Source of the DNA: Candidatus Atabeyarchaeum deiterrae
GTDB lineage: Archaea; Asgardarchaeota; Atabeyarchaeia; Atabeyarchaeales; Atabeyarchaeaceae
Direction of reading: 5' to 3'
Length of the DNA: 64,000 bases
Assembly (NCBI GenBank): GCA_037310415.1
Contig: CP147780.1
Span: 2,016,001 to 2,080,000, forward strand
In this document: one piece after another, positions 1 through 64,000 of the stretch
Layout: every line of letters begins with the position of its first letter
How positions within the stretch are numbered: position 1 is the stretch's first letter
Program-made: the position numbers and the translations under genes
The notes under the pieces: generated by a model
Databases searched by the model: none
What the model was told of the DNA's origin: nothing
Seen by the model: only the letters and a program-made list of their open reading frames with translations

Positions 1-1
1 G

Positions 2-823
2 AGTGGCGTTGAAAGTACTAGGTGGGCTTCGACTGGCCGGGGTGATCCTGGGCGGTATATGGATGCAAAAGTTGACCAAGTGTCTGACATTGCGACGGCG
101 TTATCTTTCAGCGCGACGAATGGAACGGTGAGCTTAGTAGTATTTCAGGTGCGCGTTGATGTGTCTGCGCGTGGAAAAACTTCGGGTTCCACGTTGACGG
201 CTTCAAGTGGCTGGTTGACTTTCACCGGTAATCAAGTGTCATACATGGCGTATACTACGAAACTCGGTGCACTCTATTATCCTTCAAGTGTATCAGCGGT
301 CTATCCTTCAGGTGGTGGTAGTGGAACTCTCGCAAATGTGCAAAGCGACGACGGGACTTACTACTCTGTAGCTCTCGGCGATGTTGACACGTATACAATT
401 GTGCAGATGGGTTACACGGGGCTTCCAACTCCTTCAACTCAATATCCATACTTCCGCGTCGAGATTGAAGTCAAGGCAAACTTACATAGTATCAATGGTG
501 TGCAGTTGCGAGTGATGAGTGGTGAAACGATCTTAGCGAGTTGGGATCATGGTTCCATAGGTGTCGGTGGTACGTGGATAGGAACTTTCGGGGATAATGC
601 GTATTCTGGGAGCTATGTAAGCGGTGGTGCTATGACTCTGCGGGTGTATGCAGGGAGTCAGCAGTTTGCCGGTAACGCGGCTTACGACTACATGAGAATC
701 AGAATCATAGAAGCGGTGTCTTGGCTTGATACTTTGATGAGCTCTGCGTCCGCGAAGGTGCTCGTAATGCTTGCTATCGTTGCGTTGGTCGTCCTGTTGT
801 TTGTAAGGAGGCGTAAGGCGTGA
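2..823 (+). CDS. 5'-partial putative virion spike/adhesin with C-terminal membrane anchor
   Basis: Frame is open from base 2 (SGVESTRW...), so the gene starts upstream of the window. The body is Ser/Thr/Gly/Tyr-rich and beta-like, ending in a TM helix + RRRKA. Confidence 0.55.
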   Translation, partial: SGVESTRWASTGRGDPGRYMDAKVDQVSDIATALSFSATNGTVSLVVFQVRVDVSARGKTSGSTLTASSGWLTFTGNQVSYMAYTTKLGALYYPSSVSAVYPSGGGSGTLANVQSDDGTYYSVALGDVDTYTIVQMGYTGLPTPSTQYPYFRVEIEVKANLHSINGVQLRVMSGETILASWDHGSIGVGGTWIGTFGDNAYSGSYVSGGAMTLRVYAGSQQFAGNAAYDYMRIRIIEAVSWLDTLMSSASAKVLVMLAIVALVVLLFVRRRKA

Positions 824-1104
824 AGCGAATAGACTTGTATCTGCTGGTCATGTGGCTGCTCATGAATCTCGCTGTCTACGTTCTCTGGTTTTACGTTCCC
901 TATTCTCCTGCTGATCCTGGGGGTTCGGGTGGCTCGTCGGGAGGTTCATCAGGTGGCTCGTCGGGTGGATCTTCGGGTGGTGGCAGCGGGGGATTCTTCG
1001 GCTTCAAATATGTCTCTTGGTCTGGTCTGCTTGGGTTTGGCGTTGGATTGTCTCTTGTTGCGTTCATAGTGGGGGTGTTCGTATGGGCATTGATGCGGCG
1101 TTAA
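820..1104 (+). CDS. Small viral membrane protein, TM-(GGSS)n linker-TM
   Basis: Two hydrophobic segments separated by GGSGGSSGGSSGGSSGGSSGGGSGG; GTGA overlap with the upstream gene. Confidence 0.7.
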   Translation: MKRIDLYLLVMWLLMNLAVYVLWFYVPYSPADPGGSGGSSGGSSGGSSGGSSGGGSGGFFGFKYVSWSGLLGFGVGLSLVAFIVGVFVWALMRR

Positions 1105-1292
1105 TCATGGCAGTCATGGGTATAGTCGGTGGACTGAGCTTGATCTTCAAGTGGCGGCTTGTCATGCGGGTAATAAAGTGGGTCGTAATCTTGTTCGTTG
1201 CTGGCTTCGTTGTCTCGATGGTTCCACAAGTTCACGATGCACTTGTCAACTTCTATACGGGAATCTTCGGCGGGTTACTGGGAGGCGTATAA
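1083..1292 (+). CDS. Small hydrophobic viral protein (candidate coat/membrane protein)
   Basis: ATG at 1083 (MGIDAALIMAV...), 69 aa, two hydrophobic stretches and an amphipathic tail; tightly packed in the operon. Confidence 0.6.
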   Translation: MGIDAALIMAVMGIVGGLSLIFKWRLVMRVIKWVVILFVAGFVVSMVPQVHDALVNFYTGIFGGLLGGV

Positions 1293-1295
1293 CTA

Positions 1296-2030
1296 TTGGA
1301 CTACATTCAAGTTGTGTTGCTGGTCAACATAGCTTTCATTGCAGTCGTGTTCCTTGGACGAAAAGTTATTCATCGAAAAAGCAAAGGCGGGACTTCCAGG
1401 GAGCTTCCTGGGACTTCCAAGGTGAAGCGTTCGTTGAAGCGTGCAATATCTAAGAACTTAGGCGTCTTGTTTCTCTGCGTTATCTTGGGCTTCGTTGTCT
1501 TGATAGCCATTCCTCCATCGACATCTGCGGATAAACCACATGACTACGTTGGTGGGAGTCCGATCTATCCTTACGCATGCGTAGGTGGCTCTGCTTCTGG
1601 TGTTCATCCTAACACGGCGGCGGCTGTCGGAAGTCTGTCTTACGTTCAAGAGATAGATGGGCAAGGTTTCAGTATTCGCAGTATCGGCTATGGTCATGTG
1701 CGGTTCAAGTTCAACGTGACGGGAGTCTCCGTTACGGATGACACGTATATTCTTGTGCGCTTGAAGCTGACTCAGAGAGATCAGGGGTCTTACATTGTAA
1801 CTTGGAGTGATTGGAGTGGTGTTGACTTGTCTATTAGTGGTGCTGTGTATTGGCATGGTAGCCCGGACGGTGTGTATACGACTGTGAAAATCTCGGCATT
1901 CAGTCAATTCGTTGCAAACAATGAAGTGATACTCGACTTCGAGGGACTCAACGTTTGGGGTGGTATACTACTTGGCTTAGTTGGGTTATACTGGACTGTT
2001 TCATTCGATCAGATCGTGTTGATGGGGTGA
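1296..2030 (+). CDS. Viral membrane protein with extracellular beta-rich domain
   Basis: Two N-terminal TM segments flanking a basic loop, then a beta-rich domain. Confidence 0.65.
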   Translation: MDYIQVVLLVNIAFIAVVFLGRKVIHRKSKGGTSRELPGTSKVKRSLKRAISKNLGVLFLCVILGFVVLIAIPPSTSADKPHDYVGGSPIYPYACVGGSASGVHPNTAAAVGSLSYVQEIDGQGFSIRSIGYGHVRFKFNVTGVSVTDDTYILVRLKLTQRDQGSYIVTWSDWSGVDLSISGAVYWHGSPDGVYTTVKISAFSQFVANNEVILDFEGLNVWGGILLGLVGLYWTVSFDQIVLMG

Positions 2031-2034
2031 TCTT

Positions 2035-2493
2035 GTGGTAGTATGGCTAATCATTGCTCTGCTGGCTGGTCTGGGTGCGATGTTCGCTATACCGTCGTTC
2101 CTGGGACAGATAGGGGGCGGAATAGGAACGGGTATTATTGTGATAGCTCAGGGCATCGTTTACGTCATGACGCTTGCGATGATTCCAATCATGGTTCTCG
2201 GGCCAATCTACATAATGAGTCGGAGTAAGAAAATAAAACAGAGTTACTATGTCATCGGTGTCATCTACGGGCTTATCTTGCTCTTTGCTGCGACGACATT
2301 CGGATTCTTGACTACTGCAATAAATGGACTCAGCCGGATAACGGGGTCTTGGTGGGACACTTCGGTAAACGCGGTGTTCGTTGTTCTTCTGATGGTATTC
2401 GAGGGTATCGCTTTGTGCTTGATGGACTTTGAGATCATAAACTACGTGAGACGACAACGCTTTAGGCGACGACAGCACTCTTGGAGGTTCTAA
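2035..2493 (+). CDS. Multi-pass viral membrane protein
   Basis: About 4 hydrophobic segments and a basic C-terminal tail; 4-nt gaps to both neighbours. Confidence 0.65.
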   Translation: MVVWLIIALLAGLGAMFAIPSFLGQIGGGIGTGIIVIAQGIVYVMTLAMIPIMVLGPIYIMSRSKKIKQSYYVIGVIYGLILLFAATTFGFLTTAINGLSRITGSWWDTSVNAVFVVLLMVFEGIALCLMDFEIINYVRRQRFRRRQHSWRF

Positions 2494-2497
2494 CATC

Positions 2498-3046
2498 GTG
2501 GTGCGCAAGGGTGACCTGTTCTATCCTCTTTTTTCCGTGATTGCCGTATCCTGCGGGGCATACGTGATGTTGCAGGGTAGTTCATCTGCTGCTGCTGTCA
2601 TGGTGTTGTTCATCGTCTGTGCAGTGACTATGCCTTTCATGCGCCGATTTGTCAAAGATAGGCGTGTAGGTTGCGCTGGTCGCTATGATAACTGGTATCT
2701 GGCTCTTACTGCGGTTCCGATTGCTTTGAGGTTTGGCATGTTTGGCTTGACGTTAAGTTGGGCCGAAGACTTTACAGGGTTCACGATGCTTATTGTCGTC
2801 GCTTGGAGTGAGGAAACTTTTAGGGCTGGCGTTGCTGGTGCACTTATGAAAGCAGGCTTAGGGCTCGGCACGAGTATAGTTGTTGCTAACGGTCCTTGGC
2901 TGGTGTTGCACTTTGCGTTACGGGCATTCGTTCTATCATACGCTTGGTGGCTGCTGGTCGCCGGGGCATGCCTTAGCGCGATCCTGTGGAAGTGTGGAGT
3001 AGGAAAAGCGGTGTTGGGACACATCGTAGTAAACTTGACTGCATAA
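2498..3046 (+). CDS. CPBP (CAAX/Abi) family intramembrane metalloprotease
   Basis: Multi-TM protein with EExxxR (WSEETFRAG), a mid His (LVLHF) and C-terminal HxxxN (GHIVVN). Confidence 0.75.
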   Translation: MVRKGDLFYPLFSVIAVSCGAYVMLQGSSSAAAVMVLFIVCAVTMPFMRRFVKDRRVGCAGRYDNWYLALTAVPIALRFGMFGLTLSWAEDFTGFTMLIVVAWSEETFRAGVAGALMKAGLGLGTSIVVANGPWLVLHFALRAFVLSYAWWLLVAGACLSAILWKCGVGKAVLGHIVVNLTA

Positions 3047-3057
3047 GTGGGCCACTC

Positions 3058-3092
3058 GTGTATACATACGGGTGGTCCTGAAATGTATACAC
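3058..3092. promoter_or_regulatory. Operator-like inverted pair GTGTATACAT-N15-ATGTATACAC
   Basis: Perfect 10-bp inverted repeat in the gap before gene 3118; the same architecture recurs at 5384-5418. Confidence 0.6.
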
Positions 3093-3117
3093 ACACGTCA
3101 GAGAGGTAAGAGGAAAC

Positions 3118-3771
3118 ATGAAATTCTATCAGGGAGTGTCGGTTATTGGAATTGTGGCCGGACTAATCGGGCTGATTGGCTTCGTAGCTCTGCCTTCGGC
3201 GGTTGATGCTGTTGTGATAGTGATGGCCGGCTTGATTGGAATAGATGTCGGGCTGGCCGTGATGTATCACTTCCTGCCAAAACATGAGGCTTGGAAGATC
3301 AGTATCGACTTGGAGAAAAAACTCGTAAGTCCTGAATTATGTTTGGTTAAAGAGCAGGCGATAGACGATAGGACCAGGGTGTTTCGGGCGAAGGACGGGA
3401 CGCCTGTGTATGTTCTCGACAAGAGTGGTGCGTTGACTAATGTGCATAGAGTCGGTGAACTGGAATACTTAGCTGACGTTGGGGTGATGGGGGACATCAT
3501 CAAGTCAAACGAGAAACTTGTCGTTCGTTCGATGTCCTTGGAAAAATACGCTGGAGTCTATGCTCGGTTGTGTGCCTCGAGGGTTGCCGACTTCGTAGTT
3601 AGCAACTTGAGGCCTGCGGAGAGTTCCGACAATATTCGCGGTATGCTAAAAGGGTTTGAAGGAAAACTAACAGAGGTGTTCGAGGGTGTCCGACGAGAGC
3701 TTGGAGAGGGAGAATCAGATACAGCGAAGGGTGGTAAACAAAATACTTCCCAGAAAGTTTCTAAGTCCTGA
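3118..3771 (+). CDS. Viral protein with two N-terminal TM helices and a cytoplasmic domain
   Basis: SD-like GAGG upstream; hydrophobic N-terminus; first gene of the ATPase operon. Confidence 0.7.
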   Translation: MKFYQGVSVIGIVAGLIGLIGFVALPSAVDAVVIVMAGLIGIDVGLAVMYHFLPKHEAWKISIDLEKKLVSPELCLVKEQAIDDRTRVFRAKDGTPVYVLDKSGALTNVHRVGELEYLADVGVMGDIIKSNEKLVVRSMSLEKYAGVYARLCASRVADFVVSNLRPAESSDNIRGMLKGFEGKLTEVFEGVRRELGEGESDTAKGGKQNTSQKVSKS

Positions 3772-3772
3772 G

Positions 3773-3964
3773 ATGCCGTTGATCGATGACTTGATTGATG
3801 GCGCGAAGGAGGAAACTAAAGCGGTGGTATATGAGGCTGTAGGCTTCAACTTCATGATCCGTAATCCTGGTGATGCCTGGAGGGCTATATCGTGTCTTGG
3901 TTCAGAACAGAGGCGGACTTGGTCGCAACAGTTAGAGAGCTTAAGGAAACGCGCCAAACAGTAA
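3773..3964 (+). CDS. Small viral hypothetical protein
   Basis: ATG at 3773, 1 nt after the upstream stop (MPLIDDLIDG...). Confidence 0.5.
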   Translation: MPLIDDLIDGAKEETKAVVYEAVGFNFMIRNPGDAWRAISCLGSEQRRTWSQQLESLRKRAKQ

Positions 3965-4461
3965 ACTGCTCTGTTACTGGTCCAAGGGGCTTCTATAAGA
4001 CTCTTGCGTTGCAGACTATATACTACCATGTTAAAGACAAATTCTCTGCTTGTATGTGTTACACTTTGCTGGATCTTCCTCAAGAGCCTGTGGACGTTCT
4101 CTTGTTGGACGATTTCTCTAGTAAGTTCTATAAGAGGCGGTTCGGGACCGTTCCTAACATTGAGTTCATGACTGCACTTAATGAAGTGCGTGAGCTGACG
4201 GCCATGATTGTAACAACTTGCCCGGATCACGGAGACCTGGACTTGGATATGCGGGGTTTCTTCCAGGATAACAGCATGCTGTTTGTTGGTTGCTTCGAGC
4301 TTGATGATTCGATATACATATTAAGTCCGGCGCCAATAGAGTTCTATGAATCTGAGAAGAAGCGTGAGGTTGAAGCAAAGAGGCGGTTGTGGCGTGAGCG
4401 CGTTGAGAGAATTAAAGCGGTTGCAGTCGCAAAAGACCGAGGCTTTAGTGAAAGAACCTGA
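3892..4461 (+). CDS. P-loop ATPase, pI/Zot-like (FtsK-HerA superfamily) morphogenesis/packaging candidate
   Basis: GGAGG 8 nt before the GTG start. Variant Walker A VTGPRGFYKT, Walker B VLLLDDF, then an R...IVTTCP..DLDLDMR segment typical of pI-like ATPases. Confidence 0.65.
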   Translation: MSWFRTEADLVATVRELKETRQTVNCSVTGPRGFYKTLALQTIYYHVKDKFSACMCYTLLDLPQEPVDVLLLDDFSSKFYKRRFGTVPNIEFMTALNEVRELTAMIVTTCPDHGDLDLDMRGFFQDNSMLFVGCFELDDSIYILSPAPIEFYESEKKREVEAKRRLWRERVERIKAVAVAKDRGFSERT

Positions 4462-4606
4462 TTGTTACAACTTGGGCTTGTATGATGGTGACAAGACTGT
4501 ATGCTACTGCATCTGCGTCTGGCGGTTCGCCTGCTATACTAAGTCATTTGGTCAAACTCAATTCACTAAGAAGCAGGAGCAAGCCGTCGACGGAGCCATG
4601 AAGTAG
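4448..4606 (+). CDS. Small Cys-rich viral protein
   Basis: GTG start overlaps the ATPase end; C...CxCxC...C pattern. Confidence 0.45.
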   Translation: MKEPDCYNLGLYDGDKTVCYCICVWRFACYTKSFGQTQFTKKQEQAVDGAMK

Positions 4607-4981
4607 ATTGGTTTCACAAATTGATGGTTTCCACAAGTGGCTACTTTTGGGTGCAAAGAGTAGGGGCAAATAGGTTCAATATGGTATCTTGTAGCGTGTT
4701 TTAGGTCTGGGATCCCTGGACCCTGGACGTCTGCAGCTGTGCAGGGTGGCCATATATATCTGCTGTGTTTCGTTGGAATCCGTAGTATTCTAATATCGCT
4801 TGTAGACAAGTGTTTGAAAATCGTTTGTTTATGCGGTTCTCTACGTTTCTGACGTCGAAGGGCTGACTGTTTAGTGTGGTTTCCTGTGAGGGTGCTAAAA
4901 TCACGTCCGATGTCAAATAAGTCGTTTTCGTGATAAAAAATAGGAGTTAGTGATTTTGAGTAGTGTCTGATAGGGGTTCAT

Positions 4982-5272
4982 CTAAGTAGTCCTTGGCTTC
5001 TTCGTAACGTCTAAGTTTGGTAGGATCATAGTGTGGTCCCTGCATGCGCAGAAGATTCCGACGTTATTCCAGGTCGCTTTTTGCTTATTCCGGAATATCC
5101 GGGACTTCTCTGGGTATTCGTAGGTGACTGTCCTGGTGTATGCTGTTCGTCTTGTTGCTGGGCTTGGAGGGTATCCGTGTGCCTTGATACATTCCTTGCA
5201 TGCTTGCGGTAAGTCCTTGAGTCTTGGGTCTTTCTCATCTTTGATGTAAATGTATTTGCTTTCATTTGTCAA
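4982..5272 (-). CDS. Viral hypothetical protein, possible Zn-binding
   Basis: CKEC and CACRDH motifs; lies downstream of the TGTATACA cluster. Confidence 0.5.
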   Translation of the reverse strand: MTNESKYIYIKDEKDPRLKDLPQACKECIKAHGYPPSPATRRTAYTRTVTYEYPEKSRIFRNKQKATWNNVGIFCACRDHTMILPNLDVTKKPRTT

Positions 5273-5300
5273 GCTTGACAGCCTTCTTGTGAGCTGGTTA

Positions 5301-5469
5301 TGTATACATGGCGACGTCTGCGCATATAGCCTTTTCTCCGTCTCTTGAGACTAGTCGTGGTGTATACATTATTGGATCTCGGAGTGTATACATTTCGGGT
5401 CCTGCTTTATGTATACACGCACGGCCATGGCGTTAGACTTAACTCTCCGATGGACTAGTAGTGTATACA
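5301..5469. repeat. Five copies of palindrome TGTATACA (5301, 5361, 5385, 5410, 5462) between divergent genes
   Basis: Read directly from the sequence. Copies at 5384 and 5461 extend to GTGTATACATTT(CG/AC)GGTCC. Confidence 0.85.
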
Positions 5470-5502
5470 TTTACGGTCCGAAAGTATAGGAGGTGGATCT
5501 TT

Positions 5503-5643
5503 GTGAGTTTGGAAAAACAAGTAGAGCAGCTCAGCAGGAGGCTACGGTGGCTGACGGCTGTCCTTGTTGTTGACACGGCCGGTATCGTTATCCTGCTCTT
5601 TATGATGGCCAACACACTTGCTTGGCTCATGAAGTTGGTATAA
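5503..5643 (+). CDS. Small coiled-coil + TM viral protein
   Basis: Strong SD AGGAGGTG before the GTG at 5503; MSLEKQVEQLSRRLRW followed by a hydrophobic tail. Confidence 0.55.
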   Translation: MSLEKQVEQLSRRLRWLTAVLVVDTAGIVILLFMMANTLAWLMKLV

Positions 5644-5706
5644 AACGTGTGTGCTGACTTGCATAGTATCCTTTATTGCGGTCGGCGGTATCCTATGACG
5701 GATTTC

Positions 5707-5819
5707 GTGGAAATTGGGGGACCACCCGCTGCGCGGCGGGTGGTGGAGTCGTCCAATTTTCACTTTGTCCGCCGACCGCCGTATCAGAGGGGGTCTTATG
5801 ACCCCCGCCGTGAGGCGGG
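5707..5819. other. Hairpin cluster, candidate rolling-circle origin/packaging signal
   Basis: ACCACCCGC..GCGGGTGGT stem (5721-5744) inside an outer GTGGAAATTGG/CCAATTTTCAC stem; GGGGGTC-TTAT-GACCCCC (5789-5806); CCCGCC-GTGA-GGCGGG (5804-5819). Lies adjacent to the rep 3' end. Confidence 0.6.
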
Positions 5820-5898
5820 ATTAATAGATCGTCACTATGAATGACTGTAAAATGGTTACATCTAGCACCTTGCTTTCTTGTGGAAAAAAAGGAGGGTG

Positions 5899-6906
5899 TT
5901 ATGTGGGTTCTTCTTCGGTTGGCTCTTGTAAAATGAGTCTTGAAATCTCTTGTAGGTAGTAAGTTGGTGCGTATTTGCCTTTGTGGACTTTCTTAAGGAG
6001 TTTGCGTCGAACGAGACTTCTTGTCAGGTTTTGGAGACTTTTCGTCGCTTTCCATGATGTAGCTTCTAATAAGCCCTTGAGAACGGCCTGATCGAGTTTC
6101 AAAAATGCTGCCCATGCTGCGAGGCGTTCGTCAAAGCGTAAACTGTGCGTTGCCATGGTGGGGAACCACGGAATATTGAATCGTTCTAGGACACGGTTAG
6201 CTATTGCTATCGTCGTCCTTATATCGTCTATGTCGTTAGAAAGGTCGCTTGCGTCTCGTCCATTGAGTGTTATCTCTTGCCTTAAGATGGATGGGTTCTT
6301 TTGGTAGAATTTGATTTGGGATTTCCCTTGTCCCCATGCGTTAAGGTAGAATGTGCCTGTCTCGTTGTGAAACTTCATGAAAGATCTTGCGGTAGCCATG
6401 AATAGGAGAGGCTGGTAGACGTCGCAAACAGTCGCGTTGATTTTCTCGCCGACTACTTCGAGCTGGTGTATGTTGACTATTGTATGTGGTGGTTTCTCCT
6501 TGAACACCTTTTCATAAGCTTTCTCATAGTGGGTCTGTGCTACTGCTATTGTCCGTTTCAGGAGTTCGTGAAATTCAAGGGGGGTAAACTGTGTGTTGAC
6601 AGGGCAAACATTATCGTCGAAACTGGCGTCCGGTGGCATCAAGCTATGTTCCTCCATAAAGAGGCGCATGAGGTTGGCCCATACATACATAGTCCTGCTT
6701 TGTAGGCCGAGGACCTCCTTTAGCGTGTTGTGGTCGTTGTCATTTGTCCAGCCCCATTCTAAGCCCCACTCGTTACCAGGTTTAATCCTGACGGCTCTGT
6801 GCTTGTAGAGGTTGTACGCTTCTCGGTCGAACTCGAACTTGCCGTGTTCTTCGACACTTATAGAGAAATAGACCTTGTCATAGCCAAATCTGACGTCTGC
6901 GCTCAT
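5899..6906 (-). CDS. Rolling-circle replication initiator, Rep_trans/phage CRI-like, with a probable C-terminal wHTH
   Basis: N-terminal GYDKVYF and core TGTFYLN...KSQIKFYQK...ILRQEITL (T-x-Y / Y-x-K / R-x-E pattern of non-HUH Reps). ATG at 6906 overlaps the HNH stop (ATGA). Confidence 0.7.
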   Translation of the reverse strand: MSADVRFGYDKVYFSISVEEHGKFEFDREAYNLYKHRAVRIKPGNEWGLEWGWTNDNDHNTLKEVLGLQSRTMYVWANLMRLFMEEHSLMPPDASFDDNVCPVNTQFTPLEFHELLKRTIAVAQTHYEKAYEKVFKEKPPHTIVNIHQLEVVGEKINATVCDVYQPLLFMATARSFMKFHNETGTFYLNAWGQGKSQIKFYQKNPSILRQEITLNGRDASDLSNDIDDIRTTIAIANRVLERFNIPWFPTMATHSLRFDERLAAWAAFLKLDQAVLKGLLEATSWKATKSLQNLTRSLVRRKLLKKVHKGKYAPTYYLQEISRLILQEPTEEEPT

Positions 6907-7184
6907 GATATGTTGTGTGCCTCCTTGTGGTGTTTGATGCATAGGAGTTTGTAGCTGTCGGGGTTGTTCCGGATATCGTAATAGCGTTCCTTTCTACCTC
7001 TACCTGCTCGGTGGTTGTGCTTGGGGATACCGAGGACATTCGTCTCTGCGATATGGTGAAACTCGAGCTGTCGTTTCGATGTGCAACGCTGGAAGTTGTC
7101 GAGGATCTTCTCGCACCGTCCGCCTCTTGCCATCCGTAGCTCCTTCATCTTGCCCTTAATCCACTCGTTGGTCTTGTTTGTCAT
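6903..7184 (-). CDS. HNH endonuclease-like protein
   Basis: GGRCE...C....LEFHHI ... YKLLCIKHHKEAH. Confidence 0.75.
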   Translation of the reverse strand: MTNKTNEWIKGKMKELRMARGGRCEKILDNFQRCTSKRQLEFHHIAETNVLGIPKHNHRAGRGRKERYYDIRNNPDSYKLLCIKHHKEAHNIS

Positions 7185-7305
7185 CGTAATTCTGCTCCCA
7201 TGGGTTGTTTGTCGGTAGTCTTGGACGAGGTCGTTTTCGCTTGGGGAAAGGTGTTCCCCAGACCTGTCTCCAGAGTGCATCTATTTCGTCTTCCTTGTTC
7301 GTCAT
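7156..7305 (-). CDS. Small viral hypothetical protein
   Basis: ATG at 7305 preceded by GAGGGAGGG; coupled to the upstream ORF. Confidence 0.45.
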   Translation of the reverse strand: MTNKEDEIDALWRQVWGTPFPKRKRPRPRLPTNNPWEQNYDDKQDQRVD

Positions 7306-7478
7306 AGTTTCCCTCCCTCTAGGGGGATACCTCTGATTCTCCTGGGTGCGAACTCGTAGCAATGTGGGATCTCTGATATGTTGACGCCTGGGGGTCCGTC
7401 TCTGGTGCAAATAAAGAGGGTTACGCCGGCAAAGCGTCTCTCGAAGGATTCGCAGTGTCGGCAAAATTCTTCTCTCAT
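7302..7478 (-). CDS. 58-aa Cys-rich (Zn-finger-like) viral protein, absent from the ORF track
   Basis: Hand translation MREEFCRHCESF...FICT...PHCYEF...GGKL*, with ATGA overlaps at both ends. Confidence 0.6.
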   Translation of the reverse strand: MREEFCRHCESFERRFAGVTLFICTRDGPPGVNISEIPHCYEFAPRRIRGIPLEGGKL

Positions 7479-7684
7479 CGCGGTATCACCTTGAGCATGG
7501 CGATGAGCTTCGGTAGTTTTCTAAGGGCTTCTCTGTCTACTGGTATGTATTCGAGCTGTGCGGCTAGGTGAGAAAATAGGGATCTCCAGTTGTCGAAAGT
7601 CTTTTTGCAGACGCATTGTATTAAGAGGTACGGCTTAGTGCTTGGTTTGGCGTTTGATCTTCTCTTGCTCTCTGTTGTATTCAT
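7475..7684 (-). CDS. C2H2-like Zn-finger viral protein
   Basis: CVCKKTFDNWRSLFSHL (CxC...F.....L..H). Confidence 0.55.
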   Translation of the reverse strand: MNTTESKRRSNAKPSTKPYLLIQCVCKKTFDNWRSLFSHLAAQLEYIPVDREALRKLPKLIAMLKVIPR

Positions 7685-7795
7685 CTCTTGTATCACAGAT
7701 GTCGGTATATGGACTTGCGCAGTAGGCTGAACCATCGAGTCTACACACCCCCGTTGCCTGTCGGTACCACTCACATAGGTCGTCTTTGGCTTTGG

Positions 7796-8143
7796 TTAGA
7801 AGTCGGCTGCCTTGTCTAGTTGCTTGCGTGACTGGTCCCTCCTTTCCTGCTCGAACTTGACATGTGCGCGTATGAAGTCCTTGTTTTGGATGCCTGTTTT
7901 GATGAGTAGGGCGAACTGGCTGTATGACATGGTTAGTTTGCCTTTACCTGCGCCGAGGAAGATGTTGCCGGAAGACTTTGGGTTGTAGACGTATTTGCCT
8001 GTGTGTTCGTCTTTGGTGGTTCCAGGGTTCATTCCTAAGAAGAGTCCGTCGAGGTTGGCCGTTATTCGTTGAGACAAGTCTATTTCCTTGTTCTCAACTT
8101 TCGTGCCGTTCTTAGCGTTCGGATCAGTACTATTACTGCTCAT
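7796..8143 (-). CDS. First gene of the viral replication operon, hypothetical (possible ssDNA-binding)
   Basis: SD GGAGG upstream, 115 aa. Function is inferred from position only. Confidence 0.55.
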   Translation of the reverse strand: MSSNSTDPNAKNGTKVENKEIDLSQRITANLDGLFLGMNPGTTKDEHTGKYVYNPKSSGNIFLGAGKGKLTMSYSQFALLIKTGIQNKDFIRAHVKFEQERRDQSRKQLDKAADF

Positions 8144-8165
8144 GCTTTGTATAGACCTCCGTCTA

Positions 8166-8193
8166 TTTGCATATAAGTCGGCTTATGTGAATG
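8166..8193. other. dif-like Xer recombination site A: TTTGCATATAA-GTCGGC-TTATGTGAATG
   Basis: 11-6-11 layout with inner ATAA/TTAT, as in E. coli dif (GGTGCGCATAA-TGTATA-TTATGTTAAAT); sits exactly at the provirus/island junction. Confidence 0.75.
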
Positions 8194-8347
8194 ATGCGAG
8201 ATGACAGTTTCGCGGCTGCTATCAGCTATGAACGGAGTTAGCTCCGCGGACTGACATCACAAAACACATGTCAAAAAGATCACTAGTTCCGTTTCGAGGC
8301 ATTCTTCGTCGAGGATGAAAACTTGACGTTCGATACTCCTTACGAGT

Positions 8348-9406
8348 TCAGGATCTCTTCGTCAGCACTGCCACGTAACCATGCTTTGGATTTCGCTTTT
8401 TTTCAACAATAAATGACCATTCTCTCTGCTTTGAATATAGCTTCGCATCTTCCAACGCCTTGGACACAAGCCTTGCAAGCACAACGTTGTTGCCCCTGGC
8501 AAGTACATAGATCGCTTCGATGCCATCCTTCGAACACTGAGAAGCCTGTTTAATGTAACGCGTCGCATCAAAACCAGTCGACATGCGTGCTACCGGCATG
8601 AGGTTCAAGCTAATCACCCTGCCCTTGAGCTTGAGTTGAACCTCCTCCTCTTTTTCTCTTTCTTCGAAGGTTTTAAGCAATAACACAAGATCACTCGTCT
8701 CTTTTTCTGAATGAATGTCGGACCGTGCAGGAGATAACTTTGCATCCAACTTCGATAGCTCCTGAAGTAGAACTCTTGTGAAGTGCCCTTGTTCGTCCAT
8801 TTTATCCATCGCGGGAACATAGTCTCTGATGAGCTGAGCTTTCTGTGCCTCAGGTTCCATGAACTCCTCGCTAAGGCAATCCAAAGCGTCAATATTCTCA
8901 TCGAGCATGAGCATTTTTCTTACTACCTCGAACGTTACAGACTTCATGACCGTCCTGTCTATAAACCTTCGCGATCGCTGCAGCAAATCCTCCCTAACAT
9001 AGAATAATGCCGCCCTCGCAATGTTTCTTGATTCATTGTCACTGGGCTCTAGACAGACTATGATTTTCCCGTCCTTCAGAAATGAGTCTCTGTCTATTGG
9101 TTTTGCCCACTTGATCTTCAGTCCATGTGGAAGGAGAAGAACTCCTTCCTTGTTGATCTTTCTGGAGGCGGAGCCTATTGTGCTCTCCAGGCGTGTTTGC
9201 ACTGCTTTTTTCTCAAACCAGAAATTGACGCCTCGAAGCAACTTATAGACAGAAGCCATAAGATTTCTATCGGGATCAGCAATGACAATGACAAGAATCG
9301 CTGAAATGAAAGCCGGAAGCAGACCAATAGTGCCAAGATACCAGACGAAAAACGCGAAACAAGCTACGATAATGACCGCTGCTATGATCGCTTTCCTAAC
9401 AGCCAT
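8348..9406 (-). CDS. Hypothetical protein with N-terminal TM hairpin and large cytoplasmic domain
   Basis: Likely ATG at 9406 (MAVRKAIIAA...), overlapping the upstream small gene. Confidence 0.7.
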   Translation of the reverse strand: MAVRKAIIAAVIIVACFAFFVWYLGTIGLLPAFISAILVIVIADPDRNLMASVYKLLRGVNFWFEKKAVQTRLESTIGSASRKINKEGVLLLPHGLKIKWAKPIDRDSFLKDGKIIVCLEPSDNESRNIARAALFYVREDLLQRSRRFIDRTVMKSVTFEVVRKMLMLDENIDALDCLSEEFMEPEAQKAQLIRDYVPAMDKMDEQGHFTRVLLQELSKLDAKLSPARSDIHSEKETSDLVLLLKTFEEREKEEEVQLKLKGRVISLNLMPVARMSTGFDATRYIKQASQCSKDGIEAIYVLARGNNVVLARLVSKALEDAKLYSKQREWSFIVEKKRNPKHGYVAVLTKRS

Positions 9407-9641
9407 GTATAGACTCTCCCATAGTGAGCCTTTCCATTTCGAAGATGCACTCAGCCTCAGTACAGCACACGAGGATATCACTTGGAGAAGGAATAATGAA
9501 ACCAATGTTGACCACAGAGACTTTGCAGCCACAAACTGAACACCTCAGCTTGCCTTTTCTCAGCTTGCCGAACAGTCCTAATTCTCTTAGCAAGCCCTCC
9601 AGTCTTTTTCTATGAACTGCAAGTATCTCAGCTTTGTCCAT
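9396..9641 (-). CDS. Small Zn-binding protein
   Basis: ATG at 9641 (MDKAEILAVH...); CSVCG...CC...EC. Confidence 0.7.
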   Translation of the reverse strand: MDKAEILAVHRKRLEGLLRELGLFGKLRKGKLRCSVCGCKVSVVNIGFIIPSPSDILVCCTEAECIFEMERLTMGESIHGC

Positions 9642-10105
9642 ATCCCCTACCCCGTCATTTAGGCTGAGATTAGGCAATAAAAACCTTGCCATCAGGCTGC
9701 GATCCCCGCAAACCGTACGATAGGGATATGCAACTGAACCAGTACCATACACCACTCGCTTATCCGCGTCGTGGCAGTCGTCATGCACTCGTCACCAGAA
9801 GAAGACATGATTCTGGTTTTGATGAAATGATACTTCGCTCCAAGGAAGGATCTTTGCTGGTTCCAGAGGCGATGTCGCTTTTATGGGCTAGACGCAGCGA
9901 CGAGAAGAAAGCTTAAAACTGAGTTGAGGGGTTGTTAAATGAAGTCGGAGCCACCTCGAAATCGCGCTCCGAGCACAGAAGGTAGATTTGAACAAAAACT
10001 GTGGAAAGTGGCATCGACAGCAGCAGGGTACTTTGAATTGCGGGAATAGTCCCACAGATCTTGCCAGACTCTCTCCAGAGGATCTGACTGAGTATCAGTT
10101 CCTCT

Positions 10106-11086
10106 CTAGGACATTCTTTCTGTTATCATGTCCGATAGCCTCTTAACGTCCTTGGGGATTTTCTTGATATTCCTGACGATGAGTCGCTTGACAAACCAGT
10201 TGGGCGCAGGTAGTCCTTTAGACATGAAAAGTAAGGCGATCAGCCTCTTTGGATCCGTTTCCTTCGTCGAATCGTAAAATGCGCGAACCTCTCCTTCGCT
10301 CACCACAAGTGTTCGAGCTAAGGCCTTCGGATCAGCCAGGTAACCATCGATGTTTCTTCTTGACCACACAAAGATCTCCTCGTCTCTTGCACCAGCATTC
10401 TTCAGTTCCGTTATCCTGCTCTCTCTATCAGTGTCAGGATCGGCGACGAAAACCAATGGAAAAGAAGCTTCGAGCGCTCTGAGTTGCCGTATGCACGCTT
10501 TCAATTCATTTATTCCGTTCGCTCCCCAAATGAGAAGGTTGCCCATGTCCAAGCCAGTTTTTGCTAGAAATTCCTTCAAAACCCAGAAATCTTCTTTACC
10601 TTCCACTATGATCCTGCACTTCTGAGCTACGAGTACCTCTTCCCATTCTGTCTCTTCATCGGAAGGTTCGTAAAGCTTGCCAATCTGTTTCGCCACATGC
10701 TTTAATCCGTTGATAAAGTAAGGTCTGCAATTGTCCATTTCCTCAGCCTCTATATAACACCAGCTGCATGCGTACTCATTAAGCAGGAACTTCGTGTGCA
10801 TGTCTTGGTCACAGTTACTACACTTGCCATAGTACTCACATATGAAAAATGTCTCAGTTCCCATTTCTCTTTCGTCTTCTTCGACAACCTCCGCTCCATC
10901 AAGGGAGAGTATGAGGCTAGGTTGATTACAGTTAATGCACCGAACCGATGCAAGCACACCTTTGACCTCATCCTCAATTGGGCCATCATATCCGTATCCA
11001 ACTCCCACACCAGACTTTGAGTTAAGTCTTAATGCCGCCCCCTTGAGTATCAAATAAACAACGTCTTTCTCTGCCTTTTTCATCAT
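10106..11086 (-). CDS. Zn-ribbon + OLD-like TOPRIM domain protein
   Basis: CINC and CSNC in the N-terminal half; IIVEGKED and VADPD (DxD) TOPRIM motifs in the C-terminal half. Confidence 0.7.
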   Translation of the reverse strand: MMKKAEKDVVYLILKGAALRLNSKSGVGVGYGYDGPIEDEVKGVLASVRCINCNQPSLILSLDGAEVVEEDEREMGTETFFICEYYGKCSNCDQDMHTKFLLNEYACSWCYIEAEEMDNCRPYFINGLKHVAKQIGKLYEPSDEETEWEEVLVAQKCRIIVEGKEDFWVLKEFLAKTGLDMGNLLIWGANGINELKACIRQLRALEASFPLVFVADPDTDRESRITELKNAGARDEEIFVWSRRNIDGYLADPKALARTLVVSEGEVRAFYDSTKETDPKRLIALLFMSKGLPAPNWFVKRLIVRNIKKIPKDVKRLSDMITERMS

Positions 11087-11149
11087 ACCTCACTTCCGAC
11101 ATACGCCATACGTCTTGCCATGCTCGTTACTACTGACAATCTCAAGCTC

Positions 11150-12436
11150 CTACTTCGCTGCTGATGAAAACATCTTAGGTAGAGATTTCTGCTCGATGAT
11201 AGTTCTGATCTCATCCACAAACCTTCTGCATTCGGTCAGAAGATCACCACTCGTTTTCCTAGTCAAGTCTATGACCCTGCAAGCAAGTATGACATCGTGT
11301 TTAAGAGACTTCTCGTAGCTGATTTGCATTTCGCTCATAGGATAAACAAGAACACCGATCGGAACCTTCTTCACCGGCATCATACAATAAGTAAAAATCT
11401 GTCTAGCATCTTGGGTGCTGGGATCAGCTTGTTCTTCATCATCATCTTGCAAGCGTTTATATTTCGCATCAAGAACTAGAACATCTATCCCATCTTTTGA
11501 TATCTTTACGTCGGGCTCTTGGATCATATCTCCTTCAAGATCAAGAGCGTACGGCGGATTACCTTCTTTGGCCGCCCTAACGCCGTAGTCTCGCAGGTTC
11601 TCCCTCAAGCAACAAAACACAAAGTCCTGAAACAATTGATCCATGTTAATGAGAAACGAAGAATAGGGAATCTCACCGATCTCCTCAAGATTGAGGGTGA
11701 CGTTGTCGATTATTAGCCGGCTTAGATTCACAATCGGCCTATAGTGTTCGTTTAGCCTATTGTATTGCACGTGAGGGAAATCCTTGCTATCGATTACTAC
11801 GAAGGACGCGGACTCAAAGAAATAAAAGATTTCCTTTGCCTTGTTTCTAAGCTCACTGTTTTGAAGAGGCATCCGCGATATGTAGCTGAGTGCGTATTTG
11901 ATTATCCGGTTCTCGACCGTGTCAGATGTGAAGTCTGAGAAGGAGCAGAAAATCCTGTGTCTCAAGACTGAATTTCTTCTAATGTCCTCTTGAATTAACA
12001 CTCTGCCCGAGACATGATTGAGATTCTCATCATTTTCAACATACGCTTTGGAAATGCCCCTCCTTGCAAGATGTCCGACATCTTCGAGGAATCTCTCAAT
12101 TATCAACTCGAAGATCTCTTGCTCTCTCATGTACTCCGATTCGTTCTTCCCGAAATCGGGTATGCCGTTAGTGTACAAAAGCATAAAAAAGAAGCTCAGA
12201 TTGGGAACCTTTGGCCTAATGATAATGCGATGATGAGGGAGAGCGATATTCCCAACGTATTGTCTTGCTTTCAATAAACACTTGCCTTCTGGAGTCACGT
12301 AGGCTTCTATTTTGTTCTTAAATCGGTTGGCGAGAATCTCGAATTCATCTTTGCTTAACTCAACGATCTCGGGTGGTCCTCGCTCTTTCAATTCCACGAC
12401 GAATGGTGCCTTTTCCACAGCAGTTGTTCGGAGCAT
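11150..12436 (-). CDS. mcrC: McrC-family PD-(D/E)xK nuclease
   Basis: YVG.I, ENRIIK, FLINMDQLFQDFV, EPD...LDAKYK, DARQIFTY; directly downstream of mcrB. Confidence 0.9.
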   Translation of the reverse strand: MLRTTAVEKAPFVVELKERGPPEIVELSKDEFEILANRFKNKIEAYVTPEGKCLLKARQYVGNIALPHHRIIIRPKVPNLSFFFMLLYTNGIPDFGKNESEYMREQEIFELIIERFLEDVGHLARRGISKAYVENDENLNHVSGRVLIQEDIRRNSVLRHRIFCSFSDFTSDTVENRIIKYALSYISRMPLQNSELRNKAKEIFYFFESASFVVIDSKDFPHVQYNRLNEHYRPIVNLSRLIIDNVTLNLEEIGEIPYSSFLINMDQLFQDFVFCCLRENLRDYGVRAAKEGNPPYALDLEGDMIQEPDVKISKDGIDVLVLDAKYKRLQDDDEEQADPSTQDARQIFTYCMMPVKKVPIGVLVYPMSEMQISYEKSLKHDVILACRVIDLTRKTSGDLLTECRRFVDEIRTIIEQKSLPKMFSSAAK

Positions 12437-12442
12437 ATTCTA

Positions 12443-14650
12443 CTAACCAGCGTTCGGCTCCTTGGCGATTGCATGAATGGCAGTGAGCACTTCATCAAAG
12501 ATCTTCTGAAAGCTATTGACAGTATCCTCGGCGTCAAAGTAATACTCTTCGAGCAAGGGCTTTATGTTGTGCGTCCACGTGTCTTGGAGTTTCCTTTTGT
12601 CAAGCTTCTCCAGCATGAAATAGCTGTGGCCGATTTGGAAGTGCTTTCCTAGTTTGGGATCTCCCTTAATCTTCTGGTTCAGCTTCTCGAAGAGATCCAC
12701 TACTATATTCTTATCAATGAGTGAGGGGTTCTTTTCAAGCCACGCTGACAATACCTGTCGGTCAGGCATGAATTCCTTGAAAGCAAACCTTCTGCGCAGG
12801 GCATAATCAACCAAAGCGATAGAGCGGTCAGCACTGTTCATTGTTCCGATGACATAAAGATTGCTAGGCAGAAAGAAATACTCATGAGAATAGGGCAATA
12901 ACACTCTGTTCCTTTCTCCACGATATTCGAGGCAATATATTAGCTCCCCGAAGATCTTCGCAAGATTTCCCCTGTTTATTTCATCTATAACGATTACGAA
13001 TTTTCGATTTGGATTTCTTATCGCCTCGCTGCAAACACTCTTCAATATCCCGTCACAGACCTCGTAAGAGATCTGTTTTTCGGAAGTGATACTTGGTCTG
13101 ATTCCCTCCACGAAGTCCTCATAACAGTAACTCGGATGAAACTGAACCAGTTCTGTTCTTCCTCCATCTCGTGCAAAATACCGTGCAAACTCGGTTGCAA
13201 CAAGGGTTTTACCAGTGCCGGGCGGACCGTAGAGAATAAGTTGCTTCTTCTCCTCGAGTAGGCGCTCAATTTGAACAAGGAAATCCTTCGACAGCATGGT
13301 TTCGTCTGAAAGCTGCTCAAGGGTAGTTGTGGCCGCCGCCCCAGCCTCAGTAGCTTGGGTTGACTCTCCAACAATCAACGAATACACTGGATAGAGTTGG
13401 CTGAATGTCTTGGTCACCAACTCTGTGATTCCTGGACCCGCAGAAATAGCGTCATCCTTGCTGAGAAACCTCCCTATGTGTATGTGAGTGTCTGTATCGG
13501 CTAAGTGATTAATGAAGTTGTCCATATCCTGGGGAAGTAGCGCTGACGGATCTGCCTTGAGGGTGTATCCTCCATGCAGCTCAATCGTGTCTTCAACAAG
13601 ATGTGCCACCAACTTCTGGAAGGCATCTCTATTGTTTTGTATGTTTTCTTTTACGATTTTCATTCTTGCCTCTGAAGCCTTTCCATCTATCCATATGTCG
13701 ATGCTCAGCTTATGTGAATTCACAACATTGATGCCGACCTGAAATTGAACCCCTTGTTGTGCTCTCTCGAATTTTGGATGCGCTAACCCTAGCCACATGT
13801 GATGTCTATATGGAGGATTCTTTTCGCCTCGCTTAGGCTGCTGATTGGGTCTTGCGGAGTATGCCTTGAAGTTGTCAAACTTGCTGTCCAGCTTGGACTT
13901 TATGACATTTAAGAGTATTTTGAACCTTTCACTGAGATAAACCGCATCATCTTTCTTTCCGGTGCAAGAATCAAAGTCTTTTTCTTCGAAGGCAAAATCG
14001 GCAGTCTTAGTCTTGACTGGAACTTCTGTCCTTGGCAGAAATCCTTCTCTTCCAGTGAGATTTTCAAACTCATCAATGAACCATATGAAGTGATCAACGC
14101 GATCTAGATCTGGGAAGCCATAGGCTTTCTTAATAACATTTTCAAACTCGGTGTACTTCTTGACCTGATCGCCAAAAGACTCTGAATCAAACTGGAGTTG
14201 TACTCCAAGCCGTTCACTGAGATTGTGTGTCCTCTTGTTGACAAGAGCGACACCTGCGTCAGGTATGATGGCACATACAAGCTCAGACAATCTGCTGCGA
14301 CCCAATCCCTTCAAGCGATACTTCGGATCTGAACAAGTTGCATCGATTCGGGTGAACAGGTCTCCCTCGCCAAAGAACAGAAACTTGAAGGTGCCGCGAA
14401 TTCTTGAGATATCGTTTTCCTTCGTGAGTTCTTCGCCAAACCTTGTACCTACCCCCCATAGTCTTGCGAACACGTTGTTCACGTCTTCTTTAGACAATGT
14501 GCTGACTGTCTTCTGATTAACGATATCTCTGAACCATTCTTTACGCTTGTTTCTTTCCTCAATATCTTGGGAAAGCTTTGGCCAATTCTTGAATTCAGAG
14601 AAATAGAGATCAAGAGCCTTTCTTTGTTGCTCATTAAGCTCCATAGACAT
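12443..14650 (-). CDS. mcrB: McrB-family AAA+ GTPase with long N-terminal recognition region
   Basis: GPPGTGKT, VQFHPSYCYEDFVEG, IDEINRGN, GTMNSADRSIALVDYALRRRF, IGHSYF. Confidence 0.92.
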   Translation of the reverse strand: MSMELNEQQRKALDLYFSEFKNWPKLSQDIEERNKRKEWFRDIVNQKTVSTLSKEDVNNVFARLWGVGTRFGEELTKENDISRIRGTFKFLFFGEGDLFTRIDATCSDPKYRLKGLGRSRLSELVCAIIPDAGVALVNKRTHNLSERLGVQLQFDSESFGDQVKKYTEFENVIKKAYGFPDLDRVDHFIWFIDEFENLTGREGFLPRTEVPVKTKTADFAFEEKDFDSCTGKKDDAVYLSERFKILLNVIKSKLDSKFDNFKAYSARPNQQPKRGEKNPPYRHHMWLGLAHPKFERAQQGVQFQVGINVVNSHKLSIDIWIDGKASEARMKIVKENIQNNRDAFQKLVAHLVEDTIELHGGYTLKADPSALLPQDMDNFINHLADTDTHIHIGRFLSKDDAISAGPGITELVTKTFSQLYPVYSLIVGESTQATEAGAAATTTLEQLSDETMLSKDFLVQIERLLEEKKQLILYGPPGTGKTLVATEFARYFARDGGRTELVQFHPSYCYEDFVEGIRPSITSEKQISYEVCDGILKSVCSEAIRNPNRKFVIVIDEINRGNLAKIFGELIYCLEYRGERNRVLLPYSHEYFFLPSNLYVIGTMNSADRSIALVDYALRRRFAFKEFMPDRQVLSAWLEKNPSLIDKNIVVDLFEKLNQKIKGDPKLGKHFQIGHSYFMLEKLDKRKLQDTWTHNIKPLLEEYYFDAEDTVNSFQKIFDEVLTAIHAIAKEPNAG

Positions 14651-14737
14651 TCAACCTCACAGTAACCAACAAGACGATCGGTGGCGGCATTAGGAAGAAG
14701 CAATGAAGGATCGGGTCACACTTTGGATAATACTCGG

Positions 14738-15343
14738 CTATTTTTCTCCTGCCACGATTTTCCCTATTTGCCTGCTTATCTCATGCAACTCAACACGCTT
14801 CTTGCGAAGGTCTTCTCTGAGCGTGTTTATTATTTTTAGTCTTCTCTCCTGCTCATCAACCGGCGGTATCGGAACAATGACGTTTTTCAGGTCAGACACT
14901 CTAGCATAGCGAATGGCAGAGCCCGTTGCGAGCGAGGCAAACTGATCCTGAACTACCTCTGTCGCCAGAGCACTGCAAAGATAATCAGGATTTGCGACCG
15001 TCTCATCAACTCTCAGTACAATCAAATTCGGTCCGGCAATTGCCTCTTCAAATTCTCTTGTCACTAATGCCACCTTACCCACAGTGCCAGTAATCGAGAG
15101 AAGTACATCGCCATTTCTCAGAATAGCCTCGTTCGTCCTGAGGAATCCAGGATGCACGTACTTCAGCTTGAAACCTGTAATTATGCCATCATTCAGATCT
15201 GAGACGCGTACGTAGGGCGAGGAACCCTCAACGCGCTTGTCTGAAACTTGCTTAGGTGGAACGGAAATTCCTCTAATAAACTCCTTGACTATCTCATCAA
15301 GCCTCTTACCCTCAAGAGTCTTCGCTGCTTTGGAGCCAGACAC
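14738..15343 (-). CDS. Stand-alone single-TRD type I specificity subunit (half HsdS)
   Basis: PYVRVSDL, GDVLLSITGTVGKVA, ATGSA, VPIPPVDEQERR followed by one coiled-coil. Confidence 0.8.
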   Translation of the reverse strand: MSGSKAAKTLEGKRLDEIVKEFIRGISVPPKQVSDKRVEGSSPYVRVSDLNDGIITGFKLKYVHPGFLRTNEAILRNGDVLLSITGTVGKVALVTREFEEAIAGPNLIVLRVDETVANPDYLCSALATEVVQDQFASLATGSAIRYARVSDLKNVIVPIPPVDEQERRLKIINTLREDLRKKRVELHEISRQIGKIVAGEK

Positions 15344-15928
15344 CGGAACCCCTCCATGTCTTTTTTGTGTCTGCTTAACGCGTTGACGAAAAGCAGGCTA
15401 AGAATGATCACACCATAACTAGTTTCCACGGAGAATATACCTCTTATGGAAGGATTGCGAGCTTCTCAACCCTCTTTCTTATCTCCCGTCCAGAGGAGTA
15501 CAGGAAGAGGACTAGTGTCTATTCATCCTATGTCTACATCTCATATTGCCAAGCAAGCCTTTCCGTCCGCGTTGCGGATTTCCCACGCATAGAGTTGGAA
15601 TGAACTCCTATCTTGATTAAGCTTAAATGAATCATCATCTCATAAGATAACAGGCGAATAAGATCGCAGCTTGAAGACAAGCTACTCTGCATATCCGAAG
15701 GAGGCTGTAGGGAGGCCCAAGTGCGCATCCTCGAGATCGGTGCCAAGCGCTTAGCTATTTGAATTTGGGAACCTTGCCAGAATGCTCTGAACTGCCTTGA
15801 GGTCGTAAGCGAATGAGCTGCTCACGATTCCCTTCGCGAGCAAGAAGCTGTGGTAGTTGGTGGCGAAGGCCTTGCGGAATCGTCCAAATGTGAGAATGCG
15901 ACAGTCGGAATCTGAAATTCCGGCTGGA

Positions 15929-18739
15929 ATGAACATTTCTGAATGGAAGACGAGGAGGGAGAAGATCGATCTTCTTCTGAAACGTTCTGGCTGGGATCCA
16001 AAGGATAATAGCAGAGTAATCGAAGAAGTAGACACCAAACAATCAGACTTCAACACAAGAAACTACAAGACTAGATCCCAGACTACCAGAACTAGGGAGG
16101 CGAAAGCCTATGCCGATTATCTTCTCCTTGATTCAATAGGATCCCCGTTGGCCATAGTGGAGGCTAAGAAGTCTTCAAAGGATCCAATACTAGGGCAGAG
16201 ACAAGCAGAGGGCTATGCAGACGATATCAAATCTGGCTCAGGGAAAACCACGTTCATTTTCTTGGCGAACGGTTACGAGGTCTGGTTTTGGAACAGACCA
16301 TATGAGAACCCAAGAATGGTGAGCGGCTTTCACGATAGAGCGTCTTTGGAAAGAATACGGTTCCAAGATCTTACGAAGAAAGACTTTCAGGAAGTTCCAA
16401 TCAAGCCAGAGATAATCGACCGACCCTATCAGATCGAATCAGTAAAACGTGTGCTTGAAGGGATCGAAAGAGGAAAAAGGAAATTCCTTATCGTCCAAGC
16501 GACCGGCACAGGAAAGACCCGTGTTGCGATGGGACTGATTGATGTTTTATTAAGAGCAAACCGTGCTGAAAGAATTCTCTTTCTGGCTGACAGGAAAGCA
16601 CTTCGTGACCAAGCCTACGGCGATCTTGGATTCAAAGCATTTTTCCCAAATGAGTTGAAGACCAAAGTCTTTTCTGCAACAGTGACCAAGGACCCTCGGC
16701 TGTACGCCTCTACGATTCAGACTTTCATGGAGTGCTACCAAGAATTCTCCCCTGGGGACTTTGATGTGATCATCTCGGACGAGGCACATAGATCAATTTA
16801 CAATAAATGGAAGGATGTCTTCACATATTTCGATGCGATCGACGTAGGGCTGACTGCCACACCATCGGAGCTCATCGAGCGGGATACGTTTAGGTTCTTC
16901 GATTGTGAAGACGGAACTCCGACATATCTGTACACTTTCGAGCAAGCCGTGCAGGACGGCTTTCTCGTCGATTTTCGAGTCTACATAGCGCAAACTCACT
17001 TTCAAATAGAGGGAATCAAACCAGAGGATGTGCCAACCGAAGTGAAGCGCAGGCTAATCGAAGACCAAGGAGTGAGCGAAGAGGAACTTGACTTCGAAGG
17101 AACAGACATCGAGAAAAAGGTTGTTATTATCGGCACTAATGAAGCGATTGTCAAAGAGTTCATGGATAATTGCCTGATGGATGAGACTGGTACAATTCCA
17201 GCAAAATCGATCATATTCGCAGTGTCGAAGAGACATGCGAAAAGACTTTGGGAGGCGTTCGAGAAGCTCTACCCACAGTACCGAGGGAGACTCGCACGCA
17301 TTATTGTGTCAGAGGACAGCCGAGCGCAGGAACTAATCAAAGAGTTCAGGAATGACGACTGGCCTCGCGTCGCGATCTCCGTTGACATGTTGGACACTGG
17401 GATAGATGTGCCTGAGATATGTAATCTCGCCTTTGCAAAGCCGGTCTTCTCAAAGATCAAGTTCTGGCAGATGATAGGAAGGGGAACCCGGAACGATGCC
17501 ACCTGCAAAGATGAACATAGGCACTGGTTGCCGAGCCGGAGGAAAGACTATTTCCTCATCTTTGATTTTTGGAATAACTTTGATTGGTTCAACATGCATC
17601 CAGAGGGCAAGGAAGCAAATCCAAGCGAGGCCATTCCATCAAAGATCTTCCTTGCCAGATTGCTGCAATACAACCTTCTCCTTGGCAATAAGGATGAGCG
17701 GACAAAACTACTGAGAGCGAAACTGGTTAATGATGTCAAAGCCCTTCCGCAAGAATCCATTTCTATCAAGGAACATATGCAGGATGTTGAAAAAGCATTA
17801 TCATCACATTTCTGGGATACTGTGGGGCTAGACGCTTTCACGTTCCTCAAAACAAAGATTGCCCCACTGATGAAATACCAAGAAGATATAAACATGAATG
17901 AAGCAGCCTTCACACTGAAAACTGAACAGGTGAGCCTGGCGATTCTAAGGAACGATGAACCAGAGATCGAACGACTACGAGACGATATCGGCGAGTACCT
18001 CAACTGTTTGCCCACAACGATTCGAGAGGTAAAAGAGAAGCAGGATCTAATTGACAAGGCTCTGCAGAAGTCATTCTGGCAAAACATCACTTTTGAAGAT
18101 GTACAAATGCTTTGGAGTGAAATCCTCCCGTTGATGAAATACAAACAGCCCGAACCCAGGCCCATGATCACCCTAGACATTGATGACATGATCCAGCGTA
18201 GGAGCCTGATCGAGTACGGTCCGAAGCCATCACAAGAATATGTCAATACGTACGTACAAAAGGTGGAGAAGAGAATCAAGAGCCTTGCCGAGCAGCACCC
18301 GACTATTCAGAAGATTAAGCGAGATGAGGTAATCACAGAAGATGACCTCAGGTATTTGGAGGGAACATTGAACGGTCCAGAGCTGTATATCACCGAGGAG
18401 GTGCTCCAAAGAGCGTATCAACAGCACAGGGGAACATTGGTCCAATTCATCAAGAAAGTCTTGGGCTCATATGAGTTTCCTGACCCGAAGAAGAGAATCG
18501 AAGACGCATTCAAAACTTTCATGATAGAGAAGAATTACCTAAATGCAGATCAAGTCAATTATCTGAGGACCATCCAGACAGTATTCATGAAGAAGCATCA
18601 CATTGATTATAGGGACGTGTTAGAACCACCATTTACAAACTTTGGCGTCAACTCTCCAATCCCGAGTGACGACCTGACAGAAGTGATAGGCTTATGCCAC
18701 AGCCTGGAGTCAGAGGTGTTTGCAGATGCTAGCTCCTGA
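15929..18739 (+). CDS. hsdR: Type I restriction subunit R (EcoEI/EcoAI-like)
   Basis: ADYLL..EAKK nuclease motif, ATGTGKT, DEAHRS, GLTATP, QMIGRGTR. Confidence 0.95.
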   Translation: MNISEWKTRREKIDLLLKRSGWDPKDNSRVIEEVDTKQSDFNTRNYKTRSQTTRTREAKAYADYLLLDSIGSPLAIVEAKKSSKDPILGQRQAEGYADDIKSGSGKTTFIFLANGYEVWFWNRPYENPRMVSGFHDRASLERIRFQDLTKKDFQEVPIKPEIIDRPYQIESVKRVLEGIERGKRKFLIVQATGTGKTRVAMGLIDVLLRANRAERILFLADRKALRDQAYGDLGFKAFFPNELKTKVFSATVTKDPRLYASTIQTFMECYQEFSPGDFDVIISDEAHRSIYNKWKDVFTYFDAIDVGLTATPSELIERDTFRFFDCEDGTPTYLYTFEQAVQDGFLVDFRVYIAQTHFQIEGIKPEDVPTEVKRRLIEDQGVSEEELDFEGTDIEKKVVIIGTNEAIVKEFMDNCLMDETGTIPAKSIIFAVSKRHAKRLWEAFEKLYPQYRGRLARIIVSEDSRAQELIKEFRNDDWPRVAISVDMLDTGIDVPEICNLAFAKPVFSKIKFWQMIGRGTRNDATCKDEHRHWLPSRRKDYFLIFDFWNNFDWFNMHPEGKEANPSEAIPSKIFLARLLQYNLLLGNKDERTKLLRAKLVNDVKALPQESISIKEHMQDVEKALSSHFWDTVGLDAFTFLKTKIAPLMKYQEDINMNEAAFTLKTEQVSLAILRNDEPEIERLRDDIGEYLNCLPTTIREVKEKQDLIDKALQKSFWQNITFEDVQMLWSEILPLMKYKQPEPRPMITLDIDDMIQRRSLIEYGPKPSQEYVNTYVQKVEKRIKSLAEQHPTIQKIKRDEVITEDDLRYLEGTLNGPELYITEEVLQRAYQQHRGTLVQFIKKVLGSYEFPDPKKRIEDAFKTFMIEKNYLNADQVNYLRTIQTVFMKKHHIDYRDVLEPPFTNFGVNSPIPSDDLTEVIGLCHSLESEVFADASS

Positions 18740-20210
18740 ACTGAAGTCACAGATCAACAAACTCTGGGACCGATTCTGGGCAGGCGGAATTGCCAACCCA
18801 CTCACAGCAATAGAACAAATGTCATACTTGATTTTCATGAAGAGACTTGAAGATCTGGACAACGCTGAAGAGAAAAGGGCCATTGCTCGAAGTGAAAAGC
18901 ATACTTCAGTATTCAAGGGTCACGAAGACTGCAGGTGGTCGCACTGGAAGCATTTCAACGCGGAAGCTATGCTGAAGCATGTCCAGGAAATCGTCTTCCC
19001 ATTCATCAAGAGCCTTACCAATGGAGATGATGTTCTCTTCTCGCAATACATGAAAGATGCGGTTTTCGTCATTCCAAAAGCATCCTTGTTGCAGGAAGCC
19101 GTCGCAATCATAGATGATCTGAAGATTACAGAACGTAACAGGGACACTCAAGGAGACATCTATGAGTATCTTCTTAGCGAGTTGAAGACCGCAGGGAAGA
19201 ATGGACAATTCAGAACTCCAAGACACATTATTCGGATGATGGTTGAGCTGGTAGACCCAGACATAGGTCAAACCATTTGTGACCCAGCCTGCGGAACGGC
19301 TGGATTCCTAATAAACGCATACGAGCACATATTGAAGAAGTACACGAGTGAAGACATACTCAAGATGGACGAGGAGGGAGTGGCTCATAATCTTATTGGC
19401 GACAAGATAGTTGAGAAGAGCCACTGGAACCTCCTGAAGAGGGAGACTTTCTATGGATTTGATTTCGACGCCACAATGGTGCGCATAGGGCTCATGAACA
19501 TGATACTTCACGGAATCGAGAGACCAAACATTCGATATGCCGACACGCTCTCAAAGAAATTTGTACAGAAAGCGCAGTACGATATAGTCTTTGCTAATCC
19601 ACCATTCGCTGGCAGCATAGATAAAAATGATATCAACGATGCATTCAGACTTGACACGACGAAGACGGAACTCCTGTTTTTTGAATTATTCCTTAATCTG
19701 CTTCAGGTGGGAGGGCGGGCTGCAATCATCGTTCCGAATGGCGTTTTGTTTGGCTCGTCAAGCGCGCACATCAGAGCCCGAAAGATATTGTTAGAAAACT
19801 GTGAGCTTGAAGCAGTTATCTCTATGCCTTCAGGAGTTTTCCAACCTTATGCTGGCGTCGTCACGGCAGTGTTGGTTTTCGTAAAAGGAGGTAAGACCGA
19901 CAAAGCTTGGTTCTACGAAATGCGTAAAGATGGGTACAGTTTGGACCAGAAGCGAGAGTTCATAGACGGCAAGGGTGACATCCCGGACATTATTCGAAAA
20001 TTCAAAAAGCGAGAAGAATCAAGCCAAAGTATGTCAGTACCATTTGAGAAGATTGAGCAGAATGGTTACAACCTATCGATTTCGAGATATAAGAAGATTG
20101 AAGGAGAGAAGGTCGAGTATGATGACCCCTCTCAATTGATCGACAATGTGTTGGAAATCGAGCATGAAATAGCGAGTGAACTTTCTGCTCTGAAAGAGAT
20201 GATAAAATGA
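18726..20210 (+). CDS. hsdM: Type I R-M N6-adenine methyltransferase
   Basis: GQFRTPRHII, DPACGTAGFL, ANPPF. Confidence 0.95.
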   Translation: MLAPELKSQINKLWDRFWAGGIANPLTAIEQMSYLIFMKRLEDLDNAEEKRAIARSEKHTSVFKGHEDCRWSHWKHFNAEAMLKHVQEIVFPFIKSLTNGDDVLFSQYMKDAVFVIPKASLLQEAVAIIDDLKITERNRDTQGDIYEYLLSELKTAGKNGQFRTPRHIIRMMVELVDPDIGQTICDPACGTAGFLINAYEHILKKYTSEDILKMDEEGVAHNLIGDKIVEKSHWNLLKRETFYGFDFDATMVRIGLMNMILHGIERPNIRYADTLSKKFVQKAQYDIVFANPPFAGSIDKNDINDAFRLDTTKTELLFFELFLNLLQVGGRAAIIVPNGVLFGSSSAHIRARKILLENCELEAVISMPSGVFQPYAGVVTAVLVFVKGGKTDKAWFYEMRKDGYSLDQKREFIDGKGDIPDIIRKFKKREESSQSMSVPFEKIEQNGYNLSISRYKKIEGEKVEYDDPSQLIDNVLEIEHEIASELSALKEMIK

Positions 20211-21403
20211 GCACACAAGGCGCCTGGAGCGAGTATGCGCTTGAAGATCTGATAGTGGACATTCAGCCAGGCTTTGCTCGAAGACCTTCGTCTGAACCTG
20301 CGAATGTTCCGCAACTTAGAACAAACAACATAAGCCCAGAAGGCAGATTGGATCTGACGAAGTTCAAGTTTGTACCCGCATCAAAGGACGAAATCAAGAA
20401 GTATTCGCTTGTGAAAGGCGATATTCTGTTCAATAATACCAATAGCGATATTTGGGTTGGAAAAACAGCATTTGTCGACCGAGACCTCGAAGCATTGTTC
20501 AGCAATCATCTCACTCGTCTGAGAGTGGACACCTCCAAGGTTAACCCTCACTTCCTGGCAATGCATCTTCAGAAGCTCCAGAAAGATGGATTTTTCAGGT
20601 CAATTTCTACTCGCTGGGTAAACCAAACTGCAGTAAACACGAATGCACTGCTAGAGTTGACAGTAAAGATTCCTTCGTTGGACCATCAGAGAAGAATCGT
20701 TGCGATCTTGGACCGAGCTGACACTCTGAAACGAAAACGTGAACAAGCAAATCACATGACTGACGAGTTCCTCAAAGCTGTTTTCTTGAAGATGTTTGGA
20801 CGCGGGTCACCAGAGAACAGAATTGCCGATGTTGCTGAGTTTGTCTCAAGTGGCGCGACTCCGCTAGGAGGAGAGAAAACATATCTGCCAGAAGGAATCA
20901 CATTCATCCGAAGTCAAAACGTCCTTATGAATAAGCTCCAGCTTAAAGATGCTGCACATATTTCGGAAGACGTTCATAAGGAAATGAGGAGAACCTGGGT
21001 CAAGAACGGGGATGTACTTCTGAATATTACAGGTGCGTCACTAGGTAGGGTTGCTGTCTATGCAGGGGAAGATGACAAAGCCAATGTCAATCAACACGTT
21101 TGTGTAATCAGATTGAACAGATCTAAAGCTGTTCCAGAATATGTCTCTCACTACCTCTCAATGCATGATGCACAGAATGAGATTTGGACGATCCAGGCGG
21201 GGGCGTCAAGGCAGGCTTTGAATTTCGAGCAGGTGAAATCCCTGAAGATATACCTTGCGCCTATCCATGAGCAGAGGACGTTTGCCTCTATTGTCGACAA
21301 GATCAACTCCCTCAAGGAAAGACAACATCAGTCTACCCAAGAGATAGATGAATTGTTCAGTTCTCTAATGCACAAAGCATTCAGAGGCGAGTTGAATGCC
21401 TGA
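20207..21403 (+). CDS. hsdS: Type I R-M specificity subunit (two TRDs)
   Basis: Two GD(I/V)L TRD repeats, IPSLDHQRRIV and APIHEQ..F, terminal KAFRGEL. Confidence 0.93.
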   Translation: MSTQGAWSEYALEDLIVDIQPGFARRPSSEPANVPQLRTNNISPEGRLDLTKFKFVPASKDEIKKYSLVKGDILFNNTNSDIWVGKTAFVDRDLEALFSNHLTRLRVDTSKVNPHFLAMHLQKLQKDGFFRSISTRWVNQTAVNTNALLELTVKIPSLDHQRRIVAILDRADTLKRKREQANHMTDEFLKAVFLKMFGRGSPENRIADVAEFVSSGATPLGGEKTYLPEGITFIRSQNVLMNKLQLKDAAHISEDVHKEMRRTWVKNGDVLLNITGASLGRVAVYAGEDDKANVNQHVCVIRLNRSKAVPEYVSHYLSMHDAQNEIWTIQAGASRQALNFEQVKSLKIYLAPIHEQRTFASIVDKINSLKERQHQSTQEIDELFSSLMHKAFRGELNA

Positions 21404-22226
21404 CATATATTTCTTGATTCGCCCTCACTGGCAGAGGCTCAACAGAGAAATATGGAACTCACTTGAGAAATCAAAATCTGCGCCTCAAGATATGTACGTC
21501 GAATTGTTACGCTTGGTCTTCCAGCAATTTCATGTCAACCCGAATGTCTCAGCACCACAAATGGCGACTCTGAACGACCCAGATCTAGCTAGATCCGTAT
21601 TCAGAAAGTTCCCTATTCCTCCGGATGAATCTTCATGCATTGAGTTTCTGGAGGGCTTCTACGTCGTATTGAAGGCTTTCGGTCGCAACATATCTGAGAA
21701 GTACCGGTTGAAATTGTCACAATTCCTTGAAGAACACAACTTTCGATATCGGCTTGCCGCTGAATGCAAGATCGAGCTGACGTTGCAAGGATTACTGATG
21801 AGTCAGTTTTCCCATTTGTGCAAGTCTATAGCTAGTAGAAGTGAAAGAATCGAGTGTTTGCGAGAATTGCAGACAAGCCTGACACGTTTGCTGGACACAG
21901 ACGGTGAGAAAACTTGCATCAGGATCGCTAGCAACTTGCTGGAGGGACTGGCAATCGATAGGTCCGGACATAGGGCACGGACACTCGGTCCCGCATTGGA
22001 TAACTGTCCCGATCTCTTTCCGCACAATTCATTGAAAGATTGTGTTAAGAATCTCTATGAGTTTTTTTCTGACTACCCAAATATCAGACATTCAGGAACG
22101 CCGGCCAACAGACTGAGAGACTTGAACAAAGATGATGCACTTCTTATGATCGCTTTGAGCTTGGGTCTCTCATCATTTATGTCGAGCAGCAACGCTACAC
22201 AGCAGATTCTTGGTGGAAATCTATGA
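21396..22226 (+). CDS. AbiJ-like/HEPN-type protein coupled to the type I R-M operon
   Basis: 8-nt overlap with hsdS; C-terminal LYEFFSDYPNIRHSG resembles the LY.y.Sd...iRH motif of AbiJ-associated HEPN domains. Confidence 0.5.
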   Translation: MPDIYFLIRPHWQRLNREIWNSLEKSKSAPQDMYVELLRLVFQQFHVNPNVSAPQMATLNDPDLARSVFRKFPIPPDESSCIEFLEGFYVVLKAFGRNISEKYRLKLSQFLEEHNFRYRLAAECKIELTLQGLLMSQFSHLCKSIASRSERIECLRELQTSLTRLLDTDGEKTCIRIASNLLEGLAIDRSGHRARTLGPALDNCPDLFPHNSLKDCVKNLYEFFSDYPNIRHSGTPANRLRDLNKDDALLMIALSLGLSSFMSSSNATQQILGGNL

Positions 22227-22725
22227 TTAGCCATCCCTGCAACATCGAGGCAGGAATTGGCGACCGAACTCTAGCAAGGCAGGAAGAGCCCTCATCTTCC
22301 TATCTCTATTGGACTCGCTTGGCGCCTTCATCAATGACGAACATGACCTGCATCATGGCACGCTTTCCAGACGTATTGGACTTGCAAACCTGCCAAATAG
22401 GGCGAACCTCTTGAACCTGCAAAGAGGATGTCCCCACTACTATATCTGTACTTCCTCCTTGGGGGAAACTCCATGAGAATATGTTAACAAACATCCCCAG
22501 TAACATCAGGGGAAACCTCCTCCTCACCGAGATCATGCCGATTGGAGAGCTCCGTGAATCGTCCGAGAAGCATCCCAGCCCCTCGCCAGGTCTCTCATTC
22601 ATGCATATTTACATAGCCTCCTGTCTATTTTAATGGTTTCCTGTTAGATTTAATGTGACTCTGATGCGTTCCTATTTATGAAATCACAATGCCAGGAAAA
22701 GGATCACACACATTACCTCCAACAC

Positions 22726-23640
22726 TCATGCCTCTATGCCTCCATCGCCTTCCAACTGTTTGCTTAGAAGTTTCAGTCGGATCAATTCCTCCTCAGTTTC
22801 TCTCATGTCCACATCTTCGTATATCGCAGTTGTCTCCCTGTTCTTATGGTGTAGCAGATTCTGCAAGTCAACAGTTCTGAGTCCTCTGCGTCTCAGCTCA
22901 ACGGCAAAGGTATGCCTCAACTTGTGCGGAGACAACTTCTTGTTTATCTTCGCTCTCTTTGCTGCGTTTTCCACAAGGTACTGTAATCCCCGCCTCGACA
23001 GATCGATTAGTAGATCATTTTGGTCCAAGTTCTCGTCGGCAATATGCCGCTTCACAAGTCTTGGCATATCTTCGCTGACCAATGCAGGAACTATTATGTA
23101 TTGTCTTACGGCTCCTCGCTTGAGCCTGACCCGAACGCGGACTCCTTCGAGATCGATGTCTCTGACCCTCACACCGAGGAGTTCGCCCATCCTCATCCCG
23201 GTCGATACTAAGAGGTTCAAAACAAGCTTGTCCCTCGGAGTCTTTGCTGCTTTTAGTAGTCTGTCCTTTTCCGCTTCAGTAAGATATACTGGGTTCCTGG
23301 GTGGTCTTGACATTCTACCTGCCCTGGGCATGGGGTTTCCAACCATTCTGTCCGTGTCCATCATATACTGGAAGAAGGATGATAAACAAGCTCTCACGGC
23401 TATTATCGACGACCTTTTGTATGCATTCTTATGTGGCCTATCCTGGCTGGGTCTACTGAGAAACTCCAGGAATGCTGCGACGTCTTGCTTTCCGATCTGC
23501 TTGATGTCTTTGTCTGTTCCAAGAAAGCGCCGGAACATCCTCAGGGTATACTCATACTGTCTTGGCGTATGATCAGATGTATCGCTAAGCCTCAGTTGGG
23601 ATAGAAATGCTTGTATTTCCTTCTCCATGGGACCATTCAC
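22726..23640 (-). CDS. Xer-family tyrosine recombinase (XerA-like)
   Basis: N-terminal SAM-like domain, TGMRMGEL (R), HKLRHTFA (HxxR), LLHH..RETTAIY (H, Y). Confidence 0.92.
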   Translation of the reverse strand: MNGPMEKEIQAFLSQLRLSDTSDHTPRQYEYTLRMFRRFLGTDKDIKQIGKQDVAAFLEFLSRPSQDRPHKNAYKRSSIIAVRACLSSFFQYMMDTDRMVGNPMPRAGRMSRPPRNPVYLTEAEKDRLLKAAKTPRDKLVLNLLVSTGMRMGELLGVRVRDIDLEGVRVRVRLKRGAVRQYIIVPALVSEDMPRLVKRHIADENLDQNDLLIDLSRRGLQYLVENAAKRAKINKKLSPHKLRHTFAVELRRRGLRTVDLQNLLHHKNRETTAIYEDVDMRETEEELIRLKLLSKQLEGDGGIEA

Positions 23641-23651
23641 CTAGTGATATG

Positions 23652-23679
23652 ATTGCACATAAGATGTATTATGTGCAGT
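23652..23679. other. dif-like Xer site B: ATTGCACATAA-GATGTA-TTATGTGCAGT
   Basis: 11-6-11 site with arms 10/11 symmetric, 11 nt upstream of the recombinase start; left and right arms are 9/11 and 8/11 identical to site A. Confidence 0.85.
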
Positions 23680-23682
23680 ACC

Positions 23683-23690
23683 TATAAAAA
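23683..23690 (-). promoter_or_regulatory. TATA box for the recombinase gene
   Basis: TTTTTATA on the - strand just upstream of site B. Confidence 0.5.
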
Positions 23691-23855
23691 GTCCCCTATT
23701 TTGAGCATTTTCCCCCCTCCCCAAACGGCAAAAAGCAGCACACAGCGAATGTAAAAGCTATAAGAATCCATAGAACCTAGCATTCCAGGTAAATAACGGG
23801 GCCTTGACGGATCCAGCCAAACCATGGATAATTCTCGCGAATGCCTCATTCTCAC

Positions 23856-24242
23856 TCAGATCAGTGAGAGTTCAAGGGCGGGCAAGGCTTCTTTGATTTT
23901 CTTGAAGTCTTCATCCGCCGTTATCAGTCTCAGGTTGTTGACTACACAAGAGGAGGCAATCATTGTGTCAAAATCATTGACCTTCTTTCCACTTTTCATA
24001 AGATCCGCGGCAACCTTGGCCGCAAGGTGAAAATGCTCTTCCACACGCACTATGTTGAGTGATTCTAGGATCCTATCTACGAACTCTTTCTCCTTTTTTC
24101 CGTAGTAGTTGGCTCCTATCAGAAGCTCATAAATGGTGATTGTAGTGGTGTACAACTGATCGTCTTCACCCAGGGTGGTTTCCAGCAACTTCGGTTCACT
24201 CTTAAGCTTCAGAATGGCGGATGTGTCTAGACAGGATCTCAA
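23856..24242 (-). CDS. vapC: VapC-like PIN-domain toxin
   Basis: CLDTSAI, ITIYEL, DFDTMIAS, LITADEDF. Confidence 0.9.
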   Translation of the reverse strand: MRSCLDTSAILKLKSEPKLLETTLGEDDQLYTTTITIYELLIGANYYGKKEKEFVDRILESLNIVRVEEHFHLAAKVAADLMKSGKKVNDFDTMIASSCVVNNLRLITADEDFKKIKEALPALELSLI

Positions 24243-24508
24243 TCCATTTCAACCCTCGCTGTGCTTCTCTTTCTTACCTCTTTGCTTATCTCGATAGCCG
24301 AATCGAGAAATCCCTTGCTTACGTCACCGGCGGCTATTGCAGCCCGGAAGTCTCGGACATTGCTCTTCTTCAAGGCCCTCAGTCCCAGTTTTAGAACATC
24401 ATTCAGGGTGTTCCTTCTATACTTCCCGTAGAGTTTCCGATGCTTCTTGAGGATATAATCTGTCAGCTCCTTCCAGATCTCTTCATCCACGTCTACCGTG
24501 ACTCTCAT
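24239..24508 (-). CDS. RHH-like antitoxin
   Basis: MRVTVDVDEEIW; 4-nt overlap with vapC. Confidence 0.75.
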   Translation of the reverse strand: MRVTVDVDEEIWKELTDYILKKHRKLYGKYRRNTLNDVLKLGLRALKKSNVRDFRAAIAAGDVSKGFLDSAIEISKEVRKRSTARVEMD

Positions 24509-24989
24509 GTAAGAAAATGTGCAACTGCACACTTATAAACTCTGCTCACTCAGTCCTGTAGGGAGGAATATTCAAGCTATCACTCGTTCGTGCGCAACGA
24601 CTGTCTTCATATGCAGGCGACGTGTTCCTTGCCCAGGGATATTGGAGGCATTCCATTCTATCTTCTGTATTACATTGCCCCTGCTTAGTGGCATTTCCAT
24701 TTACCGCATTGTGATACTATTTTTGTTAACTCTTGGTTGGTTTGCATAGAATAAGAGGCTTCTTTAAAGTATAGACAGTTGCTTATCTTAACTGGAGTCT
24801 GGTGCGGGGGAAGGCACATTGTGTTTCTGGGTCTTCGGGAAGAATTCCTAATTATCCGTTTCCTTCGAACTTTAGACTTATATATTCGGGTGGACTCCAC
24901 ACTTGCATGGAGAGGGGCAGACAGAACCGAGAAGTGCCCGCTCTGTTCTGGAATCGAGTTAATGGATACCGATTTGGAGGGGTTTTGAA

Positions 24990-25190
24990 ATGTTGAAACA
25001 AGATACTGAAGATATTTATCGGAGGCTGCACAAGCACCTAGACCAGTTTCCGATCGGTTACCCTTCTACAGCTTCAGGCGTGGAAATACGCCTTCTTAAA
25101 TACTTTATCAAAAGGATTAAGAAAATCCGTCCCAATCGGCGCCCAATGCTCTATGTTTCCCTTTGCCCTCTGAGGGTCATCCATCACTAG
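24990..25190 (+). pseudogene. Truncated N-terminal copy of the 4Fe-4S protein at 32554
   Basis: First ~39 aa align (MLKQDTEDIYRRLHKHLDQFPIGYPSTASGVEIRLLKYF vs MLKKDAEDVYRKLRKHLDEFPIGFPSTESGVEMRLLKYF), then similarity stops. Confidence 0.85.
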
Positions 25191-25252
25191 AAACAGATCT
25201 TCACCTTTGTCTAGGTATGGCTCGGGCAAGGTTCGTGCCCGCTTGAAGGTTT

Positions 25253-25693
25253 CTAGCGTTCGTCCAACTTGCAGAATGCTGGGAAGTACCATTTCTCTAG
25301 GTCTCCTGGTTCTATGACTCTCTTTGCTATGCCCGTGTGCTCCAGTCTCTCGAGCGCGGTGTCAACTACCTCCTTTGGCAACTTGACTTTCTTGATCAGT
25401 TCTGCGGCTGTGGTTACCCCAGTTGAAGAGACGGAGCTTAGTATCTTGCCCAAGTCTTTTGAGAGCTCTATCGGTTTAACCTCAATGATCTTAATCCCTG
25501 ATGAGAGTTGCTTTGCCCCTCCGATTAGTCCTTTCTCGCAGAGGATGTTGACCGCTTCCTCGATCGAGTCGACCAGTGTTTTTGCCACCCCTTCTCTCTT
25601 CTTCACCTCAAGGCAGAGGTCGGCGAAAGATACTAGTCCACCCTTGTTGCTGGACATCTCGTCCGCTATCTTCAATACCAGCTCGCCTAGCTT
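25253..25693 (-). pseudogene. ESCRT-II Vps22/Vps36 (EAP30)-like tandem winged-helix fragment lacking the N-terminus
   Basis: KLGELVLKIA..SSNKGGLVSFADL, PIELSKD, terminal WYFPAF; in-frame TAG at 25694-25696 directly upstream. Confidence 0.65.
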
Positions 25694-26180
25694 CTAACTC
25701 CAGACGATTTGTCTGGTGTCGTTTGTACTATCGCTTTGTTTATACTGCGAATCTGCCAAACCAACAATCCTAACGATACCAGATAAAGATCAACGCTGAG
25801 ACGAAGACAGTGGAACATTCAGTCTACGCGCTGAGTCTGTCAATCACATCAAGACAATTAAGTTCGCAACACCTGAAGAGACCGATACGCCTGCATCATT
25901 TACGTTAGTGATGAGGTGGCATAGCAAAGGAACAGGAGATGCAAAAGAGGAGACGAACTGGGCACATTTTCTTGTTATTCCAAAGAATTGGAAACTGCGA
26001 CCCGGAATGCAAATTGTGCCCTAGCTGATTGTGGAAAAAGTCCTAAATCGCTGAGGCTATCGATCTGCCCGCGGGATGCCAATATCAAGCGTTCTTTGAC
26101 CTTCTCTAACGCTTGCCCATAAAATCTATGCTCTTTTTCGCCTTCTAGATATGGCAATATGCTGGAGGGAGAAAGGATGG

Positions 26181-27528
26181 TTGAAGGGTTCTGAGTTACG
26201 TAGTCTTACGTGGTCATACGTAGACATTTTTCGTAGCTCTGGGGACTCATGAGCCTTGCCTCCCTCCCGAGTTCATCGGGAAGCGCATCAGCCTCGTCCC
26301 CTGTCTGGGTGAACCCACTCCACCCCGCCATCAACTCGGTGAAGAGGTTCGGGGATGGAGGAAGCCCCTCCATCTGAAGATACAGGTTAACCGCTGCATT
26401 AAGCTGCCTGTCCACACTCAGCCCACAGAAACGGCACTCGACGAGTCGCGCCCCATTCGGAGCTTTGTTCACGCCTCCACACCTGGAGCACCTCCTCGTC
26501 GTGTTATACGGGTTGAGGAAGCGGATAGGCTTCCCAGTCTTGTAGGCTAGGAACGCCTGGAACATCTTCCAATCCGATTTGGAGAGCCTGCGGTTATGGC
26601 TCCTACCCCAAGTATACATCTTCTCCTTATCCAAGTCCTCGAAGAAGTGCTGAACCGCCGGGAACCGGGCTAGCTTCGAGGTTTCCTTCTGAATAAGGTC
26701 TTTCACCCTATTTCTCTCCCTCGCAGAGTACCTGCCGAGTTTGAACCCCACGCTGGGCTTCTTCGAGGCTACCTGCTGCATGTGTTTCCTCTTGAGCTCG
26801 TAGACTCGGTGAGCATGGTAAACCTGGGATAGGTCCACCCGGACCCATCCGAGCCTCGGGTTGAAAGCGTCGAGAGACGCCTCGTTGGAGTCCCACGCAA
26901 GCCTCTGAACAGGCGGGGCTATCATCTCACCTGGCTGCTCCCCTCGCCTTCTGAACGTGACGGTGAGGGAGTCATCTTTGAGAATAAGTTCCCCCATCAC
27001 CATTCCCTTTGCCCTGCGCTGGAACCATGCCTTGCTCACGTCGAACTCGACGTACTCCTGGTTTGGCTTGACGCTTACTCTAATTATGCCCTTCCTGTAT
27101 GTGTACAGGGTTTCCTTGACTCGGATGAAGCGGCGCCTCACCACAGGCTTCTCAGCGCGGCGATAACCCTTCACGTAGTTTCTCCGCCACGAATTCATGA
27201 CAGAGTACGCCTGCTTGATGGCTGAGTCGACGTAGTGCTTCGAGTATTCCCAGCCCTTCATGAGTATGCCTCGCAGCTCGTGGTGCTTGAAGGTGCCTTC
27301 TCCCAAGATGAAGGGGATTCTCCTCGTGGCGTCTCTTCGGTTTCCGACTCCTTTCCATGGTCCCTTGTTGGACTCCTCCCTCCAGGTGGTTCGGCTCCAC
27401 ACCTCGTCTATTGCCTCTTGTAGGAGGCTCCTGTAGTCCCCGATGAAGCTCCTGAGCAGCTGATTCTCGCCTTCGCCGTGCTTAGCAGTGTAAGCTCTGG
27501 TCTGCTCCAAGGTTCCTGGCGCCTCCAA
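26181..27528 (-). mobile_element. IS200/IS605-family tnpB-only element (left end not defined)
   Basis: tnpB gene followed by a candidate right end ...CAGAACCCTTCAA; no tnpA seen. Confidence 0.6.
26206..27528 (-). CDS. tnpB: TnpB-family RNA-guided nuclease homologue with an altered RuvC-III
   Basis: LAWDSNE (RuvC-I), FFEDL (RuvC-II), CSRCG/CRFCG Zn finger, DRQLNAAVNL. Confidence 0.88.
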   Translation of the reverse strand: MEAPGTLEQTRAYTAKHGEGENQLLRSFIGDYRSLLQEAIDEVWSRTTWREESNKGPWKGVGNRRDATRRIPFILGEGTFKHHELRGILMKGWEYSKHYVDSAIKQAYSVMNSWRRNYVKGYRRAEKPVVRRRFIRVKETLYTYRKGIIRVSVKPNQEYVEFDVSKAWFQRRAKGMVMGELILKDDSLTVTFRRRGEQPGEMIAPPVQRLAWDSNEASLDAFNPRLGWVRVDLSQVYHAHRVYELKRKHMQQVASKKPSVGFKLGRYSARERNRVKDLIQKETSKLARFPAVQHFFEDLDKEKMYTWGRSHNRRLSKSDWKMFQAFLAYKTGKPIRFLNPYNTTRRCSRCGGVNKAPNGARLVECRFCGLSVDRQLNAAVNLYLQMEGLPPSPNLFTELMAGWSGFTQTGDEADALPDELGREARLMSPQSYEKCLRMTT

Positions 27529-27622
27529 ACGCTCAAAGCCAAGCCCATTTAGCTCCGTAACCTTGTATACCTATGATTATTTAAAGTGAAACTGTTCATT
27601 AAGGCGTCACCGGCACCAAGTT

Positions 27623-28933
27623 CTATTCTTTAGTCGCGATCTCCCATTCAACAGGTGTTATTTTCCTGAGGCATTGTTGGACTAACTGGTCGACGCCCAG
27701 ATGTTTCTCGAGTTCCTCCACCACTTGAATGTCCCCTCGGATTTGCGGGTGATCCGGCACACCCCAGCACGGTAATAAGGTGATGGAGGCCGCGGGCGCG
27801 GTGCCGATCTGGCGTGCGAGCGCTACGACCTCCTCCTTGTCGAATCCAAACAAGGGGCGGTGCACTGGGATGGTAACCACGCTATTCAGGACCATGAGGT
27901 TTTGGGCGGTCTGACTGGCCTGCTCCCCGAGGATCTCCCCTGTCACGATCCCCTTCGCCCTGTACATGTGCGCAACCTGTTCCGCGACGCGATACATCAT
28001 GCGCTTGCATAACAGACACGTCACGCCCGCCCGCGCCCCTTGGGACTTGAGGGCGGTCAGGACCTTGCCATAGGGCATCACGAAAACGAGCGGTTTCGCA
28101 GATTGGCCGCGCATGTATTCCACTAGGACTGCTACTTCCTTCAAGGCATTTGAGCGCACGGATCCTTCGGGCTCCCCGCCGCTGGCCTCCTCCTGGGCCG
28201 GGTTCATTATGACGAAGATGAGGGGCGCGCCGCGGCGCATCGCCATCCACGCGGCGACCGGGGAGTCGAAGCCCCCGCTGACGAGGGCAACCAATGGATC
28301 TTCCAGTCCCAATGGGAATCCCCCGGGCGCTTTAATCCGTTCCGCGGAGATAAAGGCCGCGTTCTCGAACACCTCGATCTCGAGCTGTTTCTCCCGCTGG
28401 CACGCCCACGGCCCCATGGTCCAGCGCTCTTCCGCCCGAAAGCGTTTCTTTGAAAGGTCCTTTTTCCCCTTGGCAGGGTCGTTTTCTTCTTGGGAAAATT
28501 TGTCGCACAAGGCGAGAATCTCTCCCTTCCACTGCTTTTCATCAACGGGGGAGGAATCGATGGCCCGAATGGCGATTTTTTTCGTGCGGGGGTATAACCC
28601 GTGGGCAAGCATGAGCTTGGCTGGTACGGTGCGCGTGGAGGTCTTGTCGCTCAGCGGCGTGTGGAAGCACGGAGAGATGGTAGAAATTCCAAAGGTCCGC
28701 CCGACGACGGAGACGATGGCGGGCACGTCCGCTTCGACCAGTTGCCGGGGCACGAGGTAATAGCGGCCGGGGCGCATGATAATTTGGAGGCGTTTGAGCA
28801 TGTCCCCGTTCCCGGTCGCCGTGAAGGCGTTCTGGATGTTCCGCCGGAGCAATGACTCGAGTAGATCCTGCGTTTGGGGGGACTTGATCCCAAATTCACC
28901 GGTGAACCGAACGAGCACGCTATTGTAGATCAT
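27623..28933 (-). CDS. thiI: tRNA 4-thiouridine synthase ThiI
   Basis: VLVRFTGEFGIKS, PP-loop SGGFDSPVA, CLLCKRMM, TGEILGEQASQT, RPLFGFDKEE. Confidence 0.9.
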   Translation of the reverse strand: MIYNSVLVRFTGEFGIKSPQTQDLLESLLRRNIQNAFTATGNGDMLKRLQIIMRPGRYYLVPRQLVEADVPAIVSVVGRTFGISTISPCFHTPLSDKTSTRTVPAKLMLAHGLYPRTKKIAIRAIDSSPVDEKQWKGEILALCDKFSQEENDPAKGKKDLSKKRFRAEERWTMGPWACQREKQLEIEVFENAAFISAERIKAPGGFPLGLEDPLVALVSGGFDSPVAAWMAMRRGAPLIFVIMNPAQEEASGGEPEGSVRSNALKEVAVLVEYMRGQSAKPLVFVMPYGKVLTALKSQGARAGVTCLLCKRMMYRVAEQVAHMYRAKGIVTGEILGEQASQTAQNLMVLNSVVTIPVHRPLFGFDKEEVVALARQIGTAPAASITLLPCWGVPDHPQIRGDIQVVEELEKHLGVDQLVQQCLRKITPVEWEIATKE

Positions 28934-28981
28934 AATGCCTATCCCTTAGGAGAATGAATCCTTTAAGTCCTTTGTGGCGAG

Positions 28982-29455
28982 CTACCAACCCCTTGAAGGG
29001 TGTTGGCTTCCGAGCTTGCAAGCTACTATTTCTCTTGCATGTTCATCCCCGGTTTCTTGGGCTGGCTCATCTGCAGCCCTTCGACCCGCGGCTTTAGCCA
29101 AACAAGGCAGGCCGATGTTCAACGCAGCGTTGTAATCAGCGTTGAAAGTCATGCCACAATCAAGGCAGAAGAGAGTTGACTGATTCATGCGAAGAGTGTG
29201 TCTTGAGCGACATTTCCAACACGTCCTGGACGTCCACCGCTCATCAACAACAGCCGTCCTCAGTCCTCTCTCCGCTCTCTCCTCAACGATGAACCGTATG
29301 ATGCGCGTATAGCTCCAACGCGTCAGCACTCTCCTTAGCCTCTTCTTGCCCTTACCTTTGAAGTTCCTGTACTTGACGCCCTTCGGGTAGCCAACAACGA
29401 GCAGACTTTCCTTGGACATGTCCGCCAGCGCCAATACTGACTTGTCAGCGCGCAT
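28982..29455 (-). pseudogene. tnpB: 5'-truncated TnpB with rearranged RuvC-II, retaining the IS right end
   Basis: VVGYP...VDERWTSRTC..C...C..C..NADYNAALNI; 3' end GAAGCCAACACCCTTCAAGGGGTTGGTAGCTCGC resembles IS605-group right ends. Confidence 0.8.
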
Positions 29456-29503
29456 ATGCTTAAATACTGGAGTGAGCCATACTCGGCTGCAATTTGAGAT
29501 AAA

Positions 29504-30172
29504 ATGTGGGGACAGTTTTCTGTGAGAAGAAGCCTAGTTTATTCGCTTGTAGCGCTCTCGATACTCGTGGTTCTTGTTGCATCCACTACTCCTGCTGTCG
29601 CAGTGGACTACACAAAGGTTGGCGTCAAAGTAGGGGACACCGCAACGTACAGGACAGCCATGTCTGGCTCGACTATCAACAAAACGTTCTATCTAATATA
29701 CGGGATTATTGGAACCGCCTTTTACATCAACTACACATATTTCCTCCCGAATGGCACAGTATCTAGCCAGGGTCAACTTGTCGGGGACACTGTGACTGGG
29801 GGCATGTTGAATGTCTTGGTGACAAGAAACTTGACGGTCAACGACCAGATCTATTCTGGCTCACCGATAAGGATTAATGACTCGAGCGTAATGACCTTCG
29901 GTGGCGTGTCTAGAATCGTCAACCACGCGAGGATTTCCGGTGGATCGTATGAATTCTGGTGGGACAAGGACACAGGTCTCATCGTCAAAATAAACTTCTA
30001 TTCCTCTGGTTGGCTTAACATGACCATGATTTCAACGACAGCTTGGTTTCCTGTGCCTCCTCCGGGTCCAATCGACAATCCATTGATGTTGCCGCTTCTG
30101 GTTATGGGCGCTCTTGTGGTTGTGCTTCTTGTAGCGATAGTTGTTGTGGCTAGACACAAGAAGCAGAGATGA
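29504..30172 (+). CDS. Secreted, C-terminally anchored surface protein (paralog 1 of 6)
   Basis: Signal peptide, DYTKVGVKVGD, WDKDTGL, many N-x-S/T sequons, TM + basic tail. Confidence 0.85.
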   Translation: MWGQFSVRRSLVYSLVALSILVVLVASTTPAVAVDYTKVGVKVGDTATYRTAMSGSTINKTFYLIYGIIGTAFYINYTYFLPNGTVSSQGQLVGDTVTGGMLNVLVTRNLTVNDQIYSGSPIRINDSSVMTFGGVSRIVNHARISGGSYEFWWDKDTGLIVKINFYSSGWLNMTMISTTAWFPVPPPGPIDNPLMLPLLVMGALVVVLLVAIVVVARHKKQR

Positions 30173-30564
30173 AGCGGGTGCGCGATAATGCGCGCTCCAG
30201 GGGTTCCTTCATCGAGGCAAATCAAGCGTATCGGGAAAAAGGGACTTGGCTCTCCACTCATCGGCTTCCAGCCTAGCAGTAGACCCAAGTCGATCGATTA
30301 TCACAAGGGAACGTGTTATCGACAAGGTGTTTCCCACTGGAAATTATGTTGTCATTGCTTAGCTAGAAGAATGCCTTTAATAGCGCAACTATGACACCTC
30401 ATAGCAAGCTAACAACAATCCAAAAAAGAGCCCTGCCGAACTCGGACCCTCCAGGCAGAACGTGGATTTCACGGCCCAGCTGGCGAAAAACCAAATCGCT
30501 TTATATGGGTGCTTCTATATAATCCTCATCAAAAGACAACTAGGAAGGAGATGCGTCGATTACC

Positions 30565-31185
30565 ATGTCTCGGATGAGTAAAACCACTTTCATGTTTGCA
30601 GTAATCGCCCTCGTATTATTCTCTTCGTCAATCATAGTCACGTCGCAGGCTGCTGACTACACCAAGATCGGTGTGAGGGCAGGAGACAGAGCAGACTATT
30701 CCGTGGATCGCTCCGGCCCCGACCGGCTGCGGATAGAAGTAACAGAAGTTACAGGAGTCTTCGTTAATATCACATACACAGATTACTGGTCCAACGGCAC
30801 GGTGGTAGACGTTTCCACTGCACGCGGGGACGTTTCAAGTGGCGACCTGGCGGAGCTTCTGGTATGCAGAGGTCTGCAAGCAGGTGACCAACTATACCAA
30901 GGAGCAACTGGACTATACTTCAACAACACCTTAAGCATGGAGATCGCTGGAGCAACAAGAACCGTGAACGAGATCATTCTCTCAGGCGACCAACACATAT
31001 ACTACGATCAGCAGACTGGAATCTTTGCTAGATTGGTTCACCCGGGAACCGCGAACTACACCATGATCTCGACGAACATGTGGTGGCCAGTTGATCCAAT
31101 GGTGCTGATTCTCATTGGCGGTGGAGTGGCAGCGGTAGCAGTCGTCGCGGTGGCGGCTATAGTCATTAGGCGGCGCGGAAAGTAG
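30565..31185 (+). CDS. Surface protein paralog 2
   Basis: ADYTKIGVRAGD, YDQQTGI, TM + RRRGK. Confidence 0.85.
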   Translation: MSRMSKTTFMFAVIALVLFSSSIIVTSQAADYTKIGVRAGDRADYSVDRSGPDRLRIEVTEVTGVFVNITYTDYWSNGTVVDVSTARGDVSSGDLAELLVCRGLQAGDQLYQGATGLYFNNTLSMEIAGATRTVNEIILSGDQHIYYDQQTGIFARLVHPGTANYTMISTNMWWPVDPMVLILIGGGVAAVAVVAVAAIVIRRRGK

Positions 31186-31789
31186 CACCTAAGAAGCAGA
31201 GTAGACAGGGAGGCCTGGAACAACGATACCGTAGTCTCACCTATCCTCCCCTTTTCTTTTACTCTTTCTTGAGAGGGAAAGCAAGTCGGGTTCTTGCCTA
31301 AAGTGAGAGGTTGGGTCGGAATCCTCAACTCTAGCGTCCTTTGGTTGTTTCAGCTACTTGTGCCAGGGGAGTGGCAAACGTGGGCAGGTAGATGGAGAGG
31401 TTAGGCGTCTGAAGGACAGTATTGCCGACTCTCACCAGCACGAAGATTCAAGAGGTTTGAGTGAAGCTATGGGAACAGGCCAAGCGGTTTCCCCATGGCT
31501 TGTTTGCTCGCGCGGTCTTAACGGGGGGTCGCTTGAAGATTCCTAGAATTGGAGATATCTATCCGCGTTTAACTGAGTCGATTGCTTGTCTCGGGGCATC
31601 GCACGGGGAAAGTCCACGTTGTCTCTCGCCAAGCTGTTGGACAATGGAATCTTTAATAGAGTGAAAAGGCTAGTAATTGTTCGAGTCTGGCGTGAAGCGG
31701 CGCCAGAGAGGGAAATAGGACCCACCAGTCCTGACGACCAAATCCACCGCTTGATTGCGCCCTCTCAAACCCCATGAGGCTGACCGAAG

Positions 31790-32095
31790 ATGACAAGCAG
31801 AAAATCGGAGTCCAATAGGATTGTGAAGACGCTACGGGGTCTCAAACAACACATACGAGTTGAGTACAAGGCTGAGATCACCGGTATTTTCGGTTCGTAC
31901 TCTAGAGGGCAGCAGAGAGCGAACAGCGACGTTGACATCCTTGTAAGATTTCTTGAAGGAGCGACACTTTTTGATTTGGTTGGCCTCGGTGACTTCCTGG
32001 AAGGCAAGTTGAGGGTGAAGGTTGATATTGTGTCAGAGGGGGCGGTGAGGAGCGAGCTGAGAGAGCAGATAATGAACGAGGTCGTGCCAGTTTGA
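31790..32095 (+). CDS. MNT nucleotidyltransferase antitoxin
   Basis: GIFGSYSRG...SDVDILV. Confidence 0.9.
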   Translation: MTSRKSESNRIVKTLRGLKQHIRVEYKAEITGIFGSYSRGQQRANSDVDILVRFLEGATLFDLVGLGDFLEGKLRVKVDIVSEGAVRSELREQIMNEVVPV

Positions 32096-32457
32096 ACAGA
32101 GACTATAGACTGTTTATTAGGGACATGGTATCAGCTATGGAATCCATTGAGGCTTTTGTTGGTGCATCGAGCCTCAGTGATTTTAAGCAGGACGACAAGA
32201 CGGCGAGTGCAGTGGTTAGGAAGTTTGAGATTATTGGAGAAGCAACGAAACAAATACCGGAATCCTTGAGAAGAAGGCATCCCGAAATCCCATGGAAAAG
32301 TATGGCTGGCATGAGAGACAGACTTGTTCACGCCTATTTCGGCATAGACTACAAACTTGTTTGGGAAGCCATCAAGCGGCAGATTCCCGACTTGAAACCC
32401 AAGTTGAAGGCGCTGCTAACCGAACTTGAGGAAGAGCCGCACAGGTTCACAAGGTAG
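32092..32457 (+). CDS. HepT/DUF86 HEPN ribonuclease toxin
   Basis: EIIGEA, IPW...GMRDRLVHAYFGID. Confidence 0.9.
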   Translation: MNRDYRLFIRDMVSAMESIEAFVGASSLSDFKQDDKTASAVVRKFEIIGEATKQIPESLRRRHPEIPWKSMAGMRDRLVHAYFGIDYKLVWEAIKRQIPDLKPKLKALLTELEEEPHRFTR

Positions 32458-32553
32458 TGCTTACCTGGTTTCGGTCGACTCAAAACTTATATCATAGGGC
32501 AGACTCCCATATCTACGCATAATTCGATCACGCGTCGATGTGAGGTTCTTGAA

Positions 32554-33684
32554 ATGCTGAAAAAGGATGCTGAAGATGTTTATCGAAAGTTGCGTAAGCA
32601 CTTGGACGAGTTTCCAATTGGTTTTCCTTCCACTGAGTCAGGTGTGGAAATGCGCCTTTTGAAGTACTTCTTTACTCCGGAGGAAGCGGAGTTAGCGATG
32701 CACCTTACGATTCTTCCGCAAACGCTTGAACAGATCCACAAGTCGTTGGAAAAGACGGGCGTTCCCATCGATAAGCTGGAGCACACGTTAGCTCAGATGG
32801 CTAGAAAGGGAAGCATATACTTCGTAAAGGGTAAGGGGAACAACTACTATCTGAATGCGCAGCTTGCAATTGGGATGTATGAACATCAAGTAAACAAGCT
32901 CACCAAGGAATTCCTGGAGGACATGCACCAGTACTTTGATGAGTCATTTGGAAAGGAACTAACACGGCCTGGTAGCTCGCAGATGCGTATTATCCCTGTG
33001 GACAAGAGTGTCACTCCAGAGTACAAAGTTGAAACCTTCGAGAATTTGAAGCAGATCATTGAAGATTTCAACGGGCCGATTAGTGTTGCTAACTGCATAT
33101 GCCGTCAAGGGAATGACCTCCTCGGGCAGCCGTGTAAACAGACTCACCTCCGCGAATCCTGCCTTCAATTCGGCTCTGCCGCACGTATGTACGTGGAGGA
33201 GAAACGCGGCCGCTTCATAACAAAAGATGAGACACTTGAAATCTTGAGGAAAGCCCAGGAAGACGGTCTGGTGCTAGAAATGATGAATACACTCAAGCCG
33301 GCGGCTATCTGCACATGTTGCGGAGACTGCTGTGGATACCTGGCGAATGTCAAGAAGCTTGCTCGTCCTGCTGAATTCCTCCCGTCAAACTACTATGCGA
33401 AGGTTGATGCCGAGTCGTGTTCCGCATGTGAAACTTGCGTGAATGTATGCCCAATGGGTGCTCGAACTGTTAGGGATAATGTGTCGGAGGTCGATCTGGG
33501 GCGATGCATCGGTTGCGGAGTATGCGTTCCAGTGTGCACGGCTGGCGCCACTAAGCTGGTCAAGAAGGAAAAGATCACTTCTCCACCTGCGGACTCTACT
33601 GCGATGTATATGCAGATCTTGAAGAACAAAACGCAGATGAAGAGGACGGAGAAAAAGAGCATTCAACTTCACGCTCCAACGTAA
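32554..33684 (+). CDS. 4Fe-4S dicluster protein with N-terminal HTH-like region
   Basis: CICR, ICTCCGDCC, CSACETCVNVCP, CIGCGVCVPVC. Confidence 0.88.
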   Translation: MLKKDAEDVYRKLRKHLDEFPIGFPSTESGVEMRLLKYFFTPEEAELAMHLTILPQTLEQIHKSLEKTGVPIDKLEHTLAQMARKGSIYFVKGKGNNYYLNAQLAIGMYEHQVNKLTKEFLEDMHQYFDESFGKELTRPGSSQMRIIPVDKSVTPEYKVETFENLKQIIEDFNGPISVANCICRQGNDLLGQPCKQTHLRESCLQFGSAARMYVEEKRGRFITKDETLEILRKAQEDGLVLEMMNTLKPAAICTCCGDCCGYLANVKKLARPAEFLPSNYYAKVDAESCSACETCVNVCPMGARTVRDNVSEVDLGRCIGCGVCVPVCTAGATKLVKKEKITSPPADSTAMYMQILKNKTQMKRTEKKSIQLHAPT

Positions 33685-33722
33685 TGCATGCAGAGGTCGG
33701 ATCATGGGGGTCCTAGTGAGTC

Positions 33723-34376
33723 ATGATCGATGGTAAAACTGTCACTTACACGCTGGCGCAGGGTATTAGTGACCAAGCCAAGACCTACGGCCCTGTTTTC
33801 TCCAGACTCGTCGCGAAGGAGTCAGTCAAGCTGTTGGGTAAACTGCTGAGTCAATCTCCCCCCGATATTGACACGCTTGATGGAGCAGCCTCGTATATAA
33901 TGAGCAACCTAAACAGGTGCCCGCGTGGTTATGCTTGTCTCGCCTACGGCGTGGGGAAAGCAATCAGCACCCTCGAGGGCAGTGTGGGAGGTGGCGCCAA
34001 GATGTTTACGAAGTCTTTCCTCATGGCGGCGATGAAAAAATCAGGACTTGCAAAGGCTTCTGGAAGCACGTCGACTATAGACGCCGTGATTGCTTATCGC
34101 AAGCTGTCGCTGGCAATCAGACTCGCCGAAGAAGGATCCGGGACGTTCTCAGGCAGCGAGCATGAAGCCAATATTAAGGTGACTGACTGTGACTATGCAA
34201 ATGCTTGCATCGAAACAATCCGCGAAGGAACTTCCAGGGCAATAGGCGGGAACGTCTGCGTATGGGGTGTGTCATATGGGGTTTATGCTGAGATAGCAAC
34301 AAGCATGCAGCACGACTACAAGATGATCAAGACTGAACCTCCCAACTGTGAATTAGTTGTTTTCCGTCAAGAATGA
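33723..34376 (+). CDS. V4R/L2R-like Cys-containing small-ligand-binding protein (paralog of 42317)
   Basis: Shares QAKxYGPV..RLVA, STLEG..G.G, CDY...C and PP.CE..VF with 42317..42982. Confidence 0.55.
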   Translation: MIDGKTVTYTLAQGISDQAKTYGPVFSRLVAKESVKLLGKLLSQSPPDIDTLDGAASYIMSNLNRCPRGYACLAYGVGKAISTLEGSVGGGAKMFTKSFLMAAMKKSGLAKASGSTSTIDAVIAYRKLSLAIRLAEEGSGTFSGSEHEANIKVTDCDYANACIETIREGTSRAIGGNVCVWGVSYGVYAEIATSMQHDYKMIKTEPPNCELVVFRQE

Positions 34377-34724
34377 TCGTAGTAGACATTTTTCAGCGCT
34401 TGTAGACGGGCGCGTTCTTTCGCGGGAGCCGTTATTTCTCTTGTTCATGTGTGAATTCTCTTGCCGCAGTGTGGGCAGTACGTGGCATATTCGTGATCAC
34501 TGCCTTCACCTCCACAAAAGAAGATATCGGCGTTACTATGAGAATCTGATAGGTTATGACTGACATACTTCCACCGCTAAAGCCTGTGGGGTTCTGGGGT
34601 CCGACAGGAAGTTCGCAATGGTCGGGACCTGTCACAGGCCCAGAACCATGCACAGTTAAGTGCTCGGGAACGGTGAAGTGTAAATGCTATTCTTAGATTT
34701 TGGAAATGGGAGTGACATCGGCTT

Positions 34725-35441
34725 TTGAGAAAGAATTTAGCTTTCGCCCTAGCGATGATGACAACCCTCTTGGTCTTCTCTGCTATGCTGACGTCTTCTA
34801 CAGCTGCAGACTACACTAAGGTAGGTGTAAAGGCAGGAGACACATTGGACTACTCAGTCTCAGCAAACATAGGAGTCCCGTTAACTGGGACAGCGCACGT
34901 TGCAGTCGTTGGCGTAGTGGGAACTAATGTTACAATGACCGTGGTCTTCACAATGACAAACGGAACGCAGGAGAGTCTCGGGACAATATGGGGAAATGTT
35001 AGCAACGGATATAGCGGTATCGGAATACCCATGTTTGTGTTCATGATCTGTCCGAACTTGGCCGCAGGCGATGCGGCTGTCATTGATAGTGAGGGATCCT
35101 CCTTTTTGGTGATCAACGGGACTACTACGATGGTCGCTGCGGGTGCATCTAGACAGGTGAACTACATATTGGAGAGTTTTGATATGCGTACTGCTCCACC
35201 TGCTGGAGGTCAACTAGCACCAATTCCTCCACAAGTTTATGTTGGGATGTATTGGGACAAACTCACTGGCGTAACTGCACAATGCATCACTAATCTGGGT
35301 GGAGATTGGATGAACTTCACCTTGACGTCTACATCGTTGTGGCTTCCTGACATTGTTCCCATTGTTTTGATTGGAGCAGCTGTGGGCGGAGTCGTCATCG
35401 CGGGTATAGCAGTCTATTTGCTGAAATTCAGGAAGAAGTAG
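34725..35441 (+). CDS. Surface protein paralog 3
   Basis: ADYTKVGVKAGD, YWDKLTGV, TM + RKK. Confidence 0.85.
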   Translation: MRKNLAFALAMMTTLLVFSAMLTSSTAADYTKVGVKAGDTLDYSVSANIGVPLTGTAHVAVVGVVGTNVTMTVVFTMTNGTQESLGTIWGNVSNGYSGIGIPMFVFMICPNLAAGDAAVIDSEGSSFLVINGTTTMVAAGASRQVNYILESFDMRTAPPAGGQLAPIPPQVYVGMYWDKLTGVTAQCITNLGGDWMNFTLTSTSLWLPDIVPIVLIGAAVGGVVIAGIAVYLLKFRKK

Positions 35442-35808
35442 AGATCGGATGCGACAAGATGGCAAATTCTACTATTTCTTCACCTTTTTCTTTTTTCATG
35501 GCATTGCGCTCTGGATACAGAAGGATGGATTCCGGTGTCCTCGTACATGCCGGCAGGAGATTCAGGAGGCTAGCGAGTTCCTAGTCATGTGGGTGTAATT
35601 TCCCGATTTTGGCGTTCATCATTTCTCAACACGTATAAGAGGGTATCGGGGGTTTTTCAACGATGATGCGAGTCTCGCGGGGAGAACTCACCAAGGCGCA
35701 CAAACGGGCACGCGTGCGCTCAGAGTAAGATTTAACCAACCAGTCGTCAGGTTTACTACGAGAGGCATCAATCTCTTGAAACGACGATGAAATTGGTGAT
35801 ATGCCCTG

Positions 35809-36456
35809 ATGAAGAAGAATCTGGCTTTTGGACTTGTAGTCCTAACATTGTTCCTTTTGTTGTCCGTTACATTTCCTTCGACAAAGGCTGCAAGCTACAC
35901 TCAACTCGGTGTGCACGCAGGAGACACAGCAGACTACACAGTTAGATTAGGTGGCTTTTTCCCCAATACCGCGGTGAACGCCGCCCGCGTCACCTTCTGG
36001 AGTGTAAGTGGAAGTTATATTTCAGGCACGTTTACTATTTACGGCCCCAACCACGGCGAATCCTCGACGTACACGATATCCGGTGACGCTTCTAGTGGAA
36101 CGAACCACATCTACTGGTATGCCATCGCGATAAACCTTACGAAAGACGACCCGATCTACAGCGGAGCAACCATGAAGATAGATGAGACAATTACACTCGC
36201 AATTGCCGGAGAGAGCAGGATTGTGAACCACTTCGTAGGCGCTTTCGACGGGGTATACTACGACCTCTACTGGGACAAAGAAACCGGACTAATGGTAAAA
36301 TCTTACATATGCTTTCCGGACTTCGTGGAGAATCTTACGCTGACGTCCACAACAGTCTTCTCTTTTGGCTATTATCCCGTAAAACTCGTTCTGGTAGGAG
36401 GCGCAGTCGCAGTAGCGGTTCTCGCGGTTATTATCGCCTTGCGAAAACGCAAGTAG
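35809..36456 (+). CDS. Surface protein paralog 4
   Basis: ASYTQLGVHAGD, YWDKETGL, TM + RKRK. Confidence 0.85.
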   Translation: MKKNLAFGLVVLTLFLLLSVTFPSTKAASYTQLGVHAGDTADYTVRLGGFFPNTAVNAARVTFWSVSGSYISGTFTIYGPNHGESSTYTISGDASSGTNHIYWYAIAINLTKDDPIYSGATMKIDETITLAIAGESRIVNHFVGAFDGVYYDLYWDKETGLMVKSYICFPDFVENLTLTSTTVFSFGYYPVKLVLVGGAVAVAVLAVIIALRKRK

Positions 36457-36667
36457 TGAGACGGAAGACATGCGGCGAGGCAGATGAGTCGTCGCAGGAA
36501 GCTGCACTTTTCAGCCAGTATGACGATAGACCAGAACTGTACAGATTCAATTTCGAGATCGAGCAAGAAACGAGCCTCAATAGCCGACCGCCACCCCCGA
36601 ACTGACAGAGATGCAACTCTTCTCCTAGTTTGCGCGTGAGATGAAGACCGACAAGTCGCGGTTGCTC

Positions 36668-37078
36668 TCAGCCCTCTTTGAGCTTCTTATCGACGAGCTT
36701 CACGATCTTGTCGGCCCATGTGAAAGCTTCTTCAGCCTCTTCCGCATCATCGTAGTAATGAGACGGGATCTCACCGGGTAGTCCGTTCGGGTATCGTGTC
36801 GGGATGTAGTAATCGTCCAGCCTCTTCGCGCCTTTGAGGCCTCTGAACTCGGGGTCAAGAGAAGTCGCAAGTTTCAGTAGTACGGCGACAGAGTGCGTGA
36901 ATAATGGCTCCTCCTCTTTCAAGTAGAAGAATGCTTTCAGAGCTTTTTCAGCGCTTTGCTGACAAAGGTACAGAGAGAGATAGAAGCGCCTCGCCTTCAT
37001 TAGACTGGTAGCATCTTTGAGTTCTTCCTCGGCTTGGGTTAACCACCTTAACGCTTCGCCTTTAGGATCCTTTCTCAA
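36668..37078 (-). CDS. HEPN domain protein (type VII TA)
   Basis: QQSAEKALKA, THS, YIPTRYPN. Confidence 0.88.
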   Translation of the reverse strand: MRKDPKGEALRWLTQAEEELKDATSLMKARRFYLSLYLCQQSAEKALKAFFYLKEEEPLFTHSVAVLLKLATSLDPEFRGLKGAKRLDDYYIPTRYPNGLPGEIPSHYYDDAEEAEEAFTWADKIVKLVDKKLKEG

Positions 37079-37421
37079 ATACCACCCTCCCTGTTTCAAG
37101 CGCGTGTCTGATGAAGGTACTCACAGGTATGGCTTTCTCAAGCTCTTCCTTAGTGTACGCAAGAATGTCACAATCAACATCTCTCTCTGCTTCCCGGTAG
37201 ATTCTGCTCATCCAGTCTTTCCCACTCTTGCTCGATGGCATGACTGCAATAACATCAAGGTCGCTGTCGCTTCTAATGTTCTTGCGAGCGTACGAGCCAA
37301 ATACAATGATCTTGCTGGCTCCCATCCCTATCAGAAGTCTCTTCACTTTCTCGAGTTGCTCCTCCAGCGCCCTTTTCCGCGTCTTCTTCCGAGCGCGAAT
37401 CTCCCGCAAGGTCAATCGCAT
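37062..37421 (-). CDS. MNT nucleotidyltransferase
   Basis: IVFGSYAR...SDLDVIAV; overlaps the HEPN gene. Confidence 0.88.
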   Translation of the reverse strand: MRLTLREIRARKKTRKRALEEQLEKVKRLLIGMGASKIIVFGSYARKNIRSDSDLDVIAVMPSSKSGKDWMSRIYREAERDVDCDILAYTKEELEKAIPVSTFIRHALETGRVVFEKGS

Positions 37422-38096
37422 TTCAATCCCTCGTCGAACAGTCACCTCTCAAACTTATCAACTTTTGCTAAGCCTTCCGGTAATGTGTGTGGATTCAGAT
37501 TGGCATGAAAGCTGGATGCAGATGGCAATGTGTACGTTTGAATTGCTGCAATCCTACGAATAGTCCAGACTGGGTTTCAAGAGGAATTGGTTAGAAATCC
37601 GAAATTGAAGATTGTACTAAGTGATAGTTGTTCTACCATGCTTTGTACGAGGTACATGAACCATGTTTGACCAGATCGAGACACGGGAGGTGGATAGATG
37701 CCGCGACCAAGTATGACTAGACAGGTAGCCAGAAGAACGGCGCGAAGAACTGGAAGAAGAATGGAAGCTTCCGAGCGTCATGCTGGCAAAGGAAAGCAGA
37801 AATAAGAGCGAGACGGATGAAGACCTGCTCCAAGGATATTGGACCTGCAGTTCAATCTGGCATCCTCCTCTTCTTTTTCTTGAGAGCTGCGAGTGGTTCG
37901 TCTTTGACACAGTCTCTAATTCCTTAATGCCATCACAATGAGCAACACAGTTATGGCTGCCGTCTTTGAATCCACAGTGATTGTCTCTCAGCTAATCGCT
38001 CACGATGTCTCCCACGTTCTGCGTAATCAAGTGAAAGCTTGCCGTCATTTCAAGGGGAATATGCTCCATCATGCGTACTTAGCCAACAGGTTCAAT

Positions 38097-39128
38097 CTAG
38101 AGGCTCGCGCCACAGTTTGAACAGAACTCTGAGTTCGGGAATTTTATGGCAGCGCCGCAGTACGGGCAAAATTGGTTTGCACCAGGTTTCTTGGGATGGG
38201 TCTCTTCAAGTCGCTTTTCTTGGTCAACATATCGATATGGAACTTCCTTCTCCGCTCCTACGTCTCCAACGACCCTGATGTCTTCACTTGCGGCCACATC
38301 AGACCCCCAGGCAATGTCCAGACCTACTCTCAAAGAGCATTTTAGGTTTGAGAGAGACGACTCATAGGTCAGTGGCGACTGTTGCGGTATTTGAATGCTG
38401 AACTGGCTTCCGCCTTCAGACACCTTCCCCTCTATTGGGACCGCAGATTCCAATTTCATCACTTCGGCTCTCTCTGCATGACCTCGGGCTACTGCATATT
38501 CGACGTATGCCAGACACACGTCGATTTTTCTCAGGGTTTTTCCTCCGGGATTTCTGAAATTGCACTTGCCGCTGATGACTTCTCCCCTTCTGTATTCGCC
38601 TCTTTCCAAGACGAATGTGACACCTGGGCTCTCTGAACTGCCCCAAGTGGTTGATGAGATATTGGTCGGAGAGGATCGGAAATCTCGTTGGCCAGTTGAG
38701 ATGACTGGGAGTTCTAGTGTCTCTCCTATGTCAATACCGAGGGGAACATCAATCTTCGCTGTGATCGCATACCAAATTCTAGCATGTTTGCCTCTGTATG
38801 TTGGTGGTAGTTGCTGTGGTAGCGCGAATCTGAAGGGAATCTTGTAGTCTCCAGGTTGGACTTTCCCTTTCTCCCCTAGCGGTAGGGGTAGTGGAAACTC
38901 CTGATGTACGAACTCACGATCCTCGACGGCAGTCTGTCTTTGTTGATGTGAATGCCCTCCCGAATACGAGGATGTCTCGTAGCTGACCTCGGTTCTTTCC
39001 TTCCCTGTCAGATATATGCCAGCACTTCTCTCGGAAACTGGTTTGTCAAGGTAGATACGAGCAACGCCCTTGACATCTTCCCCAGGAAGATAGAGGCCTT
39101 TTTCGAGTTCTATCGCCACCTTACCCAT
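38097..39128 (-). CDS. Arrestin-fold (N and C domain) protein with C-terminal Zn ribbon
   Basis: YLPGEDVKG, PGDYKIPFRFALPQQLPPTYRG..ARIWY, YRRGEVISG, CPYCG...FCSNCG. Confidence 0.8.
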   Translation of the reverse strand: MGKVAIELEKGLYLPGEDVKGVARIYLDKPVSERSAGIYLTGKERTEVSYETSSYSGGHSHQQRQTAVEDREFVHQEFPLPLPLGEKGKVQPGDYKIPFRFALPQQLPPTYRGKHARIWYAITAKIDVPLGIDIGETLELPVISTGQRDFRSSPTNISSTTWGSSESPGVTFVLERGEYRRGEVISGKCNFRNPGGKTLRKIDVCLAYVEYAVARGHAERAEVMKLESAVPIEGKVSEGGSQFSIQIPQQSPLTYESSLSNLKCSLRVGLDIAWGSDVAASEDIRVVGDVGAEKEVPYRYVDQEKRLEETHPKKPGANQFCPYCGAAIKFPNSEFCSNCGASL

Positions 39129-39454
39129 AGAAACACCACACGATGAAGACGCATCACTTCTTCTTTTATGTACTCGGAAGGCTTGAAGTATTAAATCCTT
39201 CCATCTCTGCTTTGTCCAAGGTTCCATGGATTCCTCAGACTTAACGAAATGACTGGAGCAGCTCAGAAACATTGGATTGTGTGCCATCTTTGGAAGTTGT
39301 GAAGAGAGGCAGTCTTACTCTTCTCCACCTGTCGATTGCGTCGGCTTTTTCGCAGATGAAGGTCCATTCTGGGGTTAGAAGGGAGACAGTATTAAATAGG
39401 CAACTTGTTTCATTCATATTCAACGGTAACGGAATTGGATTTGGGGGGGATTCA

Positions 39455-40141
39455 GTGAGAAAAACCTTAGTGTACTCTTTAGCAGCGATTTCACTTCTTC
39501 TTATCGCCATGATTGCAGTTGTTCCATCGTCTGCAGCAGACTACACGAAAGTTGGAGTTAAGGCAGGAGACACCGCACACTACACACTTGAGGTAACTAA
39601 CTTTACTGCAGGCATGACTATGAGTGTCTACGTGAAAAATGTCACGGGAGTCATGGTGGGTGTCAACTTGACCATACTCAATCCAGACAGCTCGCTGAAT
39701 GACACGGAAATGATGCTAGGCAACATCACAGACGGAAGCGGCTTCCTTTTTCCATTCTATCCTCTCGTCGCGTCTAACCTGAAGCAAGGCGACCTGATAT
39801 ACGACCATCCAGGTAATCCAGCAATCAACGAGACCATACCAGTGAACATCGCAGGATACAGCCGCACAGTCAATTTTGTCAACTTGACCTCAGACCCAGC
39901 CAATTACATGCGCATTTGGTGGGATCAACCCACTGGGCTTGTTGTTCAAATCAGGATGCTTCTTTCTGACATGGGGATGGGGTCGATCAACGCCACGTTA
40001 ACTTCTACAACAGCATTCACTACTAGCGGCGGAGCCCCGCCATACGACATAACCACAATGGTCATAGTCATTGCCCTAGTAATCATAGTCGTTGCTGGCG
40101 CTGCAGCAGGAGTTCATAGACGGGGAAAGAGTACGATCTGA
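39455..40141 (+). CDS. Surface protein paralog 5
   Basis: GTG at 39455; ADYTKVGVKAGD, WWDQPTGL, TM. Confidence 0.85.
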   Translation: MRKTLVYSLAAISLLLIAMIAVVPSSAADYTKVGVKAGDTAHYTLEVTNFTAGMTMSVYVKNVTGVMVGVNLTILNPDSSLNDTEMMLGNITDGSGFLFPFYPLVASNLKQGDLIYDHPGNPAINETIPVNIAGYSRTVNFVNLTSDPANYMRIWWDQPTGLVVQIRMLLSDMGMGSINATLTSTTAFTTSGGAPPYDITTMVIVIALVIIVVAGAAAGVHRRGKSTI

Positions 40142-40354
40142 CGAGACGCTTAAGTCACTAGCAGAGAATGTATTGGAACCAACCTCTTTCCCTCTTTTCT
40201 TGATGCTTTCCCATTGTTCCTAGTTGGTCTTCCAAGGTCAGGGTGTCAAGCGGAACAGCTTACCACGTCTCATATCATCTGTGAAATCAAGAAAAAGGGT
40301 CGCACCATGAGTTCTCGTCGGAGATAGCTAGGCTCGAGATACGACGACACTGCG

Positions 40355-41113
40355 TTATTTTGCAGTCATTTTTCTGAGGAAGTTGAGTGCCTCTCGATAT
40401 TCCAGTTTGGCGTTTATGGCTCTATCCATTACCTGGCCAACGTTCTCTCTTATCGCGGAACCATGGGAAGGCGCTATGATTTCGATCTTCTCTCTCCTAA
40501 GTGGCGAGAGGTATTTCTTGATATTTTCCTCCCTGTACCCAAGACCCTCATGAAGAATCATAATGTCGTGGACGAGTCTGTCAGTTGGTGTCCCTGGTCT
40601 TTGTGAGGAGTTTCCATTGCCTAATTGTCCAAAGTAGTCACCTGAGAAAAGGATCCCATCCGGCTTCAATAAGAAGATGACGGTTCCAGTCGTCTCGATC
40701 GGCGCGTATATTACTTCGATCCGTCGGTCGCCGATTGGGATTGTTTCCCCACCGTTTACGGAGATTACTCCCTTGACCACGCCCATGAAACCGAGTTGAA
40801 CTCTGAGAAAACTGTGCGCGACAACACTTGCATTGTATGCTTCAGATACATATTCTGGGAGTCCACCGAAATGGTCAAGATGCTCATGTGTAACGAAAAT
40901 ATGGGATACTGTCTCGAGAGGGACCATATCACTTACCGCATGCAGGAATCCATTTGCAAGGTAAGGCGTTCCCGTCTCGACCAGCACTGGAACTTTGCCC
41001 ATTATGAGAAATGAGGACACTGAGATTCCGTTTTCCGGCATATACTCAGTAAGCGCGAATATATTATCCTTGATCTCGCGGATTTCAACCATGTGTGGTC
41101 TTGCCTCAAGCAT
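40355..41113 (-). CDS. Metallo-beta-lactamase fold protein (FprA/ODP-like, no flavodoxin domain)
   Basis: THEHLDHFGG, LFSGDYFG, IAPSHG. Confidence 0.75.
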   Translation of the reverse strand: MLEARPHMVEIREIKDNIFALTEYMPENGISVSSFLIMGKVPVLVETGTPYLANGFLHAVSDMVPLETVSHIFVTHEHLDHFGGLPEYVSEAYNASVVAHSFLRVQLGFMGVVKGVISVNGGETIPIGDRRIEVIYAPIETTGTVIFLLKPDGILFSGDYFGQLGNGNSSQRPGTPTDRLVHDIMILHEGLGYREENIKKYLSPLRREKIEIIAPSHGSAIRENVGQVMDRAINAKLEYREALNFLRKMTAK

Positions 41114-41522
41114 AATCAATATGCGAGTAGTTGCTGTTCACATCTTCTATATCTCGTTCGAGATCGTCCAAGTCGCTCTTTATCTTATCTATCAACTGTG
41201 GAGAGCTGCCGACTATTGACGTCGTGCTGAGTTTCTGCTCAATCGTCTTCAAGTATTTCTTGGCGAGTTGTTTGGCCACTGCAGTGTTGACTCTAGAAAC
41301 GGTTGCTAGCATCAATCTCTGACCAACCGCTAGTGAGATCTGGTTTCTGCCAGTGACGACCTGCTCTATTGATTCATTTAGAACATTCAGTGTAAAGGAT
41401 CGGATCGCGCTCAAGGCTGAGACCGCCAGTTCCGATGCAGTCGTGGGCGGCACTCCGTAGAACTTGTCGTGAATCAAGATCCCGTCTTTCGTGCCGAGTA
41501 TGTAGCCATAGATCATTGGCAT
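41106..41522 (-). CDS. Longin-like small protein
   Basis: YILGTKDGILI...LAVSALSAIRSFT...SIEQV pattern of Asgard longin-like domains. Confidence 0.6.
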   Translation of the reverse strand: MPMIYGYILGTKDGILIHDKFYGVPPTTASELAVSALSAIRSFTLNVLNESIEQVVTGRNQISLAVGQRLMLATVSRVNTAVAKQLAKKYLKTIEQKLSTTSIVGSSPQLIDKIKSDLDDLERDIEDVNSNYSHIDYA

Positions 41523-41675
41523 CTCAAAATGCTCCTCTTGAGAAACGAACATGCATTTCCCGATTCTGAAGAAAGAACCGTCCCCACCTGAGATATATCT
41601 TTTTCTTCCATTCGTTCTGGTAACTGAAGAAGGCAACTACGTATATCGTATTCTCAGGGCTTCGCGGAGATCCGA

Positions 41676-42089
41676 CTACCAGATTGCTTCCCGCATCTTC
41701 TGATCTGATTCCTTGAAGTAGGAATCATAAACCACATCCAGTGCAGGGGAAATCTGTGACAAGGCGTCCCAGTTTGAAGAATGCCTCTCAGCCGAGAAGT
41801 TGCTGAAGAACATCACTTGGAGCTCTTCAAGTTCCCTCCTTACTTCAGTCGCCTTCGCATTCAGATCTGTGCGAACGATGAAGAGCAACCCATGCGAAGA
41901 AAGAACAAAGTATTTTGATCGACCAATACCGACAGATTCCAAGCTACCCGACATCACCTTGCTCGCAAACGAGTTCATAGCAGTCATGAAACCAGGAAGG
42001 AGATCCTGGCTAACTGTGCCGTTAGTGGACCTAGCGTAGATGCATGTGCCAGCTTCAGTGGCAATATAGAAGTGTGTGACTGCCGGCAT
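41676..42089 (-). CDS. Longin-like small protein
   Basis: FYIATEAGTCIY...DLLPGFMTAMNSFA...LESV...LLFIVRTD...LEELQVMF. Confidence 0.7.
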   Translation of the reverse strand: MPAVTHFYIATEAGTCIYARSTNGTVSQDLLPGFMTAMNSFASKVMSGSLESVGIGRSKYFVLSSHGLLFIVRTDLNAKATEVRRELEELQVMFFSNFSAERHSSNWDALSQISPALDVVYDSYFKESDQKMREAIW

Positions 42090-42170
42090 AGGTGACCGCC
42101 TTTCCGAATCGTATGACCTCAATACAGTATACTTACCTCAGGAGATTTGTAATATAGCTTTCGAACAGGG

Positions 42171-42183
42171 TGCGATAATCGCA
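42171..42183. promoter_or_regulatory. Palindrome TGCGATAATCGCA in a divergent promoter
   Basis: Perfect 6-1-6 palindrome; near-identical copy at 49884-49898. Confidence 0.45.
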
Positions 42184-42316
42184 ACACGTTGCCGATAATT
42201 TATTAGAGTGCTCGGCATGATATATCTCACAGATTAAGAGGGGCCTCTCTCCTCAAAGAGCGCATTGATGGTACCCGGTTCACCATAAATGGTTATTCAG
42301 ATCGGCTGGAAGGTGG

Positions 42317-42982
42317 ATGTCTTTGATAGACTGGCAATCTATTGTGTCGCTTGAAATCATAGCTGTGAAGGAGCAGGCGAAAGTATATGGACCAGTGATT
42401 CCAAGACTTGTCGCCGCTTCATCGGTAAAATTCGTAGCCGAGAAACTGAATGAGGAGGCCCCCACAGTAGATACCCTGGAGCAGGCTGTAAACTACATAA
42501 AGAAGAATCAGAGTCGATACCCCAAAGCATTCACTGCCTTAGGCTACGGAGTAATAAAGGCTGTAAGCACCCTAGAGGGAAAGTCAGGAGCAGGAACCAG
42601 ATTGTTCAAGTCCATCATGAAGACAGTTATGGAGAGCATGGGGCTAAAGAAGGTGCTGGGCTCCGTCGCTGGAACCGCAGACGCAGCGAGGAAGAACACA
42701 AAGTTCAACGAAGACATGAACGTTATACAGAAAGGCATCACAGAAATCTCCGGAGACTACAACAACGCTTTCGAGCAAATCAGAGGCTGCGACTATACCG
42801 ATGTATGCACGAAACTCCTTCAGGAAAGAATAACTAGAGCAGCTGTCGGTGGGTCGGAATGCACCTATGCACTCTCAGATGCTGCTGCGGCGGCAATCCT
42901 TACAGGAGTCGAACACGAGTACGAACTCACCAGCTTCAAGCCCCCTATTTGCGAGTACAGAGTTTTCCAGCTCGAAGGCTAG
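42317..42982 (+). CDS. V4R/L2R-like protein (paralog of 33723)
   Basis: Same conserved blocks and Cys spacing as 33723..34376. Confidence 0.55.
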   Translation: MSLIDWQSIVSLEIIAVKEQAKVYGPVIPRLVAASSVKFVAEKLNEEAPTVDTLEQAVNYIKKNQSRYPKAFTALGYGVIKAVSTLEGKSGAGTRLFKSIMKTVMESMGLKKVLGSVAGTADAARKNTKFNEDMNVIQKGITEISGDYNNAFEQIRGCDYTDVCTKLLQERITRAAVGGSECTYALSDAAAAAILTGVEHEYELTSFKPPICEYRVFQLEG

Positions 42983-43241
42983 GACCGAAACTGATCCGGA
43001 AGGTTCACAACCTCTCACGAAGGGGATGAAAGCGCGGCTGATCAGAAAGATCTCCATTTCCACGAAGGTAAAATGCAATCATTAATCAATGCGCGACTAC
43101 TATAAATAGCGAATATGCAATTACTGAGAAAATGTCAAGTCGGAAAATGGGGAAATTAATTTGTCTCTGTCGAGCAAGTTGAGTCGTCTTCGCGTTACCG
43201 ACGCTAAGTTCGTGATCGGAGGCAAGAAGGGCGGCGGCAAG

Positions 43242-43640
43242 ATGGTTGAGATTCGCATTGAGGGTTCGAGGATCATGCCCGCTCAACTCATTCAAGTGGT
43301 TGAGCATGAACCTTGGGTTGGCTCTTGGTGGAAAACGCGTCACACAAAGAGAATACTGCTTGATGATGATGCCGCCATACAAGAAAGGTACACTCTTAGT
43401 CTAGCCATACATGAGACAGTTGAGAAATGGATATACGAGACATTCTTCAAAGGCATTCCAATCAGCAAGACATATTCGACTTGCCACCGGATAGCGCAAA
43501 ACATAGAACGGAACTTCCATCAACGGAAATGGGGAAAAGAATCCTGGAAGGAGTATTCGGAGCTCGTCGACAAGGTGTATCGTAAAGAGAGCAGATACGC
43601 CGAAACTAACCTTGAGCAGGGCAAACTCCCAGAAAAGTGA
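43242..43640 (+). CDS. Hypothetical protein
   Basis: Likely ATG at 43242; contains an HETVE segment. Confidence 0.5.
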   Translation: MVEIRIEGSRIMPAQLIQVVEHEPWVGSWWKTRHTKRILLDDDAAIQERYTLSLAIHETVEKWIYETFFKGIPISKTYSTCHRIAQNIERNFHQRKWGKESWKEYSELVDKVYRKESRYAETNLEQGKLPEK

Positions 43641-43821
43641 GCGCTCTGAACCATTCGCGTCCGATTCTTGAGAAGAAATCGTCGGCTAGTGCTTTGTCGG
43701 CTTCGTGCTCAATCCAACTCCTCTTTCAGACTTGCTTCTTAAGCGGTTCCCCTGATTGCCGATCGATTCGCCAGCAGAGGCAAAATAGGAAAAATGAGAG
43801 AAGAACAGGTTCATGATCTGT

Positions 43822-44487
43822 CTAGTGTCGGAACTTCGGGAAGAATCCTCCAGTTCTTGCCTCGTACTCTGTATAGACCTTGCCGAATCTCTTTTCTAGC
43901 ATCACCTCTTCAGCCTTTGCTTGGCTTCGTAGTGCGAACCAAGAGATAACGCCGAAGACATAGATCCAGACGCCAGTTGCCAGGAAGCCGAAGATAGTAT
44001 CCATCGAAAGCCTCAAGTACGCTGGGTGGCGGATGAACTTGTATGGACCTCCAGTGGCCAGGACGTACTTCGACTTCATAGCTTTATAACAAGGGGTAAA
44101 GTTGACATTGTAGAATTGGACAGCTGAATGCAACCCTTCTAGGAACCAGATACCGAAAATGCCGATCCAATTCAACCAGACAGGCAAGTCTAGAACGAGT
44201 GGCGCCATATAGATCCACAGATCAATTGTCGGCTCGACAAAAGACACCATGTAGATAATGAGTAATGCGAATATGGAGAGTTCATATATGAGGCCACCGA
44301 CTACGCCTAAGTACCAGCTCCATCGCGTGCCAGGAGTCCTCGACTCGCCCTTCATGAAATGAGTCTCTGCGACAATGGATCCCGGCGGCAACCTCTTGGC
44401 ATTCTTCCTTCTCGCCCACGCGATGAATATTCCTACAGGAAGCGCAGCCCCCAGGATCGCCAGAACGAATTCCAATCGACCTATCAC
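43822..44487 (-). CDS. ICMT/PEMT family membrane methyltransferase
   Basis: LATGGPYKFIRHPAY, EEVMLEKRFGKVY.EY..RTG.FFP. Confidence 0.85.
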   Translation of the reverse strand: MIGRLEFVLAILGAALPVGIFIAWARRKNAKRLPPGSIVAETHFMKGESRTPGTRWSWYLGVVGGLIYELSIFALLIIYMVSFVEPTIDLWIYMAPLVLDLPVWLNWIGIFGIWFLEGLHSAVQFYNVNFTPCYKAMKSKYVLATGGPYKFIRHPAYLRLSMDTIFGFLATGVWIYVFGVISWFALRSQAKAEEVMLEKRFGKVYTEYEARTGGFFPKFRH

Positions 44488-44945
44488 TTTCTTGCCCTCC
44501 TACTAGTCTTCGCAGAAGGATCAACCCTGACGATACCAACCTCGCGGCCACGCATTGGAGCTACTGGGGGCGATACTTAACCTAATTTCTCAACGAATGC
44601 AGAACCTCTCCTATAGATTAGTCTTCACATTGGCAACCGACCTTATAGGCTGTGATCCGCATTGCAGAGTGCCCTCAGTCATTGAAGGGTTTCGACTTTG
44701 GAAAAGAGTCTGCGACCGCGTCCGACTGCTCTCCCTATCGGCTCTAGCCAAAAACCCCTTGCACCAAATCATCTAATGTGCATCCTCCCTTGAACTTGAA
44801 GGAGAGCTCTTCGTCGAACCTAAGCACTTCTGTCATACCAATGACTTGGGGGATAGGTTATTTCAACATTTCCACGATAAAAGACCTAACCCGCAGACAA
44901 GGAAAATCATAGAGTCAGACCCCAAGGCTCCCCGTGGTTCAAGGT

Positions 44946-45554
44946 CTACTGTAATCGTTCCCTAGTATAGGAGGCGACGATCCCAGCCAACCTAACAGCA
45001 ACTGGCGCAACAATGAGCAATGTAATCAAAGATACACTGAAGAACGGTAAGAAGTTGTAGAGGATCGCTGATAGAAAGTTCTCACCAACAATCAGAAGCA
45101 GACCAGCGAGATAGAATACAATCATCACCAGAAAGCCCGCCATGGTGAAAAGGATGAGCTTGCCGAGTGTCCTCCCTCTCGAGAATCCTTCTCCCTGATT
45201 GTAGTGTGGGATGCCTACTATCAAACCCAACAGGCCGTAGGAGAGGTTTATCAAACCGAGAGCTATGATTTGTTGAGTGTACAGAAGGTCAGCTATGAGC
45301 GTTCCGAATAGCCCCACCACGAAACCAGCGAACGGTCCGAAGAACGCAGCGACAAGGGGAATAACCAAGAGCGCCAAGCTGATCTGCACTGTTATCAATC
45401 CTAAGGCTTTGTACTCAGGCAACTCCACCGCGTATAGAAGCATGTAGCTGAATACCCCGACTATGATGGTTAGACAGGTTCGGTTGGCTGAGTCCTCTGT
45501 ATCAAGCCGCAGGAAACTTAGGATGCGTCCTCCTCTACTCATTTCTTTGGGCAT
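44946..45554 (-). CDS. ECF transporter S component
   Basis: About 6 TM; AAFFGPFAGFVVGLFGTLIADL motif. Confidence 0.75.
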   Translation of the reverse strand: MPKEMSRGGRILSFLRLDTEDSANRTCLTIIVGVFSYMLLYAVELPEYKALGLITVQISLALLVIPLVAAFFGPFAGFVVGLFGTLIADLLYTQQIIALGLINLSYGLLGLIVGIPHYNQGEGFSRGRTLGKLILFTMAGFLVMIVFYLAGLLLIVGENFLSAILYNFLPFFSVSLITLLIVAPVAVRLAGIVASYTRERLQ

Positions 45555-45568
45555 GTTTCGGATTCCTC

Positions 45569-47185
45569 CTAAGCAATTACGAACGAATAGGTACCTGGCG
45601 AAAGGGTCAATAGGAGTTGACTGCCATTCTGGCTCCAGTTCGTGTAAGCGCCCTGAGCGGTGTAGACACCTTGAACGCCTGGAAAGTTGTCGAATGTCAG
45701 AACTTCCGTATTGTGGGTCTCAACTGTTAGAATTAACGCACCTCTTGCCTGGTCGTAATATGCTTGGTAGATGAACAACCCGTCAGTTGTGGATTGGTTT
45801 GAGATATACGGTGCATTCGTGAAGAAGGCGTTCGGTCGCGGGTTCATGAGACTCGTGAGATTAGAGTAGGCGTGAGACCATGCCCATGCGAAGTTTATGA
45901 CCGGATAGGCAATAGAGCTGAGGCTACCCAGTGAACTCGTATCGAACGAATACTTGTAGCCATTCCACCTGCCTTCGAAGGGACCGTAGAACCAGTTCTC
46001 CAGCTTCCTGAACAACGCCGCGTCACCCATCTCACTGGCACAGAAGTAGGCAAATACGTTGCCCACGAAGTCCAACACTCCAAATTCATTAGGAGCATGA
46101 TATGAGTCCACAACATAGGCGGTATCCCCAGTGCTGTAATGCACAAAGTCGTTCTTGAAATTTCCATAAAGGGTGCTGGCAAGCGTTGTGTATCCCATTG
46201 CATTGTAGAGCATCGTTATCCACGCGGAGCCATAGGCGGATACCTTTGGATAGGGCGTATTGCTAGTTCTTGAAACCCCAGGGAAGGTTGGCGGCAAATT
46301 AGCAGGGCTTCTATGAATCCCTACCGGTTCTGCTACGTAGTATCCATCTATTGGGACTCCGCTTGGGTCGATCATGTTTGTTTGCCACCAAGCGATGCCA
46401 GGTAAGCTTGACTGTTGATATGTTGTGCTGTGGAGCTTGTCATATAGCCGCATCGCGTAGAACGGAATACTGTTGCATTGGACGAAGACAATATATGGTT
46501 CGCATGGAATGAGTCCAGTTTCCCATCTGCCCAGTCCATTTGAGGGTGTTCCGTTCCATGTGGTGGTTGCTGTGAGGGATGAGTTCCAGTCATTCATGTA
46601 GAATGAGATCTCGTTATTGTAGCGATTGTCGCGGAAAAGGCTGTAGTACAGGAGTTCCATGAGTGCATAGTGACCTGTCCACATTATGTTTGTCGGACCT
46701 CTGTAACCATTTCCAAGGCTCGCGTAATGTGGGTCCGTGAAATTCTCCTCGATCCATTCGATTTGCTCCATCTCTGAGCTGTTCATCATAGCGATTAGCT
46801 TGTGGAATATGTCCGTGTAATAGTTGGTTCGATAACCTGGCGTGGAATCGGCGATCTTCGCCATCCCATATGTGGTGAAAGCTAGGAAATACTGAGTTAG
46901 GATCTCTGGCAGCATGCTCAGATCATTGACACTAGCATTTGACAGATCAGTGACCTTGTAATAATCGCGAAACAGGTTCACTAGCCCAATGACGCGGCGA
47001 TCGAGCACGGGATATGCGCTTAAAACAAAAACCCCTTTCGACGGGACATTTATCGAGCCCAGTTGGGGATTAGGATACTGAGTAGGGGCGAGCAGGAACG
47101 TGGAGCCGCCGACTACTATAGTCATTATTAGAAACGCTGTGAATAGCTTGTTCTTCCAAACCAGACCGCCGACACGTTTAGCCAA
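45569..47185 (-). CDS. Membrane-anchored linalool dehydratase-isomerase homologue
   Basis: NIMWTGH.ALM..LY, IPCEP..VFVQCNS....LYDKLH.T.Y and VSAY.SAW match LinD/Ldi blocks as recalled, including both catalytic Cys; N-terminal TM. Confidence 0.8.
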   Translation of the reverse strand: MAKRVGGLVWKNKLFTAFLIMTIVVGGSTFLLAPTQYPNPQLGSINVPSKGVFVLSAYPVLDRRVIGLVNLFRDYYKVTDLSNASVNDLSMLPEILTQYFLAFTTYGMAKIADSTPGYRTNYYTDIFHKLIAMMNSSEMEQIEWIEENFTDPHYASLGNGYRGPTNIMWTGHYALMELLYYSLFRDNRYNNEISFYMNDWNSSLTATTTWNGTPSNGLGRWETGLIPCEPYIVFVQCNSIPFYAMRLYDKLHSTTYQQSSLPGIAWWQTNMIDPSGVPIDGYYVAEPVGIHRSPANLPPTFPGVSRTSNTPYPKVSAYGSAWITMLYNAMGYTTLASTLYGNFKNDFVHYSTGDTAYVVDSYHAPNEFGVLDFVGNVFAYFCASEMGDAALFRKLENWFYGPFEGRWNGYKYSFDTSSLGSLSSIAYPVINFAWAWSHAYSNLTSLMNPRPNAFFTNAPYISNQSTTDGLFIYQAYYDQARGALILTVETHNTEVLTFDNFPGVQGVYTAQGAYTNWSQNGSQLLLTLSPGTYSFVIA

Positions 47186-47536
47186 TAGACCTCACCAAAC
47201 AGTCCTAATAGTCTCATTCAACTTGCTTTTGTAGTTAGCGGTCGCATCGGAAGAACCCTGGCGGATAAATAGCATCAACTTCATTTGGCGTCGAACAGGA
47301 AAACGGAAAGTGCAGGATAGGTTATCCATGAAAAGCCGACTCTCATGTGTCCATGCCGTGAACTGGAAATTCCAGTGCGTCCTGCATCTGAGCATTATAG
47401 ACCCTTCAGCTTGAAATTCATTCAAGTGCATCTGGGCGGATTCCCGAAGATGGCAAGGATTATATATGCGATCGACATCGCCTCTTTCAAAGCATGAAAC
47501 ACCATGAGATTCTGCATGCTAGAAAAAGGGGATCAC

Positions 47537-48148
47537 ATGTCAAAGAAAAAATGGGCATTGGTTGGCTTCACTATAGGCTTGATCGCTTTCTCAGGAGTCT
47601 TCTCATGGTTCATGTTCTTCAGACACCCTTGGGTTTCGCCTCTAGGTGTGAACCCTGCCATTGGTCTGCCGCTCTACGATTACTCCTACAACAACAAAAT
47701 CGCGGGATTCGGACAAATCACGCCAACCTACTATCATAACGGCTTTGATTTCGCGGTGAACGCAAGTACCACGTTCGTTGCTGCTCACGAGGCTTACGTT
47801 GACGGAATCAGAACTTGGTACAATGACAAGGGGGGGCACTGGCAGACGAATGTTGAACTATGGATTAATCCGCAGTGGACGATCGAGATGGCTTTTGAGT
47901 CCTGGGCCCTGAACGAGACGTACGCGAATCTTCAGGCAGGCCAGATCTTGGTGAGTGTGGGGGAGCACGTTATGACCAATCAGAGTATTGGGATCTTGCA
48001 GCACTTTGGAGACGGTTCCCATGTTCATTTCGGCGTAGGAACGTGGGGTAACTACATCTGCCCTTATGACGCGTTCACAGCCTCTGCTAGGGCGACCTTT
48101 GTGACTCAGTTTTACAAGGTCAACACGACAACCGACTGGCGCATGTAG
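47537..48148 (+). CDS. Membrane-anchored M23-family metallopeptidase
   Basis: HNGFD (HxxxD), VSVGEHV..NQSIG, HVHFG (HxH); N-terminal TM. Confidence 0.7.
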   Translation: MSKKKWALVGFTIGLIAFSGVFSWFMFFRHPWVSPLGVNPAIGLPLYDYSYNNKIAGFGQITPTYYHNGFDFAVNASTTFVAAHEAYVDGIRTWYNDKGGHWQTNVELWINPQWTIEMAFESWALNETYANLQAGQILVSVGEHVMTNQSIGILQHFGDGSHVHFGVGTWGNYICPYDAFTASARATFVTQFYKVNTTTDWRM

Positions 48149-48201
48149 AATAGAAGTCGTGCCCCGAGTGACAAGAGTTATGTCTTTCACAATCGATTGG
48201 C

Positions 48202-49650
48202 GTGTCACCACACTATATGCCTTTCATTAGACTGGTTTCAAGGTTGATTAAGTTGAAAAGGAAATTGGAGTTAAAGAGAGCGCTTGGAGCCGGGCTGTCG
48301 ACTGTTTTCGCGGTTGGACTCGTTCTAGGAGCCGGCATTTACAGCGTTATAGCTCAGGCAGTGGGAGGAGCAGGAGGACTCACATGGCTTCCCTTCGCAG
48401 TTCTACCTGCGATTGTGTATTTGTTTATTGGGTTGACTTACGCTGAGTTTGCCTCAATGTACCCTTCGGCAGGATCAGCATACGTGTACGCTAGAGAGGG
48501 GCTCTCAGCAGTTAACAAACGCGCCGGTAGCTTAGTTTCATTCATACTGCTGTTCTCTGGACTCTTTGTGGCTATCCCTCTCGCAGCAGCCGTCGTTGCA
48601 CTTGTGTTCGGGCAGTACCTGAACGAGTTTCTGACTACGCTGGGATTGGGTTTCTCGCCGATATTTTTGGGTGGGGTTCTGACGATCAATCCGCCTGTGC
48701 TTTTTGCCATCATATTGGTGGTCATTCTTACACTGATTAATTGGCTCGGCATAAAGGAGACTGCAGTAGCGATGGTTGTTGGCACGGTAATAGAAATTGC
48801 AGGGCTGATTCTCATCGCGTTTCTCGGTTTCGCGTCAGGCGCTGTGAGCCCAAATTACCTTTCGGCGAGCGGAGCACCAAAGTCTGGATTGATGGGGCTG
48901 ATTACGGCATTCGCCATTGGGTACTTCATGTACAGTGGGCTTGAGCTAACGCCAAGCCTAGCTGAGGAGGCAAAGGAACCTCAGAAGACGGTTCCAAGGG
49001 CGATACTCATTGCCCTTGCCCTAGTGGCAGCGATCTATATGCTGGTCGCTCTGGGCATTGTGCGGCTTCTTCCACTCCCAGTTTTGTCAGGTTCATCTGC
49101 GGCTTTTGTTGATGCGTCTGCAGTCGCACTGGGTCTCTTTACTGCAACCTTGCTCTTCGCTTTTTTTGCGCTCTTTGCGTCGCTGAACACCGTTCTGGCA
49201 GAGCTTGTAACCTCATCAAGACTAATGTACGGAATAGCAAAACAGGGTGCTTTACCTTCAACGCTCGGTAAGATCAGTGAAAGCCGAAGGACACCAACAA
49301 GAGCCATCATCCTGACTGGGACACTTGCCGCGCTCTTCTGCCTGTTCGAGGAAATACAGTTGGTGGTTGAGGGCGCAGTTGTAACGATATGTTGGATAGA
49401 CTTCATAGTGGCCGTCTCTCTCATCGCCTCTAGGAGGCGAGAGCCAAAGCTGAAGAGACCCTTCAAGGTGCCACTCTCGGTGAGACGAGTCCCAATCCCG
49501 ACGCTCATTGCAGCAGTCGTCGTTTTCTTCTTGCCGATACTGCTGCTTCTGGATAACTGGATCACTTGGATACCACTTCTCGTTTCACTTCCTGTCTCTA
49601 TCATTTTCTATGTGGCACTGAATCGGCGAAGGAAAAGAGGTTACCGCTGA
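48202..49650 (+). CDS. APC-family amino acid permease
   Basis: GAGIY, YAEFASMYPSAGSAYVY, AEEAKEPQKTVPRAI, RPFKVP. Confidence 0.92.
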   Translation: MSPHYMPFIRLVSRLIKLKRKLELKRALGAGLSTVFAVGLVLGAGIYSVIAQAVGGAGGLTWLPFAVLPAIVYLFIGLTYAEFASMYPSAGSAYVYAREGLSAVNKRAGSLVSFILLFSGLFVAIPLAAAVVALVFGQYLNEFLTTLGLGFSPIFLGGVLTINPPVLFAIILVVILTLINWLGIKETAVAMVVGTVIEIAGLILIAFLGFASGAVSPNYLSASGAPKSGLMGLITAFAIGYFMYSGLELTPSLAEEAKEPQKTVPRAILIALALVAAIYMLVALGIVRLLPLPVLSGSSAAFVDASAVALGLFTATLLFAFFALFASLNTVLAELVTSSRLMYGIAKQGALPSTLGKISESRRTPTRAIILTGTLAALFCLFEEIQLVVEGAVVTICWIDFIVAVSLIASRRREPKLKRPFKVPLSVRRVPIPTLIAAVVVFFLPILLLLDNWITWIPLLVSLPVSIIFYVALNRRRKRGYR

Positions 49651-49883
49651 GGACGGCCTTTCCAGTTTTCTTTTGTCTCGACTTGACTCTGAGATTCGTC
49701 CCTGAATCCAAAACCGTATGTTACCTTGGCAAGAAGCACTGACCGCTGATCATAAGCAATAGACTTGGGAGGCCAGGGAAACCGGAGAAACTGACAATTC
49801 CAGTCGACAAACCAAGAACCTGCACAACTTTGTCTGACGCGGACAGGTTCTGGTCGATTTATGGGCGTTTTCTGCGAGAATGA

Positions 49884-49898
49884 TTGCGATAATCACAA
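49884..49898. promoter_or_regulatory. Palindrome TTGCGATAATCACAA
   Basis: 13/15 identical to 42170-42184; upstream of the longin-longin-KaiC cluster. Confidence 0.45.
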
Positions 49899-50010
49899 GA
49901 CCTTATTCTCAAAGAGCAATAACCTAAAAACATACTCGACACTATGTTCTAGTCAACGGGGTGTACTCTTCAATCAACAGGATCGGAATTGGACCTCGGG
50001 GGGTAGCAGG

Positions 50011-50682
50011 ATGCAGAAAGAGACACTAGATAAGATACTCTTTGAAGGAGTAGTTGTGGGCCGATTCGACCTAATACTTGGTCCCACTGCTTCGGCAATG
50101 CATCCAGCTGGGTTCTTGACACAAGAAGCCGCGAGAAACGTTGCCGAGGACACAATGTTACTCCTGTCAACTGGCAAACGGGATACCATTTACTCAGTTA
50201 TGTCCTTTGTTGGGATTCAGAAACTTGGTGTTGTGGGAGTCCACCTAAGCCCCGTTGAAAGCGCAATTGGAGTAATAACGGTGTTTAGCGAGAACGCCAG
50301 AGGCGTTATCTGGGAAGCCTATCCCTTACTTCGAAGTCTGATAGCGAAGGATATACAGAATGCTAGGCGTCAGCCAACTGATGTGGCTCTCAGAGTATTT
50401 CGAGAGACAAAAAGAATATGTGAGTGCTCACCTGAGGAAAGAGATCTCTCGAGGCTGATTGAAGCGGTGGAGAATGACATTGAGAAAACCTACTTCGCAT
50501 TCTATTCTCTGAGACACGCTAGTCGTTTAGATAAACCGGACATGATAACACCCGATCGAAGGGTGAGAATTGACAAGCTTGTTGCCATACTTCGGGAATC
50601 TAGAGGCGTTCTGAAAGAGAAAATGCAACTGCTAAAAGAAGAGTCAGATAGCCAGACTGGACCAGTCAATTCTGATGAATAA
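50011..50682 (+). CDS. uDENN/NPRL-type longin-like protein with helical C-terminus
   Basis: GVVVGRFDLILGPT...HP (FDxxxGP signature). Confidence 0.55.
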   Translation: MQKETLDKILFEGVVVGRFDLILGPTASAMHPAGFLTQEAARNVAEDTMLLLSTGKRDTIYSVMSFVGIQKLGVVGVHLSPVESAIGVITVFSENARGVIWEAYPLLRSLIAKDIQNARRQPTDVALRVFRETKRICECSPEERDLSRLIEAVENDIEKTYFAFYSLRHASRLDKPDMITPDRRVRIDKLVAILRESRGVLKEKMQLLKEESDSQTGPVNSDE

Positions 50683-50699
50683 TTGGAAGGTAGCAGCAA

Positions 50700-51401
50700 T
50701 TGTCGGGATGCGCGCCAAACTCAGTTGAATCGGATCACGTTAAAGGGGTATTTGTCTCCAGATTCGACGTAGCATACGGCCCGAAACCAGTTGCAAGATA
50801 TCCACCTGACTTCATCGCAGAAGACCAGTCAAATAGACTAGCCATACATTCCATGGTGCAACTCAATGCATCCAAGGGAAAGCAGGTAATTGTGATGCTC
50901 ACGATTGACGATTTAGAGGCCATAGGGATTGGAACCCTTGGAAAGTTGCCTTCGCTTGCCTTCTACTCTCTAATCATCTTGCTTGGGCTGAACGCACCAG
51001 AGGATGCTTCAGACAAATTGAAGGATGTCTTATCCGTCCTCGTCAGGTCTAACGAGAAGATTCTAAGAGATGGCAGAACCGATGACCTACTCGCTAAAGA
51101 AGTCTATGAGGATTGCTGCAGGCTCTTCGGGCAGGACAATGAACAGAAATCAGCTCATCAAACAGCCTATCCGCCTGAAGTGAGCAATATGGTTGAGAAG
51201 ATGGTTGAAGCCGTGTCATCAGTAGTCAACGAGGATCTATTGGTTTTAGCTTCGACAGACATGCATCTAGTCTGGAACCTGAAGGAATTGGTTGGCAGCC
51301 TGGATCGACTCAGTGTTAACCTCAACTTAACTAATCCTACCATCAGACTGCGTAGTCTGCCACCTGCGTTCAAGAACCTGAAAAGTCCAGAAGAAAAGTG
51401 A
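50700..51401 (+). CDS. uDENN/NPRL-type longin-like protein with helical C-terminus
   Basis: GVFVSRFDVAYGPKPVARYP, then FYSLIIL strand. Confidence 0.6.
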   Translation: MSGCAPNSVESDHVKGVFVSRFDVAYGPKPVARYPPDFIAEDQSNRLAIHSMVQLNASKGKQVIVMLTIDDLEAIGIGTLGKLPSLAFYSLIILLGLNAPEDASDKLKDVLSVLVRSNEKILRDGRTDDLLAKEVYEDCCRLFGQDNEQKSAHQTAYPPEVSNMVEKMVEAVSSVVNEDLLVLASTDMHLVWNLKELVGSLDRLSVNLNLTNPTIRLRSLPPAFKNLKSPEEK

Positions 51402-51562
51402 GGATGATTTATATAAGAATGGTGAATTAAACATGTTAGGTCCAAGTGGAGGGTCGGAGCCGAACAGATCATGCCGTATCGGTCCCCATCAGCAGGGCTA
51501 TATGAGACGCTCAAAAGATGTCAGAAAGCGGATCCTTGATGTCTTATGGGAAGGTGTCTAAT

Positions 51563-52333
51563 ATGAGCACGTCACGAATCGATCTAGTCCATACTGGGAT
51601 AGGACAGCTCGACGAACTCTTGGGGGGTGGTTTCCCCAAAGGAAGATGCGTTCTAGTAACAGGAGGATGCGGTACCGGAAAGAGTACTGTCGGCATCCAA
51701 TTCTTGGTGGAAGGAGCCATCAAGTATGGCGAGAGCGGTATCCTTGTCACCACGGAACAATCGCCGTCCGCAGTCAGATCCGACATGAAGAGTTTCGGCT
51801 GGGATCTGGAAAGCCTTGAGAGGGAACATAAACTTGCGATAGTCGATGTTGCTACCCCGAAATCTAAAGTCTTATACGCTGGTAAAGATGAAGTCACTCG
51901 CCTTATCAACCTGAATACTCTGCTTCTTGCGCTGTCTGAAGTCTCAAAGTCCATCAATGCCCAAAGAGTAGTTGTCGATTCCCTCCCTGGTCTGGAACTC
52001 ATTATCCAAGAGCCTGCTGCAATAAGACATGCTATCCACAGACTAATCGCAACACTGAAGGAGCTTGGCGTTACTTCAATGCTGATCTCAGAAGGTTCAG
52101 GGCATGGGCAGATAAGTCGATACGATGTAGAGGAGTTCATATGCGACGGTGTGATCTTCGTCGAACAGATAAGAGAAAAAGGAAAGTTTGAGCGAGGACT
52201 TACAATCGTCAAGATGAGAGGAGTCAGCCACGAATCCAAAACATGTCCAATGATGATAACGGGACAAGGGATAAGCGTCGTCCCGACAAAAGTAGCATCG
52301 ATGTCGTCAGCATTGGACCACCAATTCAAGTAG
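51563..52333 (+). CDS. Single-domain KaiC-like (RAD55) ATPase
   Basis: TGIGQLDELLGGGFP, GGCGTGKS, TEQS, RVVVDS, DGVI, IVKMRG.SH. Confidence 0.9.
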   Translation: MSTSRIDLVHTGIGQLDELLGGGFPKGRCVLVTGGCGTGKSTVGIQFLVEGAIKYGESGILVTTEQSPSAVRSDMKSFGWDLESLEREHKLAIVDVATPKSKVLYAGKDEVTRLINLNTLLLALSEVSKSINAQRVVVDSLPGLELIIQEPAAIRHAIHRLIATLKELGVTSMLISEGSGHGQISRYDVEEFICDGVIFVEQIREKGKFERGLTIVKMRGVSHESKTCPMMITGQGISVVPTKVASMSSALDHQFK

Positions 52334-52362
52334 TCGCCAATGATCTCAGTACGCCTATTGAA

Positions 52363-52707
52363 TCACAGTTCAGCGACTTCAAATTCGCAGTGTTCGTCAC
52401 CTTTTGCGATGCAGGCAACTTCCTTGAGCACGATATCCGACCCCAGCAGCATTCTTAGAGCCGCCGACGCAGCGCCAGCAACGAACGCGTCAACTGGCTT
52501 CCCGTATGCTCTCAATTCGACTGCAACAGGGGAGTCATAATAATTGAGATGGATGTCTCTCTTTTTGATGTTGAATCTCGGCAATTCGAAGCGTCCTATG
52601 CCCCATAAGTTGATGTAATCGAGTGCTCTCGATAATGCGGCATCCGAAGGTTCAGTATCCACGCTAATTTGTTGTAGCAGCGTTTGCATCACGGCGTTCC
52701 GTGGCAA
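52363..52707 (-). CDS. V4R domain protein (probably 5'-truncated)
   Basis: WGIG, E..CIAKGD.HCEF; no good start or N-terminal part. Confidence 0.65.
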   Translation of the reverse strand: MPRNAVMQTLLQQISVDTEPSDAALSRALDYINLWGIGRFELPRFNIKKRDIHLNYYDSPVAVELRAYGKPVDAFVAGAASAALRMLLGSDIVLKEVACIAKGDEHCEFEVAEL

Positions 52708-52843
52708 TCATGATGATACCGATTGAAAGCGCAGTTGGGACCATTCGACACTGCCGCGTGTTTGACTGTGACGGGACTTCTCTTCTTGTTCTCCACCTTG
52801 TGTGTCTTCTTCGCTTGTGCCTTTTTGGTCTAGTGGAGTCCTT

Positions 52844-53945
52844 TCACATCAAATGGTGGTATGAACCGTTCAGATTATTCACATTCCCTTGCCACCCAGC
52901 GAGCAGGAATCTCACAATGGAGTGTCGATGCTTCGCACTATCTTTCATTTTTCTGAACCAGTATGCAATTAACACAATGAATACTGAAAGGGCGACGTAG
53001 ATCAGGAGAAACGTCTGCAGATCCACCTGCCCCCAGACGAGGTTAATAATGTATTCAATCAGGGCAAGGTGAAGAATATAGATGAGAAGAGAGAACTCAC
53101 CTAGTACTCGGAGTGGTCGATACCCCGAGAATGAAGGTCTACGATCAACTATTGAGAAAAAGATGATGATTACGCCAATTGCTGTTATAGCGTACCCAGT
53201 CGTTGGAGGGTAAAAGAGCTCGCTGTAGCCTGCGCGAGTTAAGAGGCTACCTGGGTAGAGCCACCAAAGAATTGCGCCGATCGACAGAACTGCTACTCCA
53301 ACGAGAAATATCAAATTGCTCCCAAGGGAATGCATTGCATGAGAGTCTCTTTGCTGGCTCCACCTCAACTCGCCGAGATTTACACCTAAGAGAGAGAATG
53401 CCAGCCAAGGAAATACAGGGAACCAGCCGTCGACCAGCCAATGGTTGAATATGCCTGTTTCGTCAACAACGACGACGGTCTGCTGACCTAGTAGGTTGAT
53501 CTCAGTTGGATACGCCGTGTAGCCGAGAACCGTCTGAAGAATCGGCGTCAAGGCGAAAATCAGTATGATGGCGATCCACCTGATTGAACTGTTTAACCGA
53601 AGGAAAAGATATGAAATGGGAAGGGATATTCCGATTAGGTACAATACGTCGAAGGTTGTGAAGGGATAGATATTCCAAATCAGGATGTCAATCAGTGCTC
53701 CAACCGCGACGAGCATTCCCCCTCTAACCATGAAGTATCGCAATCCGTGAGCCCTTGCTCGCGAAGTGAGCACCACCATCATGCCAGATATGAGAGTAAA
53801 TAATGGTGCAGCGAAGGAACCATAAACGCGGAGCAAGAACGGATGAGGTTCAACTAAGACAGAGGCAGCTAGGTTCGGAGCGATCATAGTAAGGACGGCA
53901 ATTCCTCGCAGAATGTCAACGGAAATATCTCGATTACTGACTATA
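52844..53945 (-). CDS. DUF1624/HGSNAT-like membrane acyltransferase
   Basis: Frame extends upstream of the tracked ATG to RDISVDILRGIAVLTMI; AAPLF..ISG, FPVFPW. Start codon uncertain. Confidence 0.75.
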
Positions 53946-54410
53946 GAGTTCTCATCTCCTTATGAGGCAGCGTTGCACTCGAACTAACGCTAGAGGAGGA
54001 ATAGTACAAAGATTCACGGGACCAGTTGTTCACGCTCAACGGTCAACTTCATTCCTTAAGCGGGTCGGTTGGCTCTTGACTGGGAAACCACAGTTAGGAA
54101 ATTTGTCCATTTGCTCACTCACCGTACGGTTCTTCTTGCCTTCCGATCCCGTCAAATGTCGTGAACAGCACCAACTGCTGACGTGACTCTTCCGTTTATT
54201 TAAGTGCTACTAGCCATCCATGATTTTGTGAGGCATTTTCGCGATCCGAAACGGCTCGATTGGGCGCACTAGTGATGGTCTTCTTATGCCCCCATTCTAC
54301 CCTTATAATGCGTGCTGCATCTGCGTGACTCTCCGCAAAGTTAAATATCAAACTCAATAAGTACAGCTAAAGGTCATTTTCACGCTCAATCCACGAGGCC
54401 ATGAACATAG

Positions 54411-55058
54411 ATGAAACCCAGGCTTGTACGCGCACTAGCAGTTCTGACAATATTGCTAGTTCTTTCCGCTACAGTTGCCTCCGCGCTGGCTGCCGATTAT
54501 AGTCAAGTTGGCGTAAGGGAGGGTGACAGCGCAGACTACTCGACAAGCTCGACGGTCTACCCGTACAACCTAACCACGAAGTACCACATATACTTCTACA
54601 GTGTAGCCGGAACCTATGTGACAATCAACGGCTTTTACCTCTTCCCTAATGGCACAGTTCAGGGAACCGAGTTAGTTGCTGGCGATGTGTCCGTCGGACA
54701 GAATCTGATTTACCTGAACGCAATCTGTTCCAACCTGGTAGCTGGCGACCCCATCTATAGTAACGCAACATGGCAGATCAATGAAACAATCACCATGAAC
54801 ATACTTGGAAAACCCAGACTGGTCAACCATGCCAACTTTCTCTTCGTCGGCGCTCCCTACAACGTCTACTGGGACAAAGCCACGGGACTGATGGTTGCGC
54901 AGCAGGCGCATCTCACTCCCACGAGTTGGATCAACTACACTCTGACTTCCACAACGGTCTTTACTGACGTCACAATTCTTGTCTACATTACCATTGGGAG
55001 CTTCGTTGCCATATTTGTCGTCGCAGTTGTCGCGCTCAGCAGACGGAGGAAAAGGTAA
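54411..55058 (+). CDS. Surface protein paralog 6
   Basis: ADYSQVGVREGD, YWDKATGL, TM + RRRKR. Confidence 0.85.
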   Translation: MKPRLVRALAVLTILLVLSATVASALAADYSQVGVREGDSADYSTSSTVYPYNLTTKYHIYFYSVAGTYVTINGFYLFPNGTVQGTELVAGDVSVGQNLIYLNAICSNLVAGDPIYSNATWQINETITMNILGKPRLVNHANFLFVGAPYNVYWDKATGLMVAQQAHLTPTSWINYTLTSTTVFTDVTILVYITIGSFVAIFVVAVVALSRRRKR

Positions 55059-55240
55059 ACTCAAAAGGGTTGGCTCAACTGCTTTCGCTTCCACTCTCCT
55101 TCCTGAACCTAATGTCGCAAAGATTACTTGGCATTCGTCCGTCTGGGCTCCTGAATGAAGATTTATTAGGCATATCGCACGATATGTTAGCAACACATAA
55201 TGTCTGCTGAAACTGAGTAAATGAAGCGAGGAAGACATGT

Positions 55241-56257
55241 ATGGTTAGGGTTCGTGATTGGCTTAGAGTGTTCAGAACCAGCACTTCGCCTTTGACAGTA
55301 GTGTGCGTTGAAGTGTTCTACTTGATTGCTGGAGGACCGTTCCTGTCACTTTTCAATCTGCTGTTAATTCTCTGGGCGATCTTGCTTCACTTCATGGCCT
55401 ATGGACATAATGCACTCATGGATACCGCCCGTGGACTTGACCAAGAGAATCCTCATATGAAGAAACAACCTCTCACTTCAGGCTCGATCGGGTTGAACAA
55501 CGCCCACAACGTTATCAACTGGCTAATGCTCATAGCTATCCTAGTGGGACTACTCATTGTTCTCGCCTCACCAGGACAACAAGTGCTTGCATTGACTTTC
55601 CTCATCGTCTACGTGGTCAGTGGACACGCCTACAATGATGGACTCGACAAGGCTACAGTTCTCAGCTTCATTCCTGCCACATTAAGCTTCACTTCCCTTT
55701 GTGCAGCAAGCTACTTCCTGTACGCAACAAGCGCCTCGCAACTGTTCATTCTCGCATTGGTCTATATCATCCTAACGCAGTTGTTCATGATAGGCTGGGA
55801 AGGTTACCTCAAAGATGTGACTTTCGGAAAGGAACCTAACCTCCTCAGATCGCTTGGTGTCAAAGTGGAGAAGAGCAGATTCAACATAAACATGAAGGGA
55901 AGAATCTTCGGTTACGGGCTTAGGATCGCCGCAATCGTCGTGATGTTCATAATTGGGTCTACCGTGTTAGTCCTGACCGTCAACGCTGTAAGCCAGCTTA
56001 TCGCTTTCACGTCAATTGCAGTCTTTGCCATAGTCGCCGTGTTTTCTATGCTGCTGATTGAGGGCAGAGATTACAGTTATGATCGTGACCTGATCTACAT
56101 CGTGGTTGAGGATTTTGCAAGCATAGCTTTATTGCCATTGGTGCTGGTGCAACAGATTGGAGCGATTCCAGTGATAAGCATAATCAGCTTCGCCATTATA
56201 TGGTTCATCATATTCAACGAGATCTCGTGGTCCTCACTTATCAAGACCGCATTTTAG
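55241..56257 (+). CDS. UbiA-family prenyltransferase
   Basis: Multi-TM; N..MD...LD....K.PL.SG.I, YN...K, LKD. Confidence 0.7.
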   Translation: MVRVRDWLRVFRTSTSPLTVVCVEVFYLIAGGPFLSLFNLLLILWAILLHFMAYGHNALMDTARGLDQENPHMKKQPLTSGSIGLNNAHNVINWLMLIAILVGLLIVLASPGQQVLALTFLIVYVVSGHAYNDGLDKATVLSFIPATLSFTSLCAASYFLYATSASQLFILALVYIILTQLFMIGWEGYLKDVTFGKEPNLLRSLGVKVEKSRFNINMKGRIFGYGLRIAAIVVMFIIGSTVLVLTVNAVSQLIAFTSIAVFAIVAVFSMLLIEGRDYSYDRDLIYIVVEDFASIALLPLVLVQQIGAIPVISIISFAIIWFIIFNEISWSSLIKTAF

Positions 56258-56421
56258 AACCAACAGTTCCCCTTTTTTCTATTTTCCTCATGAAACATGC
56301 AAGTTAGTTGTAGCGAGTGCTGTAATCTCGCATTTGGAAATGTAGTAGGTAACGTCCTGCTGGGATCATCAAAAAAAGGAGTAAAGGGCAGTGATGTTCC
56401 CTGAGTGAGGATCTTCACGCC

Positions 56422-57036
56422 TTACTTCAGAATTGCGTCAAGTCTTTTTCCGACTTCAGCCCAGTTAACGATGTTCCAGAATGCTTCAAGATACTTTGCT
56501 CGATCATTCTTGTAGTCTATGTAGTATGCGTGTTCAAACACATCGACAACCATTATGATCCTGAATGTGGGGACAACGTTGACATTGTGTTTCTCAATCT
56601 GCATGATAAATGGTCTCTTGCTTTCCCTGCAATATGCTACTGCTGCCCACCCAGAACCTTCAACGCTCGCTGCGGCTTGAGTGAACTCCTTCTTGAACCT
56701 GTCGAAGCTCCCAAATTCCTTCGTTAGGGTTTCCGCAAGAACTCCTGCTGGCTTGCCACTCTTTGCTGCAGGTGCCAGATTCTCCCAGAAGAGAGAGTGC
56801 ATTCTATGCCCTGCGGCGTTCCAGGATAAATCCTTGAGAGTGGCCTTCATGTCTAGATCGACATTCTCTTTTCGCGCCTTGTCCAATTTCTCAAATCCCG
56901 CATTTGCTCCATTAACGTATGCTTGGTGGTGTTTCTGATGGTGTATCGTCAACTGCGTTTCTGACATGTGAGGCTCTAAGTCTTTGTATCCGTACGGTAG
57001 TTTCGGCAAAACATACAACTTCGCTTTTTCTGCCAA
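56422..57036 (-). CDS. sod: Fe/Mn superoxide dismutase
   Basis: [36 protein letters not shown]. Confidence 0.95.
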
Positions 57037-57321
57037 AATTCCTTCAACCTCCTATTCGCACGCTAGTGCCTCTTGGCACAGCTTTTTTCACTTAGCCTTC
57101 TTCTAAGATTTTCCCTCTCTTCCTCATCAGATAACAAGAGAGTAGCAGTTCCGCTTTATTTGACTTTCTAGCTCAGGATTCTTAATTCTTTCCTAATATC
57201 GTCTGTTACTCTCATTCCATGTGACAAAAAGATTGTCCCACAATTGCATGTGGGACTTTGCTAGACATGTTGACCTTAAACGTTCAGACATGGTCCCCAT
57301 GACATTCTCTGCTTCTGAGTA

Positions 57322-57858
57322 CTATATTTCCTCGAGCAAAGTCGTGAAGGTATCATGGTGGTCTTCTTCTTGCTGCATTATTTCTCTGAATAGCCTGTTG
57401 GTTGTCTCGTCGCCCTCTTTTCGTGCCTTCTCAATGATTGTCCTGTAGAGTTTGATGGCACTTTCCTCGTCCTTGACATCTCTCTCAATCATTTCCTTAA
57501 GATTCTCTCCGACGAAAATAGGGTCTGGTTTCGTCGTCGGTTTTCCTCCGAGGTAAAAGAGTCTCTCGGCTATCATTTCCGCGTGCTTCATCTCTTGCTT
57601 TGCTATGTCTGACAGCTCATCTTTCACGGCGAATCCTTTTACCCCGCTCCATTGAACATGTTGCCACATGTACTGGATTGAGACTTGGACTTCAGCGGCT
57701 ATTCCCTTGTTCAGTAGATCCAATAGTTCTTTCGAAGCTTTTACTACACTTGCACTGTCTGGTGTACTCAAGTCTTTTGCCCTCCTATGATTTGTATACG
57801 GGCTTGACTCCGCTATACTAATTGCACTGCCATATTTATATCTTAGGTGTTTCAGCAT
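57322..57858 (-). CDS. Bacterioferritin/ferritin-like di-iron protein (true start probably near 57745)
   Basis: E..VSIQYM, EMKHAE..AER..YLGG.P, EEDH. Confidence 0.85.
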   Translation of the reverse strand: MLKHLRYKYGSAISIAESSPYTNHRRAKDLSTPDSASVVKASKELLDLLNKGIAAEVQVSIQYMWQHVQWSGVKGFAVKDELSDIAKQEMKHAEMIAERLFYLGGKPTTKPDPIFVGENLKEMIERDVKDEESAIKLYRTIIEKARKEGDETTNRLFREIMQQEEDHHDTFTTLLEEI

Positions 57859-58059
57859 TCATCAGTTCTTCTTAAACCACTACCTGTCAACTAATTATCG
57901 GCGGATCTTCTGCTGTAACCCTTTTAGGTTTGAAAAGATAGTTAGATGGTTTGTGACGGGAACTCCAGTCAGACGATCGGTCAAGTTCTTCATAGCAGAA
58001 CGTATACTAACACATTGTCTATTCTGGGCAGTCTATCATAGTCATGTCAAGGGTGAATT

Positions 58060-59421
58060 GTGGCCATGGACTTCATCCCGGTTGCTTCAATCGCTATTTT
58101 CTTGGCAACCTTGTTCCTCATGATAAAACGTCCAAAAGGCATCAATATAGGCGTGGCCGCCGGGATTGGGGCCATAGCTTCACTTCTACTTGGCACAGTG
58201 ACATTGGGCGACACGATTGTGGCTTTCGGTAGCATATGGGACGCTGCATTAGCTTTTGTTGGCATAGTAACATTGTCTGTCACGCTGGATACCATGGGGT
58301 TTTTCAATTGGGCAGCTTTAAGAATTGCGAAGTTGGCTCGTGGGAATGGAGTTAAGCTTTACCTTTACATTGCTTTGCTCACCGCGGCCGTTAGCATACT
58401 TTTCGCCAATGACAGTGCAGTCCTGATATTGACACCCATCGTCATGGAGGTAGTCCGCCAGCTGAAAATGACTAGGAGCAGCAGGCTTGCCTACCTTTTT
58501 GGTGCTGGTCTTATTGCTGACACCGCGGCAATGCCACTTATCACAAGTAACCCAGTTAACATAGTAAGCGCCGACTTCTTCGGTTATACCTTCATAGACC
58601 ATCTTGTCTTCATGGGACTGATAACGATTGTCGTCGTCGCTCTAAGCATCTTTGTGATATACCTCTTCTTCAGAAAGAAGATACCAAAGACTTACTCAAC
58701 GGAATTGGTAGATGTTCTAGTTAGACACGGTCACAAACCAATGTGGCTCAAGACTAGCATAGTTACACTTGTTGCTATAGATGTGGGCTATGTCGTAGCT
58801 TCGTTCAATAGGATACCGGTCTCCTTTGTAATCTGCGCTGGTGCCCTTTTCCTTTTTGTGCTGTACGCTGCAACCTATAGGAGGGAAGCAGTGTACAAGG
58901 AGGAGAGGATGGGTTCGCTATACGTTCTAAGAAAGGTCAACTGGGACATCCTGTTCTTCATGATCGCGATTTTTCTTGTTGTTCAGGGGTTGAGACATGC
59001 TGGTGCAATTGACTTCTTTGCAGCTCTATTTGTCAGTAGCCTGTCTTTGCCTTCTGTGTTCTCAATACTTGCTCCTAGTCTCATTGTGACCGTTAGCGCA
59101 AGTGTAATGAACAATTGGCCGATGACAATGCTTGGCCTCCTTTCAATAAGGCAGGCAATGACCTCTTACGGTTTGAGCCCACAATCGAGCACGAGTTTGG
59201 TATTCGCAAACATAATAGGGAATAATCTTGGACCCCACTTCTTCCCCCTTGGATCCTTGGCGATTCTGATGTGGTTTGGCACCATGAAAAGAAAGGGTAT
59301 GACGATAGGGCTAAAGGACTACCTTAGGGTCGGCTCCATACTCTCCATCCTGCAGGTTGTGGCTGCTTCTCTCATCTTGTGGCTTGAGCAAGCTTATCTC
59401 GGCCTGACTCTTTCCATTTGA
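58060..59421 (+). CDS. arsB: ArsB-family arsenite/anion permease
   Basis: FANDSAVLILTPIV, SNPVNIV, MNNWP, GSLA.LMW. Confidence 0.85.
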   Translation: MAMDFIPVASIAIFLATLFLMIKRPKGINIGVAAGIGAIASLLLGTVTLGDTIVAFGSIWDAALAFVGIVTLSVTLDTMGFFNWAALRIAKLARGNGVKLYLYIALLTAAVSILFANDSAVLILTPIVMEVVRQLKMTRSSRLAYLFGAGLIADTAAMPLITSNPVNIVSADFFGYTFIDHLVFMGLITIVVVALSIFVIYLFFRKKIPKTYSTELVDVLVRHGHKPMWLKTSIVTLVAIDVGYVVASFNRIPVSFVICAGALFLFVLYAATYRREAVYKEERMGSLYVLRKVNWDILFFMIAIFLVVQGLRHAGAIDFFAALFVSSLSLPSVFSILAPSLIVTVSASVMNNWPMTMLGLLSIRQAMTSYGLSPQSSTSLVFANIIGNNLGPHFFPLGSLAILMWFGTMKRKGMTIGLKDYLRVGSILSILQVVAASLILWLEQAYLGLTLSI

Positions 59422-59503
59422 GCGTAGTTCCGCAGTCCAGTCAGAACTCTATTTCAGGATAGAAAATAAGATGGGAACAAACATCGACAAAGATGAAAGC
59501 TCG

Positions 59504-60616
59504 TCACATTTTTCGTTCGGGCAAGAAGTTGGACAAGCTTTCTTGCGCTTCTTTTCTCTTGCCCAGCGCGGACAGTCTCACCCCGACTCTTCTGATCTGC
59601 TTTTCCCCCTCTTTCAGAAACCTCATAAGAAGATCCTTTACTGTATCCTTGACGACTTGCAGTTGGTTCGTGGGGCTCTCAAAGGTTCTTGAGCGGCTGT
59701 GAGCGATTAGATCCACCATGATCAAAACAATGCCAACCGACTTGAATGTCAGTCCGCGCTCCGACAACCTTGCATGTACTTCTTCACATAGTTGGTTCGC
59801 TTTTTCGAGAATAGTGTTCAGATCATGGGTGTCTTCACTTAGAGTAGAGATCCGGCTTATCGATTCCAATTCTCCCCTTTCCTGAACAGGAGACTCGTCT
59901 ATTCCAAGTGCTGCGTTGCGGTAATATGATCCGAGGTTCTTGCCGAATACTTGGACGAGCGTTTGGACATCATACTTCGCTAGGTCGCTGATCGTTTTGA
60001 TGCCCATGCTTTCCAGTTTCCTATTTGTTTTGCTTCCGATCCCGATGATGCGGTCAACTGGCATGGGAGACAAGAAAATCTCCACGTTACGAGGTTCGAC
60101 TGACGTTAAGCCATCAGGTTTATCAACATCAGAGGCAATCTTCGCTATCAGCTTGTTCGGGCCAATTCCAACAGAACAGGTTATTCCTTCCTGCGCTTTC
60201 ACATCCTCTTTGATCATTCGCGCAAGCTGCCTCGCATCCTCGAAGCTTCCCTTGCTTCGCCGGCTCACCTCCAAGTACGCCTCGTCTATTCCAACTTGCT
60301 CGAAGCTGTCAGCGTAACTTCTGAGAATGTTCATTGTTCTCCCAGAAACTTCCTCGTAGTAGTTGCGATCTACGGGCAGAAACACTGCGTTAGGAACATT
60401 CGTCAATCTTCTCTTTGCAAATGCTATGGGGATCCCCGACTTGACACCGTATTCTCTCGCCACGTAGTTCGCTGTTGCCACAGCACCACTATCTTCACTT
60501 CGCCCTGAATATACGCAAACGACAACCGGCTTGTCTTTGATGGAAGGGTTCCTTATCTCCTCAGCTTGGGCGTAAAAGTAGTCCAAGTCCACCAGCATCA
60601 CGATTCTGTCCGTCAA
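59504..60616 (-). CDS. dinB: DNA polymerase IV (Y family)
   Basis: VDLDYFYAQ, ATANYVAR.YGV.SG.P, GIDEAYL, CSVGIGPNKLIAKIASD..KPDG. Confidence 0.95.
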   Translation of the reverse strand: MTDRIVMLVDLDYFYAQAEEIRNPSIKDKPVVVCVYSGRSEDSGAVATANYVAREYGVKSGIPIAFAKRRLTNVPNAVFLPVDRNYYEEVSGRTMNILRSYADSFEQVGIDEAYLEVSRRSKGSFEDARQLARMIKEDVKAQEGITCSVGIGPNKLIAKIASDVDKPDGLTSVEPRNVEIFLSPMPVDRIIGIGSKTNRKLESMGIKTISDLAKYDVQTLVQVFGKNLGSYYRNAALGIDESPVQERGELESISRISTLSEDTHDLNTILEKANQLCEEVHARLSERGLTFKSVGIVLIMVDLIAHSRSRTFESPTNQLQVVKDTVKDLLMRFLKEGEKQIRRVGVRLSALGKRKEAQESLSNFLPERKM

Positions 60617-60671
60617 GAGGAGTTACCTGACCCATAGGACGGCGTTCCGGAACATAGCGATAGTACCACTC

Positions 60672-61754
60672 TCAGATTTCAACTGCGGAGAATGTGAGGA
60701 GTTCAATGAGTCTTTCGAGGTCTCGGCGATGACACATCTCGACAGGGGAGTGCATATACCTAATCGGGATCGTGATCGGAACCATCGGAACACCTTTCTC
60801 GTGGAATGCTAGTCCGTCAGTCATTCCGCCAGTTGGCCCAGCTCCCAAAGGGATCTCATGCTTCTTAGCTATTTTCCTAACCCGTTCAACTAGCTTCGGG
60901 TTGGCAGTAGTGCCATTATCGACGATTCGAAGCACAGGTCCTTCCCCAAGTCTCGCTGGGGCCAAGTAGAACTGCGTCATTGGAGCGTCTCCGCAAGGAT
61001 ATGAATCGACTACAATTACCTTGTCAGCCCGTATCGTGCTGGCAATAGCCCTTGCTCCTGTCAGTCCTGTCTCTTCTTGAACACTCCATACGAATGTCAA
61101 TTTTCTTTCTAATCCGGTGCGGTACAGTTTTCGCAGAACCTCAAGCAACGCCAAGCATCCGAACCGATCGTCGATGCTTCTGCAGCAGAAGTAGTCACCG
61201 TTTATTATCTTGAACTCTTTCTTGAGCGTAACTTGGTCGAGCATTCCTACCCCTAGTTTAAGAGTTTCTTCCCTCGATCTGGTTCCGAGATCCAGGGAGA
61301 GTTCGTGCCATTGGGGAACCCTCCTTGTTGATTCAGGATCGATTGTCAGGTGTGGAGGTGGTAGTCCTATCACTCCCTCGATAACCTTATCTTTGGTGTG
61401 CACCTGGAGTGTTTTCCCTGGCAGGTATCTGTCATCGAAGGATCCGACTTTCCTGAGTTTGACGTATCCGTTTTCCTCGATGTTGGAAACTAAGTAGCCT
61501 AGTTCATCCATATGTGCAATCAGTATGATACTTTCGTTGCCCAGGCCGATTGACGCTATCAGGTTTCCTACTGCGTCGACTCTCGAATCGACTTCTTCTG
61601 GAATGAGTTCTTGGATCTTTCCTCTGACTCCTGCTTCAAAACCTGATACACCGATAGCCTCAACCAGTGATTTCAGTGTTTTCTCCAGATGATTGTCTGG
61701 AGATGCGTTTTCACGTTCGTCGCCACTACCATCTTCATAGGAGCGATTTACCAT
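60672..61754 (-). CDS. M42 (TET) aminopeptidase
   Basis: GVSGFE, AHMDELG, DDRFG, VQEETGL.GA, RYMHSPVE. Confidence 0.92.
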   Translation of the reverse strand: MVNRSYEDGSGDERENASPDNHLEKTLKSLVEAIGVSGFEAGVRGKIQELIPEEVDSRVDAVGNLIASIGLGNESIILIAHMDELGYLVSNIEENGYVKLRKVGSFDDRYLPGKTLQVHTKDKVIEGVIGLPPPHLTIDPESTRRVPQWHELSLDLGTRSREETLKLGVGMLDQVTLKKEFKIINGDYFCCRSIDDRFGCLALLEVLRKLYRTGLERKLTFVWSVQEETGLTGARAIASTIRADKVIVVDSYPCGDAPMTQFYLAPARLGEGPVLRIVDNGTTANPKLVERVRKIAKKHEIPLGAGPTGGMTDGLAFHEKGVPMVPITIPIRYMHSPVEMCHRRDLERLIELLTFSAVEI

Positions 61755-61900
61755 GTTCAACCCTCGACCAAGTAAGCTGAATGCTGACGATGTATTTGAA
61801 ACACAACACATATAACGTTGATGTTTGGATTCAACATATATTTGGCTCCAACCAGCATACTGAAAGGATCGTGTAGGCGCTCTGGGGGTCCAATATTAGG

Positions 61901-62239
61901 TTGCCTAAATGTCCCATATGCAATAAGCAGTTTGAATGGCAAGGTAGACACCCATACATGGAGCACATCAAAATCGAGCACCATGAGCTCTGGTTGAAGT
62001 CAAGACGACTCAGAAGATTGGCAACTTCGAGCTTGATCATCTCCCTAATCTTGACAATTCTTCTATCCACAGTATTCTATTACCCCGATGCGGTTGGCTA
62101 TAGTGTGATGGGTCTTGCAACGCTTTTCCTCGCGTTCTCAGCGGCGCTTACGCTGAGAGACAGAAGCCTGCCCAAGAAATTCAGGAAAGATCTGAAGCGG
62201 AAGAGCAAAGACATAAGAACAACTCAATCAAAGAAATGA
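61901..62239 (+). CDS. C2H2 Zn-finger + two-TM small protein
   Basis: CPICNKQF...EH...HH, then two hydrophobic helices. Confidence 0.6.
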   Translation: MPKCPICNKQFEWQGRHPYMEHIKIEHHELWLKSRRLRRLATSSLIISLILTILLSTVFYYPDAVGYSVMGLATLFLAFSAALTLRDRSLPKKFRKDLKRKSKDIRTTQSKK

Positions 62240-63040
62240 TTATCGCCTATAGGTCCACTCTTCAGACTCGTATTTGGCTTTCAGTTCTTTGGCTTTGCCT
62301 TGCTCAAAACAGGTTAGCTCACTCTGTTTGAGTTTGATTTTCAGCGACTTCCTGAAACCTTCAAGCAGAGCTCTCTGAATAAGTTCCATATTCCTCACTG
62401 TTTCAACCTTCCTTAGGTCATCTTCACCAAGTTCACGTCTCAATGTTGTCACCTTGGCATGAACGAGGTGTTTGGGCAGTTTGAGGACCTCAGCCATGAG
62501 ATTCAGGTCGCAATCCAAAAGTAGCGTACCATGCTGAAGTATTACACCTTTCTTCCTAGCTTGGGCGTTTCCGCTGATCTTCTTTCCAGCTATTACCATG
62601 TTTGGACATAGTCCTGGATGCCCAGCCTCAAAACATGCCTGTAATCCAAAACCACTTGGGACGCTGATGAGCGCATTGCACAGCTTCTTGTATACCTCAA
62701 TTGGATCATTTGGTAGCGCCGGATCGCGTTGAGTGACGACGACGCTGTAGGTGACTTCGTTCTGTGAGTGATAGACGGCTCCACCTCCGCTTATTCTTCG
62801 AACAATATCTATTCCATAACGTTTGCAGGCTTCGATATTGACGACTTCTTCGATCCTCTGGAAATACCCGACGGACACAGCTGACGGTTTCCATTGATAC
62901 AAACGTACAGTGTTCGGTATCAGACCCTTAGCACGGGCTATGAGAATTGCCTCATCTGTGGCCATGTTGCTTGCTCCGGTGCAGGTTGCCATCTCCAAGA
63001 ATCTCCAGTCGTCATCGGTGGGCAACAAGTCAACCCCCAT
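62240..63040 (-). CDS. Lipoate-protein ligase A/LipM family
   Basis: NMATDEA, RRISGGGAVYH, KKISGNAQ, LQHGTLL. Confidence 0.92.
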   Translation of the reverse strand: MGVDLLPTDDDWRFLEMATCTGASNMATDEAILIARAKGLIPNTVRLYQWKPSAVSVGYFQRIEEVVNIEACKRYGIDIVRRISGGGAVYHSQNEVTYSVVVTQRDPALPNDPIEVYKKLCNALISVPSGFGLQACFEAGHPGLCPNMVIAGKKISGNAQARKKGVILQHGTLLLDCDLNLMAEVLKLPKHLVHAKVTTLRRELGEDDLRKVETVRNMELIQRALLEGFRKSLKIKLKQSELTCFEQGKAKELKAKYESEEWTYRR

Positions 63041-63273
63041 CGTAAACACGGACCTTTTCGAATCTTCGAGAATGCATCTGCCTCGGAGGACAATGAAGAT
63101 CAGGGACAGGAAGATCATCAACCGAGAAATGCAGTTAAAAGTTCTGCTTCCCGTGCTGAGATTAGGGCCACAACGAAAGCTCCCAACATGAAAGAAGTTT
63201 ATTAGGACGAAGTCGCCTCAATGTTAATCGCCCTACAGTCATATTTGTCTCGCGAGTAGGTGAAAAAGGAACC

Positions 63274-63699
63274 TTGAGCGAGCTCAGTTTGCTGGAAAGG
63301 TTGGATGAAGAGGATCTAAACCTCATCATCATGTCAAAGAGAGGTCTCCTCTACTCAAGTAGAGATCGTGGCATCAATCCTCTGATCGACGCAATCGATT
63401 CACTTGGAATCAGAAAACTCCAAGACAGCACCGTCGTTGATAGGATAATAGGCAAGGCATCAGCACTACTCATCTGCCATTTCAATGCCAAGAACGCGCT
63501 TGCCAAGTTGATGAGTGCCAAAGGGGCCGATGTATTGAAAGAGAAAGGAATCGGCTACTATGCTGAGGCATCAACACGTGACATAAAGGACAAGACTAAG
63601 ACGGACATCTGTCCTTTCGAGAAAATCGTTTTGCAGGTTAACAGTCCGTCGGAAGCATACAAACTGCTCAAAGAAGCGGGCTCGAACAGATTGAAATAG
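63274..63699 (+). CDS. DUF1893 (TM1506-like) protein
   Basis: RGINPL, VDRIIGKASA, CPFE. Confidence 0.8.
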   Translation: MSELSLLERLDEEDLNLIIMSKRGLLYSSRDRGINPLIDAIDSLGIRKLQDSTVVDRIIGKASALLICHFNAKNALAKLMSAKGADVLKEKGIGYYAEASTRDIKDKTKTDICPFEKIVLQVNSPSEAYKLLKEAGSNRLK

Positions 63700-63761
63700 C
63701 ATAGAAAACTTGGTTTTCCACAGGACATAGAGTAAGAATAAGTGGGGTGTGGCATAGCAGT

Positions 63762-63998
63762 TTAGATGCTGCGCACAGGATCTGTCGCAGCTACCTGCTG
63801 GGTCGATTTCTCGTTGCCCAGTTCGTCGAGTTTCTTATTTACCAGACCCACGACGTCTTCAAATGTCTTGAATGTACCGCAAGCTATCTTGTTTGATCTG
63901 CAGAAATCGAGCAGGTAGCTCTTTGCTATTATATAGTCGGCCTGCTTTGCAGCGCACATGTCGCTGTAACCATCGCCAACATAGATAACGTAGTAGCC
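63762..63998 (-). CDS. 3' end of an MtnX-like HAD-IB phosphatase (partial)
   Basis: YVGDGYSDMCAA..AD.I.AK; frame runs off the window end. Confidence 0.75.
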   Translation of the reverse strand, partial: GYYVIYVGDGYSDMCAAKQADYIIAKSYLLDFCRSNKIACGTFKTFEDVVGLVNKKLDELGNEKSTQQVAATDPVRSI

Positions 63999-64000
63999 TT

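Follow-up and report, generated by a model that had tools for sequence, protein, structure and literature searches.

A small mobile element with a putative rolling-circle initiator and a spindle-virus-type ATPase, integrated between dif-like repeats of an Asgard archaeal chromosome

The 64,000-nt stretch of the Candidatus Atabeyarchaeum deiterrae chromosome that was analysed (the window) opens inside an insert of 9,634 bp, bracketed by imperfect 22-nt direct repeats that lie the same distance apart and have the 11-6-11 architecture of dif sites. The first 1,466 bp of the insert precede the window, and its right boundary is exact (repeat at 8168-8189). As the initial annotation had proposed, the genes form two convergent modules, with plus-strand genes extending to 4461 and minus-strand genes running from 8143 down to 4982, and both modules are exactly enclosed between the two repeats. 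The boundaries and the associated host features are as follows (window positions unless marked L003):

1-8189, visible part of the integrated element (full extent genome 2014534-2024189, equal to L003 4534-14189)
L003 4531-4558, attL, left dif-like site, partner of attR, spacer CTCGGC
8165-8192, attR, right dif-like site: 11-bp arm, 6-bp spacer GTCGGC, 11-bp arm
22726-23640, minus strand, host xerA-like tyrosine recombinase, 304 aa (Phage_integrase and Phage_int_SAM_1)
23654-23677, palindromic Xer-type site with a differing spacer, adjoining host xerA

The element and the same flanks are contiguous in Logan contigs from several runs; the upstream flank holds a host gene for an SBP_bac_5-type surface protein and toxin-antitoxin genes. 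No paralogues of the element occur elsewhere in the genome. These observations support the view that a discrete mobile element has integrated into a closed chromosome of Asgard type. Searches of its ORFs against Pfam, PHROGs and NCBIfam returned no integrase and no other recombinase. The host xerA, 14.5 kb away, is the best candidate among the genome's only three tyrosine recombinases and has orthologues in two related genomes (G002 and G003). The closed genome of the sister genus (G003) has exactly one perfect dif-type site, which is orthologous, with the spacer CTCGGC and arms that resemble the right copy; 22.7 kb separate this site from the xerA orthologue of G003, which has an Xer half-site upstream. 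Because the element has no integrase of its own, the sister genus has a single such site and xerA is only 14.5 kb distant, Xer-mediated integration at dif is plausible, with host XerA as the presumed integrase, supplied in trans. Bacterial IMEX (Xer-exploiting integrative elements; CTX-phi, VGJ-phi, TLC-phi) likewise have no recombinase gene, two dif-like flanks and a host Xer gene, and the element occupies, again like an IMEX, the place where a related genome has its only dif site; unlike them, it would use an archaeal single-recombinase XerA system, Xer-dependent integration being proposed here by analogy.

The membrane-protein genes, and one uncertain ORF next to them, are:

L003 4727-5635, 302-aa membrane-anchored protein with the layout of the 394-aa protein that it precedes; the left repeat lies beyond
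2-823, plus strand, 394-aa protein, C-terminal 273 aa in the window (gene start L003 5639)
820-1104, plus strand, 94-aa protein: two hydrophobic helices joined by a Gly/Ser-rich linker, with a basic end
1083-1292 (or from 1017), plus strand, 69-aa protein, two TM segments by hydropathy; Logan gene calls likewise 69 aa
1296-2030, plus strand, 244-aa protein: two N-terminal TM segments, ectodomain, C-terminal hydrophobic segment
2035-2493, plus strand, 152-aa protein, four TM segments by hydropathy
2498-3046, plus strand, 182-aa protein: five TM segments; EExxR, H and HxxxN motifs
3118-3771, plus strand, 217-aa protein: N-terminal TM region, soluble C-terminal part
3773-3964, plus strand, possible ORF of 63 aa that overlaps the start of the ATPase gene; doubtful as a gene and absent from Logan calls
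5461-5643, plus strand, 60-aa ORF, one TM segment; doubtful as a gene (44-46 aa in Logan calls)

The count of at least eight membrane proteins in the initial annotation is borne out by Kyte-Doolittle hydropathy, which places TM segments in eight ORFs of the window and in a ninth just upstream. Upstream of the window start, the flank contains no conjugation or plasmid-partition module; a further gene for a membrane-anchored protein lies there, with the left repeat outside it; partition, conjugation and resistance genes were not found in the element as a whole. Terminase, portal, HK97 and jelly-roll genes are absent as had been stated (no match in Pfam, PHROGs or NCBIfam), and known capsid, spike and coat proteins have no match in the element. 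The 394-aa protein, with an N-terminal TM, a beta-rich ectodomain, a C-terminal TM anchor and a basic tail by hydropathy, is an adhesin or spike candidate (no family match in Pfam or NCBIfam, no IMG/VR relative), and the 94-aa protein is a candidate small virion or membrane protein (no match to His1 VP21 or SMF1 VP1/VP3). The 244-aa protein has no family match in Pfam, PHROGs or NCBIfam, while the 182-aa protein matches PF02517 weakly though over its full length (E 0.58, profile positions 8-92/93), a lead only, by which it may be a CPBP/Rce1-like intramembrane protease.

The remaining genes are the ATPase gene that ends the plus-strand module and the minus-strand genes:

3892-4461, plus strand, P-loop NTPase, 189 aa, without TM; fusellovirus B251 ("DnaA-like")/His1 ORF16 family
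4982-5272, minus strand, 96-aa Cys-containing protein (CxxC ... CxC), final gene of the leftward module
5899-6942, minus strand, Rep, 335/347 aa, with 18 homologues; likely true start Met13 (window 6906)
6903-7280, minus strand, 125-aa protein with an HNH-like pattern; called as 49 + 93 aa in some samples
7475-7774, minus strand, protein of 86-99 aa whose C2H2-like pattern is degenerate (CxC...H; zf-C2H2 E 0.088)
7796-8143, minus strand, 115-aa protein, conserved in the family, with homologues in 6 related contigs

The ATPase, described at first as pI/Zot-like, is indeed a P-loop NTPase, but its demonstrable relatives are those of fuselloviruses and His1 rather than inovirus pI. It matches phrog_5484, as do all four family members (best E 7.7e-13), and in hhalign reaches Prob 98.1 against the SMF1 (fusellovirus) ATPase and 82.5 against His1 ORF16, compared with 26.7 for M13 pI and 0.5 for HRPV-1 VP8 (pleolipovirus). 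Inovirus pI was rejected as its relative, the element protein having neither a TM segment nor the pI C-terminal domain; Pfam Zot is matched weakly by two of the four family ATPases (E 0.0045), and clusters of Atlas neighbours carry Zot. Like the B251 and His1 ORF16 ATPases it is a homologous P-loop protein without TM, but those of the element family are shorter (163-191 aa against 274-308 aa), and the remaining gene sets are unrelated by sequence. Its Walker A motif is atypical, GPRGFYKT here against GPEGSGKT in relatives, with Tyr replacing a conserved Gly; the element copy may therefore be partly decayed.

The reading of Rep as a non-HUH, Rep_trans-like protein stands at the level of fold but not of sequence family. 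In an AF2 model (pLDDT 85), Rep is predicted to combine a catalytic domain of TBP/Rep_trans fold (about residues 17-265) with a MarR-like winged helix (268-347, Z about 7); the best PDB match in Foldseek is the Rep_trans initiator 4CIJ (E 1.9e-7, Z 9.6), followed by 4CWC/4CWE (4CWC Z 8.2) and then TBPs, the viral matches are Inoviridae G2P/Rep_trans-type proteins, and Atlas neighbours fall in Phage_CRI and Rep_trans clusters. The profiles PF02486 (Rep_trans), PF05144 (Phage_CRI) and PF25227 (Rep-Arvir; E <= 10) do not detect it, while one family member matches Phage_CRI (E 0.0017). Across the alignment with the 18 homologues (25-35% identity), E162, E166, T197, Y199, K211, Y213, K215, R221 and E223 are invariant, as is the motif QxKxYQK...RxE, Tyr included, in all 19 members; the Tyr motif is YQK and not the canonical YxxK, and the active site could not be superposed. 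The Met13 start overlaps the upstream stop by ATGA.

The HNH and Zn-finger mini-genes of the initial annotation persist as motif patterns with weak family support. The 125-aa protein has the motif C...C/HH/N/C..HH...H and a PHROG HNH match of E 0.047, with HNH unmatched in Pfam and NCBIfam, so that the HNH call is weak; the Zn-finger calls, equally weak, are Cys/His patterns in three small ORFs, and the 96-aa protein has no family match in Pfam or NCBIfam. The 115-aa protein, whose gene lies directly upstream of rep in relatives, has PurA, Whirly and DUF3276 as Atlas structural neighbours (TM-score 0.35-0.45), so a PUR/Whirly-like ssDNA-binding fold is possible, as a lead only.

Repeated and structured DNA accompanies these genes:

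3059-3091, two TGTATACA palindromes between two membrane-protein genes
5301-5469, five TGTATACA palindromes clustered between the modules
5678-5819, GC-rich nested hairpin cluster immediately downstream of rep

All seven copies of TGTATACA in the window fall inside the element (chance expectation 0.47), and the inter-module cluster is a candidate operator or iteron array. The hairpin cluster folds as DNA at -46.3 kcal/mol (z -6.5; equalled by none of 200 shuffles), belongs to no Rfam family and is not clearly conserved in relatives; it is a candidate double-strand origin or Rep recognition site, and its position relative to rep matches that of the SNJ2 origin hairpin (PMC13107129).

Five of the 18 distant Rep homologues lie on contigs whose ends overlap (among them L018, 5,875 bp, with 55 bp, and L019, L020 and L026 with 30 bp each), which implies circles of 3.6-10 kb and supports placing the element in a family with free circular members. 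This family of small circular replicons was not found in the literature searched and is apparently undescribed so far. L018-L020 (5.8-6.7 kb) have in common Rep, the ATPase and the small upstream gene resembling that of the 115-aa protein, and carry TM-protein runs; L018 and L019 also carry mutually homologous ORFs of 83-85 aa at the position of the possible 63-aa ORF. The membrane proteins of the element have no detectable homology to those of the circles, and hence no conserved virion module is demonstrable. Nor is Xer use demonstrable as a family trait, since the circular relatives contain no site resembling the host's dif and one relative encodes its own integrase.

The closest architecture, by published description, is that of the wyrdviruses, spindle-shaped viruses of Asgard archaea (Medvedeva et al., bioRxiv 10.1101/2021.07.29.453957). 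They share with the element an Asgard host, a small genome, several Zn-binding mini-proteins (by motif only in the element), a morphogenetic block with large adhesin-type surface proteins and small two-helix membrane proteins, and a series of genes that resist annotation, closed by a TM-less pI/B251-like ATPase; a rolling-circle endonuclease is encoded by some wyrdviruses, and for them, too, non-lytic release is predicted. In contrast to wyrdviruses, the element has no His1/SSV1-type major capsid protein that a low-power test could detect, is smaller (WyrdV1 has 15.6 kb, the element 9.6 kb and its relatives 5.8-6.7 kb), has a Rep of Rep_trans fold and is integrated at dif without an integrase. 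The architecture of Rep is in turn paralleled by Rep-Arvir (PF25227/DUF7845), which includes RepSNJ2 of the betapleolipovirus SNJ2, PAV1 and pRT1 (NAR 2026, PMC13107129), occurs in small archaeal viruses and plasmids, and begins with a catalytic domain of TBP fold, whose relation to Rep_trans is structural only, with a MarR-like winged helix behind it; both have the same BFVD match (A0A345MNV4) and a hairpin element downstream of rep. The element Rep is nevertheless missed by PF25227, its family profile fails to align with PAV1 ORF528, and it is shorter (335-347 aa), without a third domain and with K-x-Y-Q-K instead of KHYYM. Its best structural matches, Rep_trans (PF02486; RepD/RepDE, RepSTK1) and Phage_CRI (PF05144; gpII), share the invariant sheet Tyr and invariant acidic flanks in the order acid, acid, Tyr, acid, but are bacterial families with the canonical motif III YxxK and no HMM match to Rep. 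Since the ATPase is clearly homologous to that of spindle-shaped viruses (fusellovirus B251, His1 ORF16) and wyrdvirus modules and Rep-Arvir offer these parallels, the view that the gene set matches no known family had to be given up; overall, what the initial annotation observed is partly confirmed and its interpretation partly supported.

We favour, with confidence a little better than even, the explanation that the locus represents the integrated form of a small, circular mobile element of archaea, probably a non-lytic virus, because it combines a rolling-circle initiator with several consecutive membrane proteins and an ATPase of spindle-virus type; that the membrane proteins and ATPase form a morphogenesis-type module is supported, while virus and extrusion are labels that we infer from the gene content, no structural protein being recognised. 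The episome would replicate by rolling circle, Rep nicking the hairpin cluster just downstream of its own gene via Tyr213; candidate metal ligands are E162/E166/E223. Its 115-aa partner may be an ssDNA-binding protein, and the TGTATACA palindromes would serve as operator sites. The nine membrane proteins and the B251-type ATPase would assemble and release a membrane-associated particle, spindle-shaped or pleomorphic, without lysis, as proposed for wyrdviruses, and host XerA would integrate the element into the chromosomal dif and excise it likewise, as for bacterial IMEX phages. Comparison with inovirus, pleolipovirus and spindle-virus proteins ties the ATPase to spindle viruses but leaves the virion proteins unmatched: in single-sequence hhalign and jackhmmer against His1, fusellovirus, HRPV-1, M13 and PAV1, the ATPase is the sole match.

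It is less likely, if a serious alternative, that the element is a non-viral integrative plasmid, a rolling-circle replicon of Rep_trans fold whose membrane proteins would be cargo and whose ATPase would be accessory or serve replication, without a true virion. Such a plasmid may be immobile or may travel in membrane vesicles, as has been reported for pR1SE of haloarchaea. The lack of a recognised structural protein fits such a plasmid, as do the lack of conservation of the membrane proteins across the family and the Rep relative of just 3.7 kb with a single TM protein (L021); the B251-family ATPase, moreover, is annotated as a "DnaA-like replication initiation protein", its role in virion assembly being putative, and Rep_trans and Rep-Arvir initiators are found in plasmids and viruses alike (PMC13107129). 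On the other hand, at least half of each 5.8-6.7 kb circle consists of a collinear series of membrane proteins, both small and large, with the ATPase last, which is the published layout of the wyrdvirus, His1 and fusellovirus morphogenetic modules; the ATPase relatives with an archaeal-virus context are, in the virus collection searched, solely core genes of spindle-shaped viruses, and the missing partition, conjugation and resistance genes also speak against a plasmid.

An archaeal filamentous, inovirus-like virus, with a gpII-like Rep, a pI-like ATPase, small pVIII-like coats and CTX-phi-type use of Xer/dif, is improbable: the G2P matches of the Rep model, the one Phage_CRI match, the weak Zot signals and the dif-type flanks without integrase point that way, whereas the ATPase lacks the hallmarks of pI (Prob 27 against 98 for fusellovirus), M13 pII is unmatched by the Rep profile at the sequence level, neither pV nor pVIII finds a match, and multi-pass TM proteins and large membrane-anchored ectodomain proteins are atypical of inoviruses. 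That the locus is not one element at all, but a host surface-protein operon beside a remnant replicon, with repeats that are duplicated dif sites of other origin, is more doubtful still: the neighbourhood is a variable region with further dif-like sites and islands, and the membrane proteins are without homologues in the related circles, but the genes were not found in sister genomes, the repeats enclose precisely the two modules, the circles are laid out alike, with a TM run, an ATPase and a Rep module, and TGTATACA occurs both in the membrane-gene module and in the inter-module region and is absent from the rest of the 64 kb.

The membrane-protein genes at the left end of the window (bases 2,016,001-2,080,000 of one 2.76-Mb contig) belong to an insert that we regard with high confidence as a real, discrete element, mobile by ancestry. 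The element is flanked by an imperfect direct repeat of 22 nt (91% identical), whose left copy lies in the upstream flank and whose two copies are spaced 9,634 bp apart. Both repeats have dif architecture, that is, 11-bp inverted arms with a 6-bp spacer between them (11-6-11).

Principal features of the element, its dif-like repeats and the host xerA-like gene
Genome 2014534, 1,466 bp before the window: left repeat, spacer CTCGGC
Window 3892-4461, + strand: ATPase gene, 189 aa
Window 5899-6942, - strand: Rep gene, 335/347 aa
Window 7796-8143, - strand: gene of a small family-conserved protein, 115 aa
Window 8168-8189: right repeat, spacer GTCGGC
Window 22726-23640: gene of a xerA-like recombinase, 304 aa, with Phage_integrase and SAM-like N-domain; the only Xer-type recombinase of this genome

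A closed 2.81-Mb genome from a sister genus (G003) carries exactly one perfect dif-type site, at a similar chromosomal position; it has the CTCGGC spacer and arms equal to those of the element's right copy, and the xerA orthologue of that genome lies 22.7 kb downstream of it. Searches with Pfam, PHROGs and NCBIfam found a recombinase domain in none of the element's ORFs. The element thus combines the two marks of an IMEX: it lacks a recombinase of its own, and at the dif locus of the host it is flanked by dif-like sites. Given these flanks and the missing integrase, integration at dif by the host XerA is the simplest reading, and one to which we lean. The GC skew of the genome is too irregular for placing the terminus.

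Further Xer-type sites were found in the genome. A near-perfect palindrome (window 23654-23677), separated from the xerA start by 14 bp on its upstream side, was considered as a second insertion boundary or scar and rejected in favor of an association with xerA itself, because its spacer (GATGTA) is unrelated and a half-site occupies the corresponding place upstream of xerA in G003 (2015980); together, palindrome and half-site suggest either that XerA regulates its own gene or that recombination has a second site here. Outside the window, a second dif-like pair (genome 1804742-1813727; positions 1742-10727 of the sequence L028), ~9 kb apart and both on the minus strand, has the spacers GTCGGC and CCCGGC and brackets genes that include one for an 879-aa WD40-like protein; it may delimit another Xer-site-flanked island.

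To the left of the repeats lie a gene for a host SBP_bac_5-type surface protein and toxin-antitoxin genes, and to the right McrBC and a type I restriction system. The initial annotation, which proposed a non-lytic rolling-circle virus, had named a conjugation or plasmid module upstream as a finding that would speak against it; none was seen in the upstream flank. A flanking 1,132-aa gene shows no conservation in the family. The toxin-antitoxin cluster, 2-7 kb upstream of the element (L002, the upstream-flank sequence, 8848-14039), comprises PIN/AbrB-like, HEPN/nucleotidyltransferase and DUF4258-like pairs and includes a gene for a 733-aa PHP-like membrane protein; the dif neighborhood is therefore read as a variable region. 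Between the element and xerA, a defense island (window 8348-22226) holds McrB and McrC, a type I restriction-modification system (HsdR, HsdM, HsdS), a 394-aa two-TM protein of no recognised family and a DUF3226-like protein.

Runs containing the stretch come from wetland and freshwater-sediment metagenomes. Logan contigs over the element and its flanks (four runs, two studies) are contiguous, and wherever contigs were examined the flanks are identical; they show no excision, circle or empty-site joints, although such contigs cannot show rare forms and are uninformative either way. The genome's single CRISPR array holds no spacer matching the element or its relatives.

The genes of the element form two convergent modules. 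On the + strand, eight successive ORFs with predicted TM segments (302, 394, 94, 69, 244, 152, 182 and 217 aa) are followed by the gene of the soluble 189-aa ATPase; the - strand module consists of ORFs of 115, 86-99, 125, 335/347 and 96 aa, and a 60-aa ORF with a TM segment lies between the two. All seven copies in the 64-kb window of the palindrome TGTATACA fall inside the element (0.47 expected by chance), two between membrane-protein genes and five in the inter-module region. No paralogues of element genes were found elsewhere in the genome, no Rfam model matched the element, and the ATPase gave the sole significant match when all element proteins were searched against Pfam, PHROGs and NCBIfam. 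For the five-TM protein of 182 aa there is a match to CPBP/Rce1-like proteases that spans the full length but stays below threshold; its motifs fit, and this is a lead to its possible identity. An IMG/VR scan with the 394-aa protein returned no relatives. Metagenome contigs differ in the HNH-like gene (window 6903-7280), which is called either as a single ORF of 125 aa or as 49 + 93 aa (compared regions, 9602-10004 of contig L005 and 9627-10004 of contig L006); this suggests that a frameshift is polymorphic in the population.

A full HMMER scan of 1.84 billion representatives recovered 18 homologues of Rep at 25-35% identity (19 members with the element's Rep). Invariant in their alignment are E162, E166, T197, Y199, K211, Y213, K215, R221 and E223; the family motif is Q-x-K-x-Y-Q-K followed by R-x-E, and Y213 lies within K-x-Y-Q-K. 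This invariant K-x-Y-Q-K differs from motif III of Rep_trans (YxxK), and E162, E166 and E223 are invariant acidic residues. An AlphaFold2 model built with this alignment (pLDDT 85, pTM 0.81) has the pseudo-symmetric TBP-like fold of RepDE and RepSTK1. Foldseek against the PDB placed RepSTK1 first (4CIJ, E 1.9e-7), followed by RepDE (4CWE, 4CWC) with TATA-binding proteins interleaved, and VIA-align, an independent all-against-all aligner, gave Z 9.6 for 4CIJ, 8.8-9.4 for TBPs and 8.2 for 4CWC. Residues 14-265 are TBP/Rep_trans-like, and residues 268-347 match MarR-type winged helices (VIA-align Z 5-7). Among viral models the matches are to Inoviridae G2P/Rep_trans-type proteins and giant-virus TBPs, and the ESM Atlas neighbors agree with this picture. 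We judge it very probable that Rep initiates rolling-circle replication as a protein of the Rep_trans fold.

Sequence profiles tell of greater distance. PF02486 (Rep_trans) had no match in the genome at E <= 10 and matched 0/19 family members at E <= 1; PF25227 (Rep-Arvir, DUF7845) had none at E <= 10, with a Haloferax control genome positive; PF05144 (Phage_CRI) did not match the element's Rep; and hhalign of the Rep profile against PAV1 ORF528 (Rep-Arvir) gave Prob 0.1. Because these three models miss Rep and its profile does not align to the PAV1 protein, Rep is treated as a separate sequence clade within the Rep_trans/Rep-Arvir fold superfamily. The clade, 19 members with several on contigs reading as complete circles, is missed by every Pfam, PHROG and NCBIfam model, the sole exception among family profiles being one relative that matches Phage_CRI (E 0.0017). 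The Rep profile found only chance matches among PDB sequences, neither it nor the protein found a further copy among the phylum's genomes (400 searched), and word-based searches with Rep and the ATPase as queries against 5.8 billion proteins returned only these proteins themselves. RepSNJ2/Rep-Arvir (PF25227) has itself been tied to Rep_trans solely through structure (Wang et al., NAR 2026, PMC13107129), with the same pattern of structural matches and the same domain order as the element's Rep, a TBP-fold catalytic domain and then a MarR-like wHTH; the clade adds one more group of archaeal replicons to this story. Directly 3' of rep lies a GC-rich nested hairpin cluster (z -6.5), the position that the SNJ2 origin occupies relative to its rep (PMC13107129); a scan for such clusters in the relatives was unconvincing, and the element's cluster has no clear conservation.

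Of the contigs encoding Rep homologues, five carry terminal overlaps, the usual assembler mark of circular molecules.

Contigs encoding Rep homologues that read as circles
L018: 5,875 bp, 55-bp terminal overlap
L019: 6,769 bp, 30-bp terminal overlap
L020: 6,557 bp, 30-bp terminal overlap
L026: 10,050 bp, 30-bp terminal overlap
L021: 3,709 bp, 127-bp overlap

Iterative searches showed three genes to be common to the relatives and the window element: Rep, a small protein of 113-138 aa whose gene immediately precedes rep (six contigs), and the ATPase (L018-L020). In the circles, TM proteins both small and large are encoded in collinear runs, each closed by a short ORF and then the ATPase; these TM proteins are homologous from circle to circle, but not to the TM proteins of the window element. 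Weak structural neighbors of the small conserved protein occur among PUR/Whirly-type ssDNA binders (TM 0.35-0.45), a lead to a possible kinship, and its profile had no matches among PDB sequences. Another relative, L022, is integrated beside archaeal genes and carries its own tyrosine integrase. A search of the circular relatives turned up no sites resembling this host's dif. In L026, two adjoining palindromes (7378-7423), each with GTTAAC-type arms of 10 bp around a 6-bp spacer, show a dif-like architecture and could be the attachment site of that element itself. L020 has an extra gene (4731-5285) for a 184-aa protein whose N-terminus is DNA methyltransferase-like, an accessory cargo within the family.

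The ATPase has Walker A and Walker B motifs and no TM segment. All four family ATPases match phrog_5484 ('DnaA-like replication initiation protein'; best E 7.7e-13), and tblastn against 50,697 virus records found fusellovirus DnaA-like genes. In pairwise hhalign comparisons the family alignment matched the fusellovirus SMF1 protein at Prob 98.1 (E 7e-13), and reached 82.5 with His1 ORF16, 46 with PAV1 ORF375, 26.7 with M13 pI and 0.5 with pleolipovirus HRPV-1 VP8. Pfam Zot matched two of the four family ATPases, only at E 0.0045, and not the window copy. The initial description of this protein as pI/Zot-like holds only at the level of the superfamily; the family that can be demonstrated is that of the TM-less ATPases of spindle-shaped viruses. 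An IMG/VR scan with the ATPase alignment found no relatives; the AF2 model was poor (pLDDT 47) and was left out of the fold search. Walker A reads GPRGFYKT in the window copy versus GPEGSGKT in the relatives, a change that may impair nucleotide binding.

Among known virus groups, the Pleolipoviridae have a VP8-type NTPase together with the structural proteins VP3 and VP4; HRPV-1 VP8 scored Prob 0.5 against the ATPase family, and jackhmmer with the proteins of the element and its relatives matched no HRPV-1 protein. In Inoviridae/Tubulavirales, pI (Zot) has a TM anchor, whereas the element's ATPase has none and scored only 26.7 with M13 pI; M13 pV (ssDNA-binding protein) and pVIII (coat protein) have no sequence match in the element. 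In spindle-shaped archaeal viruses (Fuselloviridae, Halspiviridae, wyrdviruses) a TM-less B251/pI-like ATPase ends the morphogenetic block, and here too the ATPase follows eight TM-protein genes. The major capsid protein of those viruses is of the His1 VP21/SSV1 VP1 type (~80 aa, two hydrophobic helices). The element encodes two-helix proteins of 69 and 94 aa; hhalign and jackhmmer of element proteins against His1 VP21 and SMF1 VP1/VP3 gave Prob <= 4, with single-sequence queries of low power. In such tests against His1 VP21, fusellovirus VP1/VP3, HRPV-1 and M13, single-sequence and likewise of low power, the ATPase gave the only link. By published description the closest architecture is that of the Asgard wyrdviruses, with ~80-aa capsid proteins bearing two hydrophobic helices, an adhesin, an unannotatable gene block, an ATPase of the pI/B251 kind without TM segments, Zn-finger genes and, as an optional component, rolling-circle endonucleases (bioRxiv 10.1101/2021.07.29.453957).

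We consider a plasmid the rather less likely identity of the element and moderately favor a virus, which would form a membrane-associated particle. More tentatively, we hypothesize a new group of small archaeal viruses, at the level of a family, of which the element is the first recognised member, uniting a new Rep_trans-fold Rep clade with a spindle-virus ATPase; its Asgard member, lacking an integrase and using the host XerA/dif, would be an archaeal counterpart of CTX-phi-type IMEX phages. If true, this would point to a deep link, functional and perhaps also evolutionary, of the filamentous phages of bacteria with the spindle-shaped viruses of archaea. The joining of this Rep module to the hallmark ATPase of spindle-shaped viruses bears on the recombination of archaeal virus modules. 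To our knowledge, few mobile elements of Asgard archaea have been tied with certainty to a host; this one lies inside a closed chromosome, and the host link is therefore direct. We also know of no experimental demonstration of Xer exploitation in archaea, for which an integrase-less insertion between two dif-type sites is a concrete test case, and a self-replicating, integrating element of 6-10 kb could seed genetic tools for Asgard archaea. An earlier study with two complete Atabeyarchaeum genomes lists 18 integrated elements (PMC11529989); its main text makes no mention of 'rolling', 'Xer', 'pleomorphic' or 'membrane protein'.

Beyond xerA, the window also encodes a Cas12f1-like/TnpB-type protein (26206-27528; TNB domain, E 3.7e-13), within a 4-kb stretch (26000-30000) in which GC is raised to 0.55 from ~0.47 around it.

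Follow-up and report, generated by a model that had tools for sequence, protein, structure and literature searches.

What are two dif-like sites doing at the ends of a defense island that carries a Xer recombinase gene, with one of them placed exactly where a foreign block ends? The locus lies in the genome of the Asgard archaeon Candidatus Atabeyarchaeum deiterrae (group 2), and the window referred to here is the whole 64,000-nucleotide stretch that was analyzed (contig CP147780.1, positions 2,016,001 to 2,080,000). The original prediction was that a rolling-circle virus and the island had been stacked at the chromosomal dif by one XerA-like enzyme, in the manner of bacterial mobile elements exploiting Xer (IMEXs). 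The sequence comparisons described here lead us to a modified answer: on balance, the locus is probably a site-specific recombination platform served by a single, island-resident XerA-like tyrosine recombinase. Published papers on the A. deiterrae genome make no mention of Xer or dif.

Sites A and B (Table 1) were found where they had been described, with the same sequences, and a recount reproduced the reported identities: 9/11 and 8/11 in the arms and 2/6 in the core in either orientation. A third site, expected at the left end of the supposed provirus, is present as site C, and all three sites are in direct orientation. The motif is nearly exclusive to this locus, as genome-wide matches to the exact pattern TGCAYATAA-N6-TTATGTG are A, B, and C only. 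With up to two mismatches allowed, the window yields four strand-hits, all at A and B, and shuffles give an expectation of 0.05. When the 2.76-Mb genome was scanned with an arm score over 18 positions (maximum 18), C and B scored 18 and A scored 16; one further site, at genome position 1813704, scored 16, and every other position scored 15 or less. The left arm of site A matches 9/11 of the Pyrococcus abyssi dif arm, and TCGGC is found in both cores (PMC2958812). The dif-like sites are real and beyond chance. Neither ARAGORN nor Rfam detected a tRNA gene in the window or the 20 kb upstream, in keeping with the initial observation, with the caveat that most tRNAs in this lineage carry introns (PMC11291895). 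A second, weaker cluster of sites lies within a 10.3-kb insertion, and the matching empty site in G002 has no dif-like sequence.

One could suppose that the sites are functionally unrelated, with C and A as attL and attR of an element whose integrase acted in trans and is now lost or encoded elsewhere, B as an autoregulatory operator or promoter element of a recombinase with some other role, and the defense genes present by coincidence. The predicted promoter and B do overlap, a TATA-like box lies directly against the site, the region shows hypervariability in any case, and the weaker cluster with its empty site is compatible with this idea. However, C and B agree at all 9+9 arm positions and have right arms matching at 11/11, and the arrangement and orientation of sites, xer, and cargo recur in four loci. 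In addition, under a binomial model the estimated probability that 20 kb would contain a dif-core site matching the arms at 14/18 or more positions is ~4e-5, and the genome's two remaining tyrosine recombinases (428 aa and a 163-aa ORF without a family match) are unrelated. We consider coincidence of this kind improbable.

The putative enzyme sites have the dif architecture 11-6-11, with arms TGCACATAA and TTATGTGCA, and would fall into two classes. The dif-like core (C/G)TCGGC is common to C and A, which differ at one position of it and would represent a dif-core class; B would belong to a xer-proximal class with the core GATGTA or ACTGTA. Dif-core-class sites were collected from four genomes or contigs, and conservation among them is higher in the core GTCGGC than in the arms. 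The final gene of the left block starts 23 bp from site A. Site B appears to have the xer TATA box on one side and the start codon on the other, the distances to the recombinase gene's GTG and first ATG being 12 bp and 24 bp. All xer homologues examined are preceded by a B-class site in this position. Alignment of the xer upstream regions reveals two distal-flank classes with only the core and proximal arm common to both, and similarity between loci stops exactly at the distal-arm/core boundary of B. On one metagenomic contig (L042), two xer modules stand in tandem, the copies being only 75% identical.

These observations suggest how a platform might work. Because the 6-bp cores differ, the dif-core and xer-proximal classes would not pair productively. 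A rolling-circle-type circular replicon of ~9.6 kb, lacking its own recombinase, could have entered by crossover of the site it carried with a dif-core site already in place, giving C and A; crossover between C and A would be plausible for a XerA-type enzyme despite their one core difference. The resulting element would rely on the neighboring recombinase in trans, which would make it IMEX-like or CIME-like (a cis-mobilizable element). The segment running from B through xer and the defense cargo to A would be a replaceable module, its cargo ending at a dif-core site, and new xer modules could enter at B by crossover at the distal-arm/core boundary, thereby capturing the resident promoter. We propose that deletion of the island and recombinase by A × B crossover is impossible because the two cores are mismatched. 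B appears to be not a partner of A but a separate class on the xer promoter and the crossover point for added xer modules. Counting against the platform, searches gave no free, single-site copy of the C–A element, the assembled contigs examined yielded no junction of the excised, circular, or empty-site kind, and the anticipated empty single-dif allele was not found.

Table 1. Sites, genes, and other features of the locus, in window coordinates.
Feature	Position	Strand	Details
Site C, dif-core class	-1468 to -1441 (genome 2014532-2014559)		CGTGCACATAA-CTCGGC-TTATGTGCAGT; 1.44 kb upstream of window
C–A element, 9.6 kb	1..8165 (right-hand 8.2 kb)		continues 1.44 kb upstream to C
P-loop ATPase, viral type, 189 aa	3892..4461	+	lead: Zot/AAA-like
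Rep-like protein, 347 aa	5899..6942	-	lead: gpII/Phage_CRI or Rep_trans-like rolling-circle initiator
Site A, dif-core class	8166-8193	+	TTTGCATATAA-GTCGGC-TTATGTGAATG
Protein of unknown family, 394 aa	8348..9532	-	island edge; no Pfam, NCBIfam, or PADLOC match
TOPRIM/DUF3226-like, HEC-01B-like, 326 aa	10106..11086	-	weak Pfam; PADLOC HEC-01B 1.8e-7
McrC	11150..12436	-	PF10117 at 1.4e-55
McrB-like AAA_5 NTPase	12443..14650	-	PF07728 at 2.6e-19
Orphan half-size hsdS, single target-recognition domain	14738..15343	-	PF01420 at 1.9e-15
Type I R-M operon	15857..21403	+	hsdR 15857-18739, hsdM 18720-20210, hsdS 20207-21403
PADLOC candidate PDC-S32-like, 276 aa	21396..22226	+	8e-10
XerA-like tyrosine recombinase	22726..23640	-	PF00589 + SAM-like N-terminal domain; start probably ATG at 23628
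Site B, xer-proximal class	23652-23679	+	ATTGCACATAA-GATGTA-TTATGTGCAGT; core reads TACATC towards xer
Conserved xer promoter block (predicted)	23680..23730	-	G-rich stretch, then TTTTTATAGG TATA-like box abutting distal arm of B
PIN toxin + upstream partner	23856..24532	-	PF01850 at 2.3e-16; first toxin-antitoxin module of flank beyond B

The recombinase gene is the only XerA-like gene in the genome (sole copy above 100 bits), and it is single in both complete genomes. The protein has the motifs GMRMGE, PHKLRH, LLHHKN, and TAIY, and its best PDB matches are XerA structures 4a8e and 5hxy. Against the NF040815 (XerA_Arch) model it scores 183 bits, below the curated cut-off of 220. The putative promoter block upstream is kept in this genome, G001, the xer1 copy of L042, and L055, and toxin-antitoxin modules occupy the chromosomal flank beyond B in all relatives. 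A 62%-identical recombinase adjoins a D5-like primase on a 9.2-kb contig with a terminal repeat of 35 bp; this contig, which is plasmid-like and probably circular, carries an 8+8 site of its own whose core is different.

The enzyme was originally taken for a housekeeping-type XerA. It could then be that one dif-core site is the chromosomal dif at which dimers are resolved, that both blocks are stacked IMEXs, and that B is an operator or secondary site. The single XerA-like gene in both complete genomes, its XerA best matches in family and PDB searches, and the resemblance to P. abyssi dif are all as this reading would have it. So is the conserved chromosomal position of xer, which is the same in this genome, G001, L054, L055, and L056, and which also fits a vertically inherited host gene, a point against the platform. 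The site cluster lies 178–181 degrees from the two orc1/cdc6 genes at 640–671 kb, and its separation from the minimum of the oligomer and gene-strand skews, at 0.745 Mb, is 168 degrees; both distances are in line with this reading. The score under the curated cut-off, however, together with a clade that includes divergent tandem copies and a member on a contig that is plasmid-like and probably circular, favors an integrase of an island or mobile element over a housekeeping XerA. Between close relatives, xer is also less conserved than its neighbor ThiI (82% compared with 94% identity between L054 and this genome, the cargo being unrelated), and the breakpoint pattern shows B itself to be a crossover site. 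Moreover, xer lies within the A–B interval, and an IMEX inserted at dif beside xer would not carry xer. Finally, no skew inversion is seen here: GC, oligomer, and gene-strand skews do not invert at 2.01–2.04 Mb but at 2.275 Mb (oligomer, gene strand) and 1.23 Mb (GC). With no skew inversion and no empty allele, there is no evidence that any of the sites is the chromosomal dif at which stacking was proposed. We regard the housekeeping scenario as unlikely, although it deserves real weight; the recombinase has the look of an integrase resident in the island or in a mobile element, with two classes of site that are not interchangeable, and not of a proven housekeeping XerA.

The block between C and A is foreign in composition. 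Its tetranucleotide distance is at the 99.7th percentile of 9.6-kb windows, and its GC content is 48.6%, compared with 46.6% for the genome. It encodes numerous predicted membrane proteins, has no paralogue in this genome and no homologue in the G001 region, and matches no Pfam or PHROG family except for one weak hit; the absence of a recombinase, noted earlier for the part in the window, holds across the block in Pfam and PHROGs searches. The weak hit is that of the 189-aa ATPase to a DnaA-like PHROG (6e-5). The same protein has no Pfam match even at E=10, and in the ESM Atlas it has a feature score of 0.95 and TM scores of 0.68–0.75 to mostly viral clusters, a minority of the clusters resembling it carrying PF05707 (Zot). 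For the Rep-like protein, the Atlas model gives TM scores of 0.51–0.52 to Phage_CRI clusters and 0.45–0.48 to Rep_trans clusters. It has 18 distant homologues, and the two best are on small circular contigs (5.9 and 6.8 kb) that have direct repeats at their ends and no integrase. Both assignments are leads without a sequence-level match. The rolling-circle virus of the original prediction comes down to structure and embedding look-alikes (gpII/Rep_trans-like and Zot-like, TM ~0.5), without a sequence-level family match or a capsid gene.

On the other side of A, the A–B interval holds McrBC, a type I R-M system, and the XerA-like gene. The prediction that sites with non-matching cores frame a xer-carrying defense island is borne out in three other loci with different cargo: in G001, L042 (JGI Ga0315309_1000177, site 19249), and L054 (Ga0314860_0000058, site 17002), a B-class site, xer, and defense cargo are followed by a dif-core site in the same orientation. 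For BREX and HEPN/MNT, the contig or the fetched locus ends before the position of the far dif-core site. Cargo differs per locus (type I R-M; HNH and methyltransferase; BREX; PLD, type IIG, and GmrSD; HEPN/MNT), and the whole 31–40 kb from a conserved 733-aa gene to xer is non-homologous between the two complete genomes. This recurrence of one layout with other cargo suggests a bacterial-style landing pad for mobile DNA.

An additional half-hsdS in inverted orientation accompanies the type I R-M operon beside xer, and type I R-M adjoins xer in G001, G002, and L046 as well. This raises the idea that the recombinase is a phase-variation enzyme and the sites serve inversion of specificity genes in an hsdS shufflon. 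Such a role is very doubtful. No usable inverted repeat links the half and full hsdS genes (best pair 29 nt at 76% complementarity), their proteins are only 29–30% identical, the sites lie outside the hsdS genes in direct orientation, and other relatives have BREX, type II/IIG R-M, or toxin-antitoxin modules after xer.

Returning to the platform, its closest parallels are the IMEX arrays at bacterial dif (CTXphi, VGJphi, and TLCphi in Vibrio; the gonococcal genetic island), in which recombinase-less elements, some of rolling-circle type, stand in tandem between direct 11-6-11 dif-like sites that are non-identical and in part have degenerate arms (PMC5357621). Here too, recombinase-less DNA lies in tandem between directly oriented, non-identical 11-6-11 sites; unlike in bacteria, a single XerA-like enzyme is inside the array and is itself apparently exchangeable, there are two site classes with unrelated cores, and no site is established as the chromosomal dif. 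A further difference is that archaea, to our knowledge, lack FtsK. The IMEX-like reading therefore holds in part: the third site, motif confinement, integrase-less foreign block, sole XerA-like gene, and recurrent layout speak for it, whereas a chromosomal dif, a housekeeping XerA, and a partnership of A and B are not supported.

Accretion of ICEs and CIMEs offers a second parallel. In Streptococcus thermophilus ICESt1 and ICESt3, an integrase-encoding element is in tandem with an integrase-less neighbor, att sites recognized by the same integrase separate the elements, and the passenger is mobilized in cis or trans. The juxtaposition is the same here, with sites for one enzyme, but those att sites, which derive from a tRNA or fda gene end, have one core in common, whereas ours are dif-like palindromes and the two ends of the island carry different cores. 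In Acinetobacter plasmids, numerous Xer-type sites mark off the small, exchangeable accessory or toxin-antitoxin units known as pdif modules, and the 2–5-kb blocks between dif-core sites in G001 are similar. However, pdif sites alternate in orientation, are plasmid-borne, and use XerC/XerD; the sites described here are direct repeats on a chromosome with a single recombinase.

Archaeal XerA/dif systems (P. abyssi, Thermoplasma, Sulfolobus) likewise have a single recombinase with a SAM-like N-terminal domain and 11-6-11 sites with inner ATAA/TTAT, and the P. abyssi dif core contains TCGGC (PMC2958812). Here, in contrast, the gene falls under the family cut-off and clade copies reside on mobile elements. 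Archaeal dif is described as single-copy (PMC8371274), and two copies at one locus have been noted in S. solfataricus (PMC2958812). In XerS/difSL and XerH/difH, a site is immediately upstream of a single recombinase gene (PMC5357621), as it is here. Those sites are chromosomal dif, whereas the gene-proximal site of A. deiterrae has a core unlike the dif-core class and marks the junctions between tandem xer modules.

Sites A and B carry the sequences originally read for them and share the pattern TGCAYATAA-N6-TTATGTG, for which the expected number of occurrences in the window is 0.05, even with two mismatches allowed. In the genome as a whole, a single contig of 2,756,679 bp, the exact pattern is found only at A, at B, and at one further site, C. 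This site is intergenic and 1.44 kb upstream of the window; a solute-binding/S-layer-type gene lies on one side of it, and the left block (the 9.6 kb from C to A) begins with its first gene on the other. The original prediction had expected the provirus to have one more site at its left end, and because C sits at the left end of the left block, that expectation is borne out. A genome-wide motif scan over 18 arm positions gives C and B a score of 18 and A a score of 16; beyond these three, one site (genome position 1813704) reaches 16, and all others score 15 or less. The arms of C and B are identical, including all 11 positions of the right arm. C and A have the core (C/G)TCGGC in common and form a dif-core class; the core of B is GATGTA. 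C and A, which have the same orientation, agree at 20 of 22 positions, and they give the left block the directly repeated dif-like flanks expected of an IMEX (integrative mobile element exploiting Xer).

All three sites consist of two 11-bp inverted arms and a 6-bp spacer in non-coding DNA, as a dif site does. The experimentally used dif of P. abyssi is ATTGGATATAA-TCGGCC-TTATATCTAAA (PMC2958812); site A matches its left arm at 9 of 11 positions, and TCGGC is common to both cores. A dif site is expected once per chromosome, whereas here three strong sites fall within 25 kb and a weaker cluster is present at 1.80-1.81 Mb.

Locations of sites, genes, and side features at the main locus and elsewhere (island: the interval between A and B)
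Feature	Location	Strand	Remark
Toxin-antitoxin pairs (PIN/MazE-like, HepT/MNT-like)	genome 2004848-2005542, 2008325-2009068		left of C
Site C	genome 2014532-2014559		dif-core class
Site A	window 8166-8193		dif-core class
394-aa protein			island, near A; no family match
326-aa protein	window 10106-11086	-	weak TOPRIM/DUF3226 matches; PADLOC HEC-01B at 1.8e-7
McrC and McrB-like NTPase			island
Orphan half hsdS			island
Type I R-M operon			island
PDC-S32-like gene	window 21396-22226	+	PADLOC candidate PDC-S32 at 8e-10
98-aa ORF			island
XerA-like tyrosine recombinase (xer)	window 22726-23640	-	island
Site B	window 23652-23679		B-class
EAP30/Vps36-like winged-helix protein	window 25253-25675	-	right of B
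TnpB (Cas12f-like TNB domain)	window 26206-27528	-	right of B
ThiI	window 27623-28933	-	right of B
Secondary cluster: three dif-like sites of lower score	genome 1804740-1813727 (L036:6740-15727)		outside the window; opposite orientation to main array
Dif-core site closing cargo, L042	19249		core GCCGAC
Dif-core site closing cargo, L054	17002		core GCCGAC
Glycyl-radical enzyme (pyruvate-formate-lyase-like) and TnpB	G001 1992394-1997190		between two dif-core sites

The left block encodes many predicted membrane proteins, and its only recognisable family is a weak ATPase match. Paralogues elsewhere in the genome are absent, as are counterparts in the stretch compared (1955001-2045000) of G001, the other complete genome among the relatives (SRVP18_Atabeyarchaeia-1), and the tetranucleotide composition of the block lies at the 99.7th percentile among windows of the same size. 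Searches with Pfam and PHROGs, covering most ORFs of at least 86 aa, found neither PF00589 nor any other recombinase family between C and A, in line with an IMEX, which encodes no recombinase of its own. The ESM Atlas model of a 347-aa Rep-like protein resembles Phage_CRI (filamentous-phage gpII; TM 0.51-0.52) and Rep_trans (TM 0.45-0.48), and that of a 189-aa ATPase resembles viral P-loop ATPases, some of them annotated as Zot. These gpII/Rep_trans-like and Zot-like assignments come from predicted models and are leads only. Pfam gives no match to Rep or Zot families even at E = 10, and AF2, run on the single sequence of the Rep-like protein, gives an unusable model (pLDDT 38.6). An exhaustive HMMER search returned 18 distant homologues of the Rep-like protein, the best two of which are encoded on integrase-less contigs of 5.9 and 6.8 kb that are probably complete circles, given the direct repeats (55 and 30 bp) at their ends. 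Our conclusion is that the C-A block is probably a small circular replicon, a virus or a plasmid, that has integrated and carries no recombinase of its own. An IMEX would be expected to occur also as a free circle with a single attP; searching viral and metagenome contigs with the Rep-like protein yielded no free copy of the block. The site pattern has no match in viral contigs and two in metagenome contigs, both from unrelated lower-GC organisms, and the sole CRISPR array of the genome holds no spacer against the C-A or A-B block. Logan contigs of four runs, placed on genome 2012001-2026000, are contiguous across C and A in the integrated form and contain no joints at either site; because contigs cannot reveal rare excision, this result neither supports nor refutes it.

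The 300-aa recombinase encoded beside B has the domains of XerA, namely Phage_integrase (PF00589) and a SAM-like N-terminal domain (PF02899), and its catalytic residues align with those of P. abyssi XerA: R (GMRMGE), H-x-x-R (PHKLRH), H (LLHHKN), and Y (TAIY). Its best PDB relatives are XerA of P. abyssi and T. acidophilum. Against the archaeal XerA model NCBIfam NF040815, which has a curated equivalog cut-off of 220 bits, it scores 183.4 bits and so stays below that threshold, as do its homologues in G001 (182.8) and in G002, a second related genome (172.9). Canonical XerA above 220 bits is found in 49 of 121 Asgard genomes; this family, represented by three genomes, carries the sub-threshold form alone. 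The genome contains just two other tyrosine-recombinase matches, a 428-aa integrase at ~0.50 Mb and a 163-aa ORF with a weak match, both unrelated to the xer gene, and a check for a second XerA found no other XerA-like gene. The position of xer is syntenic in this genome, in G001, and at the metagenomic loci L054 and L055/L056. Counting against a fixed chromosomal gene are tandem copies at 75% identity, a homologue of 62% identity encoded on a contig that is plasmid-like and probably circular, and conservation lower than that of the flanking ThiI; the recombinase looks island-borne. An IMEX in the strict sense would target the host's dif through the host's own dimer resolvase, and the recombinase here may belong to the neighbouring island.

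One of the sites could be the chromosomal dif. The genome's only XerA-like gene is this recombinase, the sites resemble P. abyssi dif, and they lie ~180 degrees from an orc1/cdc6 pair at 640-671 kb. However, the extremes of the cumulative GC skew fall at 0.03 and 1.23 Mb and the switch points of the gene-strand and oligomer skews at 0.745 and 2.275 Mb; no skew inverts at the sites (2.01-2.04 Mb), and the sites are not single-copy. An inversion of GC or oligomer skew at the locus had been suggested as a check; none occurs at 2.014-2.040 Mb, where a dif terminus would call for one, and the skews contradict one another. The most skewed oligomers, AAA, ACA, and CAA, switch with the gene-strand bias at ~0.745 and ~2.275 Mb, and the published replichore model is based on GC skew. 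The disagreement among skews, together with the location of the orc1/cdc6 pair, indicates that the origin may be near 0.65-0.75 Mb or that there is more than one origin. The locus is relevant to the question of whether Asgard archaea that replicate bidirectionally deal with chromosome dimers in the way of other archaea.

In G001, the right flank is syntenic, a conserved 733-aa gene forms the left border, and xer is 66-67% identical. From the 733-aa gene to xer the distance is 40 kb in G001 and 31 kb here, and almost nothing is common to the two stretches, the sole noted exception being a type I R-M system at ~30% identity. The G001 region carries four clear dif-core sites in direct orientation, 2-5 kb apart (cores GTCGGT, GTCGGC, CTCGGC, and GTCGGC), followed by two weaker ones. 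The small blocks between them encode a HerA-like ATPase, a beta-propeller protein, and a glycyl-radical enzyme with TnpB. An empty single-dif allele of the main locus, which the original prediction had sought in related genomes, was not found, as G001 has its own array of sites. Around xer homologues on metagenomic contigs, the 5' side always carries toxin-antitoxin modules, and the 3' cargo differs each time: type I R-M; HNH and methyltransferase; BREX; PLD with type IIG R-M and GmrSD; or HEPN/MNT. At L042 and L054, two such contigs, the cargo is closed by a dif-core site in the same orientation relative to xer as here, and in G001 the cargo likewise ends at a dif-core site. We put the probability that 20 kb would hold such a site by chance at ~4e-5. 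Because it recurs in L042, L054, and G001, the bracket of two sites first noticed here represents a conserved architecture. L054 comes from a close relative (ThiI 94% identical), and yet its xer is truncated, with 82% identity, and its cargo has nothing in common with that found here, an argument for replacement of the module as a whole. Two observations exclude an hsdS shufflon: alternative hsdS genes contain no inverted repeats, and relatives carry non-R-M cargo.

A B-class site (core GATGTA or ACTGTA) precedes every xer homologue examined, and B belongs to this second site class. Alignment of the regions upstream of xer reveals two classes of flank in which only the core and the proximal arm are common. 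In the first (this genome, G001, the first xer of L042, and L055), the distal arm is perfect and is adjoined by a conserved G-rich block and a TTTTTATAGG box; in the second (the second xer of L042, L054, G002, and L046), a different conserved stretch of ~45 bp ends in the degenerate arm CTCGCATTA. The two tandem xer genes of L042 (L042/L044, JGI Ga0315309_1000177, 38.5 kb) are 4.4 kb apart, each with its own B-class site, and HEPN/MNT, PIN/VapB, TumE, and MJ0235-type modules lie between them. They are only 75% identical, as distant as copies from different species, and the second flank class comes after the cargo of the upstream module. The simplest reading of these flanks is that a circular xer module would enter a resident B site, with exchange at the boundary of distal arm and core, and that the incoming xer would take over the resident promoter. 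A candidate for a free form is L057 (JGI Ga0436469_0008673, 9210 bp), a contig with a 35-bp terminal repeat that is probably circular. It encodes a recombinase 62% identical to that of the window, adjoining a D5-like primase-helicase (D5_N/DUF5906), and its largest intergenic gap holds a palindromic 8 + 8 site with another core, TGCGCATAA-TCCTAA-TTATGTGTA. L057 could be a plasmid or virus in free form, its attP belonging to the same site family; its recombinase and site indicate that free elements also use this recombinase clade and site type.

An integron was considered, as the site is upstream of the recombinase gene here just as attI is upstream of the integrase gene. Integrons, however, carry promoterless single-gene cassettes each ending in an attC hairpin, whereas the 3' cargo here consists of multi-gene operons. 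There is no attC-like series, which led us to reject this reading, and no repeated sites are present among the toxin-antitoxin genes on the 5' side.

The original observation is confirmed and extended, and its interpretation appears, from the sequences compared, to be partly right. The proposed landing pad with an integrase-less passenger finds support; the island-borne look of the recombinase and the separate class of B do not fit the original interpretation. That a host XerA and IMEX-type integration account for the locus by themselves is doubtful. A possible reading, which we hold tentatively, joins the observations as a natural form of recombinase-mediated cassette exchange in Atabeyarchaeia, in which one XerA-like enzyme acts on two non-interchangeable dif-like classes. 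The dif-core class would serve both for dimer resolution and as the place where integrase-less rolling-circle elements come in. Entire defence islands, whether or not they include the recombinase gene, would replace one another or accumulate between a dif-core site and a fixed site that bears the promoter, the island meanwhile being safe from self-deletion. By analogy, the locus could be a variant, in an Asgard archaeon, of bacterial systems such as IMEX arrays, ICE/CIME accretion, and pdif modules.

In bacteria, much work has been done on mobile elements that exploit Xer and on the stacking of elements in tandem at a single site. For archaea, our literature search found no description of either. 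The present genome is Atabeyarchaeum deiterrae group 2 (Atabeya-2), from a wetland-soil Asgard archaeon (PMC11291895, PMC11529989), and the two papers on these genomes, which catalogue mobile elements, mention neither Xer nor dif (PMC11291895, PMC11529989); the mobile-element paper contains 'xer' 0 times. Four integrated elements have been published for Atabeya-2, possibly including the C-A or A-B block. A review on the tyrosine recombinases of archaea regards dif as single-copy, and the word IMEX does not appear in it (PMC8371274). If cassette exchange is real, archaea would have their first IMEX-type system, and it would belong to the lineage closest to eukaryotes. The landing-pad model, if it holds, would explain defence-island turnover at one fixed locus in an Asgard lineage, and it would identify att sites and an enzyme for a set of integrase-less elements. 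It would also supply a compact recombinase with two orthogonal 28-bp sites, open to direct testing and later usable in archaeal genetics.

The secondary cluster has arm scores of 13, 14, and 16 of 18, two dif-like cores (GCCGAC and GCCGGG), and GCACAC at its middle site. The cluster is part of a 10.3-kb insertion that encodes an 879-aa WD40-Roc GTPase-TIR protein and separates a NiFe hydrogenase from a flavodiiron gene. At the empty site in G002, the flanks are 58 bp apart with no dif-like sequence between them, so this insertion is not explained by the landing-pad model. That weaker sites (1.8047-1.8137 Mb) lie in such an insertion lends some support to a reading in which the sites are unrelated; given the recurrent bracket in relatives, we regard that as improbable.

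The PDC-S32-like and HEC-01B-like proteins, which have PADLOC candidate-system matches only, may represent extra defence genes beside type I R-M and McrBC. Left of C, the toxin-antitoxin pairs are 60-82% identical to pairs adjoining xer in relatives: the HepT/MNT-like pair matches the pair directly 3' of xer in L055, and the PIN/MazE-like pair matches genes 5' of xer in L054 and L042. From these matches, ~30 kb was apparently inserted in this genome between xer and the HepT/MNT-like pair. The two sites around the G001 glycyl-radical enzyme have core and right arm in common over 17 nt, one left arm being degenerate, and they place an apparently metabolic gene in a cassette-like block. Right of B, the 5.8-kb stretch with the winged-helix, TnpB, and ThiI genes has 51.9% GC and is a compositional outlier at the 99.3rd percentile, and the position of ThiI and TnpB is kept in L054.
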